The notes under the pieces were generated by a model, which made no database searches, was not told where the DNA came from, and saw nothing but the letters and a program-made list of their open reading frames with translations. 64,000 nt of DNA, taken from positions 62,001 through 126,000 of IMG/VR virus record IMGVR_UViG_3300042558_003926, one strand, 5' to 3'. The position numbers were made by a program, and so were the translations under genes. Positions 1-64,000 of this stretch are shown here, in pieces; within the stretch, counting starts at the first letter, position 1; the number at the start of each line of letters is the position of its first letter.

Positions 1-54
1 CTCATCTTTGCACCAGATGCTGGAGGCGGAGGATCTAATAAACCTTCTAACTAA
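1..54 (+). CDS. 3' end of upstream gene (partial; ...LIFAPDAGGGGSNKPSN*)
   Basis: Frame 1 is open from the window edge to TAA at 52-54, 8 nt before the next ATG; product unknown. Confidence 0.5.
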   Translation, partial: LIFAPDAGGGGSNKPSN

Positions 55-62
55 TTTTTTAA

Positions 63-1616
63 ATGACAGTAGATTCGACTAAAATAGTAACTCTGGCTCT
101 TAATAATATGAAGCTGGATGAGTTAGTTCAGAACGACAGGACTAATGGTTCTAATAACCCGGATACACAGAGAGAACTAGGCGCTGGTCAGGATAAATCA
201 ACTGGTCTCAATTCACCCTTCATGTCGATCAATGGGTATAGTGTATCTAAGTATCTGGATTCGTTTTCTTTGGATCTTAGCGGATTTCTACCAATAATAA
301 GATTTTCCTTTACGCCGACCGAAACTGTGTTCATATCAGTAAACTACCCTAAGGACGGTGACATAGTTTCCACTTATATGAGATCCCCTGGTGATTTCTA
401 TAATCCCCTGAGAATGGATTTCAAAGTTCTAAGTGTTTCTGGTGATGTTTCAAGTAAGTATTCACCAAGCGGAACAGATTCTAATGGCACTACGTTTAGA
501 TTTCACATAGTTGCCGAAGCTTATATTCCGGGGTTATATTCCCCGAAGATTAAGTCTTTCAGTAAAATGAATTCAGCAGATGTTTTATTAGACGTTTCTC
601 AGGAATTAAATCTTGGATTTGCAACAAACGAGAAAACAACTAATGACTCTATGACGTGGATATGTCCTAATTATTCATATTATGACTTTATCCAGGAGGT
701 TTGTCTTAGATCGTACAAGGACGACGAGCAAAGTTTTTTTGACTGCTGGATAGATCCATATTACAATCTGAACTTCGTAAACATGGGAAGTCAATTTGCT
801 TTCGAAGGTGACCCTAAGCAGGAGGTTCTTATTATTCCTGGATATGCAGACGGTGGTCTAAAAATGGATTCAGCTATTCCAGGAACTCCAACCCCAAGTC
901 CAGCTAAAGTACCATTAGTAATAACCAACGCAATAGGAGCCGGTGTTACCCCCTTTTTCATAAATGGATACACGCTAACCTCAAGAGCAGGGAATAATAC
1001 CAATGAGTTTGGCTACATAACGGAGGTTGGCTTTTATGACGAAGAATCAGAGGAGGGAGGTTTAGATGGCAAATATGTTAAATATGAGATAGAAACGCAA
1101 ACAACGGATAATGTAAGACCCGGAGCTATACTTCAAAAAGGAAGAGCTAGAGATAATGAATACAAAAACGAAACGAGAAGGGAATGGTTTGGTGTTCTGA
1201 ATTATTCCCCTGACTTAAACGATGGGGTTCATCAGAACTATTATCATGCTACTGTTCAGAATACTATAAATATTAGCGATGTTTCTAAAATGACTTTGGA
1301 AGTAGAGCTTTCCTCGTATTTTCCTGGAATTATAAGAGGAATGGTTTTACCTGTTTCTATTTATGTTTTCGACGGTGGATTAAGACAGCAGAATTCAGGG
1401 AATCTCTCCAATAAAGATAAGAATACAGGACTCAATCCAACCATCGATAACTTCCTATCTGGAAGTTATGTTGTTACCGGAATGGAGGTTTATTGGTCTA
1501 AGTTTTCAGGTGGAATGAAGCAGAAACTTTCTCTATCTAAAAGGACGTGGACTGCTAACTCTTCCGGAACTATTCCGAAGGCTTTCCCTATTTCTATTCA
1601 AACGGGACAATTCTAG
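63..1616 (+). CDS. Baseplate hub protein (T4 gp27 / P2 gpD-like)
   Basis: 517 aa; hub-like W(I)CPN..YYDFI segment and C-terminal LSGSYVVTGMEV...QKLSLSKR; lies two genes upstream of the spike. Confidence 0.6.
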   Translation: MTVDSTKIVTLALNNMKLDELVQNDRTNGSNNPDTQRELGAGQDKSTGLNSPFMSINGYSVSKYLDSFSLDLSGFLPIIRFSFTPTETVFISVNYPKDGDIVSTYMRSPGDFYNPLRMDFKVLSVSGDVSSKYSPSGTDSNGTTFRFHIVAEAYIPGLYSPKIKSFSKMNSADVLLDVSQELNLGFATNEKTTNDSMTWICPNYSYYDFIQEVCLRSYKDDEQSFFDCWIDPYYNLNFVNMGSQFAFEGDPKQEVLIIPGYADGGLKMDSAIPGTPTPSPAKVPLVITNAIGAGVTPFFINGYTLTSRAGNNTNEFGYITEVGFYDEESEEGGLDGKYVKYEIETQTTDNVRPGAILQKGRARDNEYKNETRREWFGVLNYSPDLNDGVHQNYYHATVQNTINISDVSKMTLEVELSSYFPGIIRGMVLPVSIYVFDGGLRQQNSGNLSNKDKNTGLNPTIDNFLSGSYVVTGMEVYWSKFSGGMKQKLSLSKRTWTANSSGTIPKAFPISIQTGQF

Positions 1617-1650
1617 AAATTAGGATAAATATGAAAAATAAAATAACCTT

Positions 1651-3963
1651 ATGTCTTTAGGAGCAACCGATAGGGAAAGGAGTTTATTTCTTAAGGGATT
1701 TAAATTATCTAAACAGGGAAATTACGAGGATCCAACATACCTTGGATTTAAGATAGTATTTGACTTCGGTACACTACCTATAAGTCCGGAAGATGGTATT
1801 CCTCCTAGTCCACTGTTTAAGGACAGAAGCTATTTTTTTGAATCTGGTGGAGCTTTCGCAGCTTCCAATCCATTCTCACAACCTCAATATGATTATAGAA
1901 ATCCATCTGCAGATGGTATGGTCCAATTTTATTCAGCAGCATCCTATTTAGAACAAAGGGAATTTGATTTCGATTATGGTCCTAAGAGAGCTGATATGTT
2001 AAGACAGTTTAAGAACACCTTAGATAACATATTATCTAACTCTCCTTGGTTTTTCCAATCAATTTCTGGACTAGATCAGTTAGCTAAAGTTGCTAGACCG
2101 GGATACCAAGCGGAAGAATCCGGGGGCTCGTTTAATCCACAAAGAACAGCTGGTAAGACTTTGGAGATAACTACTCTGGAATCTTTAAATTTAAGAATAT
2201 CAGCTCTAGCCGATCTTTATAGTCAGGCTACATTTGACTATGATAACATGAGGGAATTGCTCCCTAGAAATCTTAGAAGATTTACCATGTACATTTTTGT
2301 ATCAGAGATTAGAAATTTCTTTAAGACATCTAGGTTGATTGGTTCATCAGCAGCACTAACAGCAATAGATAATGTTTCTACCCTTTTAGCTTCTGGGAAT
2401 AATCCCGGAAGTAGTTTGGGTGTTGCTACTACTGTAGCGGGAGAACAAAACCAAAATTTCAACGGCGGATCTTCATCAACAAATCCAGCTAGTTCATTTA
2501 ACTCTTTTGTTGGAAATATAGCAAATCAATCGGGATTGGATAATGATTTTTCTCTACTTCAAAATCAACAAGACCAATCGGGTATAAAGCCTGTTATTGT
2601 TTTTGAATGCAAAAATTGTGAGTTTGATTTTACTGAAAGCACCCCCATACCTAGTGATCTTAATATAGGAACAAGTGCTAACGCATCTACGAATAAATTT
2701 AAGATTCACATTGGTAGGGTAAGAATGAGAAGCCAATATCCAAACATTAGACAAGACGGTAAACCCCTTGTTCTTGGTGATAGTTGGGATGCCGCTAGGT
2801 CTTCGGTACAAAGAAATCCTGGAAGTATTGATGGTGCTCTTTCTATAGGGGGAGAGCTATTAACCAACTTTGTAAGTAATTCTCTTAATGATTTAGTAAA
2901 TGAAGGGGTGGCCAACTTAGCAGGAAACCTAGGAGGACTCAATAAATTGGTATTGGGTAATGCTTACAGTTTTAATCCTTCTGAGATATTAGCGGATCTC
3001 TCGTTTAATAGTGCTCAGAATTTTATAAATGGTTTAGATGGAGTTAATGCAGGGATAAGGGAAACTACGCTACCTAATCCACAAACTACTGGACTAGGAG
3101 GCCCACCGCAAAGGGTTTATAATAAACCATCTGGAGATGCTTATAACAAAGTTCCCGGTGCTGACCTTGGCGTCACGGAGAGAGTTTATCCAGCCCCGGG
3201 AGGAGATGCTTATAATAATGTTCCCGGGCAAGATCTTGGATCGCCCGAAAGAGTCTATCCAGAGCCAGAAGGTGACGCTTATAATCAAGTCCCTGGCCAA
3301 GAATTAGGAGTTCCTGGTAGGGTTTATCCCGAACCTAATGGTGACGCTTATGACACTGTTCCCGGAGCAGATCTAGGAGTTCCCGATAGAGTTTACCCCT
3401 CACCGGGGGGTGACGTTTATGCGAACGTTCCTGGACAAGATTTAGGTGTCCCTGATCGGGTCTATCTAGATTTTAATGACGATGTATATTCAAATGTTCC
3501 TGGAGCCGACCTCGGTGTACCGGAGAGAGTTTACGGAAAGGGATTGGGTGAAGACGTATACACAGATTCTCCAGTTCCTCAAAACTTAGGTAATAATAAT
3601 AATGTTTATCCGGTAAATCCTATACAGTCATCCGGACTAGAGGAGAGTAAGGTTTATTCCGACGAGGTTTCAGCTTCTACTGAAAATTTAGGAGGACCAG
3701 TTTATCCGGAAGAAGTGTCAATATCGTCTAGAGGTGAATTGAGAAGTCCGTCTAATACCTTTGATAGCACTCCTACCCCAGTGTATCCTCCGACTAAAGC
3801 CCCTGTAAGTTCAAGGTCCAGGGGGGAAATAGGAAAGGTTTATCCTCCTGTTACTGATGATTTTAAAATGGAGGGACCTATAGATTTAGGAAACCTAAAA
3901 CCACCTACAAAATATAATGTTAGTTTAGGACAGTTTAACCCAGATCCTACTAATTATGATTAA
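1651..3963 (+). CDS. Tail-tube-fold baseplate/tube-initiator-like protein with C-terminal 23-aa Pro/Gly repeats
   Basis: N-terminal FFQSISGLD and FECKNCEF segments resemble gp19/gp54-type tube folds; located between hub and spike; repeat-rich C-half. Confidence 0.45.
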   Translation: MSLGATDRERSLFLKGFKLSKQGNYEDPTYLGFKIVFDFGTLPISPEDGIPPSPLFKDRSYFFESGGAFAASNPFSQPQYDYRNPSADGMVQFYSAASYLEQREFDFDYGPKRADMLRQFKNTLDNILSNSPWFFQSISGLDQLAKVARPGYQAEESGGSFNPQRTAGKTLEITTLESLNLRISALADLYSQATFDYDNMRELLPRNLRRFTMYIFVSEIRNFFKTSRLIGSSAALTAIDNVSTLLASGNNPGSSLGVATTVAGEQNQNFNGGSSSTNPASSFNSFVGNIANQSGLDNDFSLLQNQQDQSGIKPVIVFECKNCEFDFTESTPIPSDLNIGTSANASTNKFKIHIGRVRMRSQYPNIRQDGKPLVLGDSWDAARSSVQRNPGSIDGALSIGGELLTNFVSNSLNDLVNEGVANLAGNLGGLNKLVLGNAYSFNPSEILADLSFNSAQNFINGLDGVNAGIRETTLPNPQTTGLGGPPQRVYNKPSGDAYNKVPGADLGVTERVYPAPGGDAYNNVPGQDLGSPERVYPEPEGDAYNQVPGQELGVPGRVYPEPNGDAYDTVPGADLGVPDRVYPSPGGDVYANVPGQDLGVPDRVYLDFNDDVYSNVPGADLGVPERVYGKGLGEDVYTDSPVPQNLGNNNNVYPVNPIQSSGLEESKVYSDEVSASTENLGGPVYPEEVSISSRGELRSPSNTFDSTPTPVYPPTKAPVSSRSRGEIGKVYPPVTDDFKMEGPIDLGNLKPPTKYNVSLGQFNPDPTNYD
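3133..3546 (+). repeat. Six tandem 69-nt (23-aa) coding repeats GD[AV]YxxVPG[AQ][DE]LGxxxRVYxxxx
   Basis: Read directly from the translation: GDAYNKVPGADLGVTERVYPAPG / GDAYNNVPGQDLGSPERVYPEPE / GDAYNQVPGQELGVPGRVYPEPN etc.; DNA copies are degenerate. Confidence 0.95.
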
Positions 3964-3965
3964 TT

Positions 3966-4667
3966 ATGGATAGCGAAAAGAGTTACCTCGGAAAAATAGT
4001 AGACATAAAAGATCCTCTTTACAGGGGAAGAGCCAAGATTACTGTCTTTGGAGTACTTGATGATATTCCAGTTGAGGATTTACCTTGGGCAGAGCAGATC
4101 TCTGGTCTCTCTTTCGGGGCAGATAGCGGGAGCGGTAACCTTTCTATACCTAGATTGGGATCTATAGTAGCCGTTCATTTTGAACAGAACAATTATTATA
4201 AAATGTACTTCCATTACCTTAAAGAGATTTCTCAGGATTTACTTGCTGAACTAAAGGAGGATAATTCTTACGATGGAACTCAATCTTTAGTTTATGATGG
4301 TGATGCACAACCTGGAACTCTTAAGTTAATATACACAAGGAAGAATGGCTTAGTATTTCAACTGGGAGACGCGACTATACAACTGGACACTCAAAATGGA
4401 GGAACTGATGCTGAAAAATTAAGGATAGTCCTCAAAATGAATGACGATGAGATAAGAATGGAAAAAAGCGGGGGTAAGCAAAAAGTTATCGTTAATTCAA
4501 GTAATATAGAATTAGGAGAAGCTGCCGTTGAAAAATTAGTTAAAGGTAATACATTCTTAACTCTATTTAATTCTCACACCCATCCAACTCCAGTGGGCCC
4601 ATCGGGAACACCAATTCCTACTATGGTTGATAACATTCACTTAAGTCAAGTTTCAAAAACTAAGTAA
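3966..4667 (+). CDS. Baseplate central spike (gp5/gpV-like OB fold, C-terminal HxH apex)
   Basis: YLGKIVDIKDPLYRGRAKITVFG...LPWA...IPRLGSIVAVHF OB-fold signature; C-terminal FNSHTHPT metal-binding tip motif; no lysozyme domain. Confidence 0.85.
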   Translation: MDSEKSYLGKIVDIKDPLYRGRAKITVFGVLDDIPVEDLPWAEQISGLSFGADSGSGNLSIPRLGSIVAVHFEQNNYYKMYFHYLKEISQDLLAELKEDNSYDGTQSLVYDGDAQPGTLKLIYTRKNGLVFQLGDATIQLDTQNGGTDAEKLRIVLKMNDDEIRMEKSGGKQKVIVNSSNIELGEAAVEKLVKGNTFLTLFNSHTHPTPVGPSGTPIPTMVDNIHLSQVSKTK

Positions 4668-4669
4668 TT

Positions 4670-6094
4670 ATGCCGGCTGACTGGAAAGGTTTTATAGATA
4701 GTTTCTCTGATTATTTAACATCTAAGGTAGAAAAAACACCGCAGAAAAATGCTGACAAGCTAATAGAGCTTTATTTAGATGCACTATCAAATAGAGCTAG
4801 ACCTTTGCCTGGAACTGCTCTATTTAACAAGAATGATCCTAAAGTAATTTCAGCCAAAGGAGCTTTAAAGGAGTCTTTTGGTAAAGCAATGGAGATGATG
4901 CTGAAAGACCCGGATCAGCAAAAATTATCATTCACTAATAAGAAGAAAGATAAATCTTTTTTTGATCCTGCCACTTTTGAAGCAGAACAATCTATACCTA
5001 CTGAGCCACCTTCTAGCTCAGACCCACTCCCTCAGATAGATCCTAAGTATTATGATGAGATTATAGCTAACTCTAGTCAGACTTTCTTTATTAAACAAAA
5101 GGATGGACCGAAGTCAAATAGGATCTTTGATTACAAAACCAGGGTCGATCTAACATTACCCGAGGGATATGGAATTCCTTTGTCCATATTCGGGAGTACT
5201 ATAGATGAGATTATATCAACTCTGAAAGCATACACATATCTACCCGGATTGCTTAAATTAATATCATACAGGAATTCCGGATATGATCTTGTACCCGATA
5301 TAAACAAAAAAGGAGTTGCTACTACATATGGCGAGCTAATTAGAGATTTTGTTAAATTGTATGCTAGAGGAGGTGACTATAGACAAATAGGTGACGCGTA
5401 CAGATCCGTAACAGGATCGAGTGATGAAAACCTTAGTGCTACCATAAATTCAGAGCTAGGCATCCTTATAAAGCTCTATGCTGACTATGAGCTAAAGACT
5501 TGGTTAGAGATAGCAAGACCTTACATAGAAAAAACAGCTAAGGATAAAGCAATAGCAGAAATAAAGAAATCCCAAAATATACCGGAATCTCAAAAGATAG
5601 AGGGTGAAGATGACGTAGTAAATCCGAATATAACCGATCAGTTAGCTACTATGATGATAGATTCAGAGAAGGATCCATATAGTATAATGGCAAGATCCCT
5701 AGTTTTATTTTGGACAATAGTAGGAACAGGAACAACGACTCTTTTTTCCGGAGCAACTGGAGTTCCGCCTTCTACTATAGCTATTCCTAATACATATCAA
5801 ATAGTTTTTCCTGGACTTCCTTTTATAGTTGCTAAGGGGTTTAAAAAGGCTTTTAATGTCGGGGTAAATCCTAAATTTATTCCGGAAATAACATTTTTAC
5901 AATATCAAATAAATCCCTCTGCTGCAATTAAAAAAATAGACGATGCGGGTAAGCTTTCAGCAAAAGCAACGTCCGCTGCTATAGCTGCTGTTTTTGCGAC
6001 TCATCTTCTTACTGTAAAATTTATTTACTTCGGACAGATACCTGCTGCACCTTCTCCTATCCCAGCTCCTTCCTTTGTTTTTGCAGTCTTTTAG
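4670..6094 (+). CDS. Hypothetical protein (probable baseplate/spike-associated)
   Basis: 474-aa ORF starting 2 nt after the spike gene; no recognised motif. Confidence 0.6.
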   Translation: MPADWKGFIDSFSDYLTSKVEKTPQKNADKLIELYLDALSNRARPLPGTALFNKNDPKVISAKGALKESFGKAMEMMLKDPDQQKLSFTNKKKDKSFFDPATFEAEQSIPTEPPSSSDPLPQIDPKYYDEIIANSSQTFFIKQKDGPKSNRIFDYKTRVDLTLPEGYGIPLSIFGSTIDEIISTLKAYTYLPGLLKLISYRNSGYDLVPDINKKGVATTYGELIRDFVKLYARGGDYRQIGDAYRSVTGSSDENLSATINSELGILIKLYADYELKTWLEIARPYIEKTAKDKAIAEIKKSQNIPESQKIEGEDDVVNPNITDQLATMMIDSEKDPYSIMARSLVLFWTIVGTGTTTLFSGATGVPPSTIAIPNTYQIVFPGLPFIVAKGFKKAFNVGVNPKFIPEITFLQYQINPSAAIKKIDDAGKLSAKATSAAIAAVFATHLLTVKFIYFGQIPAAPSPIPAPSFVFAVF

Positions 6095-6119
6095 AAATAT
6101 TTCTAGGAGTACTTTTAAA

Positions 6120-6148
6120 GGAACTTAATGATGGATATATAGTATAAT
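6120..6148 (+). promoter_or_regulatory. Putative middle promoter GGAAC-N18-TATAAT with nested late motif GATATATA (6134-6141)
   Basis: Same spacing as copies at 45253, 54016 and 60867. Confidence 0.6.
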
Positions 6149-6185
6149 TAACAGTATTTTTAATCACTTATAAACTAAAAAAAAT

Positions 6186-7346
6186 ATGAATTTTCCAAAT
6201 TCTGAAGAATTCGACTGGAACGTTTCCGGTAAATTTAAACCTAATGCTAGAATCAAAGCCCTAGATGGATCCAAAGTGTATTGTCATGAGCCTTACGCTG
6301 AGGAATTATATAAGAAATACGAATCAACCTATCACATGCTAGATGGCGGATCTAAGGACCTAGTTGAAGGATCGGTTTATAAATGTAAAGTCATGGACGT
6401 GTATTCTGACAAGGTACTTGCTCAGACTGGTTCAGGACAAACAATTTACATAGACCTTAAGAAGGAATTAAAAGATGCTATCAAATTAGGTATTGATGGC
6501 ATTACATTTAACATCGGTGAGGATGTTAATGCAAGAGTTAAAAAAGTCAACGGAGGTTTTAATGGATCCGTTGTTGAATATTACATCCACACGCTTCGAG
6601 CTGAATTATTTGACCAGATTAAGAAAGAAAGCAGTGCCTATCTTGTTAAGGTGGTTAGCGTAAATAAAGGAGGTTATATAGCCGATCTATCTGGAATTAA
6701 GTGTTTCCTACCAGGATCTCTTGCAGCAGCTAACAAGATAACAGATTTTGAATCCTATATTGGTAAGACACTTCACGTAATGATTGAAGGTTATGTCCCA
6801 GCTAAGGATATCTTCATTGTATCATATAAGAAGTATCTAAATAAGATAATGGATTCAAAGATCCAAGAGCTTGATCTGACTAAAAAATATAAAGGATATG
6901 TTACTGGTACATCTGACTTTGGTGTATTCGTTGAATGGGATAGCGTTTATACTGGACTTATCCATAAGACCGAGTTCCAAGACGAAAGCTATCTTTCCGA
7001 TCTTACTCCTGGTAGCGAGGTAGAATTCTACGTTAAGGAGATAAAGGAAAATAATAGATTAACTCTTACCCTGGATAAACCATTGGAAAGAAATATAATT
7101 CTACAGGATCTTGAAAATAGAATTAAAGAGGGAACATCTGATATCTATGAATCTAAAGTTAAGCATAAAAGAAAAAATGGTGCTTTAGTTGAAATAGAAT
7201 CTCTAGGTCTTATGGCTTTGGTTCCACAGGACAGATTAGGAAAAAAATCAGGAGCTGTTAAACCCGGTGATATATTGACCGTGACTCCGTACGAGGTTGA
7301 TCCTCTATCTGGAAAAATATTTGTTCAACTAGTAGATGTCGGATAA
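6186..7346 (+). CDS. rpsA: Ribosomal protein S1-like protein (about 4 S1/OB domains)
   Basis: S1 repeats: VVSVNKGGYIADLSGIKCFLPGS, YKGYVTGTSDFGVFVEWD..YTGLIHKTE, VKPGD.LTV; N-terminal EEFDW as in Bacteroidota bS1. Confidence 0.85.
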   Translation: MNFPNSEEFDWNVSGKFKPNARIKALDGSKVYCHEPYAEELYKKYESTYHMLDGGSKDLVEGSVYKCKVMDVYSDKVLAQTGSGQTIYIDLKKELKDAIKLGIDGITFNIGEDVNARVKKVNGGFNGSVVEYYIHTLRAELFDQIKKESSAYLVKVVSVNKGGYIADLSGIKCFLPGSLAAANKITDFESYIGKTLHVMIEGYVPAKDIFIVSYKKYLNKIMDSKIQELDLTKKYKGYVTGTSDFGVFVEWDSVYTGLIHKTEFQDESYLSDLTPGSEVEFYVKEIKENNRLTLTLDKPLERNIILQDLENRIKEGTSDIYESKVKHKRKNGALVEIESLGLMALVPQDRLGKKSGAVKPGDILTVTPYEVDPLSGKIFVQLVDVG

Positions 7347-8742
7347 TAGAACACAGGTTGATAAACTGCATGCTCTTAGTTCTTCTGTTATAGGATTTGA
7401 GTTTGAGTTCTACACCAATCTTTTAAAAGGTAGGGCAGCAGAATCTTTATCTAAGCTTTTAAAGAAAAAAGTAGAGGTATCTGAAAAATACCATTCGAAT
7501 ATTCCGGTTGATGCTAACAATTTTAAGCTAGAACCGGATTATTCAGGTGGGAGTAAAATGATGGAGTTTATTACCGGTCCTTTGCCATATAACGAGGCAA
7601 TTACCATACTGATAAAGACTCTAAAATGGATAGATGAGAATGGATGGACCACCGATAGGTGTGCTTTCCAATTCTCCGTTAGTTTCGATAAGTTCAGAAG
7701 AGACGTTAAAGACAGAATGGAGAATCTCGATAAGCTTAAGTTTATATTAGGTTTGGATGAGCCATTCATATATTCTAAATTTGGTAATAGGGAAAGAAAC
7801 GTATATGCAAAATCTATAAAGAGAGTAGTTCCAATCAATAGATTTTCTATACTAGAGAATATAAGCACAATAGATCCTAAGATGTACAAAGTTCCTAACG
7901 ATAAGTACTACGGGGTTAATTTCACAAAGATTCCTCAGGGATATTTGGAATTTAGATATCTTGGAAATCGTGATTATCAGAAGAAAAGTAAGGACATTAG
8001 AGAAATCATCGACTATATTATCCTCTATCTTTATGATTTATTGAGTCATAGAATATCCGGATACAATAAGGAAGATTTAGCATCATTACAGAAGATGATG
8101 TCCAAATACTCTAAAGTTGTTAGATCCTTTAGTAATCCTGATTTTTTCTTTAAGGCATTCCCAGATTTTCACGTATTTATAGATCTTAAGGGATTTGATG
8201 AAAATGTTAAAACTTATTTTCCGGTAATAAGGGATAAGATATTCGATTTAATAGTTGAAGGAAATATAACTTCGTGTTATTTTAATTATGATACTACAAC
8301 TGGAAGATATCAAATAAAGGAAGCTAGATGTAGAAATTCATTTGAGTTATCCAATTTGGATCTGATCCTTTGTGATATAAAAAATGCGGTTATTAAAAAT
8401 TGTAATATCTACAATTGTGAGATTAAAAAATCATCTTTGGAGGATTCTTATATCTACAGTGGAACTAAAGTCATATCATCTAAGGTAAAATCTACGATAG
8501 TTGATTTTTCCAACGAACTTAAGGATTGCTTTATAGACTGCGAGGGGAAGAACATTAATTGTAAAATAATCGGTGGTGTTTTAAGAGCTGGTAATATTGG
8601 GGAGAATTCCGATATAAGCAAGGAAACAATGAAAGTTAAAAATCCGGCAGATCAGAGACTTGCTAGATTCGTTACGGATAAAAGATTAAAGGATCTCAAC
8701 GATAGATATAATAATCCGAAGTTCGGTAATATGAACTATTAA
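7336..8742 (+). CDS. Putative amidoligase-family (COOH-NH2 ligase) protein with C-terminal beta-helix
   Basis: GFEFEF, LEPDYS, MEFITGPL, KYYGVN and YLEFR motifs; C-terminal ILCDIKNAVIKNCNIYNCEIKKSSL pentapeptide-like repeats; overlaps the S1 gene by 11 nt. Confidence 0.65.
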   Translation: MSDNRTQVDKLHALSSSVIGFEFEFYTNLLKGRAAESLSKLLKKKVEVSEKYHSNIPVDANNFKLEPDYSGGSKMMEFITGPLPYNEAITILIKTLKWIDENGWTTDRCAFQFSVSFDKFRRDVKDRMENLDKLKFILGLDEPFIYSKFGNRERNVYAKSIKRVVPINRFSILENISTIDPKMYKVPNDKYYGVNFTKIPQGYLEFRYLGNRDYQKKSKDIREIIDYIILYLYDLLSHRISGYNKEDLASLQKMMSKYSKVVRSFSNPDFFFKAFPDFHVFIDLKGFDENVKTYFPVIRDKIFDLIVEGNITSCYFNYDTTTGRYQIKEARCRNSFELSNLDLILCDIKNAVIKNCNIYNCEIKKSSLEDSYIYSGTKVISSKVKSTIVDFSNELKDCFIDCEGKNINCKIIGGVLRAGNIGENSDISKETMKVKNPADQRLARFVTDKRLKDLNDRYNNPKFGNMNY

Positions 8743-8756
8743 AAAAATCTACTCAG

Positions 8757-9533
8757 ATGACCCAAGAAGAATTAGTACAGGAAATACAAGACGCTCTTTC
8801 TTTTAGTTGTGCTTTACCGTATCAGCTTAACGTGCAGGAAATTGAAAGAATTATAAACAGAGCCAAGGCTTGGTTTTATGATAATTACCAATATGCTGCA
8901 GAGGAAAGAGTTTTTGTTCTTTCGAATTCTTTATTTCAACACCCTGAGTTTAAAAGAACTAGACAGATCCAACTTCCTAAAGCCATAGTGGCTGTTTATG
9001 AAGTTAGAGAACTAGGTGGTTCTGGGATATCCGGAAACCCAGACAGGGATTTCAGCGATTCCAAGTTGCTTGGATCTGAACTCCTATTATCTCCATTTGT
9101 TGGAGATAATCTTGTTTATAGAACGGTAATGTATTCATACTTCGATTTAGCTAAGGCCTATCTATTGAATACCTATGCCTTTAAATATAATAAAAATACA
9201 AAATTCTTAACCATATTAGGTAGAGATCCAAATAGATCCGGAAAGGGACAATTAGCTCAAGGATTTGGAGTTGGTGGTATAGACGTTTCTGTTAGATGCT
9301 TCGTTGCAATACCGGATGAATATCTATATGACGATGAATTATTCGTAAGATACTGTATAGCTAAATGTAAAATAGCTCTTTCCCAAATGCTGGGCGTATT
9401 TTCTTATAATCTTCCGGGGGGAGTCCAGATTAATGCTGGAGAAATCGGAACTCAGGGAGCAACTGAACTCCAGGAAGTTATGGATATGATCAACGGAGAG
9501 AATACTCCTTCATATTTCTTGCAGTGGAACTAA
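8757..9533 (+). CDS. Neck protein (T4 gp13-like)
   Basis: C-terminal RYCIAKCKI...NLPGGVQINAGEI...G..EL signature of gp13-like proteins. Confidence 0.8.
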   Translation: MTQEELVQEIQDALSFSCALPYQLNVQEIERIINRAKAWFYDNYQYAAEERVFVLSNSLFQHPEFKRTRQIQLPKAIVAVYEVRELGGSGISGNPDRDFSDSKLLGSELLLSPFVGDNLVYRTVMYSYFDLAKAYLLNTYAFKYNKNTKFLTILGRDPNRSGKGQLAQGFGVGGIDVSVRCFVAIPDEYLYDDELFVRYCIAKCKIALSQMLGVFSYNLPGGVQINAGEIGTQGATELQEVMDMINGENTPSYFLQWN

Positions 9534-9537
9534 TCTC

Positions 9538-9566
9538 GATATATACATGGAAACACTTTTTCCATG
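9538..9566 (+). promoter_or_regulatory. Late promoter motif GATATATA followed by a hairpin (CATGGAAA/TTTCCATG) covering the gp25 start codon
   Basis: Motif at 9538-9545; inverted repeat at 9546-9553 / 9559-9566. Confidence 0.55.
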
Positions 9567-9935
9567 AGAGAGATTTATAATAGAGACCCCGAGGATCCGG
9601 AGTACAATCCTTATCAGTTAGAAACAACAGATCCTGTTGAAATCTGCATAGGTCAGATTAAAATGCTCTTGCTCACAAATAAGGGTGAAGTTCTAGGTGA
9701 TCCAAAATTTGGATTGAATATGGAGGATCTTGTTTTTAATCTAAATCTTTCTGAATCGAGTATTAAAAAAGAGATTGATTTATACCTTAATGTATATGTT
9801 CCTCTATTCAGAACTCTAGGCGGATCATATGAACTTAAATTTTTCGTTGGTAAGCTAAGAGATATTGCTACCCTTGATTTTAAATTACCTCAAAATGGGG
9901 GACTTAGTCCCGCAGTTACACTAAGATTAACATAA
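9564..9935 (+). CDS. Baseplate wedge gp25-like (GPW/gp25)
   Basis: QIKMLLLTNKGEVLGDPKFGLNMEDLVF matches the gp25 motif LLT..GE....P.FG. Confidence 0.85.
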   Translation: MREIYNRDPEDPEYNPYQLETTDPVEICIGQIKMLLLTNKGEVLGDPKFGLNMEDLVFNLNLSESSIKKEIDLYLNVYVPLFRTLGGSYELKFFVGKLRDIATLDFKLPQNGGLSPAVTLRLT

Positions 9936-9942
9936 GATAGAT

Positions 9943-11670
9943 ATGAACATTTTTAGAAAAAATAATATACTCATAAATGGACTCTTGGGAGATACGTTCA
10001 ACTTCCTACAGTCTACTTATAACCAGACCGCTAATGTTTTTACTGTTGCTTCAGCTTGGGGACAGATACTTTTTGTTTTACAGAACATTTCACAGTTGAT
10101 ACTTTATTTTATAGAAGATTCCATAACGGAACTAAATATACAGGAAGCTACAAGGGATTACTCGGTTAGAAGTTTAGCTAGAATTGCTGGGTATGATCCA
10201 GGAAGAGCCAGAGCAGCTCAAGGAGAAGTTTCCCTTAAGTGGAATGCAAGAGAAAGTGGAGTCGGCGGTGGAGCAGTTATTATAACAAGCAACTCGCAGA
10301 TTCGATGCGAACAGAACGGAAAGGTTTATTCTCTTAGATTCGCTAGTCCTGAGGTAACTATTCCTCTAGTTAGAGGAAATTCACTAAGGACTAAGATAGC
10401 CCAGGGTACTTTTAGTAATGCAATAGTTACTGGAACTGGATTAGCTCTGCAAAGTTTTAACTTGCCTTCTGTTTCCGGAGCTTATGTAGATCAATTTTAT
10501 GTTGATGTGTATGTTAATGAAGAGAAATGGAGAATGTATGATTCTCTATATGATATACCTCTAAATGGAAAGGGGTATTTGGTAAGAGGGGGGATCTCGG
10601 AAGGACTGGATGTTTATTTCGGGAACTCTAATTTCGGATTAATTCCTAGGAGGGGATCAAGAATAAGAATAGAATATCTCCAAGGCAGTGGTCTTTCAGG
10701 TAACGCATCATCTGCTCCTAACCGTCCTTTGACATATAAATTTGTTACCTCAGGAACGGACCTTTTTGGAAGTGAGGTAGATCTGAATCTTTATATAGAT
10801 ATAACTAATGAGATAGATCCTTCATTTGGATCTAATCCGGAAACAACTAATCTAATCAGGCTGGTGGCACCTAAGACGAGTAGATCTTTCGTTTTTGCTA
10901 ATGCTGACAATTATGAGATCTTCTTAAATAAACTAGGAATATTTTCTCAAATACAAGCTTTCTCTACATTTGATGATGAATATCTAGATGATGATAATGT
11001 TGTTTATCTTTATCTAGTTCCTGATATTACTTTAAACATATCAAGCAACGAGGATTACTTTAATGTTGCCACCTCAGAATTCCTACTAACTCAGGACCAA
11101 AAGATCGCCATATTGAATCTAATTGAGGATTCCGGATCTATGATAGCAACAACTGTTGTTAAGATAGTTGAGCCTGTAATAACCAAATTCGTAGCTAATG
11201 CGATAATAACAATTTTTGAAGGATCCGATCCAGCGACGATAAAACTTAATATCAGAAAGAAAATATCGGAGTATATGCTTAATCTAAAAAGAAGGGATCG
11301 CATACCAAAATCTGATATGATAGCTCTTATTGAATCTGTAGATGGTGTAGATTCCGTTTCTTTCTATTTTGTTGGCCAAGCAAACGAACAAAACCAAACC
11401 CTAATCCAGAATCTTCCTAATGTTTCACAAGATCAACTTGATGAAGTTATTGGGATGGATCAATTTGGTGATATAATCATAGGAAGGAATCAATTAGTTA
11501 TTCTAAGAGGTGGATGGAAGGACAGGAACGGTACCACATACACCGAAGGTATAGTTGAAGGGAGACCTGGTCCATTGAATATAACTATTTCTTCTATAGT
11601 ACCCAGAAGCTTTAGAATGGAACTTAATGCCAGCAACAAGGCGACAATAATAAAAGGAAATATAAACTAA
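9943..11670 (+). CDS. Baseplate wedge gp6-like (baseplate J family)
   Basis: ATRDYSVRSLARIAGYDP, VYFGNSNFGLIP..GSRIRIEY and GSNPET..IR..AP motifs; follows gp25. Confidence 0.85.
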   Translation: MNIFRKNNILINGLLGDTFNFLQSTYNQTANVFTVASAWGQILFVLQNISQLILYFIEDSITELNIQEATRDYSVRSLARIAGYDPGRARAAQGEVSLKWNARESGVGGGAVIITSNSQIRCEQNGKVYSLRFASPEVTIPLVRGNSLRTKIAQGTFSNAIVTGTGLALQSFNLPSVSGAYVDQFYVDVYVNEEKWRMYDSLYDIPLNGKGYLVRGGISEGLDVYFGNSNFGLIPRRGSRIRIEYLQGSGLSGNASSAPNRPLTYKFVTSGTDLFGSEVDLNLYIDITNEIDPSFGSNPETTNLIRLVAPKTSRSFVFANADNYEIFLNKLGIFSQIQAFSTFDDEYLDDDNVVYLYLVPDITLNISSNEDYFNVATSEFLLTQDQKIAILNLIEDSGSMIATTVVKIVEPVITKFVANAIITIFEGSDPATIKLNIRKKISEYMLNLKRRDRIPKSDMIALIESVDGVDSVSFYFVGQANEQNQTLIQNLPNVSQDQLDEVIGMDQFGDIIIGRNQLVILRGGWKDRNGTTYTEGIVEGRPGPLNITISSIVPRSFRMELNASNKATIIKGNIN

Positions 11671-11671
11671 G

Positions 11672-12202
11672 ATGCAAAGTTATTCACCTTTTTTCGGAGA
11701 AAAAGATAAGAGTGTAAATTATACAGTAAATGGGGTTAAACCAGTAACTACTAATACTACTTTTTATAACTCTAAAGATATTTACGATACACCAGAGCTA
11801 GCTTCCAGTAGATCTAATAGTATTGGATGCTCTGGCTATAGAACTGCGATAGTTAACGCTAACGGCCAATATAAATATTCACCTTGCTCAACAATGGAGG
11901 AATATAAAAAAATAATGAAAGAATTACCTAAAGTTACTGTAGAAAGAAGGTATTATGATTTTGATCCCGGTCAAAACATATATGATATTAGAGATACGCT
12001 GAATGATAATCTATACAATGGATTTGATTATCAGAATCAACTTATGAAAAAGAGTTTATCTAATGTTATTTACAGGGATCCAGTTAAAGCGGGAATTCTA
12101 GTTTATTTTGAAAGAGTAGTTTACGCACTCATAGAAACAACCAAACAAATTAGAAATTTTGCTAATTACACGGTAAATAAAAACAATAAAAGAGTTTTCT
12201 AA
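11672..12202 (+). CDS. Hypothetical baseplate-region protein
   Basis: 176 aa, tightly packed between gp6 and the next gene; contains an IGCSG...YSPC motif. Confidence 0.6.
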   Translation: MQSYSPFFGEKDKSVNYTVNGVKPVTTNTTFYNSKDIYDTPELASSRSNSIGCSGYRTAIVNANGQYKYSPCSTMEEYKKIMKELPKVTVERRYYDFDPGQNIYDIRDTLNDNLYNGFDYQNQLMKKSLSNVIYRDPVKAGILVYFERVVYALIETTKQIRNFANYTVNKNNKRVF

Positions 12203-12205
12203 GTA

Positions 12206-15200
12206 ATGGCAGATTCTAGATTAAAATTTTTTAACAAGCAGGGAAATCCTTTAAATTTAGATTATATCGGACCAACCGGACCAACCCCGCTTGATGCTAA
12301 ATTTACATACATAACGAATTCATCAGGAGCACCAAATCCTGGTGATTTGGATATAACTGATTATACAACATACTACGAATTCCTCTTTAATGAGAATGAC
12401 CTTAATACATTCAATCTGGTTTCTTGGTACAATGAGATCGTAGACTACCTATCAAAGGGAGCGGAGGTATTTTTAAATGGAGATGTGATAGGAGCTAAAA
12501 GCTTTAGAGCTAAAATTTCTTCGATTAGCATCTCAGGTGGACAAATATCAGTTAATCTTCTAAAAGATTATTATCAGGGTCAAAGTATAATAAGTGTCGG
12601 TAATCAGATTTATTTCACGACGACATATAAAAATAGACCAGGAGGATATTTCAAGGGTAATATTTATTTCGATCCGGTTTCAACATCCCTATACGAGAAT
12701 GAGCAGATATTTATAGTCCAGGAGCTTTATAACGTCACAGCATCCCAGATGCAATATGGTCTTCCCCATGCTGGATTTACCGGTGCAACATCTGGTGCAA
12801 CGTGGAGAAGTCGATGGTATAATGATAACTACGGGGAAACCGATGTTACTGATATCATATTTACTTATTCTATTGAGGATCAATTAGAAGGCGGAGACGG
12901 AGAACCCCTTATTGTTAATTATCCCAATATGACCTTCTCTGTGGATTTATCCGCATCGGATTATTATGCTAATGGATATCTAAATACAACTAGTGTTAAT
13001 TCCTCAGCACTTGGAATAAACGTAGCTCTAAATGGGTCGGATGAAGCTGAAAGTGTTTATGAGAGAAAACTAATTATAGACGACATCTCTTCAGGAACAC
13101 CAGAGAAAGTTTTAGAGATAGATTTTTATGGTCAAATAATAGGAGAGGATGAGAGATTTAAAGTGATGCTCCAAAATTTCGGAAGAGCCTTCTACAAAAG
13201 CGATTCTGTTATTTTGAGAGATCACGATCCGGATGAACCTTTACCAAACTATCTGGAGATAAACGAAAAAAGAAAAGAGCTTCTTATTGCTGGAGATGAG
13301 ATATTCCCATATATGGGGAGTTATAAAGGACTTATAAATGCAATCAAATTCTTCGGGTACCAGGATTTAAGAATCAAGGAATATTGGTTAAATCTAAATT
13401 ACAATTCGATAAGTAGCGAATCTCCGATACAGCAGAACAAGCAATTTCTTGATGTAATAAGGGCTCAACAGAAAGGTGGCTATTCCATGTCTTACCAGGT
13501 TGGAGACATCTTAGATAACGAAAACTCTGGAAAATATAGGCTCGTACAGACTTATGGTCCTAATGCTAATGGTGAATATGTACTTGACGTTTCTTCTGAA
13601 GAAACACTAGTTCCGAGCAGAACCTACAAGAAAACATCATTATTTGGTCTTTATTATGATTTAAATAAGGTTACTCAAGAATTCGATGAATATGGATACC
13701 CTGTAGTTGTAGATGCTTTTAAATTTACACAGGAGGAGGTTCTCCTTAAAATATTCGCTCTCAAGGAAAGATTAAAAAGAGATTATCTTCCTTTAAATGC
13801 AAGAATAGTTGATATTACTGGAGAGGGAGTATATTTTACCGTCTATAATACTAGATCCTGGACTGATATCATGGAAAGATCCGATATTGAATCTGGATTT
13901 GCCTTTGATTTTTATCCGAATCCCGACTTTGGATTTTTGGAGGATCTTAGAAACTTTTCTCTTCGACCGCAGGTAGATGATTTACAATCACCAAGTTCAT
14001 ATAACAACTATTATACAGCGGATGTTAATTTCATAGGAGGAACCGGAAGTGCTATATCATTTACCGGAGATTTTCCGTATGGATTTACTGGACCTAATCC
14101 GACTATTACAATTAATGCAGGCAAGACCTACCAGTTCGATGTTATTGATAGTGGGGACTATGGATATGATTTTGTAATTACGACTAATCCTTCTTACACA
14201 CAAGTAGATCCATTAGGTATACAGAATAATGGCGCTACCGGCGGGGAATCTATTATTTGGTATGTTGATCCGGAACAGACCGGAACTATGTACTATTATT
14301 CTTCGGCTAATGGACCTTTGATGAGTGGAGAAATAAATATTCTACCCTCTACGATATCCGATTTGGGTAATATTGTGGATCCGCTAGATTCTCAACAAGT
14401 TCATACACCAGCTCAGAATGCATCGTTGGTAACCGCTATAGGAAATTTCTATGACTTAAAACAGAACGGTAAAATATTAGAACTGGGGGATGGTAAGTAT
14501 GATCCTCCAGCTTATATAGATCCGGACACCGGGGAGTTATATCAAACTCCTATAGGTATGCCTGTTATATTGGAGCTTATCCCCGATGTGTGGACATGGG
14601 ACGAGATGAACATCAGTTGGTCATCGGTTATTATTCCGGCTTTTAAGGTGGGAGATTCGGTTCAGGTTAAAGCAGCAGGAACTTATTTCGGAGTATTCGG
14701 TACGGTTACTCTAGTAAATTATTCGACGGGTCAATATAGCGTTTTCCTCGATCCACCATACAGCACTACTGTCATTTTTGATGAAGCGGATCTTTATTCA
14801 ACAAATCAACAATATTTACTCCTTACATGGGGTAATGTCGATTTCTCTAATATGATGGAGATAGAGTGGATATTAAACAAGAGCGCAACACAGAGTGGAA
14901 CCCCTTATTATTTTGAATTTAGAGGACCTATAGCGGACTTTTATAAGCTCGCTCACTTCATACCCCACACCGGAGAATATCGTGTAACGTGCAACGTTTA
15001 TGACGCATTCAATTTTAAGAATACCGTAATAAAGGATGCCATTATAAAGGTACAACCTAAGGTTATAGACATAGATACTTGGACTAGATACAGAGAGGTT
15101 GAGTTTTATGAATGGGAGAACGTAGACAGAAGCTGGAACGATTATTCTTCAATCTGGGAATATCCAGCAGAGGGTGAAAGTATTGAGGTATTAGAGAAAA

Positions 15201-16411
15201 AAATACCATCTGAGATTCTAAAATTTGCTGCATATGGAAACAAATCGGAGGAAGGACAGAGTGTTCTAGTAAAAACCGAGCTAGATCCTGTTGGCGCAAC
15301 TGGTGGAATTACATTTACCCAGAGCATCATAAACATTTCGGAGATTTATTCGTTACAAATTTTTGCTGGTCAATATGGATCAGCAACCATAGCGACATCA
15401 TCACCTCATGGTCTATCTGACGGAGATGAAGTAACGATAATTGGAAGTATTCCACAAATCAACGGTAGATGGGTTGCTGGGGTTACTGGATCCGCTAGTA
15501 CTTTTAAAATCCAGACGGTTCTCGAAAATTCGTGGAGTGGGGTTGTTTCTTTAACCTCACCTACTAGATATTCGGTAGACGGCACAATTTATACCGCTCA
15601 GAAAATGACTGGTGCGGGTTCGATTTCCATAGAAGTAGGTGGAAGAGAAATTGGATATAGTGAGTGTGGAGATTCATTATATCATAGCGCTAATTATATA
15701 ACTTCAGCAGTAAATAAGCTAGTAACATACCCTGACTATTATGCTTCTTGTACCGACCCCACCGCAGATCCTGTAACTATAACCATATATGCTCCTGATT
15801 CTCTAGGAGCGGACCAGAATGGGGTTTCTTTAAATCCTATACTCACCGGATCTCTCTCTTTGGTGTCATCCAGTACCGGATTAACCGGAGGAGTTAGTCC
15901 GGTGGAGACGTACGTTGAATGGTCTGAGAATAGCTCGACATACCCGAACGATAACCTGAAATACTGGGGAACTAAAAATCTGGACTGGCAGATATTTAAT
16001 GATGCTACATGGGAGGATGGATACGCACACAGCTGGTATGATTTTGAGTTCAATAATGATTGGTTAGGTGGATATGAAATACATTCGATCTTACCGGGTG
16101 ATTATTTAAAGGTAACGACGGGCAATACAACCTTCCCCTTCCCTACTGGTATAACTTTTTCATCCGGTGCCACTACATTGCAGGATGTTGCCGATGAACT
16201 AAATAATTCTGGAGAATCTCACATAAATAACTTCTGGTACAGACCAATACCATCGGATGCTGGATCTCTAAGTACACTAAATCCTCCGATTAATGTTTCA
16301 GTAGCAACCGTAGGAGTTTCTGGGAGTACTGCATCAGTTCCTCCTTCAGCTATAGGCGGAAGTTCGTTATTGATTCCTGGATTCGGATACACCGGACCAA
16401 CAGGACCATAA
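12206..16411 (+). CDS. Large baseplate wedge protein (gp7 / P2 gpI-like segment plus accessory domains)
   Basis: 1401 aa; YMGSYKGLINAIKFFGY..LRIKEYW resembles the gp7/gpI motif; PKD-like GEYRVTCNVYD segment; position after gp6. Confidence 0.6.
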   Translation: MADSRLKFFNKQGNPLNLDYIGPTGPTPLDAKFTYITNSSGAPNPGDLDITDYTTYYEFLFNENDLNTFNLVSWYNEIVDYLSKGAEVFLNGDVIGAKSFRAKISSISISGGQISVNLLKDYYQGQSIISVGNQIYFTTTYKNRPGGYFKGNIYFDPVSTSLYENEQIFIVQELYNVTASQMQYGLPHAGFTGATSGATWRSRWYNDNYGETDVTDIIFTYSIEDQLEGGDGEPLIVNYPNMTFSVDLSASDYYANGYLNTTSVNSSALGINVALNGSDEAESVYERKLIIDDISSGTPEKVLEIDFYGQIIGEDERFKVMLQNFGRAFYKSDSVILRDHDPDEPLPNYLEINEKRKELLIAGDEIFPYMGSYKGLINAIKFFGYQDLRIKEYWLNLNYNSISSESPIQQNKQFLDVIRAQQKGGYSMSYQVGDILDNENSGKYRLVQTYGPNANGEYVLDVSSEETLVPSRTYKKTSLFGLYYDLNKVTQEFDEYGYPVVVDAFKFTQEEVLLKIFALKERLKRDYLPLNARIVDITGEGVYFTVYNTRSWTDIMERSDIESGFAFDFYPNPDFGFLEDLRNFSLRPQVDDLQSPSSYNNYYTADVNFIGGTGSAISFTGDFPYGFTGPNPTITINAGKTYQFDVIDSGDYGYDFVITTNPSYTQVDPLGIQNNGATGGESIIWYVDPEQTGTMYYYSSANGPLMSGEINILPSTISDLGNIVDPLDSQQVHTPAQNASLVTAIGNFYDLKQNGKILELGDGKYDPPAYIDPDTGELYQTPIGMPVILELIPDVWTWDEMNISWSSVIIPAFKVGDSVQVKAAGTYFGVFGTVTLVNYSTGQYSVFLDPPYSTTVIFDEADLYSTNQQYLLLTWGNVDFSNMMEIEWILNKSATQSGTPYYFEFRGPIADFYKLAHFIPHTGEYRVTCNVYDAFNFKNTVIKDAIIKVQPKVIDIDTWTRYREVEFYEWENVDRSWNDYSSIWEYPAEGESIEVLEKKIPSEILKFAAYGNKSEEGQSVLVKTELDPVGATGGITFTQSIINISEIYSLQIFAGQYGSATIATSSPHGLSDGDEVTIIGSIPQINGRWVAGVTGSASTFKIQTVLENSWSGVVSLTSPTRYSVDGTIYTAQKMTGAGSISIEVGGREIGYSECGDSLYHSANYITSAVNKLVTYPDYYASCTDPTADPVTITIYAPDSLGADQNGVSLNPILTGSLSLVSSSTGLTGGVSPVETYVEWSENSSTYPNDNLKYWGTKNLDWQIFNDATWEDGYAHSWYDFEFNNDWLGGYEIHSILPGDYLKVTTGNTTFPFPTGITFSSGATTLQDVADELNNSGESHINNFWYRPIPSDAGSLSTLNPPINVSVATVGVSGSTASVPPSAIGGSSLLIPGFGYTGPTGP

Positions 16412-16437
16412 TTTATTTTCTTAAGCTTTTAAAGCTC

Positions 16438-16445
16438 GATATATA
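16438..16445 (+). promoter_or_regulatory. Late promoter motif GATATATA
   Basis: Intergenic, 15 nt before the ATG at 16461; recurrent motif. Confidence 0.65.
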
Positions 16446-16460
16446 AGAAGATTAAATTTT

Positions 16461-18206
16461 ATGGCAGACGAAGTATTACCAATAAAACAGGGAGACACAA
16501 TTTATTTTTACGATACCACTGTCGGTGACGTGGCTTCATATTCATGGCAATTCACAGGGGGAACACCATCTACTTCTACAAGTCCAAATGAATATGTAAC
16601 ATTTAACGGAACTAACGAAGGTGGTTATTCAGTATCATTCAACGTTACCTCTTCTTCTGGTATTACTGTAGGAATTACGAAAGATAATATTATATCTGTT
16701 AGTCCAGAAACCATATCTTCCGCATTTACACTTGGGTCCAGTAGTAGATTAATGAGTCAACAGCAAACATACACATCCGGAGCAACAGCTAGTAGCGGCA
16801 TAGCAAATTATGCATGGACAATTCCTGGACTAGGATCAACTTCAGGGTCAAATAAGACATCGGTTTCATATACGGCGAATGATTGGTATAGCATATCTGG
16901 TACTTATTTAGGCGCGGTTAACAGTTCATATTTAGCAACATCAACTTTAAGCATTAGTAGTAATGTACCAAATACATCATCAACTAATCAGAATGTAACA
17001 TATTATAAAATGGGACCAGCTGAGATATACGATCTTGATGACGTCGGATTAACCGGTCCTTACTATACACCGACCATTTCTACTAGAAACTCGGGAGATT
17101 TGGGAATAGGCGGATCCTCTATAGTGGTAAAAATAGACCAATCCTCTAGTTGGAGCGGAATGAAATTTGATAATCAATACACGCATTCAAGTGATGAGGT
17201 TCTGTACTTCTACCCTAACACGGTGGATGTGTCTGGAGGAAGTTCGGCTACACCAATCAGAACACGGATTATACTTAACAAATCCCAATTAGATATCGAG
17301 GGAGCATCCTACACGGAAACCCCTACAGAATTTACATCAGGAAGCTACATTTTGCCTTCCGGTATATTAAATATATTTGATTATACTTTCTATATAACCG
17401 ACTACACTACCACCTCACCGAATGTTCTAACAAATTTAATAAACGTGAGAGGGTGGGATCAAGATTCTGTCGCTGAGCTACTGAAAAACACCTATTATAA
17501 ATCGGCTTCATCAAAATATATTGAGACCGTGAAGTCTTCATCAATATACGGACAGGAATTGCTCAAAAATGCAGAATACGGGTATGATTGGACTGGAGGA
17601 TATGATGCCTCATCTCCAACTTCACTAACTGGAGTTATAGTTCCATCGTCTAAATTCTTTGATGATTATTTGGGTAAAAGTGGTGAAGTATCAGTATCAC
17701 TATGCATTGACGTATATGATGAATCGGAATCACTATTAGATTCTCTTAAATCTGATATTTCAGTAGCTGGTGCTACCGGAAACTCTCCAGATGGATACTT
17801 AGTTACCTCTCAAGATAGTGTATATGGATCTCTTAGAGGAATAGCATGGCATCTTCAGTCAGCAATAAATCTTAGCAGTTTTTCAGATAATATCATAATA
17901 GAGAGTAGTACTAAATTTATCCCTGATTTTTCGAATAGCAATCTTAATTTTTATGGAATAAGGGTTTCTATAGTTGATCCTTATAGCTCAACTTATGATG
18001 CTAATATTGGATGGATAGAAATATATTGGGATCCTACATATGTCGACCAATTACTAGGTATAGGAGGGGATCGTTTAGTAGATGTTCCATTCAGTAATTC
18101 CACTCCTAATACCGACAGCTTTAGTGGTCTTCCCGAAAAAATAGGAAAATTTACAAGCCCACAAAGTACAAAAAGAGGGTGGAGTATAGGAGGAGCTGTT
18201 GCTTAA
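16461..18206 (+). CDS. PKD-domain virion structural protein
   Basis: GDTIYFYDTT.G..ASYSWQFTGGTPSTSTSPN..VTF...GGYSVSFNVT is a PKD repeat; Ser/Thr-rich. Confidence 0.7.
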   Translation: MADEVLPIKQGDTIYFYDTTVGDVASYSWQFTGGTPSTSTSPNEYVTFNGTNEGGYSVSFNVTSSSGITVGITKDNIISVSPETISSAFTLGSSSRLMSQQQTYTSGATASSGIANYAWTIPGLGSTSGSNKTSVSYTANDWYSISGTYLGAVNSSYLATSTLSISSNVPNTSSTNQNVTYYKMGPAEIYDLDDVGLTGPYYTPTISTRNSGDLGIGGSSIVVKIDQSSSWSGMKFDNQYTHSSDEVLYFYPNTVDVSGGSSATPIRTRIILNKSQLDIEGASYTETPTEFTSGSYILPSGILNIFDYTFYITDYTTTSPNVLTNLINVRGWDQDSVAELLKNTYYKSASSKYIETVKSSSIYGQELLKNAEYGYDWTGGYDASSPTSLTGVIVPSSKFFDDYLGKSGEVSVSLCIDVYDESESLLDSLKSDISVAGATGNSPDGYLVTSQDSVYGSLRGIAWHLQSAINLSSFSDNIIIESSTKFIPDFSNSNLNFYGIRVSIVDPYSSTYDANIGWIEIYWDPTYVDQLLGIGGDRLVDVPFSNSTPNTDSFSGLPEKIGKFTSPQSTKRGWSIGGAVA

Positions 18207-18218
18207 AATTAATAAAAT

Positions 18219-21200
18219 ATGCCAAGTTATAATATAGCCATAAATCAGATAGACACAGACAACGAATTCTTCGTTTGGGGATGTGGACAGGATCTAAGAA
18301 GATTCAACGGTTCATCTTGGGAGTATTATAATTATACAAACTCAGCAGTCCCAAGCTCGTCTCCCTATTATTTAGATACTAGATCGATTTCTATAGATCC
18401 GGAAGAAAAGGTTTGGTGTGGGGTTGCTCAAGGACCAACTGCCGGACTAAATGAAGTTGCAGTTTTTTATGTGAATTCAAATGATGTCTATGAAGGCCAA
18501 AGTTGGAATTTTTCTGATCTTGGAACTTTTAATGAACCTCAGGAGATTTCTCATATTTATGCTTCCCCATTTGGTGATGATATACTGGCTTTTTCTACTC
18601 CTTTGAATGGTGTAGGTGGAACAGGAGCATCCGGATACGTATCTAGTGAAATAACTGGGGTAACCGGGGGAAGGATGTTCTATCATTTAAAGGAAACAGA
18701 CGAATGGAAAGAAACTGCTCCCGATTACATATGGCCTCATGTTTATGACATAAAAGCTAAAGGATATGACGGTAAGGATTATTTTTATTATTTCGGAACA
18801 GCAGAGGGCCTTTTTATAATTCCACAGGGAACATTAGAATACGCTACTTTGATTGGTGGGGAAAAATATCTTGAACAGGTAACCGTCTATAACACTAAGA
18901 CTAGCGGTATTATCTCAGACTACATCTACAGCTTAGATTTAGACGAGGACGGTAATTTATGGATAGGAACCGATATAGGATTATCATTCTTTGATGGATA
19001 CCAATTCTGGAATTATCCAGTTTCCACCGGTCCGATAACAAAAGTTGTTTCTAGACCTAACGGTCATGTTTTTTATGCCTCGGGAGATGGAGAATTGTCG
19101 CAAGGAACTGGCATATGGCATTTTAATGGAACCACTCACACCCAATTCAACTCTTCGAATTCTAGCATACCCGATAATAATGTTCTTGATATTAAATTGG
19201 TTAATAGAAACATAACTCAAAGCGGACTAACCGTTTATGAGAATTCTCTTTGGGTTCTGAGTGTTAATGAAATATCTGCTTTTAATTATGACATTCCCCA
19301 CGTATATGGATCTTCTAAATATGAGGGTGCTACTGGATGGAATTTCACCTATTTTACAGGAACGGGAGGAACCGGTGCTCCTTTACCAAAAGTAGATAAG
19401 TACACTTGGCTATATCCAGATTGGAGGATATATCAGGATGATTATTTAGCTCTTAAATTTCCAGGATTGGATCCTAGAAATTTATTTTTAACTACCGAAT
19501 TAAAAGCAATAGCAGATGGAAGAGCCGGAAAGCAAGCATATTGGGATAATTGGCCAATAGCTTCTTATGAAGAATCCATTCTGGTAGAATCCATAACAGG
19601 TCCGGATTGGAATTCTGCTATACAAGTGGTTCAGCAATCTAGTGCGGGTGTTACTGGTTATGTAAACATCACCTCATCAACATCGATATCAACTAAAGAT
19701 GGAATTAAATACTACGTTGGTGGTTATATAACTGGTGATATTGTGGCTATTTTTGGGTATTATAATGATTCGGGATTAGCTACTCTTAGCCAAATAAATC
19801 CAACTATAGGAGGATCGACCGATCCCGGTATAGACGACTACAGTTCTTTAGACAACGGTAAAATGGGATTCATAGTTTCATATAACGAAAAAGGTAATGT
19901 CGATTCGATACTTCCTTTTAGAGGATATAAAACAGAAATTCAGGATCTTGCTCCATCACCAGATGGAGACTTTATAGTTGCTACTGGTATATTCGATAGA
20001 TTCATAGAAAGCGGTCCTTATGTTTGGGATTCCAAAGAGGGTGAGGTTGTTTTAAGGGGTGGACCCACTGGTGCTCCTTCGGGGGTTACCACGAGGAATG
20101 TTCAGGGCTTAACATCTGGTTCATATTCATGGATTTATCAGAGTTCAATTATAGTTACCGAAGATTGGGAGTATCTACCCGGAGACTTTGGACAGACTTC
20201 TACCAAATTTGATTTAGGATTTAATGGATCTTCTGAATGGGAAAACATATACCAGATATACGTAAATTACGATTCGCTGGGTTCGAATTTATCCGCTTTC
20301 ATGGATCAGGTAGTGACAGCTAATTCTATTTATTTAGATAATTATTCTTCAGACTTTGCTATTTATAGAATAAATTCTATTAGCACTTTACCAAATAATC
20401 CTACTGGGTTGCTTTTTAATGTCACATACTCTGATTTCCAAGCAGCTGGAGCCGTTTCTGGACCATTTTCTCAGATCAGCGGGGATACATTTTCTCTTCA
20501 ATTCTATGATTCGTCAATAAATTCATATCCTCTAGTAACGGATCTTTATTCCAGATCTACAGTTTGGAATGCTAATAATTACTTAGCTAATTCCATATTT
20601 GTTGCAAAAATAGGGTCTGACTTGGGTAACACCTTTACTTTTACTGATTTAGCAGCTACTGGGGATTATAATAGAAATATAAGGAGTTCTTATAGAGGAC
20701 TTTCGTTCAGAAATTTCCCAGGGAGATACTTTTTAAATTCTAATCTGGGGGATATAAAGGAATCTAAATTGGATGTTACGAAATACTCAGTTAATCTAGG
20801 TTTAAGATCTACTCCATATTTTACAATCGGGTCTTCTACTGCGGATCTTAGCACTCTAAGAAATGAATGGAACAGAACGAATGACTATACAACAGCTCCT
20901 AGCCTTATTTTAGGATCGACTACCGACATTTCGCAGAACTGGACGTATGATTCCATATTATCTTATGTTAGATTATCAGCGGATGATCTAGCGTTAATAT
21001 CAGCATCAACTTCCCAAAGCGTATATCCTGGAATCGGTCCGACCTCTGCAGATAGAGAGATTAAATCTGTCAGATCTATACAAGATAATAACTCGACACT
21101 AATAACCGGTGTTTCAAATAAGAACTTTAATTTTGGCGGAATCGGGATAACTGGAACAACCAATGTGTATACACCTTTTTATGAGATATTGTCCCCTGAT

Positions 21201-22295
21201 GGATATGGGGTAACCGGAGGATTTTTAAACGGAACTACCGGATCTGGTTCCTATCCAGTTGCAGCAAAAGATGAATCTGCATATTATGTTACTTCGATTT
21301 TTGGAACTGCTGGTACTTATTTTGGAAACAATTTCTCGTCTGGTCTAACATCTGGAACTAATTTTTTAACTGCAAAGATAACAGATCAAGGTACAACATT
21401 AGAATCCTTTAATAATTACATCGGATTGGATCCTAGCGGTATATCTCTGGAAAACTCATGGGCCCTACCAAATGATAATTATCTGATAAACTACAGAGAA
21501 ACTACTGGTGCTACCTCATATTCTGTTGGGTTACTTAAAACAAACAGACTCAATAAAAATCTAGATTTACAAAAAATCAGCATAGAAGAAGATAATTCCG
21601 TAGATCAGAATATTAGTCTCACATCAACAGTGGACGATTCCGGAAATATATTCATGTCAGGTTTTAATTACGGAGTAACCGGATCTGGTTTTATCTCAAC
21701 AAATCAGAACAGCGGATTTTCTTTCATTGCTAAACAATACGTTCCTGAGTTGGGAATAAATTTAGGAAATATTATATCTAGACCCGGATCTGGAGCATGG
21801 ACATGGTGTGACGTTCATTCTACAGATAAGGGAATGCAGATACCCCTTCTTTCTACTGTTATTTTTAATAATTATGCTTCAGACATTTATGGGAAGCAGA
21901 ACAACAAGTGGATATTATCAAATTCGCAAACTGGAGAGGAAATACTAAACGTAAAAAGTACCCCTTATTTTATATTCACATTCTCTGAGGCAGGAAACTA
22001 CACTATCTATAATCAGGTAGAAGATTCTTTCGGAAACGTTTATGCAATTACTAAACCCGGATTTATAGAGGTAGTTAATCATAAGATTAAAAAACCTGAA
22101 GATAAGAATCCGGACTATGTTGATTCGTTTGATTATGGTCAGCCTGAGCCTTTTGCTGGAAGAGATAGCCAGGCATTAAAATTATCTAAGGATCTAGCAG
22201 AAGAGCAAAGAAAAATAATGGAGGGTAATAACCCTCCAATAGGAACTGGATTGGTGATACCAAATAATCCTGATGCTACTTTTAGAGAAGACTAA
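18219..22295 (+). CDS. Beta-propeller (Reg_prop-like) plus PKD virion protein, probable receptor-binding/baseplate appendage
   Basis: SDYIYSLDLDEDGNLWIGTDIGLSFFDG and NSSIPDNNVLDI propeller blades; C-terminal FTFSEAGNYTIYNQVEDSFGN PKD-like. Confidence 0.65.
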   Translation: MPSYNIAINQIDTDNEFFVWGCGQDLRRFNGSSWEYYNYTNSAVPSSSPYYLDTRSISIDPEEKVWCGVAQGPTAGLNEVAVFYVNSNDVYEGQSWNFSDLGTFNEPQEISHIYASPFGDDILAFSTPLNGVGGTGASGYVSSEITGVTGGRMFYHLKETDEWKETAPDYIWPHVYDIKAKGYDGKDYFYYFGTAEGLFIIPQGTLEYATLIGGEKYLEQVTVYNTKTSGIISDYIYSLDLDEDGNLWIGTDIGLSFFDGYQFWNYPVSTGPITKVVSRPNGHVFYASGDGELSQGTGIWHFNGTTHTQFNSSNSSIPDNNVLDIKLVNRNITQSGLTVYENSLWVLSVNEISAFNYDIPHVYGSSKYEGATGWNFTYFTGTGGTGAPLPKVDKYTWLYPDWRIYQDDYLALKFPGLDPRNLFLTTELKAIADGRAGKQAYWDNWPIASYEESILVESITGPDWNSAIQVVQQSSAGVTGYVNITSSTSISTKDGIKYYVGGYITGDIVAIFGYYNDSGLATLSQINPTIGGSTDPGIDDYSSLDNGKMGFIVSYNEKGNVDSILPFRGYKTEIQDLAPSPDGDFIVATGIFDRFIESGPYVWDSKEGEVVLRGGPTGAPSGVTTRNVQGLTSGSYSWIYQSSIIVTEDWEYLPGDFGQTSTKFDLGFNGSSEWENIYQIYVNYDSLGSNLSAFMDQVVTANSIYLDNYSSDFAIYRINSISTLPNNPTGLLFNVTYSDFQAAGAVSGPFSQISGDTFSLQFYDSSINSYPLVTDLYSRSTVWNANNYLANSIFVAKIGSDLGNTFTFTDLAATGDYNRNIRSSYRGLSFRNFPGRYFLNSNLGDIKESKLDVTKYSVNLGLRSTPYFTIGSSTADLSTLRNEWNRTNDYTTAPSLILGSTTDISQNWTYDSILSYVRLSADDLALISASTSQSVYPGIGPTSADREIKSVRSIQDNNSTLITGVSNKNFNFGGIGITGTTNVYTPFYEILSPDGYGVTGGFLNGTTGSGSYPVAAKDESAYYVTSIFGTAGTYFGNNFSSGLTSGTNFLTAKITDQGTTLESFNNYIGLDPSGISLENSWALPNDNYLINYRETTGATSYSVGLLKTNRLNKNLDLQKISIEEDNSVDQNISLTSTVDDSGNIFMSGFNYGVTGSGFISTNQNSGFSFIAKQYVPELGINLGNIISRPGSGAWTWCDVHSTDKGMQIPLLSTVIFNNYASDIYGKQNNKWILSNSQTGEEILNVKSTPYFIFTFSEAGNYTIYNQVEDSFGNVYAITKPGFIEVVNHKIKKPEDKNPDYVDSFDYGQPEPFAGRDSQALKLSKDLAEEQRKIMEGNNPPIGTGLVIPNNPDATFRED

Positions 22296-22297
22296 AT

Positions 22298-23053
22298 TTA
22301 AGATCCCGGATTTTTCTCCTCCCAATCATCAAACGTTTCCTCAATAATTTTAACTATCGGATCTCTTACTATATCAGAAACATCGAATTTCATTGTACCG
22401 ATATCTGGCTTATTCTCAAATAATCTAACTACTAGATCGAGTGATGAAAGTTTAGAGTTTTTCATATCGATCTGTTTAGTGTCTCCTGTGATGATCATTT
22501 TAGTATCCGTACCGATTCTTGTCATGGTGGATCTCATATTCTTCCTGGTAATGTTTTGAGCCTCATCCACTATAATAATAGCATTATCGATCGATCTTCC
22601 TCTAATGTATGCTAGTGGAAGTACCTCTATAAACCCTTGATCTAGCATTATTTGCGTTGTACCTTCGCCTATTAATTTATAGAAGTTATCTAGGAATGAT
22701 ATAGTAAAAGGAAACATTTTTTCTTTTAGATCTCCCTTTAAGAATCCAACCTCTTCTCCCTCTAAAACTGTTACACTTTTTACAAGTATTATTTTTTTAA
22801 ATCTGGGATCACTTTTTAGAAGTTTTAAAGCCTGAGCGCACGCTACATACGTTTTACCAGTTCCTGCTGGTCCAGCAGCTATGGTTATCTTGTTATTGTT
22901 AATTAAGCTGATTAAATTTTTCTGGTTCTCGTTTTTATACTTATACTCAACCTTAATTTTCTGAACATCAAATCTAGATGAACTTTGTGGTTGATATCCA
23001 GGAGGAAATGTCTCATAGAATTCGTCGTCTGTTATTCTTCTCTTTCTAGCCAT
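22298..23053 (-). CDS. phoH: PhoH-family ATPase
   Basis: GPAGTGKT Walker A; GFLKGDLKEK, LAYIRGRS, IIVDEAQN, TRIG, GDTKQID, DIVR. Confidence 0.95.
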   Translation of the reverse strand: MARKRRITDDEFYETFPPGYQPQSSSRFDVQKIKVEYKYKNENQKNLISLINNNKITIAAGPAGTGKTYVACAQALKLLKSDPRFKKIILVKSVTVLEGEEVGFLKGDLKEKMFPFTISFLDNFYKLIGEGTTQIMLDQGFIEVLPLAYIRGRSIDNAIIIVDEAQNITRKNMRSTMTRIGTDTKMIITGDTKQIDMKNSKLSSLDLVVRLFENKPDIGTMKFDVSDIVRDPIVKIIEETFDDWEEKNPGS

Positions 23054-23238
23054 TCGGTTTTTATTTTTTATTTTTTAGTTAACATCAACCCATAATAATT
23101 TGGACTGAAAAAATCGTAAATATTTTAGTGATTTCGGGAAATAAAACATCTTTTTTGCAGTTAAAGATATGTCTTTAAGATATTTATTAAGGAGTTTAGA
23201 TATTTGTCCCGTCATATTTAAGTGTTGTCTGTGACAAG

Positions 23239-23246
23239 GATATATA
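23239..23246 (+). promoter_or_regulatory. Late promoter motif GATATATA
   Basis: Intergenic, upstream of the structural operon starting at 23277. Confidence 0.65.
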
Positions 23247-23276
23247 TTTCGCTTTTAAAACAAACAACTAACAAAA

Positions 23277-24182
23277 ATGGCAACTGTAAACATTAATGAA
23301 ATTTTAGGCTCGGATTCGATTTCCGGATCGAGAGTAACCATTAACTCCAATTTCTTGACTCTTCAAAACTGGATAAATGGATATGTTAACGTATTTGGGA
23401 TCGATACTGTTAATGGAATTTTAGATCTCACTGGTGCTTCCACCGGTAGGGTTTCAGCTAAGATTGGTAAATTCGATTCTGTGTCTTTACCTTCAACCGG
23501 GGTTTCTACCGCATCGATTAATAATCTAGGACAGGCATCATTTGCAAGCGTTCAGACAACAACATTAACCGCATCCGGAGCTGTTACCGCTTCTTCGTCT
23601 ATTACATTTGGTACTTCATCGGTTTTTGTTGCCGGCGGAACCTCAAGCTTTAATGGACCTTTAAATGCAAATGCAGCTTTGTATTTAGGAACACAAGGAC
23701 ACGTAGTTAGTCAAAATACAACTTATGCAAGTGGTGCAACCGCAGGAACAGCATTCCCGATTAACACTGCCGGTGGAGGTGGACGATACACATCAGTAAA
23801 CTCTCCTTATGCTATAACTGGTCTAGAGGATGTTATTTATGCTGAGTGTGGTCCAACCGGATTCTATATGAAAGTTGTGGATGGTACATCTCCAGTAGGT
23901 GGTACTCTCCCTAACTTACCACAGGGGACTAGAGTTACTATAGTAAACACTTCTGCAGCTACTGGATATATTCGTACAGGGGTAACAGGATCTAGTAGCT
24001 ATTACACTGGATTTAATACCGCTTCTACTTATGGGGGATTTTCTACTACTGGTATAGTTATACCGCAGAGTAAAGCTTATAGATCTTCTATTACTTTACA
24101 ATGGGAACCTAGAGTTGCTCAAGGACAGGCTACTCAAAATGGATCTTGGGTGGTTATCGGATCAGCTAATATGACGGTGTAA
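23277..24182 (+). CDS. Short fibre-like virion protein
   Basis: N-terminal EILGSDSISGSRVTINSNF anchor related to the fibre N-termini at 35537-40473; Gly/Thr/Ser-rich. Confidence 0.55.
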   Translation: MATVNINEILGSDSISGSRVTINSNFLTLQNWINGYVNVFGIDTVNGILDLTGASTGRVSAKIGKFDSVSLPSTGVSTASINNLGQASFASVQTTTLTASGAVTASSSITFGTSSVFVAGGTSSFNGPLNANAALYLGTQGHVVSQNTTYASGATAGTAFPINTAGGGGRYTSVNSPYAITGLEDVIYAECGPTGFYMKVVDGTSPVGGTLPNLPQGTRVTIVNTSAATGYIRTGVTGSSSYYTGFNTASTYGGFSTTGIVIPQSKAYRSSITLQWEPRVAQGQATQNGSWVVIGSANMTV

Positions 24183-24203
24183 TTATAAAATTATAAAAAA
24201 TAA

Positions 24204-26402
24204 ATGGCAAAGACACCTTTTATAAGGCCTTTACAGATACAAGGAGGAACATTTTATACATTCTCTTCATCAGCGGAGGATCTATCATTTACGTTTAATA
24301 ATTCGGTAAATAAATTTAGATTTTCTAAGTTTGCTCTACTGAATATTCCAGATATAGATAACAGCGCTAGCTCTTATGATAATATCATCAGATTAAATGG
24401 ACCGGACAGCGCATTCTTAGATTGGGCTAACAACACACAGCAGATCATAACAGGAAATGCAAACGTTGATTTTTCCCAAAGTTTTCAGAGCTACTGTTTA
24501 AACCTAGAGAGCACAGTTATTAGTACTGATGATTACAACTCAGATTTAAAGCAGAATGTTTCCGAGAGAGTATTTTTTAAATGGCTTAGAGAAATTGGAG
24601 CCATTAGATTTAGAGCTGCTAATAGCAGTGAAGTAGTTCCCACGTTAGACCAGAACACAGTAACCACAGTAAATGGATTACCAGTTACTGAAAAAAGATA
24701 TGTAGAAGGAGACGCAACAGCAGGAACTACCGGAGCATATGGTATGACTGGTGCTTCTTATAACAGAGTCATTCAGTATGTGGGTAACCTTGATATAGTT
24801 AATTCCGTAAAGAATTCAACAAATACATATTCGGAGGTCTATGTTTATATTCCTACTAAGGACGGTAATACACCTTATGTTTTATTCAAGAACATAGTTG
24901 ACCAGAACTATTATCCAGATTATCAATGGTCGAATGACCCTAGTAATCCTTTGAATGATGAATATCTTTTTGGTAGAAATTATGATGAGGTTAATCCTAG
25001 CGGGTTAACAACATTAGCTATATTTGATGATGATGTTTTAGGATCTCCGGTTTCTACTTATTTTGATACTGGTGTTAGCGGTGCAACAGCTTCGGGTAAT
25101 TGGTACTCGCCAAGAGACACGGCCAATACATATTTTACAGATCCTTCATTCGTAGATCCATCTAACTACGTTCTTACAAAGAGTGATAACTCACAGAGTC
25201 TTACGTATGTTAGAAGTAAACTTGACTCAGTAGGTATAGATTTCGATCCGAACTCATACCAAGAGATATTGTCTGATCCTAATATCTCTACTCTGGAGGA
25301 ATTTAATTCAACTTCAGCTGCTGCAGATTTTGAATTTAATGCGGTTCTGATATACTACGATGTCTACGATCCGGCTAATCCTAATGACGTTGCTACCAAT
25401 CTTTATGGTGTACTATTTTTAGATGATGTTAATACATCGAGTGGTGATATTTTTATACCACGCTTACAAAAGAATAGACCTAATCCGGTAACCAAATTAA
25501 ATGGGAATTCATATGGATTTAAGATAAATCTTAAATTCGATACAGATGTAGATCAAACCGGGGTAGAACAGGCTATCAACGATTATTCTCCATTCTCATT
25601 GTCCATGTTTATGGACTCGATGAATGTTCTACAGGATGCGAGCTCGACATTAAATAATACTGTAGTTCAGTTTATAGATGTAAGTGAGAGAGTTTCTAAT
25701 TTAGAGACTCTAGTTCTTTCGACTGAGACATCTTTAGACTTAAGCGCAAGGATACTTTCTTTAGAGCAAACAATAGCTGCTAATCAGGCTCTTTTCAATA
25801 ACACGCAGGCTGTTATGGGTCTGATTAATCAAAATTATGACCTTGTAAGAGCTTTAATAAATAACCAAACTAGCATAGAGGTATCATACAATTTAGATCT
25901 TCTAAAGCAAGGTACTGGTATACTTCTAGATAGAAGCGTTCCTAATGAGGTTACGGTTAAAAATGCTAGTCAGGATTTTAATATAGGAGCAAATTCAGGA
26001 AGGGGTACTTTGACACAAACCGGAAACAATGAAATTTCTCTCTTAGAATTTTCCAATTATTTTAAGCATGTGAATAACGGGAATCCTATTACTCTTACCC
26101 AGGACATGACTATACGGATCAAGGATACCAATAAATGGAAAACTGGACAGAGATTTAGACTCTCGTTCGGAGATCCAATATATCCTGGCAATTTTCTAAT
26201 AAAGATATTGACAGATTATCAGGGGCTTTATCCTGTATCTAGTCCTAGCGGAATAGCTTATTCCACTAATATCATCACTTTAGATGATACAATTTTATCG
26301 GGTGAATCCTATATACCGGTATTGGATATAGTTTGTATTGACGACCAGAATTTGAAATTTCAGGTTGATATAATAGGAAAAAGCTTGACAAATAACAATT
26401 AA
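24204..26402 (+). CDS. Virion structural protein with central coiled coil
   Basis: 732 aa in the structural operon; heptad region ERVSNLETLV...ARILSLEQTI. Confidence 0.55.
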   Translation: MAKTPFIRPLQIQGGTFYTFSSSAEDLSFTFNNSVNKFRFSKFALLNIPDIDNSASSYDNIIRLNGPDSAFLDWANNTQQIITGNANVDFSQSFQSYCLNLESTVISTDDYNSDLKQNVSERVFFKWLREIGAIRFRAANSSEVVPTLDQNTVTTVNGLPVTEKRYVEGDATAGTTGAYGMTGASYNRVIQYVGNLDIVNSVKNSTNTYSEVYVYIPTKDGNTPYVLFKNIVDQNYYPDYQWSNDPSNPLNDEYLFGRNYDEVNPSGLTTLAIFDDDVLGSPVSTYFDTGVSGATASGNWYSPRDTANTYFTDPSFVDPSNYVLTKSDNSQSLTYVRSKLDSVGIDFDPNSYQEILSDPNISTLEEFNSTSAAADFEFNAVLIYYDVYDPANPNDVATNLYGVLFLDDVNTSSGDIFIPRLQKNRPNPVTKLNGNSYGFKINLKFDTDVDQTGVEQAINDYSPFSLSMFMDSMNVLQDASSTLNNTVVQFIDVSERVSNLETLVLSTETSLDLSARILSLEQTIAANQALFNNTQAVMGLINQNYDLVRALINNQTSIEVSYNLDLLKQGTGILLDRSVPNEVTVKNASQDFNIGANSGRGTLTQTGNNEISLLEFSNYFKHVNNGNPITLTQDMTIRIKDTNKWKTGQRFRLSFGDPIYPGNFLIKILTDYQGLYPVSSPSGIAYSTNIITLDDTILSGESYIPVLDIVCIDDQNLKFQVDIIGKSLTNNN

Positions 26403-26419
26403 AAACAAAGTTACCTAAA

Positions 26420-29400
26420 ATGGCAGGAACACAAAATAGTATTAGCTCTTTATTAGCTCAATTCCTAAGACTCCAGAAGAACTCTCTTGAAATAATGAAC
26501 GGTCTTACTGAGGCTACTGTTTCCACAAACGAGACTGTTAGCATAGAGGTTCTTGACGAACAGGGACTTCCTAAAAATGCTAATGTTCCATCTTACGGAT
26601 ATCTAAAAAGCCAAATTGATCGATTGGATAATAATGTTAAAGCATTAGCCGGGATAGGAGAAACATCAGCAACAGTTAGAAACCCCGACGGGACATATTC
26701 ACAGGTTTTCAAATCCGCTACTTTAAAAGAACCGCCAAGAATAACTAATCTGACAGTACCTAGTACTTTCAGCGTTAAAGATAATTGGTTTTTCGAGAGC
26801 TTTCTTAATCCACTTCTTTATATTAACGTTAATGTAACTGGACAGGTTCAGGATCTTGCTGATAGAATAGTAGTAAAAAGAATTATAGCAAACACAGAAA
26901 CAGATGAACAGAAGCAATATTTCGATCTTCAGCTTAAGGGAAGGAATGATCTATCTTACGATCAATTCATTTCATTATTGGGAGATAATGGCATTGGTTA
27001 TTTCGTTGATGAGGATATAATTCCTCTCCCTCTAAGAACTATCAGATACATCGGTGGTTTTTCGGTACTGGGTTACTATGATGACACTCTGACAACAACC
27101 GATCAGTTTGGAAACCAGGTCCAACAATTAAGAAGAAACTATAAATTGGATAAGTTAACTTATACTGATACCGTTTCTGGAGTACCTGACGGAAAAACAT
27201 TGGATATTAGGGACGTAATAACAACGGAGGACGGGAGTAGATACCAGGTAACCTCGGTTGATTCTAATCAGTCTTCTATCCAAGTTAAAAGAGTATCCGG
27301 TTATCAGCCAATACAGATTGGAGCTAACGTTTTAACCATATCTTCTCCTGATTTTGGGGCTAGAAACGTCCAGGTAAATGTTGGATTTAACGAGAGACAA
27401 GGGGTTTTCTTTAAAGGAATAGATGATAACTTCAATATTGTAAGTGCTATATGGTCGACCGGTATAATTTTCTGGAGCAACGAACTTAGAACAAAAAATT
27501 CCAACGGTGAGGTATTAACCCTGGAGAACTACTACCTTAATGAGGTTTCTGACTTTGGTAAGATATTTCTAGGTGCTGCTAAGGAAAAACCAATTCCTGC
27601 AATCCAGGGATTAACTCCGGATGCTCCTTTAGTCACAGCTAATAGTTTTAAAGTAGTTCAAATAAACAAACAGCTAACCCAATCTGTTTCAGCTCAAACT
27701 GTAGAAAGCAAGCTTAATGCTAAAAGCTCTTTAAAAAGTGAGATTTCAGCATTAGATGCTGCTATAAATGATGCACAGGCACAACTAAATATTGGACTTA
27801 GCCAAACAACAACTACTTCTAATACTTCGGGATCAACTACAAATAAATCAATTGCAGCTAGTGTTACTACATCTCCTCCTGGAGTAAATAGTGATTCAGT
27901 AAAGGCAAATCTTAACAACCTAGTAAATGAGAGAACAAAGAAGGTTCAGCTCTACTCTTCTCTGGTTGAGGAGGTCAGTACTTTAACTAAGGACGTTCCG
28001 CAAGTAGTAACTGCACCTAAGTATAGAGTTAGAGGATTCTGGCCAATGCCTGCTGCAAAAGAGGATCCAAATACAGGTAGTCAGAGTGTAATCCAATTTT
28101 CCGTTAGATATAGATATCTAAGCGATAGTGGATCAGCACAGCCATCCGATCAGATAGAATTTGTTGATAACGACGGACAGAAAAAAAGCGCATCTTTTTC
28201 TAACTGGACCGAATATAAGACGGACATCAGAAAAAAGGTCTATAATACAAATAAGGGTATTTACGTTTGGGCAGACGAGATCACCTCAGATTCTGACGTT
28301 CAGAACATAAACCAGTTGGATATTCCAATTACCAAAGGTGAAAGATTAGAGATACAGATAGCATCGATATCCGAAGCTGGATGGCCATCTAATTCTCTAG
28401 CTTCAGGATATTCGGAGTCAGTAATTATATCATTCCCAGACGACCTTAGTGTGAATGGTATTTCTGATACTGTTGTCAAAAACAACCAGGATGTTGCTGT
28501 GGTTGAAGTACAGAAATCTTTGGATGCTCAGGGTCTTCCGATTCACCTTTCACAACAGTTTACAGAAAATGGTAAAACATATGTTCATGATTCAACTAGT
28601 ATAGCCAGTGGATTTTATAATTCAAGCGGACTGGTAGTTAGTTTATTTGATAAAATGCAGGAGATGCAAAATCAGATACTTCTACTAACAGCTCAGCTTA
28701 ACAATGCTAAAGGGGTACTGGAAGTTTATGTTGTTGATTCCACTAATAATAAGATTAAGGTATCTAAAGGATCTTTAGTTAAGATTAATGCTGGTTATTA
28801 TAGCGATATATTTACTAACCCATTAACTACAGATGCTGGTAAAATATCATCGTTTACATACAATGTTCAACTCTATAACGCACAAGCTTCATTAGTAGAA
28901 CTAGCTTCTTTAATTCCAGGAGGACTTGCTGTTAAGGCTCCTTCTACTGTTTCTCCTAACACATATCCTGTAGGGTATGATGATAATTTAAGATATGGAG
29001 ATTGTCCTATATCTATAACATCGCTTACCCTTAGTGACAGCTCTATAGAAGATAATACTTATTTTAGACAAGCACCACCTTTTGCTTCATCTAGTGCATA
29101 TTCTCAATACGTCTATCCGAGATTTAAAAGTGTTGGTTATGATCAGGATCTTTATAACGGAGGAACAACCAACTCTTCCAGCTTTACAGCCATTTATGAC
29201 ACTAACTACGCATACGATGGATCAATATCTGGAACTATAAATTTTGGTATTAGCGGAACATATCCGCAAAACGGTACGATCATGATACCATATGATCCAA
29301 CTGCTACGCCTGGAATAGTTTCGGGTGCTACTGCTTCTAATATATGGATAGGAACATTTAGCGGAACTACAGGTGGAACTCCAAATGGTGGTGGACCTAT

Positions 29401-30028
29401 CTCTGAATTTTGTATAGATATAAACCATCCTTATCTTGTATCTATAGGAGAAAGTTATTCTTTTGTTAATTACGGAGATCTAGCTAAGCCCTACGCTGCT
29501 AATACTAAGGTGTATCCACCCTTTAGACACACACAAACATTCTGGGGTGATACCACATTAGATTACTACTGGGCTCAGCAATCATACAGAGTACCTTCAG
29601 CATTTGCTACAGGAGCTACTGCTTCAAGAGATGATAGAATGTATGCAGATAAGCTAGGATTTACCTCAAATGACGAATATTTGATAGGTAAATTCTCCTG
29701 CGGGGCATATTTGTATTTAGGTCCAACCACATCTTCTTCTGTTCAAGTAGATGGCAGTACATCCTTATCTACGAGAGCTCTTGCAGACGGTGAAACTAAT
29801 GCCATAAATATACCTCTAATTTTCCAATTTAGAGCGGTTGATAAAGCGGGTTTCATTGGAGGATGGAGAAAATCGGGTACACTATCCAATATTACTTATA
29901 CTAAAAAACTAGGTATTGATATACAGGTTAAAAACGAGGACATATTCTCATTTGATGTTCAAATAAGCGGATCATATAAGAATGATACCCTCGTTGCTCC
30001 TAATTTCGATAGTGGAACTACTAGTTAA
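26420..30028 (+). CDS. Large virion structural protein with coiled coils
   Basis: 1202 aa; Thr/Ser/Asn-rich; coiled-coil segments; operon context. Confidence 0.55.
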   Translation: MAGTQNSISSLLAQFLRLQKNSLEIMNGLTEATVSTNETVSIEVLDEQGLPKNANVPSYGYLKSQIDRLDNNVKALAGIGETSATVRNPDGTYSQVFKSATLKEPPRITNLTVPSTFSVKDNWFFESFLNPLLYINVNVTGQVQDLADRIVVKRIIANTETDEQKQYFDLQLKGRNDLSYDQFISLLGDNGIGYFVDEDIIPLPLRTIRYIGGFSVLGYYDDTLTTTDQFGNQVQQLRRNYKLDKLTYTDTVSGVPDGKTLDIRDVITTEDGSRYQVTSVDSNQSSIQVKRVSGYQPIQIGANVLTISSPDFGARNVQVNVGFNERQGVFFKGIDDNFNIVSAIWSTGIIFWSNELRTKNSNGEVLTLENYYLNEVSDFGKIFLGAAKEKPIPAIQGLTPDAPLVTANSFKVVQINKQLTQSVSAQTVESKLNAKSSLKSEISALDAAINDAQAQLNIGLSQTTTTSNTSGSTTNKSIAASVTTSPPGVNSDSVKANLNNLVNERTKKVQLYSSLVEEVSTLTKDVPQVVTAPKYRVRGFWPMPAAKEDPNTGSQSVIQFSVRYRYLSDSGSAQPSDQIEFVDNDGQKKSASFSNWTEYKTDIRKKVYNTNKGIYVWADEITSDSDVQNINQLDIPITKGERLEIQIASISEAGWPSNSLASGYSESVIISFPDDLSVNGISDTVVKNNQDVAVVEVQKSLDAQGLPIHLSQQFTENGKTYVHDSTSIASGFYNSSGLVVSLFDKMQEMQNQILLLTAQLNNAKGVLEVYVVDSTNNKIKVSKGSLVKINAGYYSDIFTNPLTTDAGKISSFTYNVQLYNAQASLVELASLIPGGLAVKAPSTVSPNTYPVGYDDNLRYGDCPISITSLTLSDSSIEDNTYFRQAPPFASSSAYSQYVYPRFKSVGYDQDLYNGGTTNSSSFTAIYDTNYAYDGSISGTINFGISGTYPQNGTIMIPYDPTATPGIVSGATASNIWIGTFSGTTGGTPNGGGPISEFCIDINHPYLVSIGESYSFVNYGDLAKPYAANTKVYPPFRHTQTFWGDTTLDYYWAQQSYRVPSAFATGATASRDDRMYADKLGFTSNDEYLIGKFSCGAYLYLGPTTSSSVQVDGSTSLSTRALADGETNAINIPLIFQFRAVDKAGFIGGWRKSGTLSNITYTKKLGIDIQVKNEDIFSFDVQISGSYKNDTLVAPNFDSGTTS

Positions 30029-30046
30029 TAAACTAAAAAATGATTT

Positions 30047-33000
30047 ATGTCCGGAGCTAAACTTTTTGATTTTAACTCTTCTTTTTCTGTAACTAGAACA
30101 AATCCGAGACTGACTGGGAATTTTAAAATAACCCTGGATTCAGCTGGAAATATTGCATTCAATTCAATGAATGCTAACGGTATATTAAGTAATGACAGAT
30201 ATAAGAAATTTAATATAACAGGGCAAAATACCTTTGCCCAGGACATATACCAGTATTTTAACGAGGGAAATCTTTCTAACGAAATAGTTTTTCAAATCGG
30301 TAGATTTACGAACGGGCAAGCTCAGGCAGCTACGAAATTTGATGAACAGTATGATTTCTTTTATGCGAGCGGGGCTTCTGCTTTACCAGATAAAAATTAC
30401 TCCGAGAGTTTTAGCTACTTTGCCCCTCTCTGGATAAAAAACGAAATACCAGATTACTTTGTAATATTAAAGGTTCCTGGACCTATGAACTACCCATATT
30501 CAACCAATCAGACTTCTATATCTCCTGGAGTTAAATATAAGGTAGTCCAAAACTATACAAGCAGTACTGATTTTACTATATCATATGGAGTAGATCAATC
30601 AGGTAATCCTGTAGAATATGCGGATGGTGATATCTTTACTGGGACAAATCAGGCAACATCATATAGCATTCTTGGAGGCACTGGATCGGTTGTTATTTTT
30701 AGTGAACTAGCTAATCTAAATTTTGTTAATGACGTAGAGACAACATTTAAGGAAAAAATACTTCCTAATTGTTCGGTAGTTCAGACTTATGACTTATCTG
30801 AAAATAGCAGGATTGGAAAATACATCAGAAAGATATTTAATGACCCTAATTTTTCCAATTCTCCTATAGAGATAAGTTGGGGACCTAATTCATATAGCTA
30901 TTATAGGGGGATTTCCGTTGCTGATGGAGTTTTTACTAAAAAGGGAGAGATACTTTCCCCATACCTTTCTAAGGATGATTCGGATTCTATGATAGACTTT
31001 GAATCCTATATTACTAATGGATTTTACAGAAATAATATTATATGCCCAAATCTTTTAAATCTTGAGTTTGCCTTTAATGATTTAGATTCAGATGAGTATA
31101 CCATTAATAGGTATATGGGATTTTATGTTTCAAGAAACGATATAGCAAGCCTCAGATTAAACGGAGATTTCTTTTATGAGTATCGAGATCTTAGCGGAAA
31201 TAATGATTTACCTAAGCCAACGAGAAATGCCTTCGGTTATTACTACGATACAACATCATACGGGGTAACCTCAGATAGTGGAATAAGACTATTTTATGAG
31301 AACGCATCTGGGTTTGTTCCTGGATCCAATGACGTAAATTTATATGATCCGAGTAAGCTTTATTATCTAACCGATAAGAATTCTAATTTCTATAGTCTTA
31401 AAAGAGACGAGGGATACACTAGTCCTGGTGGAAATTCGCCGGATTATAGCTATGGTCCTTTTGATTATACGACTGGACAATTCTCAGCAACTGGATCAAC
31501 GGGTGCAACTGCTGGATCATTAGTTATTCAGAATAAGAAAACAGACCTATTAAATTTTACCGGAATTAGTGATAAAGTTGCAAGCATACCCGGATCTATT
31601 CCCACTGTCCCTGGCAGATCTTCTTTAGAGGTTGAATTTCTAAAATCTTATGATTTATCTGGACAGATAACATTTAAAATATACTGGCCTAATGGATACT
31701 ATAAGGAAGGACCAAGAAGATATGATATAGCTCAATCTACGGATCTTTCTTCGATTATACAATGGATAGATGGGTCATATTACAGTAGCGGAAATACACA
31801 CTTTTTTAATGCAGTTGCTTCGGAAACATCATCTATTGCATTATCTCTTTCCAATTTAGCAGATGCAATCAATTCTGCAACATGGGATGCTGGAACTAAT
31901 CTATCGTCTGCTGTCATTAGACTTAAGGATTATGGAACATACGGTAATACATCATACAGCGTTAGTGTTTTTGATAATTACTCTTACTTCGAATCAAACT
32001 TCCAGAAAGAATGGAATAATACATCAGCATATTCTATAGATGGTATAGTTATCTACAATGGATACTATTATCAAGCAAACACGGCAGTTTCCGTTCCTTC
32101 TCCTGGCAATTTTAACGATTCCCCTGATGTATCCAACGATTGGGATAATTATATCACTTTTTCCAACTCGGGATATCTTAAGATTAACGGACAGGACGCA
32201 TCAACTATAAATGGTCTGGTTTATTTTGAAGGCGGAACTAGTTTACCTAATAATAGAATTCTATTCCCTTCAACTTATGAAGGGTTTGTTAGTGAGGGTG
32301 ATTTTGTTTTAACTAAGACCGGTAAAACTAAAATCTCCAGCATTAGCAAATATGTCGATGATCCAATAATAGACGCTGACACCAAAAAGATTACTGGGTT
32401 TAATAATTATTCATACCTTAGAGTTGCTGTTCTGGAGGATGAAGATTCTATAGTAGATCTTGGGTCCGATAAGTCTTTTAACGTTTATAAATCCTCTATT
32501 TTATATTTGGGAGTGTTTAGTTTTTTTGATACTAAGGAATTTGATTTTGATTTTCTTAGTTCAAATTATGGATACACTCCAACATCCGAGACCTATAAAT
32601 ACTTCCAAATCCAACCGGGAGCATCGGGGTCAATACTACCTAATATACCCTATATAATAAAGCAGGGGCAAATATCATACGCTAATTCCCTTTATTCGCA
32701 AGGGAGTATTTTCTATGGCGCTACTGGATATGGATTCTTTGATAATGCAAATCCTAACCAAAATGACCCGGTTGTTGTGTTCCCCGCGGAATATTCAAAG
32801 ATAGCATATAGTTCTATCCCAACTACATATTCTACAATCGACTATAACGACGATTTAAACGCATTTAATGGATTTATTGGAATACAAGGGATAGATACTA
32901 ATCCACTTCCAAGTACGGCAACTAAGATACAGGTATTCAATAAGGGAAAATTAAATACCGAATATGAATATCTTAATGAAAACTATACGCCCACTAGGGC

Positions 33001-35533
33001 AAATTTATCTAGAATAGTTCCTTTTATTAACAAATGGGGATACTCATCAGGAACAGATGCCAGAGGGAATCTATATAGACTTAATTCGAGTCCAGCATTT
33101 ACTCCAACTAATTTTTCACCAAGTTTGGATAGGGATTCTGCAGATCCAAGATACGTAACTCATGAGTGGTTTTTACTGGAATCCCCACCTAGACAATTCC
33201 CTGTCGATAATATGCAGGATCAGAATAGCTATCTTCCGCAGAAAATAGATTTGAATAAAGCGAGGAGCGCAGACCCGAATGATTATCTTTATCTTTCGTC
33301 ATTTTTTACGGTTGAACCTTCCGACTATGCCTCCAATTTTAGGGACCTTACCTCTTATACAAAAGAGCTATTTACTCCATTCGTTTATAATGAATCTTCA
33401 GGGTTTTATGAAACCCTATTTAGAGGAATTAAAGTTGTTCTTAAGAAGAGATCTTCTTTAACTAACACCGAAGCAAATTCTCTTGATAAATACATTCCTT
33501 CCTATAGAGGATATGAAAAATATAAGTTTGCAGCTGTAATTAGGGTGGTAGAGGAAGACGATACACTAATACAGGAACCAGTTTCATATGAGATAATAGA
33601 AAACACACAGCAACAATTCATTTTATTTGTGTGTTATGTTTTGATGGATGATTATAGATCATTCACATTGGGTCACACTGGTTCAACCGGAGGAAATCCT
33701 ATTTTAGACTATACCCTACTTTATTCTCTTAGCAACAAGGAAAAATTAAATTATCCGATAGCTAATGGTGATAGTTATTATTCAATAGATGATATTAAAC
33801 TAAGCTGTGGATTAGATTTATCTCTAGCATCCGGTAGTATAGTAAATCAGACATTATATCCAGGAATAATATATTCCATAGAGAATCCGCTTTATGATAC
33901 AGATCTAAGAGAGGAGATTGGTGTTTATTATCAAGAAAATTCACCAGGTGCAACATCAGGTCCATCCCCCACAGGGAAAGGCAGTTTTTATGTAACCGAC
34001 ATTGCTACTACCTATCCTTGGCCTACCGGTGTAGCCAAAAACTTTCTTGAATTCGGAAAGGTTGCTACAGGATCTGCTCCTTATACGTTTACCGTACCGT
34101 TCTCCACGTCTAATCCAGTAACCGTCCCAGTAGGACCATCATCGCTATATAAAGGGGAGCCGGTTTTCCAAGTAGAGGGGGGAGAAGGATATTATGACTT
34201 TATAATGAGAAGAACTTCAGCTTCCGATGTAGCAAAAAGAGTTAATAGTGGATCGCCTTACGTTTCATATAAAACCTACATTTGGGATTCTGAAACTTCA
34301 ACTACAACCGTATCTGATAATTCATTTGAACTGTACTTACAAAAACCTACGAGAGTAATAAAAGGCAGGGGATCAAGAGCGGTTAAATTTTTTGGAGGTC
34401 CTATGACAATAGGAGATTACAATCCAACGTCATATATTATAGAGAAAAACCAGAATTTGCCTTCTACTCTTTTAAGGTATTCCGGAGGCTATTCGCCTCT
34501 ATTTAGAAAGATAATTCACTTTGATAAGGATAAAACCGATACTTTATATGGGGATTCTACGATAGATCTTTCTTTTAGAAACTGTAACTTTGCTCCAAAT
34601 AAACAATACTTTGGAATCTCTAGAAATCTTTCTTTTACTAAGGTTTCTCTAAATAATAATATATTAAATCCGACAGAGAAACTTCCCGAAGGAGCAGTTT
34701 ATCCTCTGGTTGGACAAACCCCAATATCTACTAAGAACTTTAATGTATTCTCGTCATCATGGGATCCTGGATATTATCAGAGGTTCCTAAATTCAACTAA
34801 TTTCACTTCAGTTGCGGGAACTAGATCGATGAAAGAATATAAGACTTTTCTTGGGTCCAAAATAATGAAGACCCCGGATATCATATCTTTAGGAAACTAT
34901 ATAACTCTCCAAATATCTAGGGATTCCGGTAATGTTAATTCAAATGCAATTAACCAGAACATATCGAGTTATATAAAATCAATCCAGTCCATAACTCCAA
35001 CAAATTCAACTCAGGGAATAGGTTCAGTTGGTCCTTATCTTTCTGGGGTTGATTATGATAAGATAGATCCAGGGATATTTAAAGACGCAGAGATAATTTG
35101 GCAATATTTCCCTTTATCTAAACAAATAAAGGGAACAATAAGATTAGATAGAATGTTAAGGAGATATCTTCTTAATTCTGGGATAAAGCAAGTTTTTATT
35201 GATAATATGATATCCGAATTTGGTGTTGGAGATCCAGATTCAATAAATGACGATGTTAATAATTATATAGATATTAACGTACTTCCTCTATATCAAGGAA
35301 ATTCATTCGATCTATTTGTTAGTAAAAGCTCATCAAACGATGACGGATTTTATACGAACGATCTTATACTGAGGGGTGATATAGTTTCTTCCGATAAATT
35401 TAAACTCGGATATTACCCAGAGCCAAATTATAAACTAACTAAACAGACTAGTCTAATTTATAACTTTGAGTACAACTTAGAAGGAAACTATAACTATTCT
35501 ATGCTGTTTAATCTAGGAATAAATAAAATATAA
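30047..35533 (+). CDS. Very large virion structural protein with a CBM5/12-like W..Y module
   Basis: 1828 aa; EWNNTSAYSIDGIVIYNGYYYQAN...W resembles carbohydrate-binding module 5/12 repeats. Confidence 0.55.
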   Translation: MSGAKLFDFNSSFSVTRTNPRLTGNFKITLDSAGNIAFNSMNANGILSNDRYKKFNITGQNTFAQDIYQYFNEGNLSNEIVFQIGRFTNGQAQAATKFDEQYDFFYASGASALPDKNYSESFSYFAPLWIKNEIPDYFVILKVPGPMNYPYSTNQTSISPGVKYKVVQNYTSSTDFTISYGVDQSGNPVEYADGDIFTGTNQATSYSILGGTGSVVIFSELANLNFVNDVETTFKEKILPNCSVVQTYDLSENSRIGKYIRKIFNDPNFSNSPIEISWGPNSYSYYRGISVADGVFTKKGEILSPYLSKDDSDSMIDFESYITNGFYRNNIICPNLLNLEFAFNDLDSDEYTINRYMGFYVSRNDIASLRLNGDFFYEYRDLSGNNDLPKPTRNAFGYYYDTTSYGVTSDSGIRLFYENASGFVPGSNDVNLYDPSKLYYLTDKNSNFYSLKRDEGYTSPGGNSPDYSYGPFDYTTGQFSATGSTGATAGSLVIQNKKTDLLNFTGISDKVASIPGSIPTVPGRSSLEVEFLKSYDLSGQITFKIYWPNGYYKEGPRRYDIAQSTDLSSIIQWIDGSYYSSGNTHFFNAVASETSSIALSLSNLADAINSATWDAGTNLSSAVIRLKDYGTYGNTSYSVSVFDNYSYFESNFQKEWNNTSAYSIDGIVIYNGYYYQANTAVSVPSPGNFNDSPDVSNDWDNYITFSNSGYLKINGQDASTINGLVYFEGGTSLPNNRILFPSTYEGFVSEGDFVLTKTGKTKISSISKYVDDPIIDADTKKITGFNNYSYLRVAVLEDEDSIVDLGSDKSFNVYKSSILYLGVFSFFDTKEFDFDFLSSNYGYTPTSETYKYFQIQPGASGSILPNIPYIIKQGQISYANSLYSQGSIFYGATGYGFFDNANPNQNDPVVVFPAEYSKIAYSSIPTTYSTIDYNDDLNAFNGFIGIQGIDTNPLPSTATKIQVFNKGKLNTEYEYLNENYTPTRANLSRIVPFINKWGYSSGTDARGNLYRLNSSPAFTPTNFSPSLDRDSADPRYVTHEWFLLESPPRQFPVDNMQDQNSYLPQKIDLNKARSADPNDYLYLSSFFTVEPSDYASNFRDLTSYTKELFTPFVYNESSGFYETLFRGIKVVLKKRSSLTNTEANSLDKYIPSYRGYEKYKFAAVIRVVEEDDTLIQEPVSYEIIENTQQQFILFVCYVLMDDYRSFTLGHTGSTGGNPILDYTLLYSLSNKEKLNYPIANGDSYYSIDDIKLSCGLDLSLASGSIVNQTLYPGIIYSIENPLYDTDLREEIGVYYQENSPGATSGPSPTGKGSFYVTDIATTYPWPTGVAKNFLEFGKVATGSAPYTFTVPFSTSNPVTVPVGPSSLYKGEPVFQVEGGEGYYDFIMRRTSASDVAKRVNSGSPYVSYKTYIWDSETSTTTVSDNSFELYLQKPTRVIKGRGSRAVKFFGGPMTIGDYNPTSYIIEKNQNLPSTLLRYSGGYSPLFRKIIHFDKDKTDTLYGDSTIDLSFRNCNFAPNKQYFGISRNLSFTKVSLNNNILNPTEKLPEGAVYPLVGQTPISTKNFNVFSSSWDPGYYQRFLNSTNFTSVAGTRSMKEYKTFLGSKIMKTPDIISLGNYITLQISRDSGNVNSNAINQNISSYIKSIQSITPTNSTQGIGSVGPYLSGVDYDKIDPGIFKDAEIIWQYFPLSKQIKGTIRLDRMLRRYLLNSGIKQVFIDNMISEFGVGDPDSINDDVNNYIDINVLPLYQGNSFDLFVSKSSSNDDGFYTNDLILRGDIVSSDKFKLGYYPEPNYKLTKQTSLIYNFEYNLEGNYNYSMLFNLGINKI

Positions 35534-35536
35534 GGA

Positions 35537-37108
35537 ATGCCAATAACTAATATCCAGTACATAAACAGCGGAGACGATGAATCGGAATTTATAGATAAGG
35601 TAAATCATAATTTCGATGAAATTATAGAAGCCCACGGAGGATCACAGGGTATCGTAGGTCCGACAGGTTCTATAGGAGCATTTGGCGATTCTGGTATAGG
35701 TGGACCTACGGGTGTATCTGGTCCTAGAGGCACCAGATGGTTTGCTCAATCAACACAACCTTCGGGGAGTGGTAACACTGTAATTGAAGGTGATTTTTGG
35801 GTAGAGACCTCATCGGGTGACATCTATGAGTTTACTGAAAGTGGGTGGACAGATACTGGATATTCAATATCCTCGGGATCTTCCATTTTTACCACCGTAC
35901 AATCATCCCAAATTGCTGGTGGCACGGGTAACTCTGTTTTATTAAATCAGGTCCTTCCTGAAAATTATGTCTTTATTCTGGCAGACGTAATACCAAGCTC
36001 GGGTGTTTTAAATGAAGGTCTTTCTAAATTTGTCATATCATCAGATACTACTGTAAATGATTCTCCACTCCTTGAATTTTCTAGAACTGATTTAGAAAAT
36101 GGTACGATATCGGATTACTCCTTACATCCAACTTTTGAGTGGCTAAATTTTTCATCCACTAATAGAGGAATGCTATTACAGATCCCCGGAGGAGCTTTTT
36201 ATATTGGAGCTTCGGGTGGATTCCAATCTATAGCTAATGCTCTAACAATAACATCTTCTACTAGCAGATTTGAGGTTAACTATGGTACAACTTCGGGATC
36301 TGGAATATATTCAACCGGTGGAATCAATATAAATTCACCTGCTGGTACTTTCGAATTTATTAGTCCATATTTTAATGTAACTGGACCTTCTGGCTCAATG
36401 AACGGACCGGTTATTTCATCTATGCCCTCATCTCCTTCTTCGAGTCTTCCTTATTCGGTATATCTTTACTCCGGAGGTTTATCGGCAACTGGGGATTCTT
36501 TAGTTACTAGTAGATTGGGCGATACTTTTGATAAGCTATCACATAACGTATATCATATTTCTTTAGAAAATTCACAAGGGAAGGAATTTTATATAGATAC
36601 CAAGGGAAAAATTCTGACGAGGAAGATATATTCTCCCATAACATATGGCAGTGTGTATTCTTCAGCTACTGGGACAGTTGGATCTAATCTGGTTAACTGG
36701 TATACTATTACTCCCCCGTTTTCATTAACTGGAATAAGATTGACAAGTGGAAACACCATGGTTCTTACACCTTATTCCATACCAACAAGTAGCTATATTG
36801 GAATAGGGATTTCTAATATAGTTTCGAATGGGCTGGGTACTACTGGAGGAATACAAAACAACGAGTCTATAGATGTTAGTGTTTATTTTTCCCCAAATTC
36901 AACTCAGACGAATTATTCCGATGGAATAAAATACATCGGAAAAAACACATCAGCTATAGCGAGTACCACTAATGTGGTTACCCTTCCTTTTAATGCTAGA
37001 TCTATAGATTTTACTATATCTAGAGGTGTTACTGGATCTTCCACAACTAGCGTATATTATAGGGCTTATGGTCCTACCGGAGGAAGTGGAGGATCTTTTG
37101 TTCTTTGA
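35537..37108 (+). CDS. Collagen-like tail fibre, paralog 1
   Basis: INSGDD...DKVNHNF anchor, Gly-X-Y run (GSQGIVGPTGSIGAFGDSGIGGPTGVSGPRGTRW), GDFW...GDIYEF. Confidence 0.75.
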   Translation: MPITNIQYINSGDDESEFIDKVNHNFDEIIEAHGGSQGIVGPTGSIGAFGDSGIGGPTGVSGPRGTRWFAQSTQPSGSGNTVIEGDFWVETSSGDIYEFTESGWTDTGYSISSGSSIFTTVQSSQIAGGTGNSVLLNQVLPENYVFILADVIPSSGVLNEGLSKFVISSDTTVNDSPLLEFSRTDLENGTISDYSLHPTFEWLNFSSTNRGMLLQIPGGAFYIGASGGFQSIANALTITSSTSRFEVNYGTTSGSGIYSTGGININSPAGTFEFISPYFNVTGPSGSMNGPVISSMPSSPSSSLPYSVYLYSGGLSATGDSLVTSRLGDTFDKLSHNVYHISLENSQGKEFYIDTKGKILTRKIYSPITYGSVYSSATGTVGSNLVNWYTITPPFSLTGIRLTSGNTMVLTPYSIPTSSYIGIGISNIVSNGLGTTGGIQNNESIDVSVYFSPNSTQTNYSDGIKYIGKNTSAIASTTNVVTLPFNARSIDFTISRGVTGSSTTSVYYRAYGPTGGSGGSFVL

Positions 37109-37114
37109 TATATA
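37107..37114 (+). promoter_or_regulatory. Late promoter motif GATATATA
   Basis: Overlaps the stop codon of fibre 1, upstream of 37136. Confidence 0.6.
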
Positions 37115-37135
37115 ATGTAGTAAAAAAAATAAGAA

Positions 37136-38803
37136 ATGTCTGAGCTAAAACTTCTAAGGATAGAGGACGGGGATTCTCAAAAAAATATCTCTGATAAGGT
37201 GAATTACAATTTCCAGGAAATTGTAGCTTATGGCGGAGGTCCATATGGGAGGATAGGCTCTGAAGGACCTCAGGGATTTAAGGGATCAGTGGGTCCTACT
37301 GGATCATATGGTGATCCCGGATTAAGAGGATCTATATGGACAATTGGTCCATGTCAACCTAGTTCAGGAATTAATGGAGATTACTGGATGGACACTGATG
37401 ATAGCAATGCGGTTTATGTCTTTTCTAGCGGTGGGTGGTCTTTATATGGTGTATATGCTTCATCGAATGATCTATTTGATGTCATAGGGCCAATAAGTAC
37501 TTCGTCAGGTTTATCCACAAAATATGGATATTTCCTATCTTCGGGTTCTCCTATATCATACACTATGGTTCTAAGTGATGCCACTATATCCAGTGGATCT
37601 TCAACTTCACCTAATCCTGTACCAAATCCACAATATTCTAAAATGGTATTGTCTATTTATGGCAATGATTCTAGTAAGAATATTATGGAGTTTAACAAGG
37701 GATTGTACCAATCATCAGTTTCATATAGTTCTAGTACTCCAAAATTTTACTGGCTACAGGGTGCTACTGCGGAAAGAGGATCATACGGGTTAGGATTTAA
37801 AAACGGGGGAAAAACTGGATTCAGAACTACTGCAGATACCCTAATACAATCTACATCAGGAGCGGTGGAGTTCAGCTCTACCGGTATAAACATAAATTCA
37901 TCTTCTACTAACGATCAGCTTGTATTTAACCTATCTAACGGGATAACATTTAATACCGGTACTGGAACAGCGTATTTTTCCGCTAGTAATTTTTCTTATG
38001 ATGGAAGTAAATTTACCCTTCCCCTTCAACTTAGATTACAAACAAATTCTAATTTACCGTCCCTTACCATACAATGTGATAAGTTTTATGACAGTGGTAT
38101 TAGATATTATTACGCAGGTCCCAGCACATCTCTTGCAACCTTAATGAGTGTGAGACAAACTCAGAGTATTATAAACTTATTTTGGGTCTACGGGAATGGA
38201 TTAACGTATCTTTACAGGAGGGTAAACTCAATTCAAAACACACAATCGTTGGTCTCTACGGTTAATTCCACCGTTAGCGGAGTTACTATAGACTGGATAA
38301 CTCTAATACCTACTGTTGCCACTTCGGTCGGGACGGGTAATTACGTTTGGGTTAATAGAGGAACCGATATCTCTACTGCCAGATCAACCTCAACGGGTAA
38401 TCAGAGAGGAGTTTGTCTATGGACTCCAGCAACAGGAGGAACCGCTGGAATATACAATAAAGGTTGGCTTAACCTATTAGAGAATGGGGAGGCTATAAAT
38501 TTAAGAGTTCATGCTAACAACCCATCTTCTACAGGGGAGCTTTTCCGATATGTTGGCTTAAACACATCGGAGAATCAGGCTCTTGCACCCAATAACACCG
38601 CAGCATCTAATTACTCTTATGCAGATTTAACCGGAACTAGTTTTGTTGGCGCATCAACAATAGATTTTACAATAGTTAATATACAAGGGACGGGAGGAAC
38701 ATCGGGAGCAAGGAGATGGTTTAAGGTTTATTATTCAGCATGGGGAGGTGGATTAACAGGAGCCAAATGTGGAGTTTTATCAACATATAATGCTACAGCT
38801 TAG
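37136..38803 (+). CDS. Collagen-like tail fibre, paralog 2
   Basis: IEDGDS...DKVNYNF anchor; Gly-X-Y run ending GLRGSIW; GDYW. Confidence 0.75.
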   Translation: MSELKLLRIEDGDSQKNISDKVNYNFQEIVAYGGGPYGRIGSEGPQGFKGSVGPTGSYGDPGLRGSIWTIGPCQPSSGINGDYWMDTDDSNAVYVFSSGGWSLYGVYASSNDLFDVIGPISTSSGLSTKYGYFLSSGSPISYTMVLSDATISSGSSTSPNPVPNPQYSKMVLSIYGNDSSKNIMEFNKGLYQSSVSYSSSTPKFYWLQGATAERGSYGLGFKNGGKTGFRTTADTLIQSTSGAVEFSSTGININSSSTNDQLVFNLSNGITFNTGTGTAYFSASNFSYDGSKFTLPLQLRLQTNSNLPSLTIQCDKFYDSGIRYYYAGPSTSLATLMSVRQTQSIINLFWVYGNGLTYLYRRVNSIQNTQSLVSTVNSTVSGVTIDWITLIPTVATSVGTGNYVWVNRGTDISTARSTSTGNQRGVCLWTPATGGTAGIYNKGWLNLLENGEAINLRVHANNPSSTGELFRYVGLNTSENQALAPNNTAASNYSYADLTGTSFVGASTIDFTIVNIQGTGGTSGARRWFKVYYSAWGGGLTGAKCGVLSTYNATA

Positions 38804-38805
38804 AT

Positions 38806-40473
38806 ATGAAATTTAATACTAAACAAATATTCCAGGGAGATTCTAAGAATGACGTAGTTGACAAGATTAATTATAATTTTGATCAAATACTTTCATTCGG
38901 GGTTGGCCCGGATGGACACGGAGGACCTAGGGGAGCTACCGGCATATTTGGACCTGCGGGTAAAAAAGGAGCAACGGGATTGAGCGGTTCTAGAGCTAAT
39001 AGATGGGATTCTGGTAGCAATCAGCCTTCCAATTCTACACAATACGATCTGTGGATAAATGACAATGGAGATCTTGATTCGTATAGTGCAACAGGTTCTT
39101 GGAATTTTACTGGATTTAACTTTTATAATTCCCTATACTTTAAATTATATAATTGGATTCAAGGACCAGCTGGTGTTACTGATAAGTATGTTATTGGATT
39201 TAAAGATACACTAACCGCTTCTAGCTATTCTTTTGTTGTAGGCGACAGCTCCTTATCTACATCAGATTCTAATCCGAATAAATCTAAGCTAATAGTTTCT
39301 ACAGGGGATCAAATAACTAGACCGATATTTTCTTTTGAAAAATCCGGATCATCTGCTACTGGATTTCCTTCATTCTATTGGGAGTCATTGGGCAATTCAA
39401 ATAATTTAATCCTAGATTCATACGGGAATTTGAACATTGTCTCATATCTTTCCCTCCGTGTTACTACTGCAACTAGCGGAAGAATACTATTGGATTCAAC
39501 TAAGACAGTGATTAATTCGCAGAGCAGATCATATTTTACCGGGAATGGGGATTTAAGTTTTAATACAAATACGACTGTTGGGTCGGGGTCACCTTTTTTG
39601 GTAAGTGCAAGTGGGTTTGATATCACCAGTACGGAATTTTTATCATTCCCTAATTTTTATATAAGAACATATAACTTTGGATCCACCGGTGGATATGCTC
39701 TAAACTCCTCTCCTTCGACCGTCATCAATGACGGCGGTATAAGATTAGAGGTTTTGGATTCTAAGGCAGATAGGGTTTTTCAATTTAAGGATCTTTCTGG
39801 ATCTTCAGTTTTATCTGCTAGACCGGTATCAACACTTTCCACTGCAGGGGATATGGGACAGATCATATTTGGTTCAACTGGATCATCTGCTGGAGCAACT
39901 GCTGGACCTTATTCATATCACGTATCCAAAGCTAAACTTCTAAGGTATGCAACAACAAATACAAGTGCAAGAAGCTATCTTTCTTCTTGTTCGGCCACAT
40001 CTACTAATGTTAGAAACGTATTTGAACTTACATCAACTGCTTTTGATAGTAGTGTTATAGTCATAACTCCTACCTCATTTAGCGCTTTAACTAATTTTGT
40101 TTACATAGGAATACCAACTGCACCGGGAAGCACTCTTAGTAACGTGACTATATCATCCCATGTTAACACATATAGGATAATTCTAGATGACATTAGTTCT
40201 ACTTCACTTCAATATTACTTAAGAGGGATTGTATATTACTACTGGACATCTAACAATACGGGTTGCTATAAATTTGCTGACTTTAACACCGACGAGACTT
40301 GTCGATTTGTTGATCTTACATACATACCCCCCGCTAATTCTTATAATGCAAATCCCAGGATTTTTTATAAGACATGCTCCGGAACAAGCGGATATTTAGA
40401 TCTGGGAGAAGTATATGCGATAACTTCACCACCGGCATCAACAACGGGTTCAGGAGGATCCTCATCATCTTAA
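38806..40473 (+). CDS. Collagen-like tail fibre, paralog 3
   Basis: IFQGDS...DKINYNF anchor; Gly-X-Y run ending GSRANRW. Confidence 0.75.
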   Translation: MKFNTKQIFQGDSKNDVVDKINYNFDQILSFGVGPDGHGGPRGATGIFGPAGKKGATGLSGSRANRWDSGSNQPSNSTQYDLWINDNGDLDSYSATGSWNFTGFNFYNSLYFKLYNWIQGPAGVTDKYVIGFKDTLTASSYSFVVGDSSLSTSDSNPNKSKLIVSTGDQITRPIFSFEKSGSSATGFPSFYWESLGNSNNLILDSYGNLNIVSYLSLRVTTATSGRILLDSTKTVINSQSRSYFTGNGDLSFNTNTTVGSGSPFLVSASGFDITSTEFLSFPNFYIRTYNFGSTGGYALNSSPSTVINDGGIRLEVLDSKADRVFQFKDLSGSSVLSARPVSTLSTAGDMGQIIFGSTGSSAGATAGPYSYHVSKAKLLRYATTNTSARSYLSSCSATSTNVRNVFELTSTAFDSSVIVITPTSFSALTNFVYIGIPTAPGSTLSNVTISSHVNTYRIILDDISSTSLQYYLRGIVYYYWTSNNTGCYKFADFNTDETCRFVDLTYIPPANSYNANPRIFYKTCSGTSGYLDLGEVYAITSPPASTTGSGGSSSS

Positions 40474-40496
40474 AAATAAAATAAATTATATCGAGC

Positions 40497-40760
40497 ATGA
40501 CAAATTTAACCAACAAAGAGAGAGAAGAAATTCTCAATATATCTAAAAATTTTGTGGAGATACATCAGAGAATAATGAAAATAGAGGAGAGGATTAAGGA
40601 GCTAGAATCGGAATCCTCGGTTCTTATAGGAGAGTTGGAATCTTGCAGGGATAGGGAATTTCGTTTCGTTTCGGAACTCTCTGATAAATACGGAGAAGGG
40701 ACATTAGATCCTCTGACTTTAAGGTGGGAGATTGCCACTGAAAAAAAAGAAATAGTTTAA
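40497..40760 (+). CDS. Small coiled-coil protein
   Basis: 87 aa; heptad pattern; LSDKYGEGTLDP motif. Confidence 0.6.
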   Translation: MTNLTNKEREEILNISKNFVEIHQRIMKIEERIKELESESSVLIGELESCRDREFRFVSELSDKYGEGTLDPLTLRWEIATEKKEIV

Positions 40761-40761
40761 A

Positions 40762-41595
40762 ATGGAAAAGATTAAAAAAGTTCTAGATTTTGTAACATCT
40801 AGAGGATTTATGCTAATAGCAATAGTAGTTTTGATTCTGCTTTTTTTAAGACAGTGCGGAGTTGCTAACGATGCAGAGAAAGAGGCCAAAAGGGAACATA
40901 ATAATTATTTAGCTTCGATAGATTCTGTTAGAACAATCAAAAAAGAAAGGGATCATGCAATATACGAGAAATCAGCTTTCCAGTTAAAAGTTAGCGAGCT
41001 TACTCAGGAGCAAACTGATCTAATTAAAGATCTAGGTCTTAAGAGTAACGGAAGAGGAACAACACCCAAGACTGTTATCCAATATGTTGTTGAATACAGG
41101 GAGGTTGTTAAAAATATACCTTCCACGGTGGATAAAGATCCTGACGGTAGCGAATCGATTACTTTTTTACATAATCCTGAACTAAAGGGGAAGAATAAAT
41201 TAAAGATAGCGGGTAAAGTTCCATATTCGGTTAATATATTGAGAGATTCAACAGATTCAACAAAATATTTCGCGGAAATAATACCCGGAGGAACAACTCT
41301 GGATATAGAGCAAAGTATTGATATAGTTACTGGGGTTTATATGGAGCCAAAGTCTAAAAGAATAATGACAAGGGTAAGTACAACATTTCCTAATTTAACT
41401 TTTAGTGAGATCAATTCTTTTGATATTACAGACAGTCCGGAAACAAGACAGCTAATGAAATCTGCTAGAAAACAATTTGGTCTGGGATTAAATCTTGGAT
41501 ATGGTCTTAACATGGGTACTAATGGAATAAATCCGGGTGTTTATGTTGGGATTGGTCTTCATTACTCTCCTAGATTTTTGCAATTTGGAAAATAA
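40762..41595 (+). CDS. Membrane-anchored coiled-coil protein with C-terminal amphipathic beta-hairpin (spanin-like candidate)
   Basis: N-terminal hydrophobic helix FMLIAIVVLILLFLRQC, coiled coil, C-terminal QFGLGLNLGYG...GVYVGIGLHY. Confidence 0.5.
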   Translation: MEKIKKVLDFVTSRGFMLIAIVVLILLFLRQCGVANDAEKEAKREHNNYLASIDSVRTIKKERDHAIYEKSAFQLKVSELTQEQTDLIKDLGLKSNGRGTTPKTVIQYVVEYREVVKNIPSTVDKDPDGSESITFLHNPELKGKNKLKIAGKVPYSVNILRDSTDSTKYFAEIIPGGTTLDIEQSIDIVTGVYMEPKSKRIMTRVSTTFPNLTFSEINSFDITDSPETRQLMKSARKQFGLGLNLGYGLNMGTNGINPGVYVGIGLHYSPRFLQFGK

Positions 41596-41603
41596 ATTAA
41601 AAA

Positions 41604-43916
41604 ATGGCTTTTACTACAACATCTAAATTTGTTCAGATTACTCCCTTTCTACTAATGGAGTACATGTATGCTGATGAGCCTACCCCTGAATCCTATTTCG
41701 TAAATACAGGATCAACCACGGTGGGCTATGAAAAACTTGTGAATGGATATCTAAGTAATGACATCCAGATTTTCAACCCTGGTGTTGATTATTCAATCAC
41801 TCATAATACTTCAGATGATAGTGTTGTTAGAATAAGCGAATCCTCTTTTGTTACCCTGGATTCAAATCTCATAATACCTTTTAACGATTATAGTGACGAG
41901 CTAACTAATACATCAAGTCTTCCGGTAACATTTCCCTCGAACTTATTAGTTGTTTATGATTCGGTAAGGTACCACATCAGAGCGGGATATAATTTGAATA
42001 ATATAGACGGCGTTGTCATGTCTATAGAATACCAGGATCAGGATCTATCATATGTTACTGTTTCTCAAATAGTAATTAAGAAAGGGACACAACAATTCTA
42101 TGTTTTAAATCCAAATCCTATAAACATAGGAGCAAATATTTACGACAAATACTTCGAGATTAAAATCCCTAATCTGAAAGATATGGGGGATAAATATCTA
42201 GCTGCTTCATCTACTTTTAAACCGCAGACTCTGGCTTCTTTAATAAGTAAAAGCGGGGATGGATTTGTATATGGTGCTCCTATTAGAATTAGTGCATGGC
42301 AGATTCAGAACACTGTCGATTTCAACGGATACGAAAGATATAACACCGCTAAAATATCTACTCTATCTTTAGAGCAGGAAGATCCTTTCGCTAATATAGG
42401 AGCAACAATAAAGGAATCTGATCAGGGACAATTCTTTGAATATTATGCAACTGATAACGAGGGATTTGTTGAGGATTTCATTCTTTTTCAAAACTCAATA
42501 GGGAATGGTTACTATATAAGCCACGAAATAGAGGTTCTTGAGCAAATTGGAGCAGCTTTGATAAAAACTTCACAGTTTCAGTCAATCCAGACCACAGCAT
42601 ATGACTCACCTAATTATTATAGGCCAATCGTTAAAAATGCCGGAGTTGCTGTTAGCTTTATGCTAAGATATACTATGTCCTTAATAAACAGTGTGGATCA
42701 ATCTAGAATTACCAGAATCTCCACTTACACTTCAAATAGTCCTTCTCAGTGGGGTACAACTATAACTCCTTTACAACTTAGCAATTTCCCGCAGGTTCAG
42801 AAGATATACAATAGAGTTTATGATCAGCCTCAAATTAATGTTTCAGGAGGATCTATGAACATTAGACCTAAGGAGATAGTTAAATACGTAAACGTTTTTG
42901 TCGATCAGAATTTTGTTACCGCAACAGTGAGCAATCTAAAATTTGCAAACAATAAATTAAGTTCAGAAAAAGGTGCTGGAGAAACTATAGCGTACGGAAC
43001 CGGTAAATTGACATTCTCTATATCTCCATTTGATAACTTCTATAAGTTCTCGTTTGTAAAAAGCGGACCGTCGGGAGACCCTGTTCAAATAGACCTTAGT
43101 AATTCGGGTAAATTTAATATCTCATTTGTCAATTCAAATGGGAATAAGATACAGGTTCCCGCACTAGATGATAAAAATTTAGCGGATCCGGTTAAGGGAG
43201 AATTAGCTTTCAAAATAGATGAATCTACATCAACACAGATTCTCCAACTGACAGATAGAAGATTCTTTGTTACCAACGGAACTACAGTAAACCCGGGGGT
43301 TAAAAGTGTTACTGATAGTACCAAAAAGAAAGTTGCAGCAGGAAAGAATGCTCTAGAAAATACAATTCAGGCTGTGGTACAAGCAAGGAGAGCACAGGCT
43401 AATGCTATAAAGGGCTCAAATGTAGTAGTTTCCCCTTCTACCGATAGTGTGCTTGGATCTGTTAATAACACAAATTCTGTTATGTATTGGGGCTATTGGA
43501 AGAAGGAAGGTGAGGAGGATTTTGTAACCGGAGCAACCGGAGATGCTTCGGTTTCTACGTTTACCTCAGGAACTAGTGGTAGCGGATTCATAGGAACTCT
43601 AGAATCACCAGCTACACCTTCGGTTAAATCTATTAAGCCTGCTTCAGGAACATCAGGAACTGCTTCGGTTGGAACACCTACTTCGGCTCAAACAAATCAA
43701 GTTCTAACTGGGGCTGCACTCATAGCAGCTCTAAGCGCTGAAATGGCAGGATATAAAGCTATTGGATGGAAGGATGCCATGATTGTTGATTACTTCTTAA
43801 TCCCAGGAAAGGCTGGAAGGATCAAATATCCAAATATAACTGTTGATGCTGTTATCAAGGCGGGTGACGGCATACTTGCTCCAGGAACAATTGACGACTT
43901 GAAAACAAGAAAATAA
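41604..43916 (+). CDS. Hypothetical structural protein
   Basis: 770-aa ORF in the structural operon; low-complexity C-terminal linker. Confidence 0.55.
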   Translation: MAFTTTSKFVQITPFLLMEYMYADEPTPESYFVNTGSTTVGYEKLVNGYLSNDIQIFNPGVDYSITHNTSDDSVVRISESSFVTLDSNLIIPFNDYSDELTNTSSLPVTFPSNLLVVYDSVRYHIRAGYNLNNIDGVVMSIEYQDQDLSYVTVSQIVIKKGTQQFYVLNPNPINIGANIYDKYFEIKIPNLKDMGDKYLAASSTFKPQTLASLISKSGDGFVYGAPIRISAWQIQNTVDFNGYERYNTAKISTLSLEQEDPFANIGATIKESDQGQFFEYYATDNEGFVEDFILFQNSIGNGYYISHEIEVLEQIGAALIKTSQFQSIQTTAYDSPNYYRPIVKNAGVAVSFMLRYTMSLINSVDQSRITRISTYTSNSPSQWGTTITPLQLSNFPQVQKIYNRVYDQPQINVSGGSMNIRPKEIVKYVNVFVDQNFVTATVSNLKFANNKLSSEKGAGETIAYGTGKLTFSISPFDNFYKFSFVKSGPSGDPVQIDLSNSGKFNISFVNSNGNKIQVPALDDKNLADPVKGELAFKIDESTSTQILQLTDRRFFVTNGTTVNPGVKSVTDSTKKKVAAGKNALENTIQAVVQARRAQANAIKGSNVVVSPSTDSVLGSVNNTNSVMYWGYWKKEGEEDFVTGATGDASVSTFTSGTSGSGFIGTLESPATPSVKSIKPASGTSGTASVGTPTSAQTNQVLTGAALIAALSAEMAGYKAIGWKDAMIVDYFLIPGKAGRIKYPNITVDAVIKAGDGILAPGTIDDLKTRK

Positions 43917-43919
43917 GAT

Positions 43920-44468
43920 ATGTTATTAAATCCGAAACAAAATAGTTTTTTCTTTCAGTTTCCCAAAGGATTCTTTCCGGAAATCATAGTTGAGAAGTAC
44001 TTACCTTATCTTAAAAAACAACCGATTCCGTACGACAGCCTTTCTCAGTATGTTAATAGCACTATTCAGACTATAAGCTTTCCTAGTTTACAATTGGATT
44101 CTGTAGAGCAGGTTAGACCGCTAGGTAAAAAGATCACTTATAAAGGATCTACACCGATACAGGATCTATTTAGTAAGGATCTTACGGTTCAGTTTAGATT
44201 AGTGGATGGCTTCATCAATTATTTTATATTACTAGATACGATTCTGTGGTATGTTAATTTTGCACAAGAGCAAGTTTTTATCCAGAATTTACCTTTAAGA
44301 ATTATGGATAGTGAGGGAAATATAGTTGTATCCGCTACTTTTCAACAAGCTATAATATCATCATTCTCGGAACTTCAATTTGCTTATACCGCTAATGCAG
44401 CTCAGGATGCTAATTTTACCATGGGATTTAAGTTCAACTACTTAGATGTAAAATTAGAAGCTAAGTAA
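43920..44468 (+). CDS. Tail-tube-fold protein (gp19/gp3-like)
   Basis: 182 aa; IQTISFPSL...DLTVQFRL...SFSELQF...FTMGFKFNY pattern typical of tube/terminator folds. Confidence 0.5.
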   Translation: MLLNPKQNSFFFQFPKGFFPEIIVEKYLPYLKKQPIPYDSLSQYVNSTIQTISFPSLQLDSVEQVRPLGKKITYKGSTPIQDLFSKDLTVQFRLVDGFINYFILLDTILWYVNFAQEQVFIQNLPLRIMDSEGNIVVSATFQQAIISSFSELQFAYTANAAQDANFTMGFKFNYLDVKLEAK

Positions 44469-44476
44469 GATATATA
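44469..44476 (+). promoter_or_regulatory. Late promoter motif GATATATA
   Basis: Immediately after a stop codon, upstream of 44495. Confidence 0.6.
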
Positions 44477-44494
44477 GATCAAATAAGGAAAGAA

Positions 44495-44734
44495 ATGAAA
44501 AAGTATTCAGAATTACAGGAACTAAACGAGATGAAATACGGTCAGCCACTTTTCACAGAAAAGGATCGTATGAAAAATCTATTGGTAGCAGCATCAGGGA
44601 ATGACCAAAGAGTTTTAAATGATCTAGTTAACTGTTTAACTGACGAGCAGATGAAGAAGTGCTACGATAAGCTTTCCCAAGTATATGGTTATACTGGAAG
44701 CACTGGTCAAAAAATAGTTCCACCTAGTCTATAA
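44495..44734 (+). CDS. Small putative internal head protein (CTS-like N-terminus MKKYSELQELNE)
   Basis: N-terminus resembles the T4 IP capsid-targeting sequence; late motif upstream. Confidence 0.5.
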   Translation: MKKYSELQELNEMKYGQPLFTEKDRMKNLLVAASGNDQRVLNDLVNCLTDEQMKKCYDKLSQVYGYTGSTGQKIVPPSL

Positions 44735-44739
44735 TTTTA

Positions 44740-45450
44740 ATGAATTTAGTCGGAATAGATTTTTCGATCAACTCGCCAGCTTTCTGTTGTCTTAAAGATG
44801 GTGTATACACATGGGGTTCTGTGACCAGATCCGAGCGATCCAAAGAATCCCTAATCAAGAACACAAAGAAGCCATATTACTGGTTAGACTGTGACCCAAA
44901 TTTTACTCTGGATTTTATAGAGAAACAAGATTTACCTGAAGACTATAGCGGAAGAGAAAGAATGAAGATAGGGTACTTTTTAAGCATCGTAGATGGACTT
45001 TGGGACAGCATTAAGGGTATAATGGGTAATTCAGATTTTAGTGTGGCTATGGAGGGTTTAAGCTTCTCTTCGAACGGAAACGCACTAATAGATATTTCGA
45101 TGGCAACATCTTTGCTAAGAGAAAGAATAATCAGAGAGGTTGGTGTGGATTCGTTTTACGTTTTCTCTCCAACCAGTATAAAAAAGTTTGCATTAAAGGG
45201 CAATGCTAAAAAAGATGAGCTTTACGAAGCTCTATGTAATTTTAAAGAGGACGAAACAAATTTAGAGGTATTTACTAGAATGTTAGCAACCAACAAGGAA
45301 GAATGGGTAACTAAAGCCAAACAGGTCAATAAACCCATTGATGATATTGTTGATGCAACTTGGATTAATTTGTATTTAAAAAAGGAATTAGAGGGAATTT
45401 ATGAAATTAAGAGAAAATTGGAAACCGAAAAAGCTTCTCCTACGATCTGA
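44740..45450 (+). CDS. RuvC-like Holliday junction resolvase
   Basis: VGIDFS (D), AMEG (E), PTSIKK..G.AKK and DDIVDA (DxxD) RNase H-fold motifs. Confidence 0.8.
   Translation: MNLVGIDFSINSPAFCCLKDGVYTWGSVTRSERSKESLIKNTKKPYYWLDCDPNFTLDFIEKQDLPEDYSGRERMKIGYFLSIVDGLWDSIKGIMGNSDFSVAMEGLSFSSNGNALIDISMATSLLRERIIREVGVDSFYVFSPTSIKKFALKGNAKKDELYEALCNFKEDETNLEVFTRMLATNKEEWVTKAKQVNKPIDDIVDATWINLYLKKELEGIYEIKRKLETEKASPTI
45253..45281 (+). promoter_or_regulatory. Putative middle promoter GAAAC-N18-TAGAAT inside the resolvase gene
   Basis: Same spacing as three intergenic copies; upstream of the gp32 leader. Confidence 0.5.
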
Positions 45451-45514
45451 TATCTTCGGAATCGTTATAAATAAAAAATCACGCAACGTTATAAATCTTA
45501 GGGATGGACCATAG
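45401..45514 (+). CDS. Putative 37-aa leader peptide MKLRENWKPKKLLLRSDIFGIVINKKSRNVINLRDGP*
   Basis: Translated by hand; GAGGG 5 nt upstream of the ATG; absent from the ORF track (<60 aa); ends within the structured leader. Confidence 0.4.
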   Translation: MKLRENWKPKKLLLRSDIFGIVINKKSRNVINLRDGP

Positions 45515-45555
45515 ATCCAATCCCTCTTATTGTGGGCTATCCAATCGTCCTAAGA
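45496..45555 (+). promoter_or_regulatory. Structured RNA leader of gp32 (alternative hairpins / possible pseudoknot)
   Basis: TCTTAGG/CCTAAGA outer stem; AGGGATGGA can pair with either TCCAATCCCT or TCCAATCGTCCT; followed by about 50 nt of A/T tract. Confidence 0.55.
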
Positions 45556-45607
45556 ATTGGAACAAAAATAAAAATTTAAATAAAAACTAAAATTAATTTA
45601 AAAAATC

Positions 45608-46582
45608 ATGAGCAATTTAGACATTTTTAATTTGGACGCAGAGTCATTTGTAACAAAGACTAACCAAGCAGGAGGATCGAAAGATCTTGAATTTTACAAG
45701 CCTTATCCAGAAGATGGAAAGGATGGAGTTTATAAATCATTAATCAGATTTATCCCTAATTCAGAAAACCCAGCAAAATCCAAAATCCACAAATACTATG
45801 TGTATTTGAACGACCCAGTAAGTGGAAATGGATTTGCAGTAGATTGTCCTTCAACAGTTGGTAAAAAATCTATTCTTAAGGACCTTTTCTGGAAATTGAA
45901 AAATTCACATTCAGCAGCTGATCAAGAATTGGCAAAGAGTTTTTCTAGAAAGGAAGATTTCTATTCACTAGTTCAAATCGTACAAGATAAGAACAACCCA
46001 GATTTAGAGGGAAAAATTATGATCTTTAAGTTTGGAAAGAAAATAAATGAAATGATTGAGGCACAGCTTCAGCCAGAGTATGGCGATGCTTGTAATCCTT
46101 ACGATCTTTTCGAAGGTAGAGAATTTGCTATCAGTGTAAGAAAAGTTGGTGAGTGGAATAACTACGACCTATGTTCATTCGTAGGTGAAAGAACACCAAT
46201 TAAAATCGAGGGATCACAAATGAAGAAAAACCAAGAGGATATGAATAAAATCTTGGAATACTTAAAGACAGGTCCTAGAAATCTATCATCTTTCGATTAC
46301 AAAGATTGGGATGACGAGGTAAACGATAAAGTTATGGCGGTAATCAGAAATACTGTACCAGAGCAAAGAATCGTAAACGAGATAGTAGGAGCTGTTTCTT
46401 CCGCACCTTCTAAACCAAATCCGGTTCAGCAGCCGCCAGTATCTACCCCTAGCTCATCTTCGCAAATGTTAGAAGAAGTTTCTAACACTAAAGTCGGAGG
46501 ACAAACACCGAAAGAGACCTCGTATGAAGCTCCTTCTACGTCGTCTTCTACATCATTAGATGATCTTTACGCAGATCTTTAA
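45608..46582 (+). CDS. Single-stranded DNA-binding protein (T4 gp32-like)
   Basis: LIRFIP, DCPSTVG, GKIMIFKFGKKI, NPYDLFEGREF, WNNYD; acidic tail LDDLYADL. Confidence 0.9.
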   Translation: MSNLDIFNLDAESFVTKTNQAGGSKDLEFYKPYPEDGKDGVYKSLIRFIPNSENPAKSKIHKYYVYLNDPVSGNGFAVDCPSTVGKKSILKDLFWKLKNSHSAADQELAKSFSRKEDFYSLVQIVQDKNNPDLEGKIMIFKFGKKINEMIEAQLQPEYGDACNPYDLFEGREFAISVRKVGEWNNYDLCSFVGERTPIKIEGSQMKKNQEDMNKILEYLKTGPRNLSSFDYKDWDDEVNDKVMAVIRNTVPEQRIVNEIVGAVSSAPSKPNPVQQPPVSTPSSSSQMLEEVSNTKVGGQTPKETSYEAPSTSSSTSLDDLYADL

Positions 46583-46596
46583 TTAAAATTATAAAT

Positions 46597-46629
46597 TGGG
46601 GGCAAGTCTCTGGGCTGCCCCCATTTTTT
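46597..46629 (+). terminator. Intrinsic terminator after gp32
   Basis: TGGGGGCA...TGCCCCCA stem followed by TTTTTT. Confidence 0.75.
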
Positions 46630-46634
46630 ATATT

Positions 46635-47699
46635 ATGGAGATATCAAAGGTAGAATCTTTAGTAAGAGAAGTTCTTACTAGACAATTTCCAGGTAATCCC
46701 GGAAAGCAGATAGTTTACAAAGCTGGAAACAGACTTAATGTATCCTGTCCGTATTGTGGGGATTCTAATGACTCCAGAAAGAAAAGGGGTAATTTTTACC
46801 TAGATACGTTAGCTTATAAGTGCTATAATGGTGGATGTGGTATCTATAAGGATTCTATAAGTTTCTTTAAGGATTTCTCCGTATATTCAAAATTATCCAG
46901 CAACGAAAAAAGTGAGATTAGATCAATACTAGATGAGAATAGAGGGAAGAGAAGAAGCGTGTATGGTAATATCGACATTTCTCTATTTTTCGAGAATGAT
47001 ATAAACGAAATTCTGATCAGCAGATCTGATTTTATGGAAAAGCTAGGTCTTCGTAATGTTTTCGGATCTACCATACAAAGATACATCCAGAGGAGACATC
47101 AGAAAATGGATAATCGATTTGCTTGGGATGCCAAGAAAGAAAAGATATTTTTATTCAATCTTACACCTGATGATAAGATAATTGGTCTACAGGTAAGAAA
47201 TATGCAATCAGTTAAAGGAAGTTCAAAGTATCTAACATATAAGCTGAGCGGAATATATGAAAAACTTCTTAGAGTTACCGACGAGGAAACTTTAAACCGT
47301 GCTAGAGAGGTTGATCCAATCTCCCATGTTTTTAATATAGGGACCCTGGATTTCAGCTCCCCTATTACTGTTTTTGAAGGACCAATGGATTCCTGGTTTT
47401 GGAACAATTCAGTAGGACTATGCTCCATAGAAAATAAGTTTCCGTTTGAGGTTGAAGGAGTTAGATATTGGTACGATTGGGATAGAGCTGGCATAGAAAA
47501 AAGCATGGACTTACTAAGTAAGGGGGTTTCTGTTTTTAATTGGGGAAAATTCTTAGAGGAAAATAACATAACAAAAAATAGAAAATGGGATTTGAATGAC
47601 TTGGTCGTTCATCTCAGATCAACCGGAAAAAAGATAAAGAGATTGGAAGGTTATTTTACTGATGATATATTAGACTTAAGATATTTTATCAATGAGTGA
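46635..47699 (+). CDS. DNA primase (T4 gp61-like)
   Basis: Zn ribbon CPYCGDS...YKCYNGGC; TOPRIM VFEGPMDS and YDWDRAG; WDLND. Start reassigned to ATG 46635. Confidence 0.9.
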   Translation: MEISKVESLVREVLTRQFPGNPGKQIVYKAGNRLNVSCPYCGDSNDSRKKRGNFYLDTLAYKCYNGGCGIYKDSISFFKDFSVYSKLSSNEKSEIRSILDENRGKRRSVYGNIDISLFFENDINEILISRSDFMEKLGLRNVFGSTIQRYIQRRHQKMDNRFAWDAKKEKIFLFNLTPDDKIIGLQVRNMQSVKGSSKYLTYKLSGIYEKLLRVTDEETLNRAREVDPISHVFNIGTLDFSSPITVFEGPMDSWFWNNSVGLCSIENKFPFEVEGVRYWYDWDRAGIEKSMDLLSKGVSVFNWGKFLEENNITKNRKWDLNDLVVHLRSTGKKIKRLEGYFTDDILDLRYFINE

Positions 47700-47931
47700 G
47701 GATGAAATAAATAAAAGAATAGAGGAATGGGAATCTAGCATAAATGTAGAGCTAAAGCCCAAACTTAAATACCCGCTCAAAATAATAGAATCGAATATTC
47801 TAAACGTGGATGTTGAATTTGTAGAACCCTCAATAGATCCACCTAAGGAAAAGACTAAGAAATCTTCCACCCAATCTTTTAAAGTGGTGGACATTTCAAA
47901 AAGAAAAAACAAAAACAAAAAACTATTCTAA
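47692..47931 (+). CDS. Small hypothetical protein
   Basis: 79 aa; overlaps the primase end and the UvsY start (translational coupling); basic C-terminus. Confidence 0.55.
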   Translation: MSEDEINKRIEEWESSINVELKPKLKYPLKIIESNILNVDVEFVEPSIDPPKEKTKKSSTQSFKVVDISKRKNKNKKLF

Positions 47932-48377
47932 TGTCAAGTTCAGAGAAAGCAGATTTTAATAAGTTATTCGAGATCGAAAGGTCCGAATGGAGGGAGAAAG
48001 TACAGGTCCTAGCGTTGGAGATGAAGGACATTAGGACTCTTGCTAAAGCACAGGTTGACTTATTCAGTCAAAGACAGGTACTTTTAGAGTACAGCTATAA
48101 GCTGGCTTCAATAGTTTCTAAATTAAATTCCAAATACAGAACGGAAAAATCTAGAAAATTAAAGGAGTACTCAGAGAAAAGTGACATTAGATACGGTGCA
48201 AATGAAAAAACGGTTCTGATCGAGGGAGACATTAGCGAGATAACAGAGAAGATTGAGCTAGTTGAGGGTCACCGAAAATTTATCGATCAAACAGTACAAA
48301 CATTAGATCATATGCTTTATGGTATTAAATCCAGAATATCTCTGGAAGAATATCTACGAGGATCTACTGTAAAATAA
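47931..48377 (+). CDS. uvsY: Recombination mediator UvsY-like
   Basis: 148-aa all-helical protein (...LIEGD...TLDHMLYGIKSRI) directly upstream of UvsW, as in T4-like phages. Confidence 0.65.
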   Translation: MSSSEKADFNKLFEIERSEWREKVQVLALEMKDIRTLAKAQVDLFSQRQVLLEYSYKLASIVSKLNSKYRTEKSRKLKEYSEKSDIRYGANEKTVLIEGDISEITEKIELVEGHRKFIDQTVQTLDHMLYGIKSRISLEEYLRGSTVK

Positions 48378-48386
48378 AATATATTT

Positions 48387-49925
48387 ATGTTAAGATTTCA
48401 AGTTTCGGAGGATCAGCAATGGATGATATTAGTAGAGGCTCTTGACGAGGTAGAGAAAAAGCAGATAGACATTTCATTAACACAAAAAATTCATAACTTC
48501 TATTTCCATCCTCTCGTTAAGAAGAAGATATGGGACGGAAGCATATGCTTCATAGAGAAAAAAGGAGGCATGTGGAAAATCCCGATAGGATTATGGAGGG
48601 AAGTACTAGAAATAGGTGAAAGATATCAAATAGAGATATCGATTAAAGGTCTAGAGGATATTATACTCAATAGCATTTCATTAGAGGATTTTACACAATG
48701 GGTTAATGATTTCTTCAAGGATGGGATAGGAGGGGATATTAATAAAAAACCAAGAGACTATCAAATAGAGACAGCCTGGAAGATTATTAGGTATAGATAT
48801 TCAGTTTCCGAGGTGGCAACATCATCAGGAAAGACCTTAATATCATTTATGATCTTTGCATACTTGAAATCTAAAGGGCTGATTCGAAAGTTTCTAATGA
48901 TTGTTCCTAATACAAATCTTGTTTTCCAAGGTAGCGACGATTTCGTAGATTATGGATTAGATAGGCTCGGAGTAAAAATTCAGCAGATAGGGGGAGGAAG
49001 CAAAATAAGAGAAGGGTGCGATCTAATAATAGGAACCTTCCAATCTCTGGTTAAGCAGGAATCTGATTTTTATGAGGGCATAGATGCAGTTTTTGTTGAC
49101 GAGGCACATCACACTAACAGTATGTCCATAAAGAAAATTGTAGCACATTGCATGGGATCTAAGTGGAGATTCGGTTTAACTGGAACACTAACGAAAAAAG
49201 GAACCGCTGATTATCTCACTATACAGCAATTTTTAGGTCCTCTGGTTGTAGAAATTCCACCGAGCTTCCTTTTTGATAACAATTATGCTACCCCGGTTTC
49301 GATTCGTGTTATTATTATGGACTGGCTTGAACCCGAATATAAGGATAAGCTAGCCGAACTTAAAACAAACTCAAATAATATTGAGGGGAATGAAATATAC
49401 AATATAGAGAGAAAACTTGTTGTTGAGAGCAAGAAAAGATTGAATTATATTGTTGATTTTATAAGTAAAGGATCTAAGAATTCCCTGGTCCTTTTTCAAT
49501 CAGTTAAAGACGAGTACGGAAAACAGATATGGAATCATCTGAGAGAAAAAAACAGGGACAAGGAGGTTTTTTATGTTGACGGTGACACCAGTGAGAATTT
49601 AAGGGAAGAATATAAGTCAAGAATGTCAGCAGGGGAGAATAAGGTTCTGGTAGCAACATATGGCACATTTTCTACGGGGATATCAATAAATAACATCCAT
49701 AATATTTTCCTAGTGGAGTCATACAAAAGTGAAATCCTGATCAAGCAGAGTTTAGGTAGGGGTATGAGAAAAATGGAGGGGAAAGAAAAGGTAAATGTCA
49801 TCGATTTCGTTGATGATTTTTCTACCGGAAAATACCAGAATTACCTTCTAAAGCACAGCAGGGAGAGAATCGAGATCTATAAAAGAGAATTATTTGAATA
49901 TAAGATCTACAATATAAAACTCTAA
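48387..49925 (+). CDS. uvsW: SF2 DNA helicase UvsW
   Basis: WDGSI, PRDYQ, ATSSGKT, DEAHH, GLTGT, TYGTFSTGISI, QSLGRGMR. Confidence 0.92.
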   Translation: MLRFQVSEDQQWMILVEALDEVEKKQIDISLTQKIHNFYFHPLVKKKIWDGSICFIEKKGGMWKIPIGLWREVLEIGERYQIEISIKGLEDIILNSISLEDFTQWVNDFFKDGIGGDINKKPRDYQIETAWKIIRYRYSVSEVATSSGKTLISFMIFAYLKSKGLIRKFLMIVPNTNLVFQGSDDFVDYGLDRLGVKIQQIGGGSKIREGCDLIIGTFQSLVKQESDFYEGIDAVFVDEAHHTNSMSIKKIVAHCMGSKWRFGLTGTLTKKGTADYLTIQQFLGPLVVEIPPSFLFDNNYATPVSIRVIIMDWLEPEYKDKLAELKTNSNNIEGNEIYNIERKLVVESKKRLNYIVDFISKGSKNSLVLFQSVKDEYGKQIWNHLREKNRDKEVFYVDGDTSENLREEYKSRMSAGENKVLVATYGTFSTGISINNIHNIFLVESYKSEILIKQSLGRGMRKMEGKEKVNVIDFVDDFSTGKYQNYLLKHSRERIEIYKRELFEYKIYNIKL

Positions 49926-49935
49926 TTTAAACGGG

Positions 49936-49943
49936 GATATATA
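49936..49943 (+). promoter_or_regulatory. Late promoter motif GATATATA
   Basis: Intergenic, heads the 49962-54015 cluster. Confidence 0.65.
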
Positions 49944-49961
49944 CATAAAAAGTTTTGTCTG

Positions 49962-50507
49962 ATGAAAATTAAGAAATTTGATTCCTTTGTATCCGAAAGT
50001 TTAAATGAAGACTCGTCACATTACGAGGGCAAAAACAAATTTAGCAAATGGCTAAGGGGAGTAAATGATAGGATTAAGTCCGAAGTGGACGATTCCAAAT
50101 TTTATTCTAGATATACAGACCCAAATACTGATAAATTTGTAGCTGCAAACAAGGCCACGGCTTTAATACCCGGAGCTTTTAGATTAATCATAGGAGCAGG
50201 TGCTGCTATATCAGACTTCTTTACAAAAGGGGATAATAAGGACACAGTATCAAAATACTCCAAAGAAGATCTTAGTAATAAAAAGGAAGAGATCATAAAT
50301 AAATGGGAGCAGGACAATATTAAATCAGATACAACAGAAGCTGACGCAGAAAAATTTTATAAATCTGGTGTTATCAAGGGTAAAAAATTCTTTGGACCCG
50401 ATTATGACCCGGTAAAACCCAAAAACAAGGACGAAGAAATCTACACTGATTATATAGATGGTGTGATGGAAAGATATTACAAAAGAACATCCAAATATGC
50501 CAAATAA
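49962..50507 (+). CDS. Putative internal head protein (MKIKKFDSFVSESLNE)
   Basis: CTS-like N-terminus; one mildly hydrophobic segment. Confidence 0.55.
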   Translation: MKIKKFDSFVSESLNEDSSHYEGKNKFSKWLRGVNDRIKSEVDDSKFYSRYTDPNTDKFVAANKATALIPGAFRLIIGAGAAISDFFTKGDNKDTVSKYSKEDLSNKKEEIINKWEQDNIKSDTTEADAEKFYKSGVIKGKKFFGPDYDPVKPKNKDEEIYTDYIDGVMERYYKRTSKYAK

Positions 50508-51426
50508 ACTGATGGATTTCTCAGGATTCTCCAGAGTGTTTGAAGGCGGAGCAGCTATAAAATCATCTAGGAGTATTAGAGAGGACGAGTTTCCTAAAAC
50601 ACTGGATAGCATAAAATCTATTTTATTTCCCATCCTAGGTATAAATCCAACCAAGGAGGGATCTCAATATCTTGTAATCGGTAGTATTGGGAAAAAGAAA
50701 AATCCGGAGGATACATCAGGAGATCTTGATATAGGATATGACAGCAGCTGGTTTTCTAGAGAACATGGGATCACTGCTAAGGAGTGTTCATCTGAGGTTT
50801 ATAAATTGGTCTCTCAGGATCTTCCTGAAAAATTAGGATTCGACCCGGAAATAAATCATATGAAGGGATTAAGCATAGTTAGTTTAGGCTGGCCAATCCA
50901 GGGTGATTTTAGTAAAGGGATAGTTCAGTTAGATTTAATCCCTGTATCCAGCATGGATTGGGCTAAATTTATTTATTATTCACCTAATTATAAAATAGCG
51001 GAGAGCAAATATAAATCGGCTCATAGAAATTGGTTATTGACAGCAATACTAGCATCAAGAAGAAGAATAATTAAGGTAGACCCGGATGGACAGGTATTGG
51101 ATTATGATTCTCCTGTTCTAATGCTCAGCGATGGTTTATTCTGGCACACAAAGTCATATGCAGGAAAAATTAAGTCCAGGTTAAAGAACCCTAAAAAAAT
51201 AGAGGGAAGCGAGAGATTTGTTACCAGGAATCCACAAGAATTTATAGATTTTACACTGGGGCCAGGGTATACTCCGGAGGAGGTAAAAACATTCGAGCAA
51301 GTATTTTCTATAATTAGCGATCCTTCTTTTGAATTATATGGTAATCTGGAGGAGATTAAGGATAAATTTAAGGAATATCTAGAAAGAACCGGTTTAGAGG
51401 TTCCGTCCGAAATAAATAGAATTTAA
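50497..51426 (+). CDS. Pol-beta-superfamily nucleotidyltransferase
   Basis: IGSIGKK...SGDLDIG (GS..DxD) plus a third Asp in VQLDL; leader MDFSGFSRVFE|GG. Confidence 0.75.
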   Translation: MPNKLMDFSGFSRVFEGGAAIKSSRSIREDEFPKTLDSIKSILFPILGINPTKEGSQYLVIGSIGKKKNPEDTSGDLDIGYDSSWFSREHGITAKECSSEVYKLVSQDLPEKLGFDPEINHMKGLSIVSLGWPIQGDFSKGIVQLDLIPVSSMDWAKFIYYSPNYKIAESKYKSAHRNWLLTAILASRRRIIKVDPDGQVLDYDSPVLMLSDGLFWHTKSYAGKIKSRLKNPKKIEGSERFVTRNPQEFIDFTLGPGYTPEEVKTFEQVFSIISDPSFELYGNLEEIKDKFKEYLERTGLEVPSEINRI

Positions 51427-51459
51427 TAGATATAATATACATTACTAAAAGAAGAAGAT

Positions 51460-53466
51460 ATGTCAGGAATAAGTCATCTATACGACATCTATAATAAGAA
51501 GGGGAAGGATTTTGTAGAAAAGCTTTTCAATTCTTATGTGACCGTTAATGAAAAAATGGACGGGTCAGCATTTGTGTTCGAGAGAGACGTAGAGACTGGC
51601 AAATTTATTTTTTATAAAAGAGATCAAAGAAATCCTATTACTATGGTGGATAGGACTTTAATGAAGTACTACGAAAAACCTATATTGTATATAGAAGCTC
51701 TACCTGCACATATTATTAAGGAAATTCCTAGAGGATGGAGATTTGGCTTGGAATACTTTTCAAATTCCAGTCCGGTAGAGATTGCTTACGATAGAGTTCC
51801 GAAGAATAATCTGATACTCTCCTATGTTAAGCCTAAAGGTGATTCGGACGCTGAGCAGATTACCGATAAAGAAAATCTTGATATGTGGGCTGATTTGATA
51901 GGAGTCGAAAGACCCCCTATAATTTTTCAGGGTATTCTATCTAAGGAGCAGAAAGATAAGATTCTAGATTTCCTTAGAACTCCATTTGATGAGCTTGTTA
52001 ATGAATATAAAACCAAGAGTTTTGTTAGGTTCATACTTAGTGTTCTTAATCCAGAGATAGAGAGCAGCGCACTAAACGACGATCTAGATAAGCCGATAGA
52101 GGGAATAGTATTTAGATTTAGCTCCGATGCAGATAAGGATAATGGAGGCGAGATTCTACTTTCTAAAATGGTGGATCCGGTATTTACAGAGATGGCCAAA
52201 TCTAAATCTAGTAAAAAATCAGAACAAAAACCTAGTGATTTTCTAGGAATCACAATCCTAGATGTGATGAATTTCATTCTGGACAAGGGAATAGAAAGCT
52301 TTAGAGTTAATGGAGATTCAGAGGATGAAAGATACATCTCCTTCATATCAGATGTTTTTTCTAAATTCTTAGAAGAATATGGATACAAATATAAAGGATC
52401 AGACTTTCAAGAGCCAGACTATCTAAAGAAAGATGAATTTAGGTTAAACCGTGATATGATCCGGGATCCTAGAGTTATGAAATGGATCGAAGAGGATGAT
52501 TCTTACGAATCGCTATTTAAGCTCATTTTGAATTCATTCAGGAAGATTAAGAAAAGGGCCGGCGGAATTATAACTCCCGGTATAATCGACCAATTTAATA
52601 TGCTGGTTTCTGATATAGATGGTGTTGTCAGAAAAAAGAAATTAGTTAAGGCTAATGAATCTGATATACCTTCATTCTTAGACTTTAAAAAGAATAATCT
52701 ATCGGCTGGAAATCTCGATCACCTAACTCTAGAAGGTGATGAAGCTGATGAAAATTTCGATGACCACTTTTATTCTTACAATGACTTCATCACTGCTTTA
52801 GAAACTATTGATTCTGTAGATAAGCCTAAAGTTGAAACCAAGCCGATAGACGATGAATCATTTAAGAGTGATCAGAAAGTTAAAAAGGGAGATTTACAGA
52901 AAGTAAATCTTATAGTTGGTAGATTCCAGCCTTTCCACAACGGACACATGAAAATGGTGGATGTTCTGATGGATAAGAACGGACTTCCATCGATAGTGGC
53001 AGTGGTTCATCCCGGGCATAACAAATCTGGTAATTCTCCATTCGATTCAACATTGGTTTCCAAGTATATGGAAAGCTTAATAAATGAAGCACCTCAAAAA
53101 ATACAGGGATATTTTATTGTCAATAGAGGACTTTTGGGTCCAATATGCAGTCGTGCTAAAGAACTTGGATATCTTCCAGTTTCCATTGGAAGCGGAGAGG
53201 ATAGATCGGAGGATTACAATAAACAATTTGACTTCCTAAAGAAATTAGGATCAGACTTCCCTGAATCTATAGAATTAGTAGAAACCCCAAGAAAAAATAG
53301 CGGGAGTGAAATAAGAGGATACTTAGATAACGAGGACTTTTTAGCATTTAAGAAATCAGTTCCTCAGTCAGTATCTTCTTTCTATCAGCAAATGGTTTCT
53401 TCTAAGAAAGGAAGAGGTATTTCAGAGAGCTTGGAAGTGGAAGACCTAGAAAAGAAAAATAAATAA
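51460..53466 (+). CDS. Fusion of an RNA-ligase-like (KxDG) domain and a HIGH-class cytidylyl/adenylyltransferase domain
   Basis: EKMDGS (motif I), FGLEYF (III), EGIVF (IV), SKMVD (V); C-terminal GRFQPFHNGH, GEDR and SGSEIR. Confidence 0.75.
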   Translation: MSGISHLYDIYNKKGKDFVEKLFNSYVTVNEKMDGSAFVFERDVETGKFIFYKRDQRNPITMVDRTLMKYYEKPILYIEALPAHIIKEIPRGWRFGLEYFSNSSPVEIAYDRVPKNNLILSYVKPKGDSDAEQITDKENLDMWADLIGVERPPIIFQGILSKEQKDKILDFLRTPFDELVNEYKTKSFVRFILSVLNPEIESSALNDDLDKPIEGIVFRFSSDADKDNGGEILLSKMVDPVFTEMAKSKSSKKSEQKPSDFLGITILDVMNFILDKGIESFRVNGDSEDERYISFISDVFSKFLEEYGYKYKGSDFQEPDYLKKDEFRLNRDMIRDPRVMKWIEEDDSYESLFKLILNSFRKIKKRAGGIITPGIIDQFNMLVSDIDGVVRKKKLVKANESDIPSFLDFKKNNLSAGNLDHLTLEGDEADENFDDHFYSYNDFITALETIDSVDKPKVETKPIDDESFKSDQKVKKGDLQKVNLIVGRFQPFHNGHMKMVDVLMDKNGLPSIVAVVHPGHNKSGNSPFDSTLVSKYMESLINEAPQKIQGYFIVNRGLLGPICSRAKELGYLPVSIGSGEDRSEDYNKQFDFLKKLGSDFPESIELVETPRKNSGSEIRGYLDNEDFLAFKKSVPQSVSSFYQQMVSSKKGRGISESLEVEDLEKKNK

Positions 53467-53472
53467 ACAGAA

Positions 53473-54015
53473 ATGAATAAATTCGTAACCAAATTTAGCG
53501 ATTTTAGTTTTCATATGAACGAGAGCGACGGATTCGGTACTTCTCCATTCTTAATGAAAAAGGAATCCGATATCTACCATTATTTCTTTAATCTAGATAA
53601 AGAAAGCGGAGAGACAGACGCATACCATTTAATTATCGGTAAGTATTCTGATCGTGAAGTAATCGAAGGGCCTAAAAATTCTTATTGCGTTCTAACGATA
53701 AATGAGATATCACCAGAAATCCTGGAAGACATTGCAGCTGATAAGGAAGATATTCCTAAGATGAATTCACAGAAATTTAAAATGGGATCTGGCGAACTAT
53801 CAAGATTGATGAAGTATGTTTACAAGTGTGTAAATGATTATCTCCAGATTAATCCAAAAGTTATTAGAATATATGATGAGGTTCAGGATAACTTAGTCTA
53901 TGACGGAAAGGGCTCATACCTAGAATATATGAAATCGATATCTCTTTCTGAACTTGGTACCAATTGGGCAGTACAAGAGGGATCGTCAAAAATGACCTTA
54001 ATTATCAGCAGATAA
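53473..54015 (+). CDS. Putative internal head protein (MNKFVTKFSDFSFHMNE)
   Basis: CTS-like N-terminus; no other motif recognised. Confidence 0.55.
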   Translation: MNKFVTKFSDFSFHMNESDGFGTSPFLMKKESDIYHYFFNLDKESGETDAYHLIIGKYSDREVIEGPKNSYCVLTINEISPEILEDIAADKEDIPKMNSQKFKMGSGELSRLMKYVYKCVNDYLQINPKVIRIYDEVQDNLVYDGKGSYLEYMKSISLSELGTNWAVQEGSSKMTLIISR

Positions 54016-54044
54016 GAAACTTTTTATAAATACATAGGTATAAT
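54016..54044 (+). promoter_or_regulatory. Putative middle promoter GAAAC-N18-TATAAT
   Basis: Intergenic, 22 nt before the Hc1-like ATG; also contains TATAAATA. Confidence 0.65.
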
Positions 54045-54066
54045 TACAAATTAAAAATAAAACAAA

Positions 54067-54243
54067 ATGGAAAAATTCGAACAGATTAAAGCTCTAATCG
54101 AGCAAACACAAGGAGACGTTGAGAAATTCTCAGCTAAAGGAAATTCAACTGCAGGAACTAGAGTAAGAAAAGCTATGCAGGAGTTAAAAAACTTAGCTCA
54201 AGAATTAAGAGTTGAAATCCAGGAGGCAAAAAATAAAGCTTAA
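54067..54243 (+). CDS. Histone H1-like (Hc1-family) nucleoid protein, Bacteroidota type
   Basis: Translated by hand (58 aa): MEKFEQIKALIEQTQGDVEKFSAKGNSTAGTRVRKAMQELKNLAQELRVEIQEAKNKA; KGN.AGTR.RK signature; missing from the ORF track. Confidence 0.85.
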   Translation: MEKFEQIKALIEQTQGDVEKFSAKGNSTAGTRVRKAMQELKNLAQELRVEIQEAKNKA

Positions 54244-54261
54244 TCACTAAAAAATTATCAA

Positions 54262-54498
54262 ATGAGCTATTGGGTAGTTAAAACCAAATTCGAATCTGGA
54301 GAGGTAAAAAAGAATGGGGATCCAGTTTATAAAAAAGCAGAATTTCTAGTTGCGGGTGACTCTGTCATCGAAGTAGAAAAGAAAGTTGCAGAGTATATGG
54401 ACGGCACCATCGGAGGCTACGAATCTTTCCAGGTTACAAAAACCAAAATCGAAGCCGTTATATACGACAAAAACAAATATGAAGAACAACTCCTCTAA
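54262..54498 (+). CDS. DUF4494-like protein
   Basis: W..K.KFE.....G..K...FLV.GDS..E.E pattern and TKIEAV resemble Bacteroidota DUF4494. Confidence 0.6.
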   Translation: MSYWVVKTKFESGEVKKNGDPVYKKAEFLVAGDSVIEVEKKVAEYMDGTIGGYESFQVTKTKIEAVIYDKNKYEEQLL

Positions 54499-54730
54499 AT
54501 CCGCTGAAACCAGTTTCTATGCTCCACCACAATCTCCAATTGCAATACAGCCCGGTGATACCGGATTCAAAACTGTAGGTAAGGGATATAATAGATTTAT
54601 CTGGACATTTGCGGACTGGCAGAAGGGGAAGAAGAAGATTATAGATCCTGATACCAATTGGGATCTGGCTTCAAAACCAATCACCCAGAAAGAATGGGAC
54701 AAAAAACAAAAAGACCTATATTTAAAATAG
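54479..54730 (+). CDS. Small hypothetical protein (83 aa)
   Basis: ATG at 54479 is in frame with track ORF 54386-54730; overlaps the previous gene by 20 nt. Confidence 0.55.
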   Translation: MKNNSSKSAETSFYAPPQSPIAIQPGDTGFKTVGKGYNRFIWTFADWQKGKKKIIDPDTNWDLASKPITQKEWDKKQKDLYLK

Positions 54731-54741
54731 GTCTTTTTTTT
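54708..54741 (+). terminator. Intrinsic terminator
   Basis: AAAAAGACCTAT / ATAGGTCTTTTT stem with T-run; late motif GATATATA follows at 54742-54749. Confidence 0.7.
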
Positions 54742-54764
54742 GATATATAGAATAAAGAAATTCT

Positions 54765-55535
54765 GTGGTTAAAATATTATCATTTAGCGAATATTTATTT
54801 GAAAGCTCGTCTCAGACGAGCAATGATTTAATTAATAGTTTTAAAAATGCCATAAAAACTACTCAGGCAGAAGAATCACCACGAGGGAGTAATAAAGGTC
54901 CTAAAGTCGAACCTTTACTGAAAGGAGTTGGTGCTGCCCCAGGTGCACCCTGGTGTGTAGCTTTTGTTCATGGTGTTCTAAATAAAACCAAATTTAGCCA
55001 GGATATTAAAAGCCAGATACCTAAAGATGCGGCGGTTAAATACCACTGGGAAAGAACCAAGGCTAAAAAAATCACATATAAACCAGGGATGGATCCTAAA
55101 AACATTCTGCCTGGTATGGTTTTTTGTTATCTAAGTAAGGATAAAAAAACTGGTACATATCCGGGACACGGTCACACTGGAATAGTTTTAAGTGTGGATA
55201 AGGAGAAAAGAGAATGGACTGGAATAGAAGGTAATACTAATCCACTTGATGGCGGTAGAGAGGGATATGGAACTTTTATAGTTACCAGAAAAATTGATGA
55301 TCCCAGTATATCCAAGGACAAAAAGGATCACCCATCTAAACCACTCGGATTTATTGATTATTTTTCCTCTCATAGAAAAAATCCGGAGTTTACTAAAACA
55401 TTCTCAGAAAACCTAAAGAGATTAAGAGACGATCTTCGACCAAAAACAAATAAAGAGATAGCTTATCTTAAGGCTAATCCAGGAGTATTAAAGGATTACG
55501 AGAATAACTATAATAACAGAAATAAAAGCAAATAA
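54765..55535 (+). CDS. CHAP-domain peptidoglycan hydrolase with CTS-like leader
   Basis: E..RGSNKGP.V, APWCVAFV (Cys), GHGHTGIV (His), IEGNT; GTG start; leader KILSFSEYLFE. Confidence 0.85.
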   Translation: MVKILSFSEYLFESSSQTSNDLINSFKNAIKTTQAEESPRGSNKGPKVEPLLKGVGAAPGAPWCVAFVHGVLNKTKFSQDIKSQIPKDAAVKYHWERTKAKKITYKPGMDPKNILPGMVFCYLSKDKKTGTYPGHGHTGIVLSVDKEKREWTGIEGNTNPLDGGREGYGTFIVTRKIDDPSISKDKKDHPSKPLGFIDYFSSHRKNPEFTKTFSENLKRLRDDLRPKTNKEIAYLKANPGVLKDYENNYNNRNKSK

Positions 55536-55536
55536 A

Positions 55537-55905
55537 ATGCCAGCAAGAAGCACAGCACAGCAGAGATTAATGGGTCAGGCATACGCTATAAAAATAGGAG
55601 CAATGGAACCTGAAGATTTAAATCCTAGATACCGAGCAGAGATTTTAAAGATTGCTAAAGGTATGACTAAAGATGAGCTTAAAAAATACGCTGAAACTAG
55701 ACAAAAAGGGCTTCCCCACTATGTTGACGAGTCGGAAATGAGTACATCATTGGAACCTATTCCATCTGACACCATGCCCAAATTTAATCCACATGGCCCG
55801 GGAAAAATAGTTCCATTCCTAGATCCCGATGCTAAACAAAAGAAGAAGGGGAGGGGTAACCTACAAAACCTTAAGGATTATAGAGATTGGATCAATCAGA
55901 AATAA
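55537..55905 (+). CDS. DUF3008-like protein
   Basis: MPARSTAQQRLMG.AYA.K...MTKDELKKYAET.QKGLP. Confidence 0.65.
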   Translation: MPARSTAQQRLMGQAYAIKIGAMEPEDLNPRYRAEILKIAKGMTKDELKKYAETRQKGLPHYVDESEMSTSLEPIPSDTMPKFNPHGPGKIVPFLDPDAKQKKKGRGNLQNLKDYRDWINQK

Positions 55906-55908
55906 TTC

Positions 55909-56496
55909 ATGTCTAGATTTCCCTCAAATCCAAAGATAGGGCAGGCCTTCCTTCCAAATCAGACTAATTTATATGTTTGGGGTGGACATCAATGGGTTCC
56001 AGGAACGGGAGTTTATGGATCTTTCTATGATATCCAGGACCAAACAGCCTCGGCTAGTACCGCAACCCCTATGATATTCAGGACTACTGATTTTTCTTAT
56101 GGTGTTTCTATTAAAGCTGACACTAGCGGGAATTTAACAAGAATATCTCCAGAGCACCCAGGAAGATATAATATTCAATTTTCTGCACAATTAGATAGGG
56201 TATCCGGATCTGGATTGGTCCAGGTTGACATATGGCTTAGAAAAAATGATGTTGATGTTCCATGGACAGGTACTAAAGTAACTCTTTCCGGTAATTCTAA
56301 TGCTTCCAAAATTGTTGCTGCTTGGAATTTCTTCGCCCAAACCCAATATGATTCGGACTACTTCCAGCTGATGTGGAGAACGACAGATGTCAACATACAT
56401 ATAATCTCGGAACCTGCAAACTCTGCACAACCCAATCCCGCAGCGTATCCTGGTATTCCTTCGATCATTCTCACCGTAAATCAAGTAGGATTCTAA
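55909..56496 (+). CDS. Small fibre/decoration protein with a C1q/TNF-like jelly-roll domain
   Basis: N-terminal FPSNPKIGQ...YVWGGHQW; YGSFYD, GRYNIQFSAQL, DIWLRKND, DYFQLMW, PSIILTV. Confidence 0.55.
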   Translation: MSRFPSNPKIGQAFLPNQTNLYVWGGHQWVPGTGVYGSFYDIQDQTASASTATPMIFRTTDFSYGVSIKADTSGNLTRISPEHPGRYNIQFSAQLDRVSGSGLVQVDIWLRKNDVDVPWTGTKVTLSGNSNASKIVAAWNFFAQTQYDSDYFQLMWRTTDVNIHIISEPANSAQPNPAAYPGIPSIILTVNQVGF

Positions 56497-56509
56497 GAAT
56501 ATATAGATT

Positions 56510-56923
56510 GTGAAACACGTTGTAAACTTTGAGGAATACGATCCAGCTGACGAGTATAAATTAGATTCTCGTAGATCGATTAATTTGGATAGAATAAGAA
56601 AATCCAGAGAATATAAAAGGATCATAGATCTTGGTTTTGAAGAGGAGACATCACATCAGCAGGATCTAAATAACACCATGAAGTTTATTAGAACCGAGAA
56701 CAAGCAAAGAGAGAAAGGACATGGTGATGTTTTTTATACAATACACCCGACCGGAACAGTTAGAAGATATAACCCTATAAGATCTAAAGAGACACCAGAG
56801 GGAAGCGGAAATGATATCAAGAAATTCATCGAACCGTTTAAGAGCATAGCAGATTACAAAAAAGGTTTGAACTATCTCTGGCAATATCTTAAGAGAAAAG
56901 AAGATAGAGGAGATTATAGATAA
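56510..56923 (+). CDS. Hypothetical protein (MKHVVNFEEY leader)
   Basis: GTG start preceded by GAATATATA (56497-56505); CTS-like N-terminus. Confidence 0.55.
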   Translation: MKHVVNFEEYDPADEYKLDSRRSINLDRIRKSREYKRIIDLGFEEETSHQQDLNNTMKFIRTENKQREKGHGDVFYTIHPTGTVRRYNPIRSKETPEGSGNDIKKFIEPFKSIADYKKGLNYLWQYLKRKEDRGDYR

Positions 56924-56928
56924 TAAAT

Positions 56929-57159
56929 ATGTGTGATTGTGGAGGATATAGCGTTACTGAACCTCTAAATCCCAGAAGGGGAGCAAAGGAGGTTAGCCAA
57001 ATAGACAACAAGTGGATTCTGGATAATCTAAACAGGAAACTTTTGGTTCAAGGTCCCATCTACGATATATACAATGATATTATAGGTTACATAACAAAGA
57101 ATGAGGATGGTAACACGGTTAGAATCTTCACCCATAATATCAAACAAATATTAGATTAA
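56929..57159 (+). CDS. Small hypothetical protein
   Basis: 76 aa; MCDCGG start; tight gene packing. Confidence 0.55.
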   Translation: MCDCGGYSVTEPLNPRRGAKEVSQIDNKWILDNLNRKLLVQGPIYDIYNDIIGYITKNEDGNTVRIFTHNIKQILD

Positions 57160-57163
57160 ACTT

Positions 57164-57634
57164 ATGTTTTATCCAACAGGAAATACAACCAAAGGAAGAT
57201 GCCTAGTCTGCATGGAGGACGAGAAACCAGAAATTGCAGAAGCACTAAACGAGTGCAACGAATCTTGCGTGACCGAGTGCATGGGAAAATGGTTAGAAGA
57301 GAAAAACTACTGCGTTGAAAAATGGCAGCTTAAGGAGTATCTTAAAGAAATGGGATGCAACGAGGATAAGATCATGGAGGATATGGGTGCTGCTCCAGCT
57401 CCTACCGCTGCTCCAGCCCCAGGACTTGCAACATTAGGTAATGTCCCAGGTATGGGTAATCCAACTCCTCCTTCCAATGATGGAACTAATGCTGGTTTTT
57501 ATGATTCAAGCAAAACAGGAAGCGGTGATAAATTTACCACATTAACTGCAGGGACTGCAGCTGCTAAGAAGAAAGGCAAAAAGGGTAAGAATCTTATATC
57601 TTATATGGATTTTATAAGGAATAGAAAAAAATAA
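57164..57634 (+). CDS. Hypothetical Cys/Glu-rich protein with low-complexity tail
   Basis: 156 aa; LNE/LKE/ME sites; C-terminal NLISYMDFI. Confidence 0.55.
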   Translation: MFYPTGNTTKGRCLVCMEDEKPEIAEALNECNESCVTECMGKWLEEKNYCVEKWQLKEYLKEMGCNEDKIMEDMGAAPAPTAAPAPGLATLGNVPGMGNPTPPSNDGTNAGFYDSSKTGSGDKFTTLTAGTAAAKKKGKKGKNLISYMDFIRNRKK

Positions 57635-57641
57635 ATCAGGG

Positions 57642-57724
57642 TGTCATTTTGACAATTCAATTTATAAAAAACACGGGGAAAGAAGACATTTAGTCTTCTT
57701 TTTTTGTGTGGAACTGTTTTTGTA
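57642..57724 (+). promoter_or_regulatory. Putative sigma54-like promoter (TGGAAC-N5-TTGT, 57709-57723) with upstream palindrome TGTCA-N3-TGACA (57642-57654)
   Basis: Exact -24/-12 spacing, two mismatches to TGGCAC-N5-TTGC. Confidence 0.4.
57671..57709 (+). terminator. Hairpin / intrinsic terminator
   Basis: AAAGAAGAC-ATTTA-GTCTTCTTT plus T-run; extendable by G:U pairs to ACAC/GTGT. Confidence 0.65.
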
Positions 57725-57750
57725 CTAAGATGAATAAAAAATAAAAAATC

Positions 57751-58131
57751 ATGAACACAAAAGAATTTAGAAACATGTTTCCAACAATTTTATCATCTAC
57801 ACTAAACGATTCCATTTTAGATAGCATCATATCTTTAAAATCTGGGGTATCTAAGAACTCATACAAGACGGAGGTAATAGATGGAAACCTTAGAATAGAA
57901 TTTCCTTTGCCTGGTTTATCTAAGGATGACATCTCGGTTTCTTTTGAAAGCGGTAAGCTTATCCTAGAGGTCAAGAAATCAGGGAATTGGTCGCTGGAGG
58001 GTAAGAGCACCTATTTGGTGTCGGAGTCATTCGACCCGGAAGGAGCTTCAGCGGAAATGAAGAATGGTGTTCTTGAGGTAAAAATTCCGGAAAGATCTAA
58101 AACTGGATCAAAAAAGATAACGATCATCTAA
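57751..58131 (+). CDS. Small heat-shock protein (Hsp20/alpha-crystallin)
   Basis: LPGLSKDDISVSFESGKLIL...SAEMKNGVLEVKIP. Confidence 0.9.
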   Translation: MNTKEFRNMFPTILSSTLNDSILDSIISLKSGVSKNSYKTEVIDGNLRIEFPLPGLSKDDISVSFESGKLILEVKKSGNWSLEGKSTYLVSESFDPEGASAEMKNGVLEVKIPERSKTGSKKITII

Positions 58132-58165
58132 TTTATTAAATTCCGAAATTTTTTAGTTTTTCCGT

Positions 58166-58173
58166 GATATATA
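58166..58173 (+). promoter_or_regulatory. Late promoter motif GATATATA
   Basis: Intergenic, upstream of 58209. Confidence 0.65.
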
Positions 58174-58208
58174 AATGACAATTTTAAAACTAAAATAAAA
58201 TAATTATC

Positions 58209-59498
58209 ATGGCAAGACCAGTATTAAATTTCGCAGATTTCTTGATCGAGTCTGCAAGAATGATCAACGAGGGATATAGCTTTTCTGAAGCTATGGAATC
58301 ACTAAACGCATTTACCCAAACTAAGGGAATGAGTCTTTCAAGCGGAAACCAGAAAACTTATGTGAAGGAAGCTCTAGCAAATATTGAATTAATGGCTAAA
58401 CAAAACTCGGTAAGTCCTGAGACTGTAGTTACTGCTTTAGGTGATGCTTTGGGATCAATAATTTCAGATTCTATTGAAACTAAGAATCTAAAACTTTATT
58501 TAGACAATTGTGGAGTAGTTTCCAATAAATTAAAAATTACAGGGGTAACGGCAGGATCTGTAAAATGTGATGCTATACCATCAACTTCAGTGGAAGCTGC
58601 TAAGAAAAATGGAAACAAGGTACTTTTAACTGATCTTCTAACATCAATTAATTTAGCTAATGCAGAGGCAAGAAAATCTAAGACTTATGCTAAACAGAAA
58701 AAAGCTGGTAAACCTTTCGAACTTAACGTAGATAAGGAAGGTAATCTGATTGATGGAAGTTATGACAAACAGATATTTATAACTAATACATCTGGGTCTA
58801 CAAAATTCGAATGGAAGCTAAATACATTCTCTAATCCAGTAACACCGGCACAGGATGATTTTTCTTACGGGTCTGATTCTGTTGAACTGAACACCGCCGA
58901 TAATGGAATAGCTAATGATGTTGGATATGTAAATCTTGTACTCTATTCAGTAGAGAGTATTGCTGATGGTAAAACATCCTATAATGTTACTGACGTTGTG
59001 CCTGTAACAATTCCAACTAAAGCACCAGATAGCGAGAAGAAAATTGAGATCACAGACTATAACGGTGCATATTTTTCTCAGGGTAAATATGAATTAACCG
59101 AAACTGGTAAAAAAGCAATCTATGCTGCTATCCAGCAAAACTTTACCTCAATCAAAGAAGTAACGATAAATGGTTATGCTTCTAAAGAGGGAACAGTAGA
59201 GGTTAACACGCAACTATGTAAAGATAGAGCAGCCGAAGCAGCAAAATTCATTAAAACTTTATCTAAGGATGCAACAGTTACTGCTTCGGAAACTGCAAAT
59301 ATCCAGCCAGCTGATAACACGGACAAAAAGGAAGCTTGGAGAAAAATATCATTAGATATAAAAGGTACATCCGTAATTCCGGGTGATGTTAAAGATGTCA
59401 TAAAATTCATAAGTCAGGACGATACGATTTATTCAGAAGATTATACTCTTCGTCAGACGATATTCCAGTTTGCTATTGAGATAGACACTGAAGGTTAA
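58209..59498 (+). CDS. OmpA C-terminal (peptidoglycan-binding) domain protein with CTS-like leader
   Basis: FSQGKYELT..GK, INGYASKEG..VNTQLCKDRA, WRKI; leader VLNFADFLIE...INE; no signal peptide. Confidence 0.7.
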   Translation: MARPVLNFADFLIESARMINEGYSFSEAMESLNAFTQTKGMSLSSGNQKTYVKEALANIELMAKQNSVSPETVVTALGDALGSIISDSIETKNLKLYLDNCGVVSNKLKITGVTAGSVKCDAIPSTSVEAAKKNGNKVLLTDLLTSINLANAEARKSKTYAKQKKAGKPFELNVDKEGNLIDGSYDKQIFITNTSGSTKFEWKLNTFSNPVTPAQDDFSYGSDSVELNTADNGIANDVGYVNLVLYSVESIADGKTSYNVTDVVPVTIPTKAPDSEKKIEITDYNGAYFSQGKYELTETGKKAIYAAIQQNFTSIKEVTINGYASKEGTVEVNTQLCKDRAAEAAKFIKTLSKDATVTASETANIQPADNTDKKEAWRKISLDIKGTSVIPGDVKDVIKFISQDDTIYSEDYTLRQTIFQFAIEIDTEG

Positions 59499-59510
59499 AA
59501 TAATAAAACC

Positions 59511-59550
59511 CACAAAAAAGGGAATCCTTAAAGATTCCCTTTTTTTTGTG
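59511..59550. terminator. Bidirectional intrinsic terminator
   Basis: CACAAAAAAGGGAATC-CTTAAA-GATTCCCTTTTTTTTGTG between convergent genes. Confidence 0.85.
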
Positions 59551-59561
59551 AGAGATTGTTT

Positions 59562-60005
59562 TTATTCGATGGTGATTACAACGTAGTATGTTTCCCCGAT
59601 TTTAACCTGTTCTACCCAGAAATTTTTAGGAGTTCCGTATAATTCGAAGTAGTTCCCAAATTCGGGTCTTTGAATTGTTTTAATGGCACTTCCTGAGAAA
59701 AAGCTTGCTTCCAAGGAATTAACCAAATCGAAATCTCCATAAAGACGGCTGTTGATGTGGCCTTGTCCTTTAATGAATTCCTGACCCTTTGCGTAATTGA
59801 TGGCTCCTTCTTTTAGAGATGGATCTAATGTGAAATTAGTTCCGTAGTGGTTTTCCAAAGCAATCTCTACCGAGTCTTGGATCTGTTTCATTTTGTCAGC
59901 TGGTTTATTATTACCTGTACCGTTACCTGCAAAAGCAGTGCTGAAGAAAAAAGTAAGAGCGATTACCAATCCTGTTACTTTGCTGAAGATGTTTTTTGTT
60001 TTCAT
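59562..60005 (-). CDS. Secreted/periplasmic hypothetical protein
   Basis: Sec signal peptide MKTKNIFSKVTGLVIALTFFFSTAFA|G. Confidence 0.7.
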   Translation of the reverse strand: MKTKNIFSKVTGLVIALTFFFSTAFAGNGTGNNKPADKMKQIQDSVEIALENHYGTNFTLDPSLKEGAINYAKGQEFIKGQGHINSRLYGDFDLVNSLEASFFSGSAIKTIQRPEFGNYFELYGTPKNFWVEQVKIGETYYVVITIE

Positions 60006-60036
60006 AATTTCTATTTTTTTTAATTGATTTACATTT

Positions 60037-60044
60037 CAAATATA
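60037..60044 (-). promoter_or_regulatory. Bacteroidota primary-sigma -7 element TATATTTG
   Basis: Reverse complement of CAAATATA matches TAnnTTTG; 31 nt upstream of the ATG at 60005. Confidence 0.55.
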
Positions 60045-60155
60045 GAACACTAATACGAGGGAAAAAAGAAAAACTGTAATTTTTTTTAAAAAAATCCTCT
60101 ATACGTGCGTGCGCTTTTATTTTTAATATACGCATCGGTTTATTATCTTTATAAT

Positions 60156-60554
60156 ATGGAAATTAAACGAAGAGAGATCCTTATACAGGAAGAGTACATT
60201 AGCTCCCCGTGGAAAATGCTTGTTTGTTGCATTCTTCTAAATCAAACTAGCAATAAGCAAGTTAGACCGATTTTAAGCTCCGTATTTGAACTTATTCCAA
60301 ATCCCATATCTGCATCTGGGGTTGATCTTAAAGTCTTAGCAGAGGTCATAAAAACAACCGGATTTCAGAACATTAAAGCATCCAGAATAAAGAATCTCAG
60401 CCAAAAATGGAATGCTGGTTTTTCCGACGTATCAGAGCTCCCGGGAATAGGAAGATATGGGAAAGATTCATGGGAGATATTCGTAAATGGGAGAAGAGAC
60501 ATTTCTCCTACAGACAAGAAGCTTATTAAATATCTAGAAGATACTACTTTTTAG
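60156..60554 (+). CDS. MBD4-like HhH-GPD DNA glycosylase (stand-alone catalytic domain)
   Basis: LIQE...PWKMLVCCILLNQTS, LPGIGRYGKDSWEIF, PTDKKL..Y; start reassigned to ATG 60156. Confidence 0.8.
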   Translation: MEIKRREILIQEEYISSPWKMLVCCILLNQTSNKQVRPILSSVFELIPNPISASGVDLKVLAEVIKTTGFQNIKASRIKNLSQKWNAGFSDVSELPGIGRYGKDSWEIFVNGRRDISPTDKKLIKYLEDTTF

Positions 60555-60846
60555 GTTTTGCCTTTTCTCTGAAGGAACCCTTGATGTAATCTGTTACCTC
60601 TGACCCAGATCTTGTCTTTTCTTTTAGAAACTTGTTGAAAGCTTCGGATTTCCCCTCTTTATCCAGAAACATATTTACCTCCGCTGCTTCATACATTGCA
60701 TCAATAACTTCTGGCATTTGCGGATTTGCTGATGTGTAGTTTCTGGAATTTACCTTCACTTCACTGGCCTGACCTGGAACATCAACGCTTCCGGGTGAAT
60801 CTATCCACTCAAATAGGAAATTGTCGAAATTTTTTAAATTTTTCAT
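60544..60846 (-). CDS. Putative internal head protein (MKNLKNFDNFLFE)
   Basis: CTS-like N-terminus; GAATATATA on the minus strand at 60854-60862. Confidence 0.6.
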   Translation of the reverse strand: MKNLKNFDNFLFEWIDSPGSVDVPGQASEVKVNSRNYTSANPQMPEVIDAMYEAAEVNMFLDKEGKSEAFNKFLKEKTRSGSEVTDYIKGSFREKAKPKK

Positions 60847-60866
60847 CTAATAGTATATATTCACCC

Positions 60867-60895
60867 GGAACATAAGAAAGATAGATGAATAGAAC
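60867..60895 (+). promoter_or_regulatory. Putative middle promoter GGAAC-N18-TAGAAC
   Basis: Intergenic, 22 nt before the polymerase ATG. Confidence 0.55.
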
Positions 60896-60917
60896 AAATA
60901 AGAAAATCGCTTTTTAA

Positions 60918-62324
60918 ATGATCATAGACATAGAAAATAAGGGAAGTTATCTAAAAGTATCCCACTTTAACGAAGAGGGAGAATTGGCTTTTTTAGAAGT
61001 TCCCATTAAGGAGGAGGACAGATTTATTTGGGAGAAGTGCAGTCCTAATGATCCAAAAAGGGACAAAGAATGGACGAATTGGACAGGAGAGGCGGTAAAG
61101 AAAACGAAGACCGAGAAATACAATAAGTATAGAATGGCTCAGATACTTATAGATTCTCCCGAAGAATTGACCAAACCCCTTTGGGAGTACCAGACCCCTA
61201 GAAAATACTTTGTCGATATCGAGGTTGAGATAACGGAGGATATGGCAGCAGCTTTAGATACAGAGAATGCAAGAAATCGGGTTCTTTCTATAGGGATTGC
61301 TACAGACAAGAATAAGATAATAGTTCTTGGTCTTGATCCGCTAACACCAGAACAGCAAGCTAGTATCTACAAGAAGATAAATTCATACTTTGAAAGAACC
61401 GGTGACGAATGGTCGTTTAAATACAAACAGTTTCCATCAGAGTATGATATGCTCTACACATTTTTTAGAGAGCTTGGTCCTCGTATGCCAGTAATAACCG
61501 GTTGGAACTGGTTAGGGTATGACTGGCCTTATTTATTAAATAGAGCTAAAAGAATAGGAGTTGACCCTAAGATGATTTCCCCTGGAAATTATCTGATAGG
61601 GAAAGCACAGTTACCTATGCACTTACTCATGGTCGATTACCTTGAGATCTATAAAAAATGGGACAGAGTTATTAAGATTAAGGAAAGTAATAGATTAGAT
61701 TATGTTGCCGATAAGGCTGTTGGATTCAAAAAGATAGAATACAATGGAACTCTTAGAGATCTATACCAATCGAATTTTGAGGACTTTATTTATTATAACG
61801 CAGTTGACTGTGCGTTGGTTCATTATATTGACACCAAGCTTAAAACCATGCAAACTTTCTTTAAGATCGCAATGATCTCGGGAGTGGAAATAAACCGTGC
61901 TCTTTCCCCTGTATGGTCTACCGAAATTATGATGCTTAGAAAATTCTTGGATCGGAAGCAAGTTTTTACCGACGAAAGGAAGGAAGAAGTACACGTTAAA
62001 TTTGCGGGAGGTTACGTAAAGGAACCAACCAAAGGATTACATGAATGGATAGCTTGTTATGACTTTGCTTCTCTTTATCCAAACACCATGGTTCAATGGG
62101 GAATCTCTCCAGAAGTTTACAAGGGAAAGAATCCAGCAAATCCAAAAGAAACCTGGTCTAAAACAGCATCTGGAGCATATTTTGGCGGTGAAGACGAGAA
62201 CCCGATATTAAGAACAATCATTAAAGATCTTTATTCCAGAAGGAGGAAAACTAAAGACCGAATGCTAGAGCTACAGATCGAAATTGACAAGCTAGAAAAG
62301 TTATTAGAAAAAGAAAAAAATTAA
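60918..62324 (+). CDS. Family B DNA polymerase, N-terminal subunit (exonuclease plus motif A) of a split enzyme
   Basis: DIEV (ExoI), GWNWLGYDWPYL (ExoII), YNAVD (ExoIII), GGYVKEP, DFASLYP; ends in the fingers; lacks KxxxNSxYG and YGDTDS. Confidence 0.88.
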   Translation: MIIDIENKGSYLKVSHFNEEGELAFLEVPIKEEDRFIWEKCSPNDPKRDKEWTNWTGEAVKKTKTEKYNKYRMAQILIDSPEELTKPLWEYQTPRKYFVDIEVEITEDMAAALDTENARNRVLSIGIATDKNKIIVLGLDPLTPEQQASIYKKINSYFERTGDEWSFKYKQFPSEYDMLYTFFRELGPRMPVITGWNWLGYDWPYLLNRAKRIGVDPKMISPGNYLIGKAQLPMHLLMVDYLEIYKKWDRVIKIKESNRLDYVADKAVGFKKIEYNGTLRDLYQSNFEDFIYYNAVDCALVHYIDTKLKTMQTFFKIAMISGVEINRALSPVWSTEIMMLRKFLDRKQVFTDERKEEVHVKFAGGYVKEPTKGLHEWIACYDFASLYPNTMVQWGISPEVYKGKNPANPKETWSKTASGAYFGGEDENPILRTIIKDLYSRRRKTKDRMLELQIEIDKLEKLLEKEKN

Positions 62325-62356
62325 CGCTCTAAAGCCTCCGATCTCCAGGGTCTTTT

Positions 62357-62364
62357 GATATATA
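62357..62364 (+). promoter_or_regulatory. Late promoter motif GATATATA
   Basis: Intergenic, upstream of the dUTPase gene. Confidence 0.55.
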
Positions 62365-62416
62365 AAAAACCCGGTGGATTTAGGCCTAGACACAAACCTA
62401 GTCAAAAATCACAATT

Positions 62417-62896
62417 ATGGCAAATATAGACAACCAATGTAAAGATCTTCTCGTTGAGAATGACTACGTAACGTCCACACACCACCTGGAGAAGTTGATG
62501 TCCCTTCAGAAAAACACCCAAGAGAGGGTTTATGGTTACAAGTTTGATGACCTTACCCTCGGAGAAATTAAAGACTTTTGGCTTTGGAACACCAGAGCTA
62601 TCGAAGACGAAATATCGGAGGCATATGATGCCTTAGGTGGAGTATCTAACAATGGCGAGACATCTATAGGCAACGCAGTATGGAAACCATGGAAAAGCAA
62701 CCATAAGAAGGCTTATGAAATGAAAATATCGGATTTATCCGATGACGATGTAAAAGAATTAAAAATGGAGTTAGTAGACATTCAACATTTCATATTCAAC
62801 ATGATGGCTTCCGTTGGCATGACCGCTGAGGAGCTTTATAATTATTACCTCTCCAAAAACAAGGAGAACATCAGAAGACAAGAAAACAATTATTAA
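62417..62896 (+). CDS. All-alpha dUTPase/dCTPase (T4 gp56-like)
   Basis: EDEISE, WKPWK, MELVDIQHF, Y..KNKEN..RQ. Confidence 0.8.
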   Translation: MANIDNQCKDLLVENDYVTSTHHLEKLMSLQKNTQERVYGYKFDDLTLGEIKDFWLWNTRAIEDEISEAYDALGGVSNNGETSIGNAVWKPWKSNHKKAYEMKISDLSDDDVKELKMELVDIQHFIFNMMASVGMTAEELYNYYLSKNKENIRRQENNY

Positions 62897-62915
62897 TTAA
62901 AATTAAAAGTTAACT

Positions 62916-63899
62916 ATGGAGGAATTATATTCTTTACCTGAGCCTATTTTACAGGAAAACAAAAATCGTTTCGTTTTATTTCCTATCGAACATCATGACA
63001 TCTGGGAAATGTATAAGAAACAACAGGCTTGCATCTGGACTGCAGAAGAGATCGATTTAGCTCAGGATTTGAATGACTGGAGAAATAAGTTAACTGACGA
63101 TGAGAGATACTTCATCAAAAATGTTTTAGCCTTCTTTGCTGCTTCTGATGGTATAGTAAATGAAAACCTAGCTGAGAATTTTGTTTCCGAAGTTCAATAC
63201 ACCGAGGCTAAGTTTTTCTATGGATTCCAAATTATGATGGAAAACATACATTCGGAAACATACTCATTACTCATAGATACGTACATCAATGACCAGGAGG
63301 AGAAAGCCAGATTATTCAATGCTATAGAAACAATTCCCGCGGTGAGAAAAAAAGCGGAATGGGCTCTTAAATGGGTAGATTCACCAAACTTCCAAGAAAG
63401 ATTAGTTGCTTTTGCTGCTGTGGAGGGTATATTTTTTAGTGGATCTTTCTGTTCTATTTTCTGGCTTAAAAAGAGAGGACTTATGCCTGGTCTTTCGTTC
63501 TCCAACGAGCTAATTTCAAGAGACGAAGGTATGCACTGCGATTTTGCAGTTATGCTACACAACAATCATCTTGTAAATAAAGTTAGCGAAGCTAGAATCC
63601 GTGAAATCATAATAAGTGCTCTTGAGATAGAGAAGGAATTTATTATCGAGTCTTTGCCTATTAGATTGATTGGGATGAATTCGGAGTTAATGAAGCAGTA
63701 TCTGGAATTCGTTGCAGACAGACTCTTAGTTGATCTAGGATGTTCTAAAATGTACAACTCTGAAAATCCATTTGATTTCATGATGAATATTTCACTTCAG
63801 GGAAAGACTAATTTCTTCGAGAAAAGAGTTGGTGAATATCAAAAAGCTGGTGTAATGAACAAGTCAGAGGACGCTTTCGATTTCGATGCTGAATTTTAA
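62916..63899 (+). CDS. nrdB: Ribonucleotide reductase class Ia beta subunit
   Basis: [54 protein letters not shown]. Confidence 0.97.
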
Positions 63900-63918
63900 A
63901 AATAATAATCTAAATTAA

Positions 63919-64000
63919 ATGTTTGTAATAAAAAGAGACGGTTCTAAGGAACCCGTTAGGTTTGAAAAAGTTTCTAATAGAATTAAAAAAATGACTTATG
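63919..64000 (+). CDS. nrdA: Ribonucleotide reductase alpha subunit, N-terminal ATP-cone (partial)
   Basis: MFVIKRDGSKEPVRFEKVSNRIKKMTY ATP-cone start directly after nrdB; runs off the window. Confidence 0.85.
   Translation, partial: MFVIKRDGSKEPVRFEKVSNRIKKMTY

What the first reader, a model, noticed from the sequence alone, without database searches (positions are those of the whole stretch)
6120..7346. Phage-encoded ribosomal protein S1 homolog inside the baseplate/neck cluster with nested middle and late promoters
Seen: a 386-aa protein with about four S1 domains sits between the spike and neck genes. Its upstream region has both GGAAC-N18-TATAAT and GATATATA. Phage leaders here are A-rich and mostly lack Shine-Dalgarno sequences. 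Known: bS1 recruits A/U-rich leaders, Bacteroidota largely do not use SD pairing, and S1 genes are reported in only a minority of huge phages. Inference: a shortened S1 that reprogrammes host ribosomes toward phage mRNAs throughout middle and late infection.
Basis: partly seen in the sequence, partly recalled or inferred. Interest (0 to 1): 0.62.

Follow-up and report, generated by a model that had tools for sequence, protein, structure and literature searches.

The report
Phage-encoded short ribosomal protein S1
A 290-kb lake-water phage carries a shortened, strongly diverged copy of bacterial ribosomal protein S1 that keeps the parts used to dock on the ribosome; such genes have already been reported in huge phages and are thought to steer host ribosomes toward phage messages, but this has not been tested.

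Summary
The ORF is real: window 6186-7346, + strand, 386 aa. It is a true derivative of ribosomal protein bS1, not just an S1-domain protein. It aligns collinearly with bS1 domains D1-D4, and the model shows four OB folds. E. coli bS1 on the 30S subunit is the best structural match. It has an N-terminal helix at the position of the uS2-anchoring helix, and a complex model with a Bacteroidota uS2 passes (0.75 against 0.00 for controls). It is not an orthologue: it scores far below the rpsA cut-offs, only D3 passes Pfam S1, and D5-D6 are absent. It belongs to a family of at least 750 proteins in huge phages, including Prevotella Lak phages. Within this clade it is as conserved as the neighbouring baseplate genes. 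Leaders are A-rich and lack Shine-Dalgarno sequences. GATATATA is a real, recurrent promoter-like motif and is conserved upstream of this gene in six relatives. GGAAC-N18-TATAAT is not a recurrent class, so "nested middle and late promoters" is unsupported. Huge-phage rpS1 and its link to SD-less genomes were published in 2020, so this is a new member of a known kind. Ribosome binding and mRNA reprogramming remain inferences.

The parts
6134..6142 (+). GATATATAG promoter-like motif, 44 nt before the ATG
   Evidence: It is one of 58 genome sites, of which 47 lie within 100 nt upstream of a same-strand start. GATATATA[G/C] is present at -33 to -52 upstream of the orthologue in all six relatives checked.
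6120..6148 (+). GGAAC-N18-TATAAT string; not supported as a separate promoter class
   Evidence: There are only 2 exact sites and 4 with N17-19 in the whole genome. It is conserved in the close subclade (L005, L006, L008) but absent in L002, L004 and L009.
6186..7346 (+). CDS of the 386-aa bS1-derived protein (P0121)
6210..6218 (+). F-D-W motif (aa 9-11; W11 is invariant in the family)
   Evidence: The same [FYI][DN]W motif stands at a fixed distance before D2 in 30/30 bS1 of one Bacteroidota order. It is found in 0/30 other Bacteroidota and 0/15 CPR sequences.
6234..6284 (+). Phage-specific beta-hairpin (aa 17-33), partly an 11-residue insertion relative to bacterial bS1
   Evidence: Model and alignment. 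Residues 29-33 are predicted to touch uS2 residues 33-36.
6294..6332 (+). N-terminal helix (aa 37-49, YAEELYKKYESTY), the counterpart of the uS2-anchoring helix of bS1
   Evidence: E. coli reference PMC4288201
6369..6575 (+). Domain D1 (aa 62-130), a degenerate OB fold with an inserted helix at 91-101
6633..6830 (+). Domain D2 (aa 150-215), the most conserved block (NKGGY..G.KCF.PGSLAAAN)
6879..7076 (+). Domain D3 (aa 232-297), the one canonical RNA-binding S1 domain (F245, F248 and H260 invariant)
7140..7337 (+). Domain D4 (aa 319-384), an OB fold that scores below the S1 threshold and is absent in the Lak-phage homologue
7336..8742 (+). 468-aa partner gene overlapping by 11 nt (weak N-terminal Amidoligase_2 match; C-terminal beta-helix)
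   Evidence: The gene pair is conserved in L002, L005 and L009.

Best explanation
The gene encodes a phage-specific paralogue of ribosomal protein bS1.

It keeps the ribosome-anchoring half of bS1: the N-terminal helix plus D1-D2. It keeps one canonical RNA-binding S1 domain (D3) and a degenerate fourth OB fold. It lacks D5-D6.

The likely mechanism has four steps:
1. The gene is transcribed from the phage's own GATATATA-type promoter, together with many other phage genes, including the surrounding baseplate and neck genes.
2. The protein docks on uS2 of the host 30S subunit at the site normally held by host bS1, which binds loosely and can exchange.
3. An added N-terminal hairpin enlarges the contact.
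4. Its reduced RNA-binding arm then changes which leaders are captured, favouring the short, A-rich, SD-less phage leaders.

What is shown: homology, domain layout, family conservation, motif recurrence and leader composition. What is predicted in silico: docking on uS2. What is inferred: displacement of host bS1 and selectivity for phage mRNA.
For: Homology:
- rpsA models align collinearly over aa ~50-365, with E from 1e-23 to 4e-26.
- E. coli bS1 aa 58-259 aligns to query aa 104-296.
- Foldseek's best hit is bS1 on the 30S subunit (9gut_B, E 6e-23). The D1-D2 pair gives TMt 0.74.

N-terminus:
- The helix and the FDW motif align with bS1 of one Bacteroidota order (hhalign P 0.0023, against 0.1 for other Bacteroidota).

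Docking:
- ipSAE is 0.75 and the best of 3 controls is 0.00. That mark was reached by 58 of 80 solved complexes and 2 of 110 mismatched pairs.
- The runs agree in at least 87% of contacts, and partner pLDDT is at least 79.
- uS2 F34, H17-H20 and N205/D207/K210 are the equivalents of E. coli S2 F32, H15-H18 and N203/D205/R208, which form the known S1 site (PMC4288201).

Selection:
- At least 750 relatives were found.
- Identity to orthologues is 58% and 70%, within the range of adjacent core structural genes (46-82%).

Context:
- SD-less, A-rich leaders.
- The genome has no bS21 and no other S1-domain gene.
- In Lak-C1 the homologue sits beside Thg1-like, DnaB-like helicase and RNA ligase genes.
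- Small contigs of the gene occur in a freshwater RNA library.

The same idea was proposed for huge-phage rpS1 (PMC7162821). Late expression of phage bS21 inside a structural cluster gives a parallel (PMC9723584).
Against: - There is no experimental evidence of ribosome association.
- The complex pass may reflect the model's memory of solved bS1-uS2 complexes. It shows likeness, not that this copy binds.
- The equivalents of E. coli S1 Asp39 and Lys43, the salt-bridge residues, are Q80 and G84 here.
- Only one domain is a canonical RNA binder, so the protein might bind mRNA poorly.
- Scores are 81-92 bits against rpsA cut-offs of 368-918.
- The host is not identified, and the uS2 used came from a candidate order only.
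- The RNA-library contigs could be carried-over DNA.
Confidence: 0.5

Rival explanations
1. Host shut-off by occupancy. The protein docks on uS2 and blocks host bS1, but does not itself recruit mRNA. Host messages that depend on bS1 would then lose out. Phage messages with very short or no leaders would be translated without bS1 help.
For: - The anchor module is predicted to bind uS2.
- Only one canonical RNA-binding domain remains, and D5-D6 are missing.
- 11 GATATATA sites lie only 4-7 nt before an ATG, which suggests leaderless-like transcripts. Another 24 lie 15-30 nt before an ATG.
Against: - The RNA-binding residues of D3 (F245, F248, H260) are invariant in the family, which argues that RNA binding matters.
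- Transcription start sites are not mapped, so the leaderless status is a guess.
- Most phage genes have no promoter motif of their own and would sit inside polycistronic RNAs.
Confidence: 0.17
2. An off-ribosome RNA-binding cofactor. The protein would work like host S1 does for T4 RegB or Q-beta replicase. It would act as an RNA chaperone or specificity subunit for a phage RNA enzyme (nuclease, ligase or tRNA repair), for the phage tmRNA, or for mRNA turnover at the early-to-late switch.
For: - S1 has documented extraribosomal roles with phage enzymes (summarised in PMC13157829 and PMC4288201).
- The Lak-C1 homologue lies beside Thg1-like and RNA ligase genes.
- The genome encodes a tmRNA, and bS1 is reported to influence trans-translation (reference list of PMC13157829).
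- Al-Shayeb et al. left open a role 'on or off the ribosome' (PMC7162821).
Against: - The most conserved parts are the N-terminal helix, D1 and D2, which in bS1 serve protein docking rather than RNA binding.
- No partner enzyme is adjacent in this clade.
- The Q-beta replicase binds the same S1 surface, so the docking module alone cannot separate the two readings.
Confidence: 0.2
3. A virion-associated protein. It would be either a multi-OB structural part of the baseplate-neck region or a packaged protein that is ejected to act on ribosomes at the very start of infection.
For: - The gene sits inside the baseplate/neck cluster at a fixed position in relatives of 55-70% identity.
- It shares the GATATATA motif with neighbouring structural genes.
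- It evolves at the same rate as those genes.
Against: - The Lak-C1 homologue is not in a structural cluster.
- All detectable similarity is to bS1, and no PHROG structural family matches.
- Phage bS21 also sits in a structural cluster without being structural (PMC9723584).
Confidence: 0.08

Closest known systems
Bacterial ribosomal protein bS1 (rpsA; six-domain form of E. coli and Bacteroidota)
   Same: - The order is collinear: N-terminal helix, then D1, D2, D3, D4.
- The D2 motif is very similar (KGG[FY]..L.GI..FLPGSL).
- D3 has the canonical S1 aromatic and His residues.
- The predicted contact is on the same uS2 surface.
   Different: - It has 386 aa and four domains, against 580-650 aa and six domains in Bacteroidota.
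- It scores 81-92 bits against cut-offs of 368-918.
- It has extra N-terminal hairpin and D1 helix insertions.
- The equivalents of Asp39 and Lys43 are replaced.
- It sits on a very long stem branch in the tree.
Candidate rpS1 proteins of huge phages (Al-Shayeb et al. 2020, PMC7162821), including the Prevotella Lak megaphage homologue
   Same: - It belongs to the same protein family. It is 34-36% identical to Lak phages over aa 4-306, and it hits LR7565xx and LR745206 genomes.
- It shows the same association with genomes that lack SD sequences.
   Different: - The Lak protein has three domains (369 aa, no D4) and lies among RNA/DNA-metabolism genes.
- The published work did not establish that these are true bS1 derivatives, and it did not examine the N-terminal anchor.
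Phage-encoded bS21 of freshwater Bacteroidetes phages (Chen et al. 2022, PMC9723584)
   Same: - A gene for a loosely bound 30S protein involved in initiation sits inside a conserved structural-gene region.
- The phages are large (up to 331 kb) and come from lakes.
- The proposed role is to substitute into host ribosomes.
   Different: - It is a different protein at a different ribosomal site (the platform).
- This genome has no bS21.
- Late expression was shown for bS21 by metatranscriptomics. Here there are only four small contigs in one RNA library.
bS1 of Microcystis jumbo phage PhiMa05 (PMC13157829)
   Same: It is a phage-borne rpsA homologue.
   Different: The PhiMa05 copy groups with a specific bacterial lineage (Vampirovibrio-like) and looks recently acquired. 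The present family is an old, phage-specific lineage whose donor is unresolved.

Membership tests
bS1 / rpsA (equivalog level) | Score above the curated cut-off of an rpsA equivalog model | tested here: not met
   The best scores are NF004952 at 91.6 bits (cut-off 524) and TIGR00717 at 81 bits (cut-off 577).
bS1 / rpsA (homology, domain order) | Collinear tandem S1/OB domains, with degenerate D1-D2 followed by canonical RNA-binding domains | tested here: met
   Alignment covers aa 50-365 against model positions 15-324. The model has four OB folds. bS1 chains are the top Foldseek hits. Per-domain Pfam scores are D1 none, D2 19.1, D3 32.5 and D4 16.2.
bS1 / rpsA | N-terminal helix that anchors the protein on uS2 (E. 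coli Phe5/Phe9 on S2 Phe32) | tested here: met
   Tested in silico only. Helix 37-49 aligns with the N-terminal helix of Bacteroidota bS1. In the complex model L41, Y42 and Y45 contact uS2 F34, and ipSAE is 0.75 against 0.00 for controls.
bS1 / rpsA | D1 salt bridges to the uS2 zinc pocket (E. coli Asp39, Lys43) | tested here: not met
   The aligned positions are Q80 and G84, conserved as such in the phage family. These contacts were of minor importance in E. coli (PMC4288201).
bS1 of Gram-negative / Bacteroidota type | Six domains, with three or more canonical RNA-binding domains (D3-D5) | tested here: not met
   There are four domains, and only one passes Pfam S1.
bS1 / rpsA | Physical presence on the 30S subunit and a role in initiation | not testable with these tools
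   This needs biochemistry, and no cultured phage or host is available.
Huge-phage S1-like family (Lak and freshwater clade) | Length of about 370-400 aa, N-terminal W...KVY.HE.YA.EL motif, D2 block NKGG..D..G.K.F.PGS.AAAN | tested here: met
   The 120 best relatives are 55-100% identical. The invariant columns are listed.
Sigma-70-type -35/-10 promoter (GGAAC-N18-TATAAT) as a 'middle' class | Recurrence upstream of several genes in the same genome | tested here: not met
   There are 2 exact and 4 relaxed sites in 289,651 bp. It is not conserved in the more distant orthologous regions.
GATATATA phage promoter-like class | Recurrent, strand-specific, at a fixed short distance upstream of starts, and conserved in orthologous positions | tested here: met
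   47 of 58 sites lie within 100 nt upstream of a same-strand start, and the commonest spacing is 18-21 nt. It is conserved in six relatives. Timing and the polymerase or sigma factor are untested.

The most novel reading that the evidence does not exclude
The family may be an old, vertically inherited 'ribosome-capture' module of Bacteroidota huge phages. A minimal bS1 has its uS2 anchor strengthened by a phage-specific beta-hairpin and an FDW motif that is otherwise found only in bS1 of one Bacteroidota order. It would out-compete the exchangeable host bS1 and create phage-specialised ribosomes in hosts that do not use SD pairing. It may act together with the translationally coupled amidoligase-like partner, for example through peptide-tag modification of a ribosomal component, in analogy to RimK acting on bS6.
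Probability: 0.15. Interest if true: 0.75.

Novelty: new member of a known kind. Interest (0 to 1): 0.48.

Why it matters
Phage-encoded ribosomal proteins blur the line between viruses and cells. For S1 the published record says that true rpS1 cannot be told apart from generic S1-domain proteins. This case shows that at least one large phage family really is bS1-derived and keeps the anchoring elements. That turns a vague annotation into a concrete test: does a four-domain phage S1 replace host bS1 on Bacteroidota ribosomes and change leader selection? Bacteroidota initiate without SD pairing, so bS1-type mRNA capture should matter more there. That makes them a good system to ask how initiation specificity can be rewired.

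Tried and rejected
- **Nucleotide search.** Megablast of 4 kb against 50,697 phage records found no match.
- **PHROGs.** No family matched the S1-like protein.
- **N-terminus-only HMM.** An HMM of aa 1-62 was run against bacterial bS1. It hit the FDW site in 23 of 30 sequences of one order, but each hit alone was not significant (E 0.017-4). I therefore relied on motif counts and on profile-profile alignment.
- **Donor phylogeny.** The quick tree and the careful tree both place the phage clade outside the sampled Bacteroidota, on a very long stem. A tree that forces phage plus one order together is at least as likely (lnL +28 against the quick tree, p-AU 0.82). The donor is therefore unresolved. 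13 of the 15 CPR sequences were left out of the tree because they lack the D2 anchor motif used for trimming.
- **uS2 of the Saprospirales MAG (G002).** It was not found because the MAG is incomplete. uS2 of another genome of the same order (G045) was used instead.
- **bS21.** None was found in the genome.
- **Partner gene in Lak.** No homologue of the 468-aa neighbour was found in Lak-C1.
- **Fold of the 468-aa neighbour.** The model was poor (pLDDT 58.7, four sequences). Foldseek gave only weak pentapeptide-repeat-like hits (E 3e-3) and no amidoligase fold. The PDB sequence search was empty.
- **Reads.** The RNA run is held only as contigs, so it cannot show starts, strand or expression level.
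- **Big representative-protein search.** I did not run it, because the word search and family scans had already settled the family.

Full report
**The sequence and its setting.** The window is bases 62,001-126,000 of a single 289,651-bp IMG/VR virus record rated complete. Its G+C content is 37%. The ORF is at 6186-7346 on the + strand and encodes 386 aa.

Upstream lie a gp5-like hub OB protein (3966-4667; phrog_430, E 1e-13) and an unassigned 474-aa protein. Downstream lies a 468-aa gene that overlaps the S1-like gene by 11 nt. After it come a gp13-like neck protein, a gp25-like protein and a gp6-like wedge protein. The placement 'between spike and neck genes' is therefore correct. Near-identical DNA occurs in 19 lake-water metagenome runs from 19 studies, nine of them flagged as possible sources of this DNA.

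**Is it an S1 homologue?** Yes, and more specifically a bS1 derivative.

- Pfam detects only one S1 domain (aa 234-292, E 7e-15).
- Eleven NCBIfam rpsA models align collinearly from about aa 50 to 365 with model positions about 15-324, which correspond to D1 to D4.
- phmmer against PDB aligns aa 104-296 with E. coli bS1 aa 58-259.
- An AlphaFold2 model built on 31 family members (pLDDT 79, pTM 0.53) shows a hairpin (21-33), a helix (38-49) and four OB folds joined by helices.
- Foldseek's best matches are bS1 chains on the 30S subunit (9gut_B, E 6e-23). The D1-D2 pair superposes on ribosome-bound D1-D2 with TMt 0.74.
- Taken one by one, D1 gives no Pfam S1 hit, D2 scores 19.1 bits, D3 32.5 and D4 16.2, against a threshold of 22. 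Degenerate D1-D2 followed by a canonical D3 is also the pattern in bS1.

It is not an orthologue. It scores 81-92 bits against cut-offs of 368-918. It has four domains rather than the six seen in the 580-650-aa Bacteroidota proteins sampled here.

**A large, conserved phage family.** The word search found 750 relatives. The best 120 are mostly about 385-397 aa (a few shorter, probably partial) and 55-100% identical. Many lie on contigs of 100-434 kb.

The gene order hub - variable gene - S1-like - 468-aa gene - gp13-like - gp25-like - gp6-like is the same in relatives at 70% identity (L005) and at 56-58% identity (L002). In L009 (55%) the S1-like gene is again followed directly by the 464-aa partner and a 258-aa gene. 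The S1-like protein is as conserved as the neighbouring core structural proteins: 58% and 70% identity against a range of 46-82%. It is therefore a vertically inherited core gene of this clade.

More distant members occur in Prevotella Lak megaphages (34-36% identity) and in the huge phages of Al-Shayeb et al.. The Lak-C1 protein has 369 aa, keeps the N-terminal module and D1-D3, and lacks D4. It lies next to Thg1-like, DnaB-like helicase and RNA-ligase genes, not baseplate genes. The position inside the structural cluster is thus a feature of this clade, not of the family. That argues against a structural role.

In E. coli the first 11 residues of S1 form a helix. Its Phe5 and Phe9 stack on S2 Phe32, and this contact is essential. 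The D1 residues Asp39 and Lys43 add minor salt bridges to the S2 zinc pocket (PMC4288201).

I took bS1 from 30 Bacteroidota genomes and from 30 genomes of one order. That order holds a MAG titled 'uncultured Saprospirales bacterium', in which a 64-kb contig with a family member had been binned.

- The phage segment ...KVYCHEPYAEELYKKYESTY aligns with the bacterial ...Y....EL..LY..T helix that immediately precedes D1.
- The phage FDWNVSGK aligns with HDDFDWNVSKR of that order.
- The [FYI][DN]W motif stands 138-141 residues before the D2 FLPGS motif in 30/30 bS1 of that order. It is found in 0/30 other Bacteroidota and 0/15 CPR sequences. In 31/31 phage proteins it stands 164-169 residues before, the difference being due to insertions.
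- Profile-profile alignment of the N-termini gives P 0.0023 for phage against that order, 0.1 against the other Bacteroidota and 0.89 against CPR.

**Predicted docking on uS2.** A complex prediction used aa 1-150 with uS2 of a genome of that order (L092:1423-2181, - strand). It passed: ipSAE 0.75, 0.75 and 0.74, against a best of 0.00 in 3 controls. That mark was reached by 58 of 80 solved complexes and 2 of 110 mismatched pairs. The runs agree in at least 87% of contacts, and partner pLDDT is at least 79.

The contacts reproduce the known interface:

- uS2 F34 (E. coli F32) touches phage L41, Y42 and Y45.
- uS2 H17-H20 and N205/D207/K210 (E. coli H15-H18 and N203/D205/R208) touch D1 residues 84-86.
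- The phage-specific strand 29-33 is predicted to pair with uS2 residues 33-36.

Three caveats apply. A bS1-uS2 complex has been solved, so the pass may come from the model's memory. It shows likeness, not that this copy binds. The equivalents of Asp39 and Lys43 are Q80 and G84 in the phage family.

**Origin.** In both the quick and the careful maximum-likelihood trees of D1-D4 the phage clade is monophyletic (100/100) on a very long stem. The tree held 16 phage, 59 Bacteroidota and 2 CPR sequences over 330 columns, and excluded the N-terminal motif. The sampled Bacteroidota form one side of a 99/96 branch.

A tree that forces phage plus the FDW-bearing order together is at least as likely (lnL 28 higher than the quick free tree, p-AU 0.82). 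The donor is therefore unresolved. The FDW motif points to that order, but Lak phages of Prevotella carry an FNW version too. The capture would then be old, and the motif is weak evidence for the present host.

GATATATA:
- Its number is not raised (11 in the window against 7.5 in shuffles).
- All 11 window sites are on the coding strand ahead of ORFs.
- Genome-wide, 47 of 58 sites lie within 100 nt upstream of a same-strand start. 45 upstream regions contain it, against 1.1 expected from coding sequence.
- The spacing to the ATG clusters at 15-30 nt (24 sites) and at 4-7 nt (11 sites).
- GATATATA[G/C] stands 33-52 nt before the S1-like start in all six relatives examined.

It is a genuine phage promoter-like element. 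It also precedes a nucleotide pyrophosphohydrolase-like gene, and no timing data exist, so 'late' is unproven. The genome encodes three sigma-70 region-2 proteins that could read phage-specific promoters.

GGAAC-N18-TATAAT:
- It occurs twice exactly, and four times with N17-19, in 290 kb.
- It is conserved only in the closer subclade.
- I do not accept it as a second class.

A clear second class does exist elsewhere in the genome (see the items noticed in passing).

Leaders are A-rich: 64-67% A at positions -12/-11 and about 9% G. GGAG occurs in only 8 of 358 upstream regions. This matches the SD-independent style described for Bacteroidia (PMC9976891).

**Expression.** One freshwater metatranscriptome, held only as contigs, has four pieces at 99% identity or more. 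One lies inside the S1-like gene (6449-6732), two lie in the 468-aa gene, and one lies at 9445-9600. This is compatible with transcription but does not prove it.

**Mechanism and rivals.** The best reading (confidence about 0.5) is a minimal bS1 that docks on uS2 in place of the loosely bound host bS1 and changes leader selection in favour of phage mRNAs. It is made together with many GATATATA-driven genes.

The rivals are:
- occupancy-based host shut-off (0.17);
- an off-ribosome RNA cofactor for a phage enzyme or the phage tmRNA (0.2);
- a packaged or structural protein (0.08).

The docking module cannot by itself separate on-ribosome from off-ribosome roles, because the Q-beta replicase uses the same S1 surface (PMC4288201).

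**Novelty.** Candidate rpS1 genes in huge phages, their link to genomes without SD sequences, and the hijacking hypothesis were published in 2020. That paper stated the caveat that true rpS1 is hard to confirm (PMC7162821). Mizuno et al. set S1-domain hits aside for the same reason (PMC6375957). A parallel case is phage bS21, which sits in a structural cluster and is expressed late in lake Bacteroidetes phages (PMC9723584).

This finding is a new member of that known kind. What this analysis adds:
- evidence that the family is truly bS1-derived;
- evidence that it retains, and extends, the uS2 anchor;
- evidence that it is a core gene of a large clade;
- a lineage-specific FDW motif shared with one bacterial order.

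Noticed in passing
window 7336-8742 (+): A 468-aa gene overlaps the S1-like stop by 11 nt and is paired with it in L002, L005 and L009. It has a weak N-terminal Amidoligase_2 match (E 0.001, below threshold). Its ESM-Atlas clusters are all viral, and 12-17% of their members carry PF12224. The C-terminal part is a beta-helix resembling pentapeptide-repeat proteins (Foldseek E 3e-3; model pLDDT only 58.7). No homologue was found in Lak-C1. Its function and any link to the S1-like protein are unknown.
   Followed up: partly
outside the window: G000:C1 about 253,400-268,700 (+), also near 32,479, 38,889, 218,960, 244,801 and 250,976: At least 25 small genes are each preceded by a conserved cassette of about 75 nt: TTTTTTATCC(C/T)GGG - N~10 - TTAT(A/T)TTT(A/G) - N~6 - ATAACCAATTAAAAC - N~8 - ATG. 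The TAnnTTT(G/A) element resembles the Bacteroidota sigma-A -7 box (from my own knowledge). This looks like an early, host-polymerase promoter class with a conserved 5' leader AACCAAUUAAAA 12-13 nt before the AUG. It could be a translational signal.
   Followed up: partly
outside the window: e.g. G000:C1 179,366; 211,111; 215,330; 222,518; 241,539; 269,424; 287,121: Eleven GATATATA sites lie only 4-7 nt before an ATG. If transcription starts a few bases downstream of the motif, these mRNAs would be leaderless or nearly so. Start sites are not mapped.
   Followed up: no
outside the window: G000:C1:146,574-147,063 (+), locus L099 275-766: The phage encodes a tmRNA (Rfam RF00023, 85.5 bits against a gathering score of 47; ARAGORN tag peptide EEVELAVAA). 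It also has a single tRNA-Lys(ttt) at 168,811-168,882. bS1 is reported to interact functionally with tmRNA, so the two phage genes might work together.
   Followed up: partly
outside the window: G000:C1 20,290-20,496 (+), 27,795-27,974 (+), 280,319-280,531 (-): Three ORFs have sigma-70 region 2 (69, 44 and 27 bits). They are candidates for reading the GATATATA class. No bS21 gene and no second S1-domain gene were found in the genome.
   Followed up: no
window 4670-6094 (+): The gene between the hub and the S1-like gene is hypervariable. It has 474 aa here, 608 aa in L005 (29% identity over only 146 aa) and 888 aa in L002 (no BLAST match), while all flanking genes are 46-82% identical. It may be a spike-tip or host-recognition part.
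   Followed up: no
window 6095-6185 and the orthologous regions of L005, L006 and L008: A block of about 45 nt around the promoter motif (TTTAAAGGAACTnAAnGATGnGATATATAGTATAATTAAnAGTA) is nearly invariant between phages whose S1-like proteins are only about 70% identical. This suggests an extra regulatory site specific to this gene in that subclade.
   Followed up: partly
loci L008 (G001) and L009 (G002): Contigs carrying the phage family are binned into two GTDB species-representative MAGs. One is titled 'uncultured Saprospirales bacterium'. The other belongs to a small-genome (0.7-1.2 Mb, CPR-like) phylum; that contig is 3.8 kb and is probably mis-binned.
   Followed up: partly

Follow-up and report, generated by a model that had tools for sequence, protein, structure and literature searches.

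Why a short peptide motif, Gly-x-Thr-Gly (G-x-T-G), should recur throughout the virion proteins of a 290-kb jumbo phage (IMG/VR record IMGVR_UViG_3300042558_003926) is the question raised by the window analyzed here, a stretch of 64,000 nucleotides corresponding to positions 62,001 to 126,000 of that record. The initial annotation had noted G-x-T-G and the related GAT[GAS] in consecutive structural proteins at 12206-43916 of the window, and had inferred a convergently acquired Thr-centred tag on exposed loops, for example for O-glycosylation or for docking of a decoration protein. The observation is confirmed, and is stronger than was stated: all eight example sequences given are present in the proteins to which they were assigned, and the 14 structural ORFs of this region (10,421 aa) carry 46 G-x-T-G motifs, in 11 of the ORFs, against expected values of 7.2 when whole proteins are shuffled, 8.8 when shuffling is confined to 20 aa and 10.5 when it is confined to 10 aa; 0 of 500 shuffles reach 46. 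GAT[GAS] occurs 19 times against 1-2 expected. The control patterns are near expectation (G-x-S-G 17 vs 10, G-x-A-G 7 vs 4-5, and the reversed G-T-x-G 16 vs 7-10), and the flanking genes carry few motifs (1 vs 1.3 expected at 1-12 kb and 3 vs 1.1 at 44-64 kb). Among 48,000 three-residue patterns G-x-T-G is the top outlier in 16 virion proteins (55 vs 8.8, z = 15.5), whereas there is no enrichment in the other 337 ORFs of the phage (23 vs 19.2), which do not avoid the motif either, nor in the virion proteins of T4 (6 vs 6.6).

The signal lies at the peptide level, as the initial annotation had proposed. The DNA pattern GGNNNNACNGG occurs 46 times in the coding frame, once in each other frame, and 1/1/0 times on the antisense strand. 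Codons vary, although Thr is encoded by ACY at 36 of 46 motif sites compared to 476 of 824 sites elsewhere (Fisher p = 0.0055). The motif is usually followed by G/S/A/P and is often doubled as G-x-T-G-x-T. It does not reflect a collagen-like triple helix: runs of 9-10 G-X-Y triplets occur only at the N-terminal ends of three fibre paralogues and hold only 5 of the 46 motifs, the other 41 being isolated or doubled.

The proteins of this region that carry the motif are all encoded on the + strand. The first, at 12206..16411, is a 1401-aa baseplate-distal protein (p12206) with 10 G-x-T-G (aa 22, 190, 611, 626, 676, 1030, 1092, 1225, 1394 and 1397; 0.84 expected) that ends in GYTGPTGP; in two orthologues (62-68% identity) 7 and 5 of the 10 sites remain G-x-T-G, some with x changed. 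It is followed at 16461..18206 by a 581-aa protein with 2 motifs (aa 196 and 437; 0.49 expected), one GATA (aa 107) and a weak PKD-domain hit, and at 18219..22295 by a 1358-aa multi-beta-propeller protein (p18219) with 10 motifs (aa 133, 147, 370, 383, 477, 615, 976, 997, 1005 and 1152; 1.12 expected). A 301-aa Gly/Thr-rich protein at 23277..24182 has 2 motifs (aa 192 and 235; 0.72 expected) and one GATA, with site 235 kept in both orthologues, and a 732-aa protein at 24204..26402 has 2 motifs (aa 174 and 180, AGTTGAYGMTGA; 0.18 expected), both kept in both orthologues. The 1202-aa conserved virion protein (phrog_29329) at 26420..30028 has 1 motif (aa 982; 0.55 expected) and 2 GATA; its homologues identify the distant kin of the phage (Lak, PAU, PTm1 and MA9V), from whose hosts the host phylum is judged to be probably Bacteroidota. 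A 1828-aa protein at 30047..35533 has 5 motifs (aa 210, 483, 891, 1209 and 1212; 0.72 expected), including GSTGATAG and GHTGSTGG.

Three fibre paralogues related at their N-termini come next. The first, at 35537..37108 (p35537; 523 aa, with tail-fibre PHROG hits), has 6 motifs (aa 41, 56, 128, 434, 497 and 512; 0.92 expected), the first two in a 9-triplet collagen-like run; the second, at 37136..38803 (555 aa), has 3 (aa 53 in a collagen-like run, 225 and 539; 0.82 expected); and the third, at 38806..40473 (555 aa), has 4 (aa 43 and 55 in a collagen-like run, 292 and 356; 0.53 expected) and GATA. The last protein of the block, at 41604..43916 (770 aa), has 1 motif (aa 643, VTGATGD; 0.34 expected). 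Just beyond it, at 44495..44734 (+), a putative 79-aa ORF ends in GYTGSTGQKIVPPSL, with 2 overlapping motifs (0.02 expected), and resembles the C-terminal end of p12206. Only the three fibre proteins are detectable paralogues by BLASTP among the 14 window proteins (the sheath and capsid protein were not in that comparison). The motif thus spans unrelated folds, as it is also found in a sheath insertion (aa 341-600; 6 vs 0.63 expected from the composition of that region itself, and none in the conserved core) and in variable insertions of the capsid protein. However, a Gly-rich fibre elsewhere in the genome (G000 761-2923) has 0 motifs, against about 1 expected, or about 6 at the enriched rate.

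Comparison with relatives shows that the motif is both conserved and repeatedly gained. All 68 related phage contigs show 3.8-9.4-fold enrichment, which is the same over a GC range of 30-43%, and all 120 homologues of p18219 carry 3-19 motifs; in both sets Thr is strongly preferred over Ser. Sites 133, 147, 370 and 997 of p18219 are kept in 89-100 of 101 sequences, retaining G, T and G while x varies, yet the family as a whole holds the motif at 82 distinct alignment positions, with a conserved core and gain and loss elsewhere. In the AF2 model of p18219 (pLDDT 83.6), the one protein that could be modelled, the motifs lie mostly in loops, often just before a strand, and three lie in segments with pLDDT < 50; as only secondary structure and confidence underlie this result, surface exposure is an inference. 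Against a role in glycosylation, Thr in motifs is only modestly better conserved than other Thr (0.68 vs 0.52, p = 0.07), and motif counts in different proteins of one genome co-vary only weakly.

The statement of the initial annotation that no glycosyltransferase is present in the window holds for PF00535 and PF00534. However, the genome encodes at least five glycosyltransferase-domain proteins, together with sugar-pathway genes (a DegT fragment, a PglD-like acetyltransferase and methyltransferases). The nearest, here called GT2c (427 aa, genome 129750-131033), starts 3.75 kb past the window end. Its PF00535 domain scores 27.1 bits (cut-off 23.3) at aa 39-129, D122-A-D124-D125 is invariant in 40 homologues, and the alternating strand/helix N-terminal half of its AF2 model (pLDDT 84.4) is consistent with a GT-A fold. 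A fused C-terminal TPR-like helical domain is indicated by weak hits to several TPR Pfam families at aa 215-260, by PDB hits to designed TPR proteins at aa 214-321, by an all-helical model at aa 212-425, and by structural matches to OGT and consensus-TPR structures. The top six Foldseek hits of the model in the PDB are the peptide glycosyltransferases SunS/ThuS (E 1.4e-14 to 1.4e-12 over 287-393 aligned columns, although with TM-scores of only 0.42-0.47), and the next-best hits (E about 1e-6) are seven orders of magnitude weaker. The best PDB sequence hits are GmaR and SunS.

GT2c is present at 58-87% identity in 15 of 15 relatives tested, while the other four glycosyltransferases are patchy. 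As GT2c is one of many core genes of the clade, this distribution is not specific to it, and it sits among nucleotide-metabolism and replication genes, not virion genes. No homologue was found in PAU, MA9V-1, MaF61 or LR756500, which show 0 to 2.2-fold G-x-T-G at the one locus sampled, nor by tblastn of the phage collection in T4, which shows no enrichment, or Lak-A1, whose locus has too little glycine for enrichment to be judged. Homologues elsewhere are rare (14 of 50,697 phage records). In two other huge phages they lie close to (G-x-T)n collagen-like genes: in Tunturi_5 the homologue (36% identity) is 4 kb from a fibre gene with 66 G-x-T-G, and in LR756502 it is 6 kb from a collagen-like gene with 36. 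Tandem-motif hits occur in 4 of 5 phage groups with a homologue and in 0 of 6 phages without (p = 0.015, not corrected for relatedness). However, LR745206 has a homologue but no tandem motif, a distant homologue in a podovirus goes with no enrichment, and (G-x-T)n collagen-like genes are common in large phages.

Of characterized systems, the glycocin glycosyltransferases SunS/ThuS (GT2 + TPR-like domain; PDB 7MSN, 7MSP, 7MSK), with relatives GccA and EnfC, are among the closest. GT2c matches them over its whole length in predicted fold (E 1e-14, about 390 columns) and matches SunS in sequence over both the GT2 part and the helical-repeat part, with the DxD kept; the TM-score is only 0.44-0.47 because the domains are oriented differently, and identity is 14-16%. 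These enzymes glycosylate Ser, Thr or Cys in a loop of a ribosomal peptide, in the cytoplasm, from nucleotide sugars (PMC12457901; PMC8620827), whereas the substrates proposed here are large virion proteins with many copies of a 4-residue motif. There is no glycocin gene cluster, as the neighbours of GT2c are adenylate kinase, two proteins without informative hits, a GyrB-like topoisomerase subunit and UvdE, and not the Cys-rich precursor peptide, peptidase-transporter and thiol-disulfide oxidoreductases expected of such a cluster. GmaR, the Listeria monocytogenes flagellin O-GlcNAc transferase (GT2 + TPR; structure paper PMC9638930), is the best PDB sequence hit (E 3.9e-6 over the GT2 domain), although only its N-terminal domain is in the matched entry. 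GmaR is a cytoplasmic enzyme that glycosylates a structural protein of a surface filament before assembly; it is also an anti-repressor and thermosensor, and is not known to have a defined sequon.

In BclA-type collagen-like glycoproteins of the Bacillus exosporium, (GPT)n repeats are O-glycosylated on Thr, and thus also present a G-x-T unit followed by Gly. Tunturi_5 gp29 and the LR756501/LR756502 proteins beside or with GT2c homologues are long (G-P/A-T)n arrays of this type, unlike the 41 motifs outside collagen runs in the window. Virus-encoded glycosyltransferases decorate capsid and tail proteins in the cytoplasm in mycobacteriophages (Freeman et al. 2023, Cell Host Microbe 31:1216; cited in PMC12582341) and in chloroviruses and giant viruses (PMC9614988), where the enzyme families and hosts differ and no short sequon shared by a dozen virion proteins has, to our knowledge, been described. 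The motif also differs, as the initial annotation had stated, from the Bacteroidota general O-glycosylation sequon D-(S/T)-(A/I/L/V/M/T), another short Ser/Thr-centred motif, which has Asp at -1, accepts Ser and works on exported proteins outside the cytoplasm; here position -1 is mostly A, V, P, G or S, Gly is at -2 and +1, Ser is not enriched, and virion proteins are inferred to assemble in the cytoplasm.

The main rival to a glycosylation site, doubtful but not far behind it, is that G-x-T-G is a lineage-specific structural element, either a tight turn that caps beta-strands or a one- or two-triplet collagen-like/PPII staple at subunit interfaces of trimeric virion proteins, in which case GT2c would have another substrate and the motif would have spread because it folds or assembles well in these beta-rich proteins. 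In its favor, motifs lie in loops directly before strands, pairs spaced 12-15 residues apart flank strand-like stretches (133/147 and 370/383 in p18219, 611/626 in p12206, 497/512 in p35537), and the best-conserved sites lie in highly conserved segments that a monomer model cannot fold, as expected for intertwined oligomer interfaces; several of these sites could equally be structural. Thr rather than Ser is what a packing or beta-branched role predicts, true collagen-like runs with G-x-T exist in three fibre genes, and an exposed-looking Gly-rich fibre lacks the motif. Against it, the same four residues are enriched in unrelated folds, yet not in non-virion proteins of the phage or in T4 virion proteins, and only 0-2.2-fold in distant relatives sampled at one locus each; gain and loss over 82 alignment positions in variable loops is not predicted by a fold-inherent turn; and enrichment survives shuffling within 10-residue windows.

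It is unlikely, although possible, that the motif is recognized by something other than a glycosyltransferase, such as a kinase or other Thr-modifying transferase, an assembly chaperone, or a decoration or cement protein that docks on G-x-T-G loops. Restriction to virion proteins and clade-wide conservation argue for a trans-acting reader, whatever its nature, and TPR domains also serve as chaperone-type binding modules; however, no candidate reader other than GT2c was found, GT2c keeps an invariant catalytic DADD, and a docking site on at least 12 different proteins, with sites turning over, is hard to reconcile with a fixed lattice partner. A by-product of composition, hidden paralogy or a DNA-level signal is rejected by the shuffling, pattern, frame, BLAST and GC results above, even though the virion proteins are richer in Gly and Thr, T-G and G-x-T are each about 1.6-fold enriched, and three fibre genes are paralogues.

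The interpretation of the initial annotation is therefore supported in part. Peptide-level selection, restriction to virion proteins, repeated gain and a mostly loop location are borne out, and the case is strengthened by a clade-conserved GT2+TPR enzyme of the family that glycosylates peptides and flagellin, while docking of a decoration protein remains conjecture. The reading that fits best, held only tentatively, is that G-x-T-G is a short acceptor loop whose Thr is O-glycosylated in the host cytoplasm by GT2c. The analysis itself establishes the motif statistics and restriction to virion proteins (the motif is over-represented there and neutral elsewhere, with the hydroxyl residue conserved, as a generic O-glycosylation sequon would be), the conservation and turnover of sites, and the family, predicted fold, clade conservation and co-occurrence with (G-x-T)n proteins in other phages of the enzyme; that GT2c transfers a sugar to a polypeptide, that it acts on these Thr residues, that any Thr of this uncultured phage is modified, that the sites are exposed and what a coat is for are inferred, and the location of the strongest conserved sites in segments that AF2 could not model also fits an interface or assembly role. 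In this view GT2c would use its TPR domain to hold protein substrates and its GT-A domain to transfer a sugar from a nucleotide sugar, and the variable accessory glycosyltransferases, methyltransferases and amino-sugar enzymes of each phage could then extend or diversify the glycan. The result would be a sugar coat on the exposed parts of the sheath, baseplate periphery, fibres and some capsid loops, which may serve, for example, in shielding or adhesion.

The 289,651-bp virus contig to which the window belongs (bases 62001-126000) has 37% G+C and is estimated by CheckV to be 100% complete, and its gene content marks it as a contractile-tailed jumbo phage: it encodes a large terminase, a 1116-aa tail sheath, a head protease, an HK97-type major head protein, baseplate hub and wedge proteins, and replication genes including a family B DNA polymerase, a helicase and a gp32-like protein. 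A megablast search of 12 kb of the window against phage records gave no match, and PHROG, Pfam and PDB sequence searches of the motif-bearing proteins gave almost no names. The conserved 1202-aa protein at 26420-30028, however, has distant homologues (24-33% identity) in Lak megaphages of Prevotella, Tenacibaculum phages PTm1, PTm5 and pT24, Chryseobacterium phages, Flavobacterium phage MaF61, Sphingomonas phage PAU and several huge uncultured phages; a Bacteroidota host is therefore likely, although this is inferred. The motif-rich block (12206-43916) lies downstream of the baseplate wedge gene and comprises large peripheral baseplate proteins and fibres. In its middle, on the opposite strand, is a gene for a PhoH-like ATPase (22298-23053, - strand) that holds the same place in all six relatives whose gene tables were examined, and in one relative (locus L020) a GIY-YIG/NUMOD3 homing endonuclease gene (15962-16828 of that locus) is inserted between the orthologues of the genes starting at 23277 and 24204. 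Elsewhere in the window are an S1 RNA-binding domain protein among the baseplate genes (6186-7346), an RNA-ligase-like domain fused to a cytidylyltransferase-like domain (51460-53466; both weak hits), and a 429-aa protein with an OmpA-family domain (58209-59498).

The initial annotation, which reported that G-x-T-G and related peptides recur across the virion proteins, is correct in its observation: all the peptides it cited are present, and the 14 ORFs at 12206-43916 (10,421 aa) hold 46 G-x-T-G. Shuffling controls, proposed beforehand as a test of the enrichment, give 7.2 motifs when whole proteins are shuffled, 8.8 when residues are shuffled within 20-residue windows and 10.5 within 10-residue windows, and none of 500 shuffles reaches 46. 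GAT[GAS] occurs 19 times against 1-2 expected. The motif is specific both in residue and in order (G-x-S-G, 17 vs 10; G-x-A-G, 7 vs 4-5; G-T-x-G, 16 vs 7-10), and the genes on either side of the block show no enrichment (1 vs 1.3 and 3 vs 1.1). The corresponding DNA pattern, GGNNNNACNGG, occurs 46 times in the coding frame, once in each other frame, and 1/1/0 times on the opposite strand; the signal is therefore in the protein and not the DNA. Codons vary, as had been noted, but motif Thr codons end in a pyrimidine more often than other Thr codons (36 of 46 vs 476 of 824, p = 0.0055).

Hidden paralogy does not account for the enrichment, as among the 14 proteins of the window block only those of the three consecutive fibre genes at 35537-40473 (523, 555 and 555 aa) are similar to one another by BLASTP. 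These share their first 200-270 residues, including a 9-10-triplet collagen-like run, and have divergent C-terminal halves, so that they look like a receptor-binding cassette set; only five of the 46 motifs sit in their collagen-like runs. A putative 79-aa ORF immediately after the structural block (44495-44734) ends in ...GYTGSTGQKIVPPSL, which resembles the end of the 1401-aa protein (...GYTGPTGP).

An unbiased scan of all 48,000 patterns with three fixed residues in 16 virion proteins (the window block plus the sheath and major head protein) also puts this motif first: G.TG is by far the strongest outlier (55 vs 8.8, z = 15.5), followed by GAT (28 vs 5.1). In the other 337 ORFs of the genome G.TG ranks 1087th (23 vs 19.2), and the strongest short patterns there (C.NN, 28 vs 2.6; G.PQ, 38 vs 5.4) are accounted for by a tandem array of six paralogous genes of 224-351 aa, plus two more copies elsewhere, that give weak leucine-rich-repeat hits (genome positions 234424-239281, - strand, and 273173-274696, + strand, outside the window). 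The extended form of the motif is G-[A/V/P/G/S]-T-G-[G/S/A/P]; of the 55 motifs, 40 are followed by G/S/A/P and 22 have Ser or Thr two residues further on. A doubled form, G[VS]TGAT[AG]G, recurs in the sheath, the head protein and two window proteins. A full-text literature search for 'GXTG' found nothing relevant.

The enrichment is not a general feature of virions, as 22 T4 virion proteins (11,154 aa) have 6 motifs against 6.6 expected, and loci from PAU, MA9V-1, MaF61 and LR756500 show 0 to 2.2-fold. The regions around the conserved 1202-aa gene in LR756501, LR745206, LR756502 and Lak-A1 contain too little Gly for a comparable evaluation. In the Lak-A1 locus (L094, Prevotella phage Lak-A1, 234805-276880), ORFs of 150 aa or more cover 30% of the sequence under the standard code and 88% when TAG is read through, which fits stop-codon recoding in that phage, as is reportedly the case for Lak phages; the genome studied here shows no such sign, 92% being coding under the standard stops. 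Within the phage's own clade, by contrast, the enrichment is universal. All 120 homologues of the protein at 18219-22295 (p18219; 34-92% identity) have 3-19 motifs, 2.6-15 times expectation, with G-x-S-G at or below expectation, and 68 syntenic loci from IMG/VR (32-83% identity, G+C 30-43%, contigs up to 434 kb) show 3.8-9.4-fold, with G-x-S-G near 1. Co-variation of motif counts between proteins across seven genomes is weak (r about 0.6, computed by hand on genomes that are not independent).

The sites behave in two ways. A core is conserved while x changes: in the p18219 family, sites 133, 147, 370 and 997 are kept in 89-100 of 101 sequences, for example as GVTG, GITG, GSTG or GLTG, and in the sheath, sites 359, 463 and 555 keep G-x-T-G in 12, 11 and 11 of 12 orthologues. 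Many other sites come and go, such that the p18219 family holds the motif at 82 alignment positions; when a site decays, Thr most often becomes Ser, and the last Gly becomes Ser or Ala.

In the sheath all six motifs lie in aa 341-600, a Gly/Thr-rich, less conserved insertion (6 vs 0.63 by that region's own composition), with none in the N-terminal part or in the C-terminal core that aligns with T4 gp18 residues 462-648. By analogy with T4 gp18, whose inserted domains face outward, this insertion is inferred to be on the outside of the tail. In the head protein the motifs at aa 170 and 218 lie in segments that are gaps in most homologues, and enrichment there fades to background below about 40% identity. 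An AlphaFold2 model of aa 100-1200 of p18219 (mean pLDDT 83.6) is a predicted multi-propeller in which the motifs lie in loops, several directly before a strand; three motifs fall in segments with pLDDT below 50, even though those segments are highly conserved in sequence.

The initial annotation also held that no glycosyltransferase is present in the window, and indeed neither PF00535 nor PF00534 finds a match there, but the genome has several: three GT2 proteins, a GT4 fused to an FkbM methyltransferase, and a GT9-like protein. One GT2 of 565 aa belongs to a sugar cluster at genome positions 279788-286871, outside the window, where a sigma-70-like gene is followed by a DegT aminotransferase fragment of only 209 aa (possibly truncated or split), an FtsJ-like methyltransferase, a PglD-like acetyltransferase and this GT2; the cluster lies just upstream of the start of the virion genes if the contig ends are joined. 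This protein was considered as the universal enzyme and rejected, as a full-length orthologue is present in only 2 of 15 large related contigs; no close relatives of it were found in IMG/VR. The GT4-FkbM, GT9-like and small GT2 proteins are also patchy in the 15 contigs. The first two of these, the GT9-like one being a 771-aa heptosyltransferase-type protein, are encoded by adjacent genes (genome positions 159829-164036, outside the window) that occur as a full-length pair in 5 of 15 relatives and as shorter separate copies in others.

The fifth enzyme, here called GT2c (427 aa, genome positions 129750-131033, 3.75 kb beyond the window end), is present in 15 of 15 at 58-87% identity. It has a GT2 domain with an invariant DADD and a TPR domain, and its best PDB sequence matches are GmaR, the Listeria flagellin O-GlcNAc transferase, and SunS, the sublancin glycosyltransferase. 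Its AlphaFold2 model (pLDDT 84.4) has SunS and ThuS as its top six structural matches (E 1e-14 to 1e-12 over 287-393 aligned columns), everything else being seven orders of magnitude weaker and matching only one domain. Enzymes of this family attach sugars to Ser, Thr or Cys in loops of ribosomal peptides (PMC12457901, PMC8620827). GT2c is not in a glycocin gene cluster, and a protein substrate, as for GmaR, is therefore the more natural expectation. A complex prediction of GT2c with the 30-residue C-terminal tail of the protein at 12206-16411 scored 0.19 against a mark of 0.32, which is evidence neither for nor against binding.

Outside the clade, homologues of GT2c are rare, being found in 14 of 50,697 phage records. 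Tunturiibacter phage Tunturi_5, whose sheath is not detectably related to the one studied here, has a homologue (36% identity over both the GT2 and TPR parts) 4 kb from tail fibre gene gp29, which carries 66 G-x-T-G in (G-P/A-T)n collagen-like runs; the rest of that genome is at or below expectation. In LR756502 the homologue (24% identity) lies 6 kb from a 1937-aa collagen-like gene with 36 motifs, whereas LR756501 has very large (GPT)n genes far from its homologue, and LR745206 has a homologue and no tandem motif. Podovirus MW202524, which has a 25%-identical homologue, shows no enrichment. PAU, MA9V-1, MaF61, T4, LR756500 and Lak-A1 have neither homologue nor tandem motif. The resulting tally of 4 of 5 with a homologue against 0 of 6 without (p = 0.015) ignores the fact that the genomes are not independent, and collagen-like Thr-rich genes are common in large phages, so this association is supportive rather than decisive.

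The enrichment is confined to virion proteins of one clade, spans unrelated folds, is conserved yet mobile, and requires Thr, which points to something that reads G-x-T-G in trans; the only candidate reader found is a core enzyme of the family that glycosylates peptides and flagellin. Cytoplasmic O-glycosylation of the motif Thr is therefore ranked first, though tentatively and as less likely than not. The proposal of the initial annotation, a convergently acquired Thr-centred tag serving for example in O-glycosylation of the virion surface, is partly supported: the analysis establishes that selection is at the peptide level, that sites are gained repeatedly, that the enrichment extends to a whole clade and that a plausible enzyme exists, whereas the modification itself, action of GT2c on these residues and exposure of the motif Thr are inferred.

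The main rival, possible but somewhat less likely, is a structural turn or a collagen-like micro-element at oligomer interfaces. It explains well the Thr preference, the paired sites 12-15 residues apart, the conserved sites that a monomer model cannot fold, and the absence of the motif from a Gly-rich protein encoded at genome positions 761-2923, outside the window, a 720-aa fibre or spike with about 14-residue 'NIAIG'-type repeats and a C-terminal segment that looks like an intramolecular chaperone, which has 13% Gly but no G-x-T-G. A different trans-acting reader is unlikely, and an artefact of composition, paralogy or DNA sequence is very unlikely in view of the shuffling, BLASTP, and frame and strand controls.

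Virus-encoded virion glycosylation and GT2+TPR protein glycosyltransferases are both already known. In its broadest form, which the data do not exclude but which remains doubtful, a large clade of jumbo phages and megaphages (170-434 kb) would coat the exposed surface of its virions (sheath, baseplate periphery, fibres, capsid loops) with O-linked sugars, the four-residue sequon G-x-T-G being read by one core GT2+TPR enzyme related to the glycocin and flagellin glycosyltransferases, while accessory glycosyltransferases would vary the glycan between phages. In this view the sequon would be gained and lost in surface loops much as glycan-shield sites are in animal viruses, and would be the single-copy form of the (G-x-T)n collagen-like arrays seen beside the same enzyme in other huge phages.

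Even if the motif proves structural, a four-residue element this enriched, this conserved and this lineage-specific across unrelated folds is a useful marker of virion proteins in this clade, and would be an unexplained piece of protein design. If the motif is a sequon, it would be the first short, predictable O-glycosylation site for phage virions, so that glycosylated surfaces could be read directly from metagenomic phage genomes; it would give SunS/GmaR-type enzymes a new class of substrate, and would link dispersed G-x-T-G sites to the Thr-rich collagen-like fibres common in huge phages. A sugar coat of this kind would bear on host recognition, on stability in gut or water, and on immune or defence recognition of phages.

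Follow-up and report, generated by a model that had tools for sequence, protein, structure and literature searches.

In phage T4, the internal proteins IPI, IPII and IPIII and the protein Alt carry a short N-terminal propeptide, the capsid targeting sequence (CTS; MKTYQEFIAE), which is removed by the prohead protease gp21. In IPIII, targeting depends on residues 4 and 7 (Tyr, Phe) and processing depends on residues 8 and 10 (Ile, Glu) (PMC9026906). Giant phages of the phiKZ-like group (SPN3US, phiKZ, 201phi2-1) also have a gp21-related protease, dozens of head proteins, and propeptides thought to target proteins into the prohead and to be cut after Glu; however, these propeptides are mostly 80–160 residues long and share no sequence motif, and only 8 of about 50 SPN3US head proteins are cleaved (PMC5694885). 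In phage P1, a set of anti-defence proteins (Dar, defence against restriction) is loaded into the head during morphogenesis and delivered with the DNA; as we read these studies, loading depends on an ordered chain of specific proteins (Hdf, DarA) and not on a shared peptide tag (PMC12810830; PMC9024508). Encapsulin cargo-loading peptides are short terminal peptides that, after a flexible linker, address unrelated enzymes to the inside of an HK97-fold shell and can sit at either terminus, but they bind the shell protein directly, are not cleaved, have a different consensus, and involve no scaffold or protease.

Here, we analyzed a 64,000-nucleotide stretch (the window) of a 289,651-bp T4-like jumbo phage from lake metagenomes (IMG/VR record IMGVR_UViG_3300042558_003926, positions 62,001 to 126,000). 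A first-pass annotation, made from the sequence alone, had described a CTS-like peptide on about 10 unrelated proteins between 44495 and 60846 of the window and had inferred an addressing code that loads diverse effectors into the head. The described peptides proved to be real, and the set is much larger than had been seen: about 68 proteins carry the tag, which is about 13 residues long and sequence-defined. The proposed capsid-targeting function was partly supported: it survived every in silico test that was run, whereas presence in virions, cleavage and ejection are untested.

A shared N-terminal peptide on about 68 proteins

To confirm the peptides, we examined the ORFs of the interval. 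All eight N-terminal and both C-terminal peptides were present at their positions. The first, at 44495..44734 (+), is a 79-aa ORF with a weak tag, MKKYSELQELNE (matrix score 12.9); this is the weakest of the cited examples, as Leu replaces the second aromatic. A 181-aa ORF with no known domain (49962..50507, +) carries MKIKKFDSFVSESLNE, and its orthologues keep F..F and NE. The 309-aa tagged protein at 50497..51426 (+), MPNKLMDFSGFSRVFE-GGAAIK, showed a weak match to a Pol-beta-like nucleotidyltransferase fold. A 180-aa ORF (53473..54015, +) carries MNKFVTKFSDFSFHMNE-SDGFGTSP; in its orthologues the spacer between F..F and NE varies from 3 to 10 residues, while NE-SDGFGTSP is fixed. The 256-aa protein at 54765..55535 (+), MVKILSFSEYLFE, begins with GTG, is a tagged CHAP-domain peptidoglycan hydrolase (Pfam CHAP at residues 60–157), and has a tag that matches [FY]xx[FY][LIVM]xE. 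A 137-aa ORF (56510..56923, +), also with a GTG start, carries MKHVVNFEEY, and its orthologues have MKNLKKFNDY and MKNILSFKDY. The 429-aa protein at 58209..59498 (+), MARPVLNFADFLIE, contains an OmpA-like peptidoglycan-binding domain (Pfam OmpA at residues 288–374), and its tag matches the heptad described below. The last is a 100-aa ORF on the minus strand (60544..60846) with the tag MKNLKNFDNFLFE.

To determine how widespread the tag is, we built a position matrix from the region around the aromatic pair, leaving out the start Met, and searched the N-termini of all 378 ORFs of the genome. The matrix found 57–67 hits, whereas whole-protein shuffles gave 0–2 and shuffles confined to residues 2–22 gave 1–3. 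As the matrix was trained on these same N-termini, the test is partly circular, but the local shuffle showed that residue order matters, not just composition. A curated set of 68 proteins, starting with M-K-[NH]-[IL]-K-x-[FY]-x-x-F-x-x-E, was obtained, of which the "about 10" of the first-pass annotation are the local share. With the first 22 residues removed, these proteins fell into 56 BLAST-distinct families, confirming that the carriers are unrelated. We asked whether chance, the composition of A/T-rich N-termini or recent duplication of one gene family might explain the pattern. One ten-member LRR paralogue family does contribute ten tags, and N-termini are A/T-rich; however, the shuffles and the 56 families argue against this reading, the similarly A/T-rich Tenacibaculum phage PTm1 gave no convincing hit in 305 ORFs, and a strict DNA pattern gave 10 hits in this genome against 0 for the reversed control. 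This explanation was thus tested and not supported, and we consider it extremely improbable.

The carriers include CHAP (twice), SLT, Hydrolase_2, PG_binding_1, OmpA-like, LRR, nucleotidyltransferase and kinase domains. This abundance of cell-wall-active domains is as expected of proteins that act on entry. The first-pass annotation had not seen the tag on replication or baseplate proteins, and this holds in the window; genome-wide, there are two exceptions, an adenylate kinase with a strong tag and a DNA ligase with a weak one. Structure prediction with AF2 for the protein at 50497 gave pLDDT under 50 for residues 1–17 and above 90 for the rest: the tag is a detached appendage. Likewise, the adenylate kinase carries about 21 extra residues before its P-loop.

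Two of the described peptides lie at C-termini. A 122-aa DUF3008 protein (55537..55905, +) ends with NLQNLKDYRDWINQK after a Lys/Gly-rich linker, and a 156-aa Cys-rich protein (57164..57634, +) ends with NLISYMDFIRNRKK after a KKKGKKGK linker. C-terminal copies were not enriched genome-wide by the matrix. However, both are conserved in every orthologue found, as NLQNLKDYRDW, kept in all 14 related loci, and as [LS]-[IL]-S-[YF]-x-D-F-[IV], respectively. They lack a following Glu site, and their role as tags is unproven.

Correspondence with the T4 signal and the head scaffold

To compare the tag with the T4 CTS, we examined its conserved positions. The first aromatic lies at residue 4–10 in all 68 tags, consistent with a short peptide at the extreme N-terminus. 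Position 0 is F/Y/W in 66 of 68 tags, and position +3 is F/Y in 54 of 68 and Leu in 10, in agreement with the two aromatic targeting residues of T4 IPIII. The four functional residues of IPIII map onto tag positions 0, +3, +4 and +6, and the T4 CTS scored 14.2 bits on this phage's matrix, a score reached by only 31 positions in the whole proteome. With respect to processing, 43 of 68 tags have [LIVMF]-x-E right after the second aromatic, against 75 of 310 untagged N-termini (24%; p = 2e-9), and about 15 match the exact T4 spacing; about a third of the tags have no nearby h-x-E site, so whether the processing determinants are shared across the set is undecided from these counts. In contrast to T4, a lineage-specific extension, M-K-[NH]-[IL]-K, places Met six rather than three residues before the first aromatic, and this distance is exact in 51 of 68 tags. 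The tags do not fit a Sec or lipoprotein signal peptide: they are amphipathic and acidic and lack a hydrophobic h-region of 10 or more residues after a basic N-terminus; true signal peptides occur on other ORFs of the genome and look different.

Orthologues in relatives keep the aromatics and the Glu. In the family of the protein at 50497, F8 and E16 are invariant in all 120 homologues and F11 is conserved in 119. Tagged genes also flank the capsid gene, and their tags persist in relatives with 71–90% capsid identity while flanking residues vary.

We next searched for head-assembly genes. Directly upstream of a gp23-like capsid gene, the genome encodes a 676-aa protein in which a gp21-family prohead protease (Peptidase_S77, 34 bits, above the cut-off; phrog_207 head maturation protease, E = 1e-38) is fused to a scaffold with a repeat-rich C-terminal part. 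This scaffold holds 13 tandem Y-S-E-Y-L-A-E repeats of the same heptad as the tag. The heptad [FYW]xx[FYW][LIVM]xE occurs 13 times in the scaffold and 19 times in the first 30 residues of ORFs, and elsewhere it is at chance level. The repeats are conserved in 37 relatives, whereas phage PTm1 has neither the scaffold repeats nor the tags; the link between repeats and tags nevertheless rests on very few independent lineages. A complex prediction of the tag with the protease-scaffold gave no answer. A protease and a scaffolding core, as in T4, are encoded next to the capsid gene.

An upstream motif shared with structural genes

The first-pass annotation had also proposed that most tagged genes follow GATATATA, and this claim holds: six of the eight N-tagged genes in the interval have the motif 11–42 nt upstream. 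Copies of ATATATA lie at 44470–44476, 49937–49943, 54743–54749, 56499–56505 and 58167–58173, ahead of the genes at 44495, 49962, 54765, 56510 and 58209, respectively, and 14 nt upstream of the minus-strand gene at 60846 (about 60854–60860). This promoter-like (G)ATATATA motif is 14-fold enriched upstream of ORFs, and every one of the 12 plus-strand copies in the window lies just upstream of an ORF start. Genome-wide, ATATATA was found within 100 nt upstream of 42 of 68 tagged genes against 31 of 310 others (p = 1e-18), and it also precedes the sheath, protease-scaffold, head-closure and baseplate genes. When operons were followed, 64 of 68 tagged genes sat in units headed by GATATATA. A gp55-like late sigma factor is encoded at genome positions 27693–28052.

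Equal frequency of the motif among early genes had been named in advance as an outcome that would overturn the capsid-targeting reading. We found the early-type leader on 0 of 68 tagged genes and 24 of 310 untagged genes, so this comparison did not refute it. Timing was inferred from sequence only, and the GATATATA class also heads the MazG-RNR-adenylate kinase unit; whether the carriers are made together with head proteins is thus not settled by the shared motif, and "late, virion-only" is not a clean description of this class.

We also considered whether the similarity reflects a nucleotide-level signal at the 5' end of short-leader late mRNAs, such as a translation-initiation enhancer, with the peptide as a by-product. 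The promoter-like motif sits only 11–30 nt from the ATG, so leaders are very short, Met is at a fixed distance from the aromatics in 51 of 68 tags, and the tag is made largely of residues with A/T-rich codons. However, synonymous codon use in the tags matches genome-wide use for K, N, I, F, Y, E and D, indicating that selection acts on the peptide and not on the DNA. Moreover, substitutions are conservative at the protein level (F/Y/W, I/L/V), structural genes with the same upstream motif lack the tag, and the motif also occurs at conserved C-termini and inside the scaffold. We therefore regard this reading as very unlikely.

A proposed capsid-targeting propeptide system

Taken together, we favor, with moderate confidence, the explanation that the peptide is a T4-type capsid targeting sequence, a short N-terminal amphipathic propeptide, in an expanded system. 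In this model, the two aromatic residues, plus the hydrophobic residue three positions before them, would dock the carrier onto the prohead scaffolding core, the likely docking surface being the scaffold's own tandem Y-S-E-Y-L-A-E repeats. After the shell closes, the gp21-family protease would cut after the Glu that follows the second aromatic, the same h-x-E site that recurs in every scaffold repeat, and the mature cargo would be left free inside the head and could leave with the DNA. The sequences directly demonstrate the motif, its N-terminal position and its number, selection at the protein level, the protease-scaffold gene with its repeats, the shared upstream motif and conservation in relatives, whereas docking, cleavage, presence in virions and ejection are our inferences. 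There is no isolate and there are no proteomic or cleavage data, the one RNA run holds only a few read-length contigs, and sufficiency of the tag for packaging a foreign protein was not assayed. Several features differ from T4: about 68 carriers, roughly 17% of coding residues, far exceed the handful of CTS proteins known in T4; the scaffold itself is built of repeats of the tag heptad; conserved C-terminal copies exist; and the host is probably a member of the Bacteroidota. The strongest single tag, on an adenylate kinase downstream of MazG and ribonucleotide reductase, marks an unexpected cargo.

That adenylate kinase, in a nucleotide-metabolism unit, raises the possibility, which we consider unlikely but not negligible, that the peptide is a docking motif for another hub, such as a phage chaperone system (Hsp20 and DnaJ here, DnaK in relatives), a sliding clamp or another multi-protein assembly, in which case it would be neither removed nor lead to packaging. 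The motif works at either terminus in conserved form, as short linear docking motifs do; an Hsp20 gene lies among the tagged genes, and relatives carry DnaK in the same place; and the clamp-binding tail of T4-family polymerases also has aromatic residues three apart. However, the SSB, primase, helicase and polymerase in the window lack the tag, contrary to what a clamp-binding motif requires, and the carriers are mostly cell-wall enzymes, LRR proteins and unknowns, including six cell-wall-active and ten LRR proteins with no reason to bind a clamp. In addition, the heptad is repeated in the head scaffold and the conserved Glu in an h-x-E context fits a gp21-type site.

A more tentative extension is that cargo is loaded by repeat mimicry: the tag would be a single copy of the scaffold's own 14-residue repeat, and each of the 13 Y-S-E-Y-L-A-E units would be both a docking site for a tagged protein and a protease site. 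If so, a simple sequence code would define an ejected proteome of about 70 proteins, by far the largest encoded set known, most of them unknown or candidate host-takeover and counter-defence factors, and the code would extend across a whole clade of freshwater jumbo phages and to at least one 462-kb huge phage.

If the tag works as in T4, the set of proteins that an uncultured jumbo phage injects could be read directly from its genome, which otherwise needs an isolate and virion proteomics. It would supply about 70 candidates for the first minutes of infection, comprising cell-wall enzymes, LRR proteins, nucleotidyltransferases, kinases and many unknowns, among which pre-made counter-defence proteins would be expected, and it would offer a short packaging tag for phages of Bacteroidota-type hosts. 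For T4 itself, the propeptides are described only as having affinity for the scaffolding core (PMC9026906), and the match between tag and scaffold repeat suggests how targeting works. A tag that works as in T4 would also show that the CTS principle is old and widespread among phages with T4-like heads.

Genomic context and extent of the N-terminal tag

The 64-kb window comprises bases 62,001-126,000 of a single 289,651-bp contig, which was rated complete by CheckV and has about 36% G+C. Near-identical DNA was found in many lake-water metagenomes, whereas a megablast search of the interval against GenBank phages returned no match. The genome is that of a T4-like jumbo phage and encodes a gp23-like major capsid protein (genome 45326-47065), a Peptidase_S77 (T4 gp21) prohead protease fused to a scaffold (43277-45307), two portal paralogues, a tail sheath, head-closure and baseplate proteins, and a gp55-like late sigma factor. 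The portal paralogues lie in tandem (genome 29170-30843 and 30866-32476; both phrog_213), and the second starts with MAGFLDFLKP, which is tag-like. The family-B DNA polymerase ORF in the window (60918-62324) is only 468 aa long and represents the N-terminal part; in the relative PTm1 the polymerase is split and holds an intein, and the other half was not sought here. The nearest named relatives by capsid protein are distant, at 30-45% identity, and include Lak megaphages of Prevotella, huge phages from metagenomes, Tenacibaculum phage PTm1, phage PAU, and Chryseobacterium and Flavobacterium phages, which points to a Bacteroidota-type host. IMG/VR holds a large clade of closer relatives, with 71-90% capsid identity and genomes of 230-435 kb.

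The first-pass annotation had placed a shared peptide at the N-termini of eight proteins and at the C-termini of two others, and this observation was confirmed: all ten peptides are present where it had located them. To determine how widely the peptide occurs, we built a position matrix around the aromatic pair and scored only positions -3 to +8, so that the start Met could not bias the result. The matrix found 57-67 N-terminal hits in 378 ORFs, whereas whole-protein shuffles gave 0-2 hits and shuffles confined to residues 2-22 gave 1-3. After curation, which included six ORFs whose true start is an internal Met, 68 proteins carry the tag, and these make up 17% of coding residues. The consensus is M-K-[NH]-[IL]-K-x-[FY]-x-x-F-x-[NSE]-E, and Met is exactly six residues before the first aromatic in 51 of 68. 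An origin by paralogy was rejected by clustering, as the proteins fall into 56 BLAST-distinct families once the first 22 residues are removed. An origin in composition was rejected by the local shuffles and by PTm1 as a negative control, because this similarly A/T-rich genome (305 ORFs) gave no convincing hit. The set recognized in the first-pass annotation is thus the local tenth of a genome-wide system.

We next examined whether the signal resides in the protein or in the DNA. Synonymous codon use inside the tags matches the rest of the genome for Lys, Asn, Ile, Phe, Tyr, Glu, and Asp, and a nucleotide-level element was rejected on this basis. Substitutions among orthologues are conservative at the protein level (F/Y/W and I/L/V). 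In the family of the 309-aa protein at window 50497, Phe8 and Glu16 are invariant in all 120 homologues (59-100% identical) and Phe11 in 119, while neighbouring positions vary freely. The signal is a peptide.

Comparison with the T4 capsid targeting sequence and the prohead scaffold

A review of the T4 work reports that in IPIII (MKTYQEFIAE) targeting depends mainly on residues 4 and 7, and processing on residues 8 and 10 (PMC9026906). These residues are Tyr, Phe, Ile, and Glu, and they map onto tag positions 0, +3, +4, and +6, which are the conserved ones here. The T4 sequence scores 14.2 bits on the matrix built only from this phage, and only 31 of about 88,000 proteome positions score as high. 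Forty-three of 68 tags have [LIVMF]-x-Glu directly after the second aromatic, against 75 of 310 untagged N-termini in the same stretch of residues (p = 2e-9), although a third of the tags have no clear protease site. In two window families, the Glu marks the border between a variable tag and a conserved body: F-x-x-F-(3 to 10 residues)-N-E | SDGFGTSP, and F-x-x-F-x-x-h-[FN]-E | GGAAIK.

The prohead protease-scaffold gene lies 18.7 kb upstream of the window (locus L003:7277-9307), and the C-terminal part of its product holds 13-14 tandem 14-residue repeats, Y-[ST]-[EK]-Y-[LVI]-[AS]-E-N-[LV]-D-x-x-I-x (YSEYLAENLDKxIx). The repeats are conserved in 37 relatives, and each carries a T4-type L-x-E site. 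The protein is 676 aa long, with the protease domain at about residues 1-250 and the scaffold repeat region at residues 285-490. The heptad [FYW]xx[FYW][LIVM]xE occurs 13 times in this one protein and 19 times in the first 30 residues of ORFs, of which 15 are clear tags, whereas it occurs 21 times everywhere else, which is the chance level of about 19 per shuffled proteome. The same short pattern is therefore concentrated in two places, the tags and the head scaffold. Whereas this concentration was observed directly in the sequences, it is our inference that the tag docks on, or co-assembles with, the repeat region, and that the protease cuts both at the same L-x-E site, the predicted Glu of the tags being at position +6 or in the next h-x-E; packaging, cleavage, and ejection are not shown by these data. 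A complex prediction of a 30-residue tag with the full protease-scaffold gave a score of 0.00, which counts neither for nor against the interaction. The comparison across genomes is consistent with a link between repeats and tags but rests on very few lineages: the scaffold of PTm1 has different repeats and its genome has no tags, while the 462-kb phage LR756500 has degenerate versions of the repeat and carries tags.

Expression class, conservation, and spread of the tag

The motif ATATATA, usually GATATATA, is 14-fold enriched upstream of ORFs. It precedes the sheath, the protease-scaffold, head-closure-like, tape-measure-like, and baseplate genes, and the canonical untagged endolysin. All 12 plus-strand copies in the window (6135, 9539, 16439, 23240, 37108, 44470, 49937, 54743, 56499, 57065, 58167, and 62358) lie just upstream of an ORF start: five are before tail or baseplate-region genes, six before tagged-gene units, and one before MazG. 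The motif lies within 100 nt of 42 of 68 tagged genes, against 31 of 310 others (p = 1e-18), and when operons with gaps of 60 nt or less were followed, 64 of 68 tagged genes lie in units headed by it. Because the motif also heads MazG, ribonucleotide reductase, and the tagged adenylate kinase, the designation "late" is an inference from association with structural genes and from the gp55-like factor; the only RNA run holds a few read-length contigs and gives no transcript start sites. A second, host-like upstream pattern (TTTTTTATCC..TTAyWTTTA..TAACCAATTAAAA) precedes about 20 small ORFs at genome 253,000-266,000. There, TTTTTTATCCyGGG..TTAyWTTTA..ATAACCAATTAAAA ends 15-19 nt before the ATG of each ORF, and it looks like a host-type (Bacteroidota -7 box) early promoter plus a common leader. 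Its CAATTAA core was found before 24 untagged genes and no tagged gene. The first-pass annotation had stated in advance that an equal frequency of the motif in early proteins would count against its reading, and the tag was not found in the early-type class.

Tagged genes flank the capsid gene (genome 39686, 47161, 48335, 49218, 54096, 55969, and 56419), and the same positions carry tags in relatives, with varied sequences such as MLSFYDFMNEDD, MLNFKDFKLQEAE, and MIKRYNQFLNEAS. We considered whether the tagged 387-aa protein downstream of the capsid gene is a gp24-like capsid paralogue, but no similarity was detected by BLASTP, and no Pfam or PHROG hit was obtained. The tagged genes of the window behave in the same way as those around the capsid gene, and relatives have extra tagged genes inserted among them. 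An Hsp20 gene (window 57751-58131) lies among the tagged genes; several relatives carry a DnaK-like gene at the same place (related loci L109-L111), and this genome has a DnaJ-like ORF at 135295.

To evaluate the wider spread of the tag, a strict DNA pattern that captures about 15% of tags was applied. It gave 10 hits in this genome and 0-10 in seven relatives, of which one 85%-complete genome has none, whereas PTm1 gave 0 and Lak-A1 gave 1; reversed controls gave 0 throughout. The tag is absent near the capsid gene of LR756500 and nearly absent in Lak-A1. Elsewhere in LR756500.1, which has only 45% capsid identity, the strict pattern revealed at least 13 ORF starts reading MKYIKEYEEF or similar, against 1 in the reversed control. 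Literature searches found no description of this motif in jumbo or huge phages. The presence of tags in LR756500 indicates that the tag system is older than the focal clade.

Tagged proteins, C-terminal copies, and interpretation

Most carriers have no known domain, and PHROG and Pfam searches gave no function for most tagged proteins. The remainder include CHAP, found twice (window 54765 and genome 248335), SLT (249379), Hydrolase_2 (208755), PG_binding_1 (288023), and OmpA-like (window 58209) domains, and six to ten LRR paralogues. The latter belong to a ten-member tagged paralogue family (genome 225923, 234424-239281, 273206-274696, and 278283), in which six members match Pfam LRR_4 and seven or more share the C-terminus LYRPEFEWVSPEE..KAY.GFKGMI. 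Two nucleotidyltransferases are tagged (39686 and window 50497, the latter from a weak Pol-beta-like fold match), as are an adenylate kinase (128426), which is an odd cargo, a RimK-type ATP-grasp protein (140786), GDPD (210018), a phosphoribosyltransferase (223818), DUF5661 (240411), and, with a weak tag, a DNA ligase. A block of ORFs at genome 182,000-191,000 on the minus strand has classic signal peptides or lipoprotein-like N-termini; some of these ORFs are 550-640 aa long, and they are unusual cargo for a phage. In the AlphaFold model of the window 50497 protein, residues 1-17 have pLDDT below 50, with a short helix at residues 8-15, while the domain is above 90. The tag is an appendage and not part of the fold.

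Genome-wide, the matrix showed no enrichment at C-termini. However, the two C-terminal copies cited in the first-pass annotation are conserved in every orthologue, as NLQNLKDYRDW and [LS][IL]S[YF]xDF[IV], each after a Lys/Gly-rich linker, and a third protein (genome 200035) ends in NLISFEDFK. They lack a following Glu site, so that if they do dock on the scaffold they would not be removed, and we assign no role to them. T4 Alt and gp21 do have C-terminal propeptides (PMC9026906).

Taken together, the observation is greatly extended, and the proposal that the peptide targets its carriers to the capsid is partly supported: it is the best-supported explanation, which we hold with moderate confidence, although 68 cargo species is a large claim. 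The main rival, that the peptide is a docking motif for another hub, appears unlikely but is not excluded. The capsid targeting sequence itself is known from T4; what differs here, on the capsid-targeting reading, is that the T4 principle is expanded about ten-fold, with a scaffold made of the same heptad, in an uncultured clade of freshwater jumbo phages.
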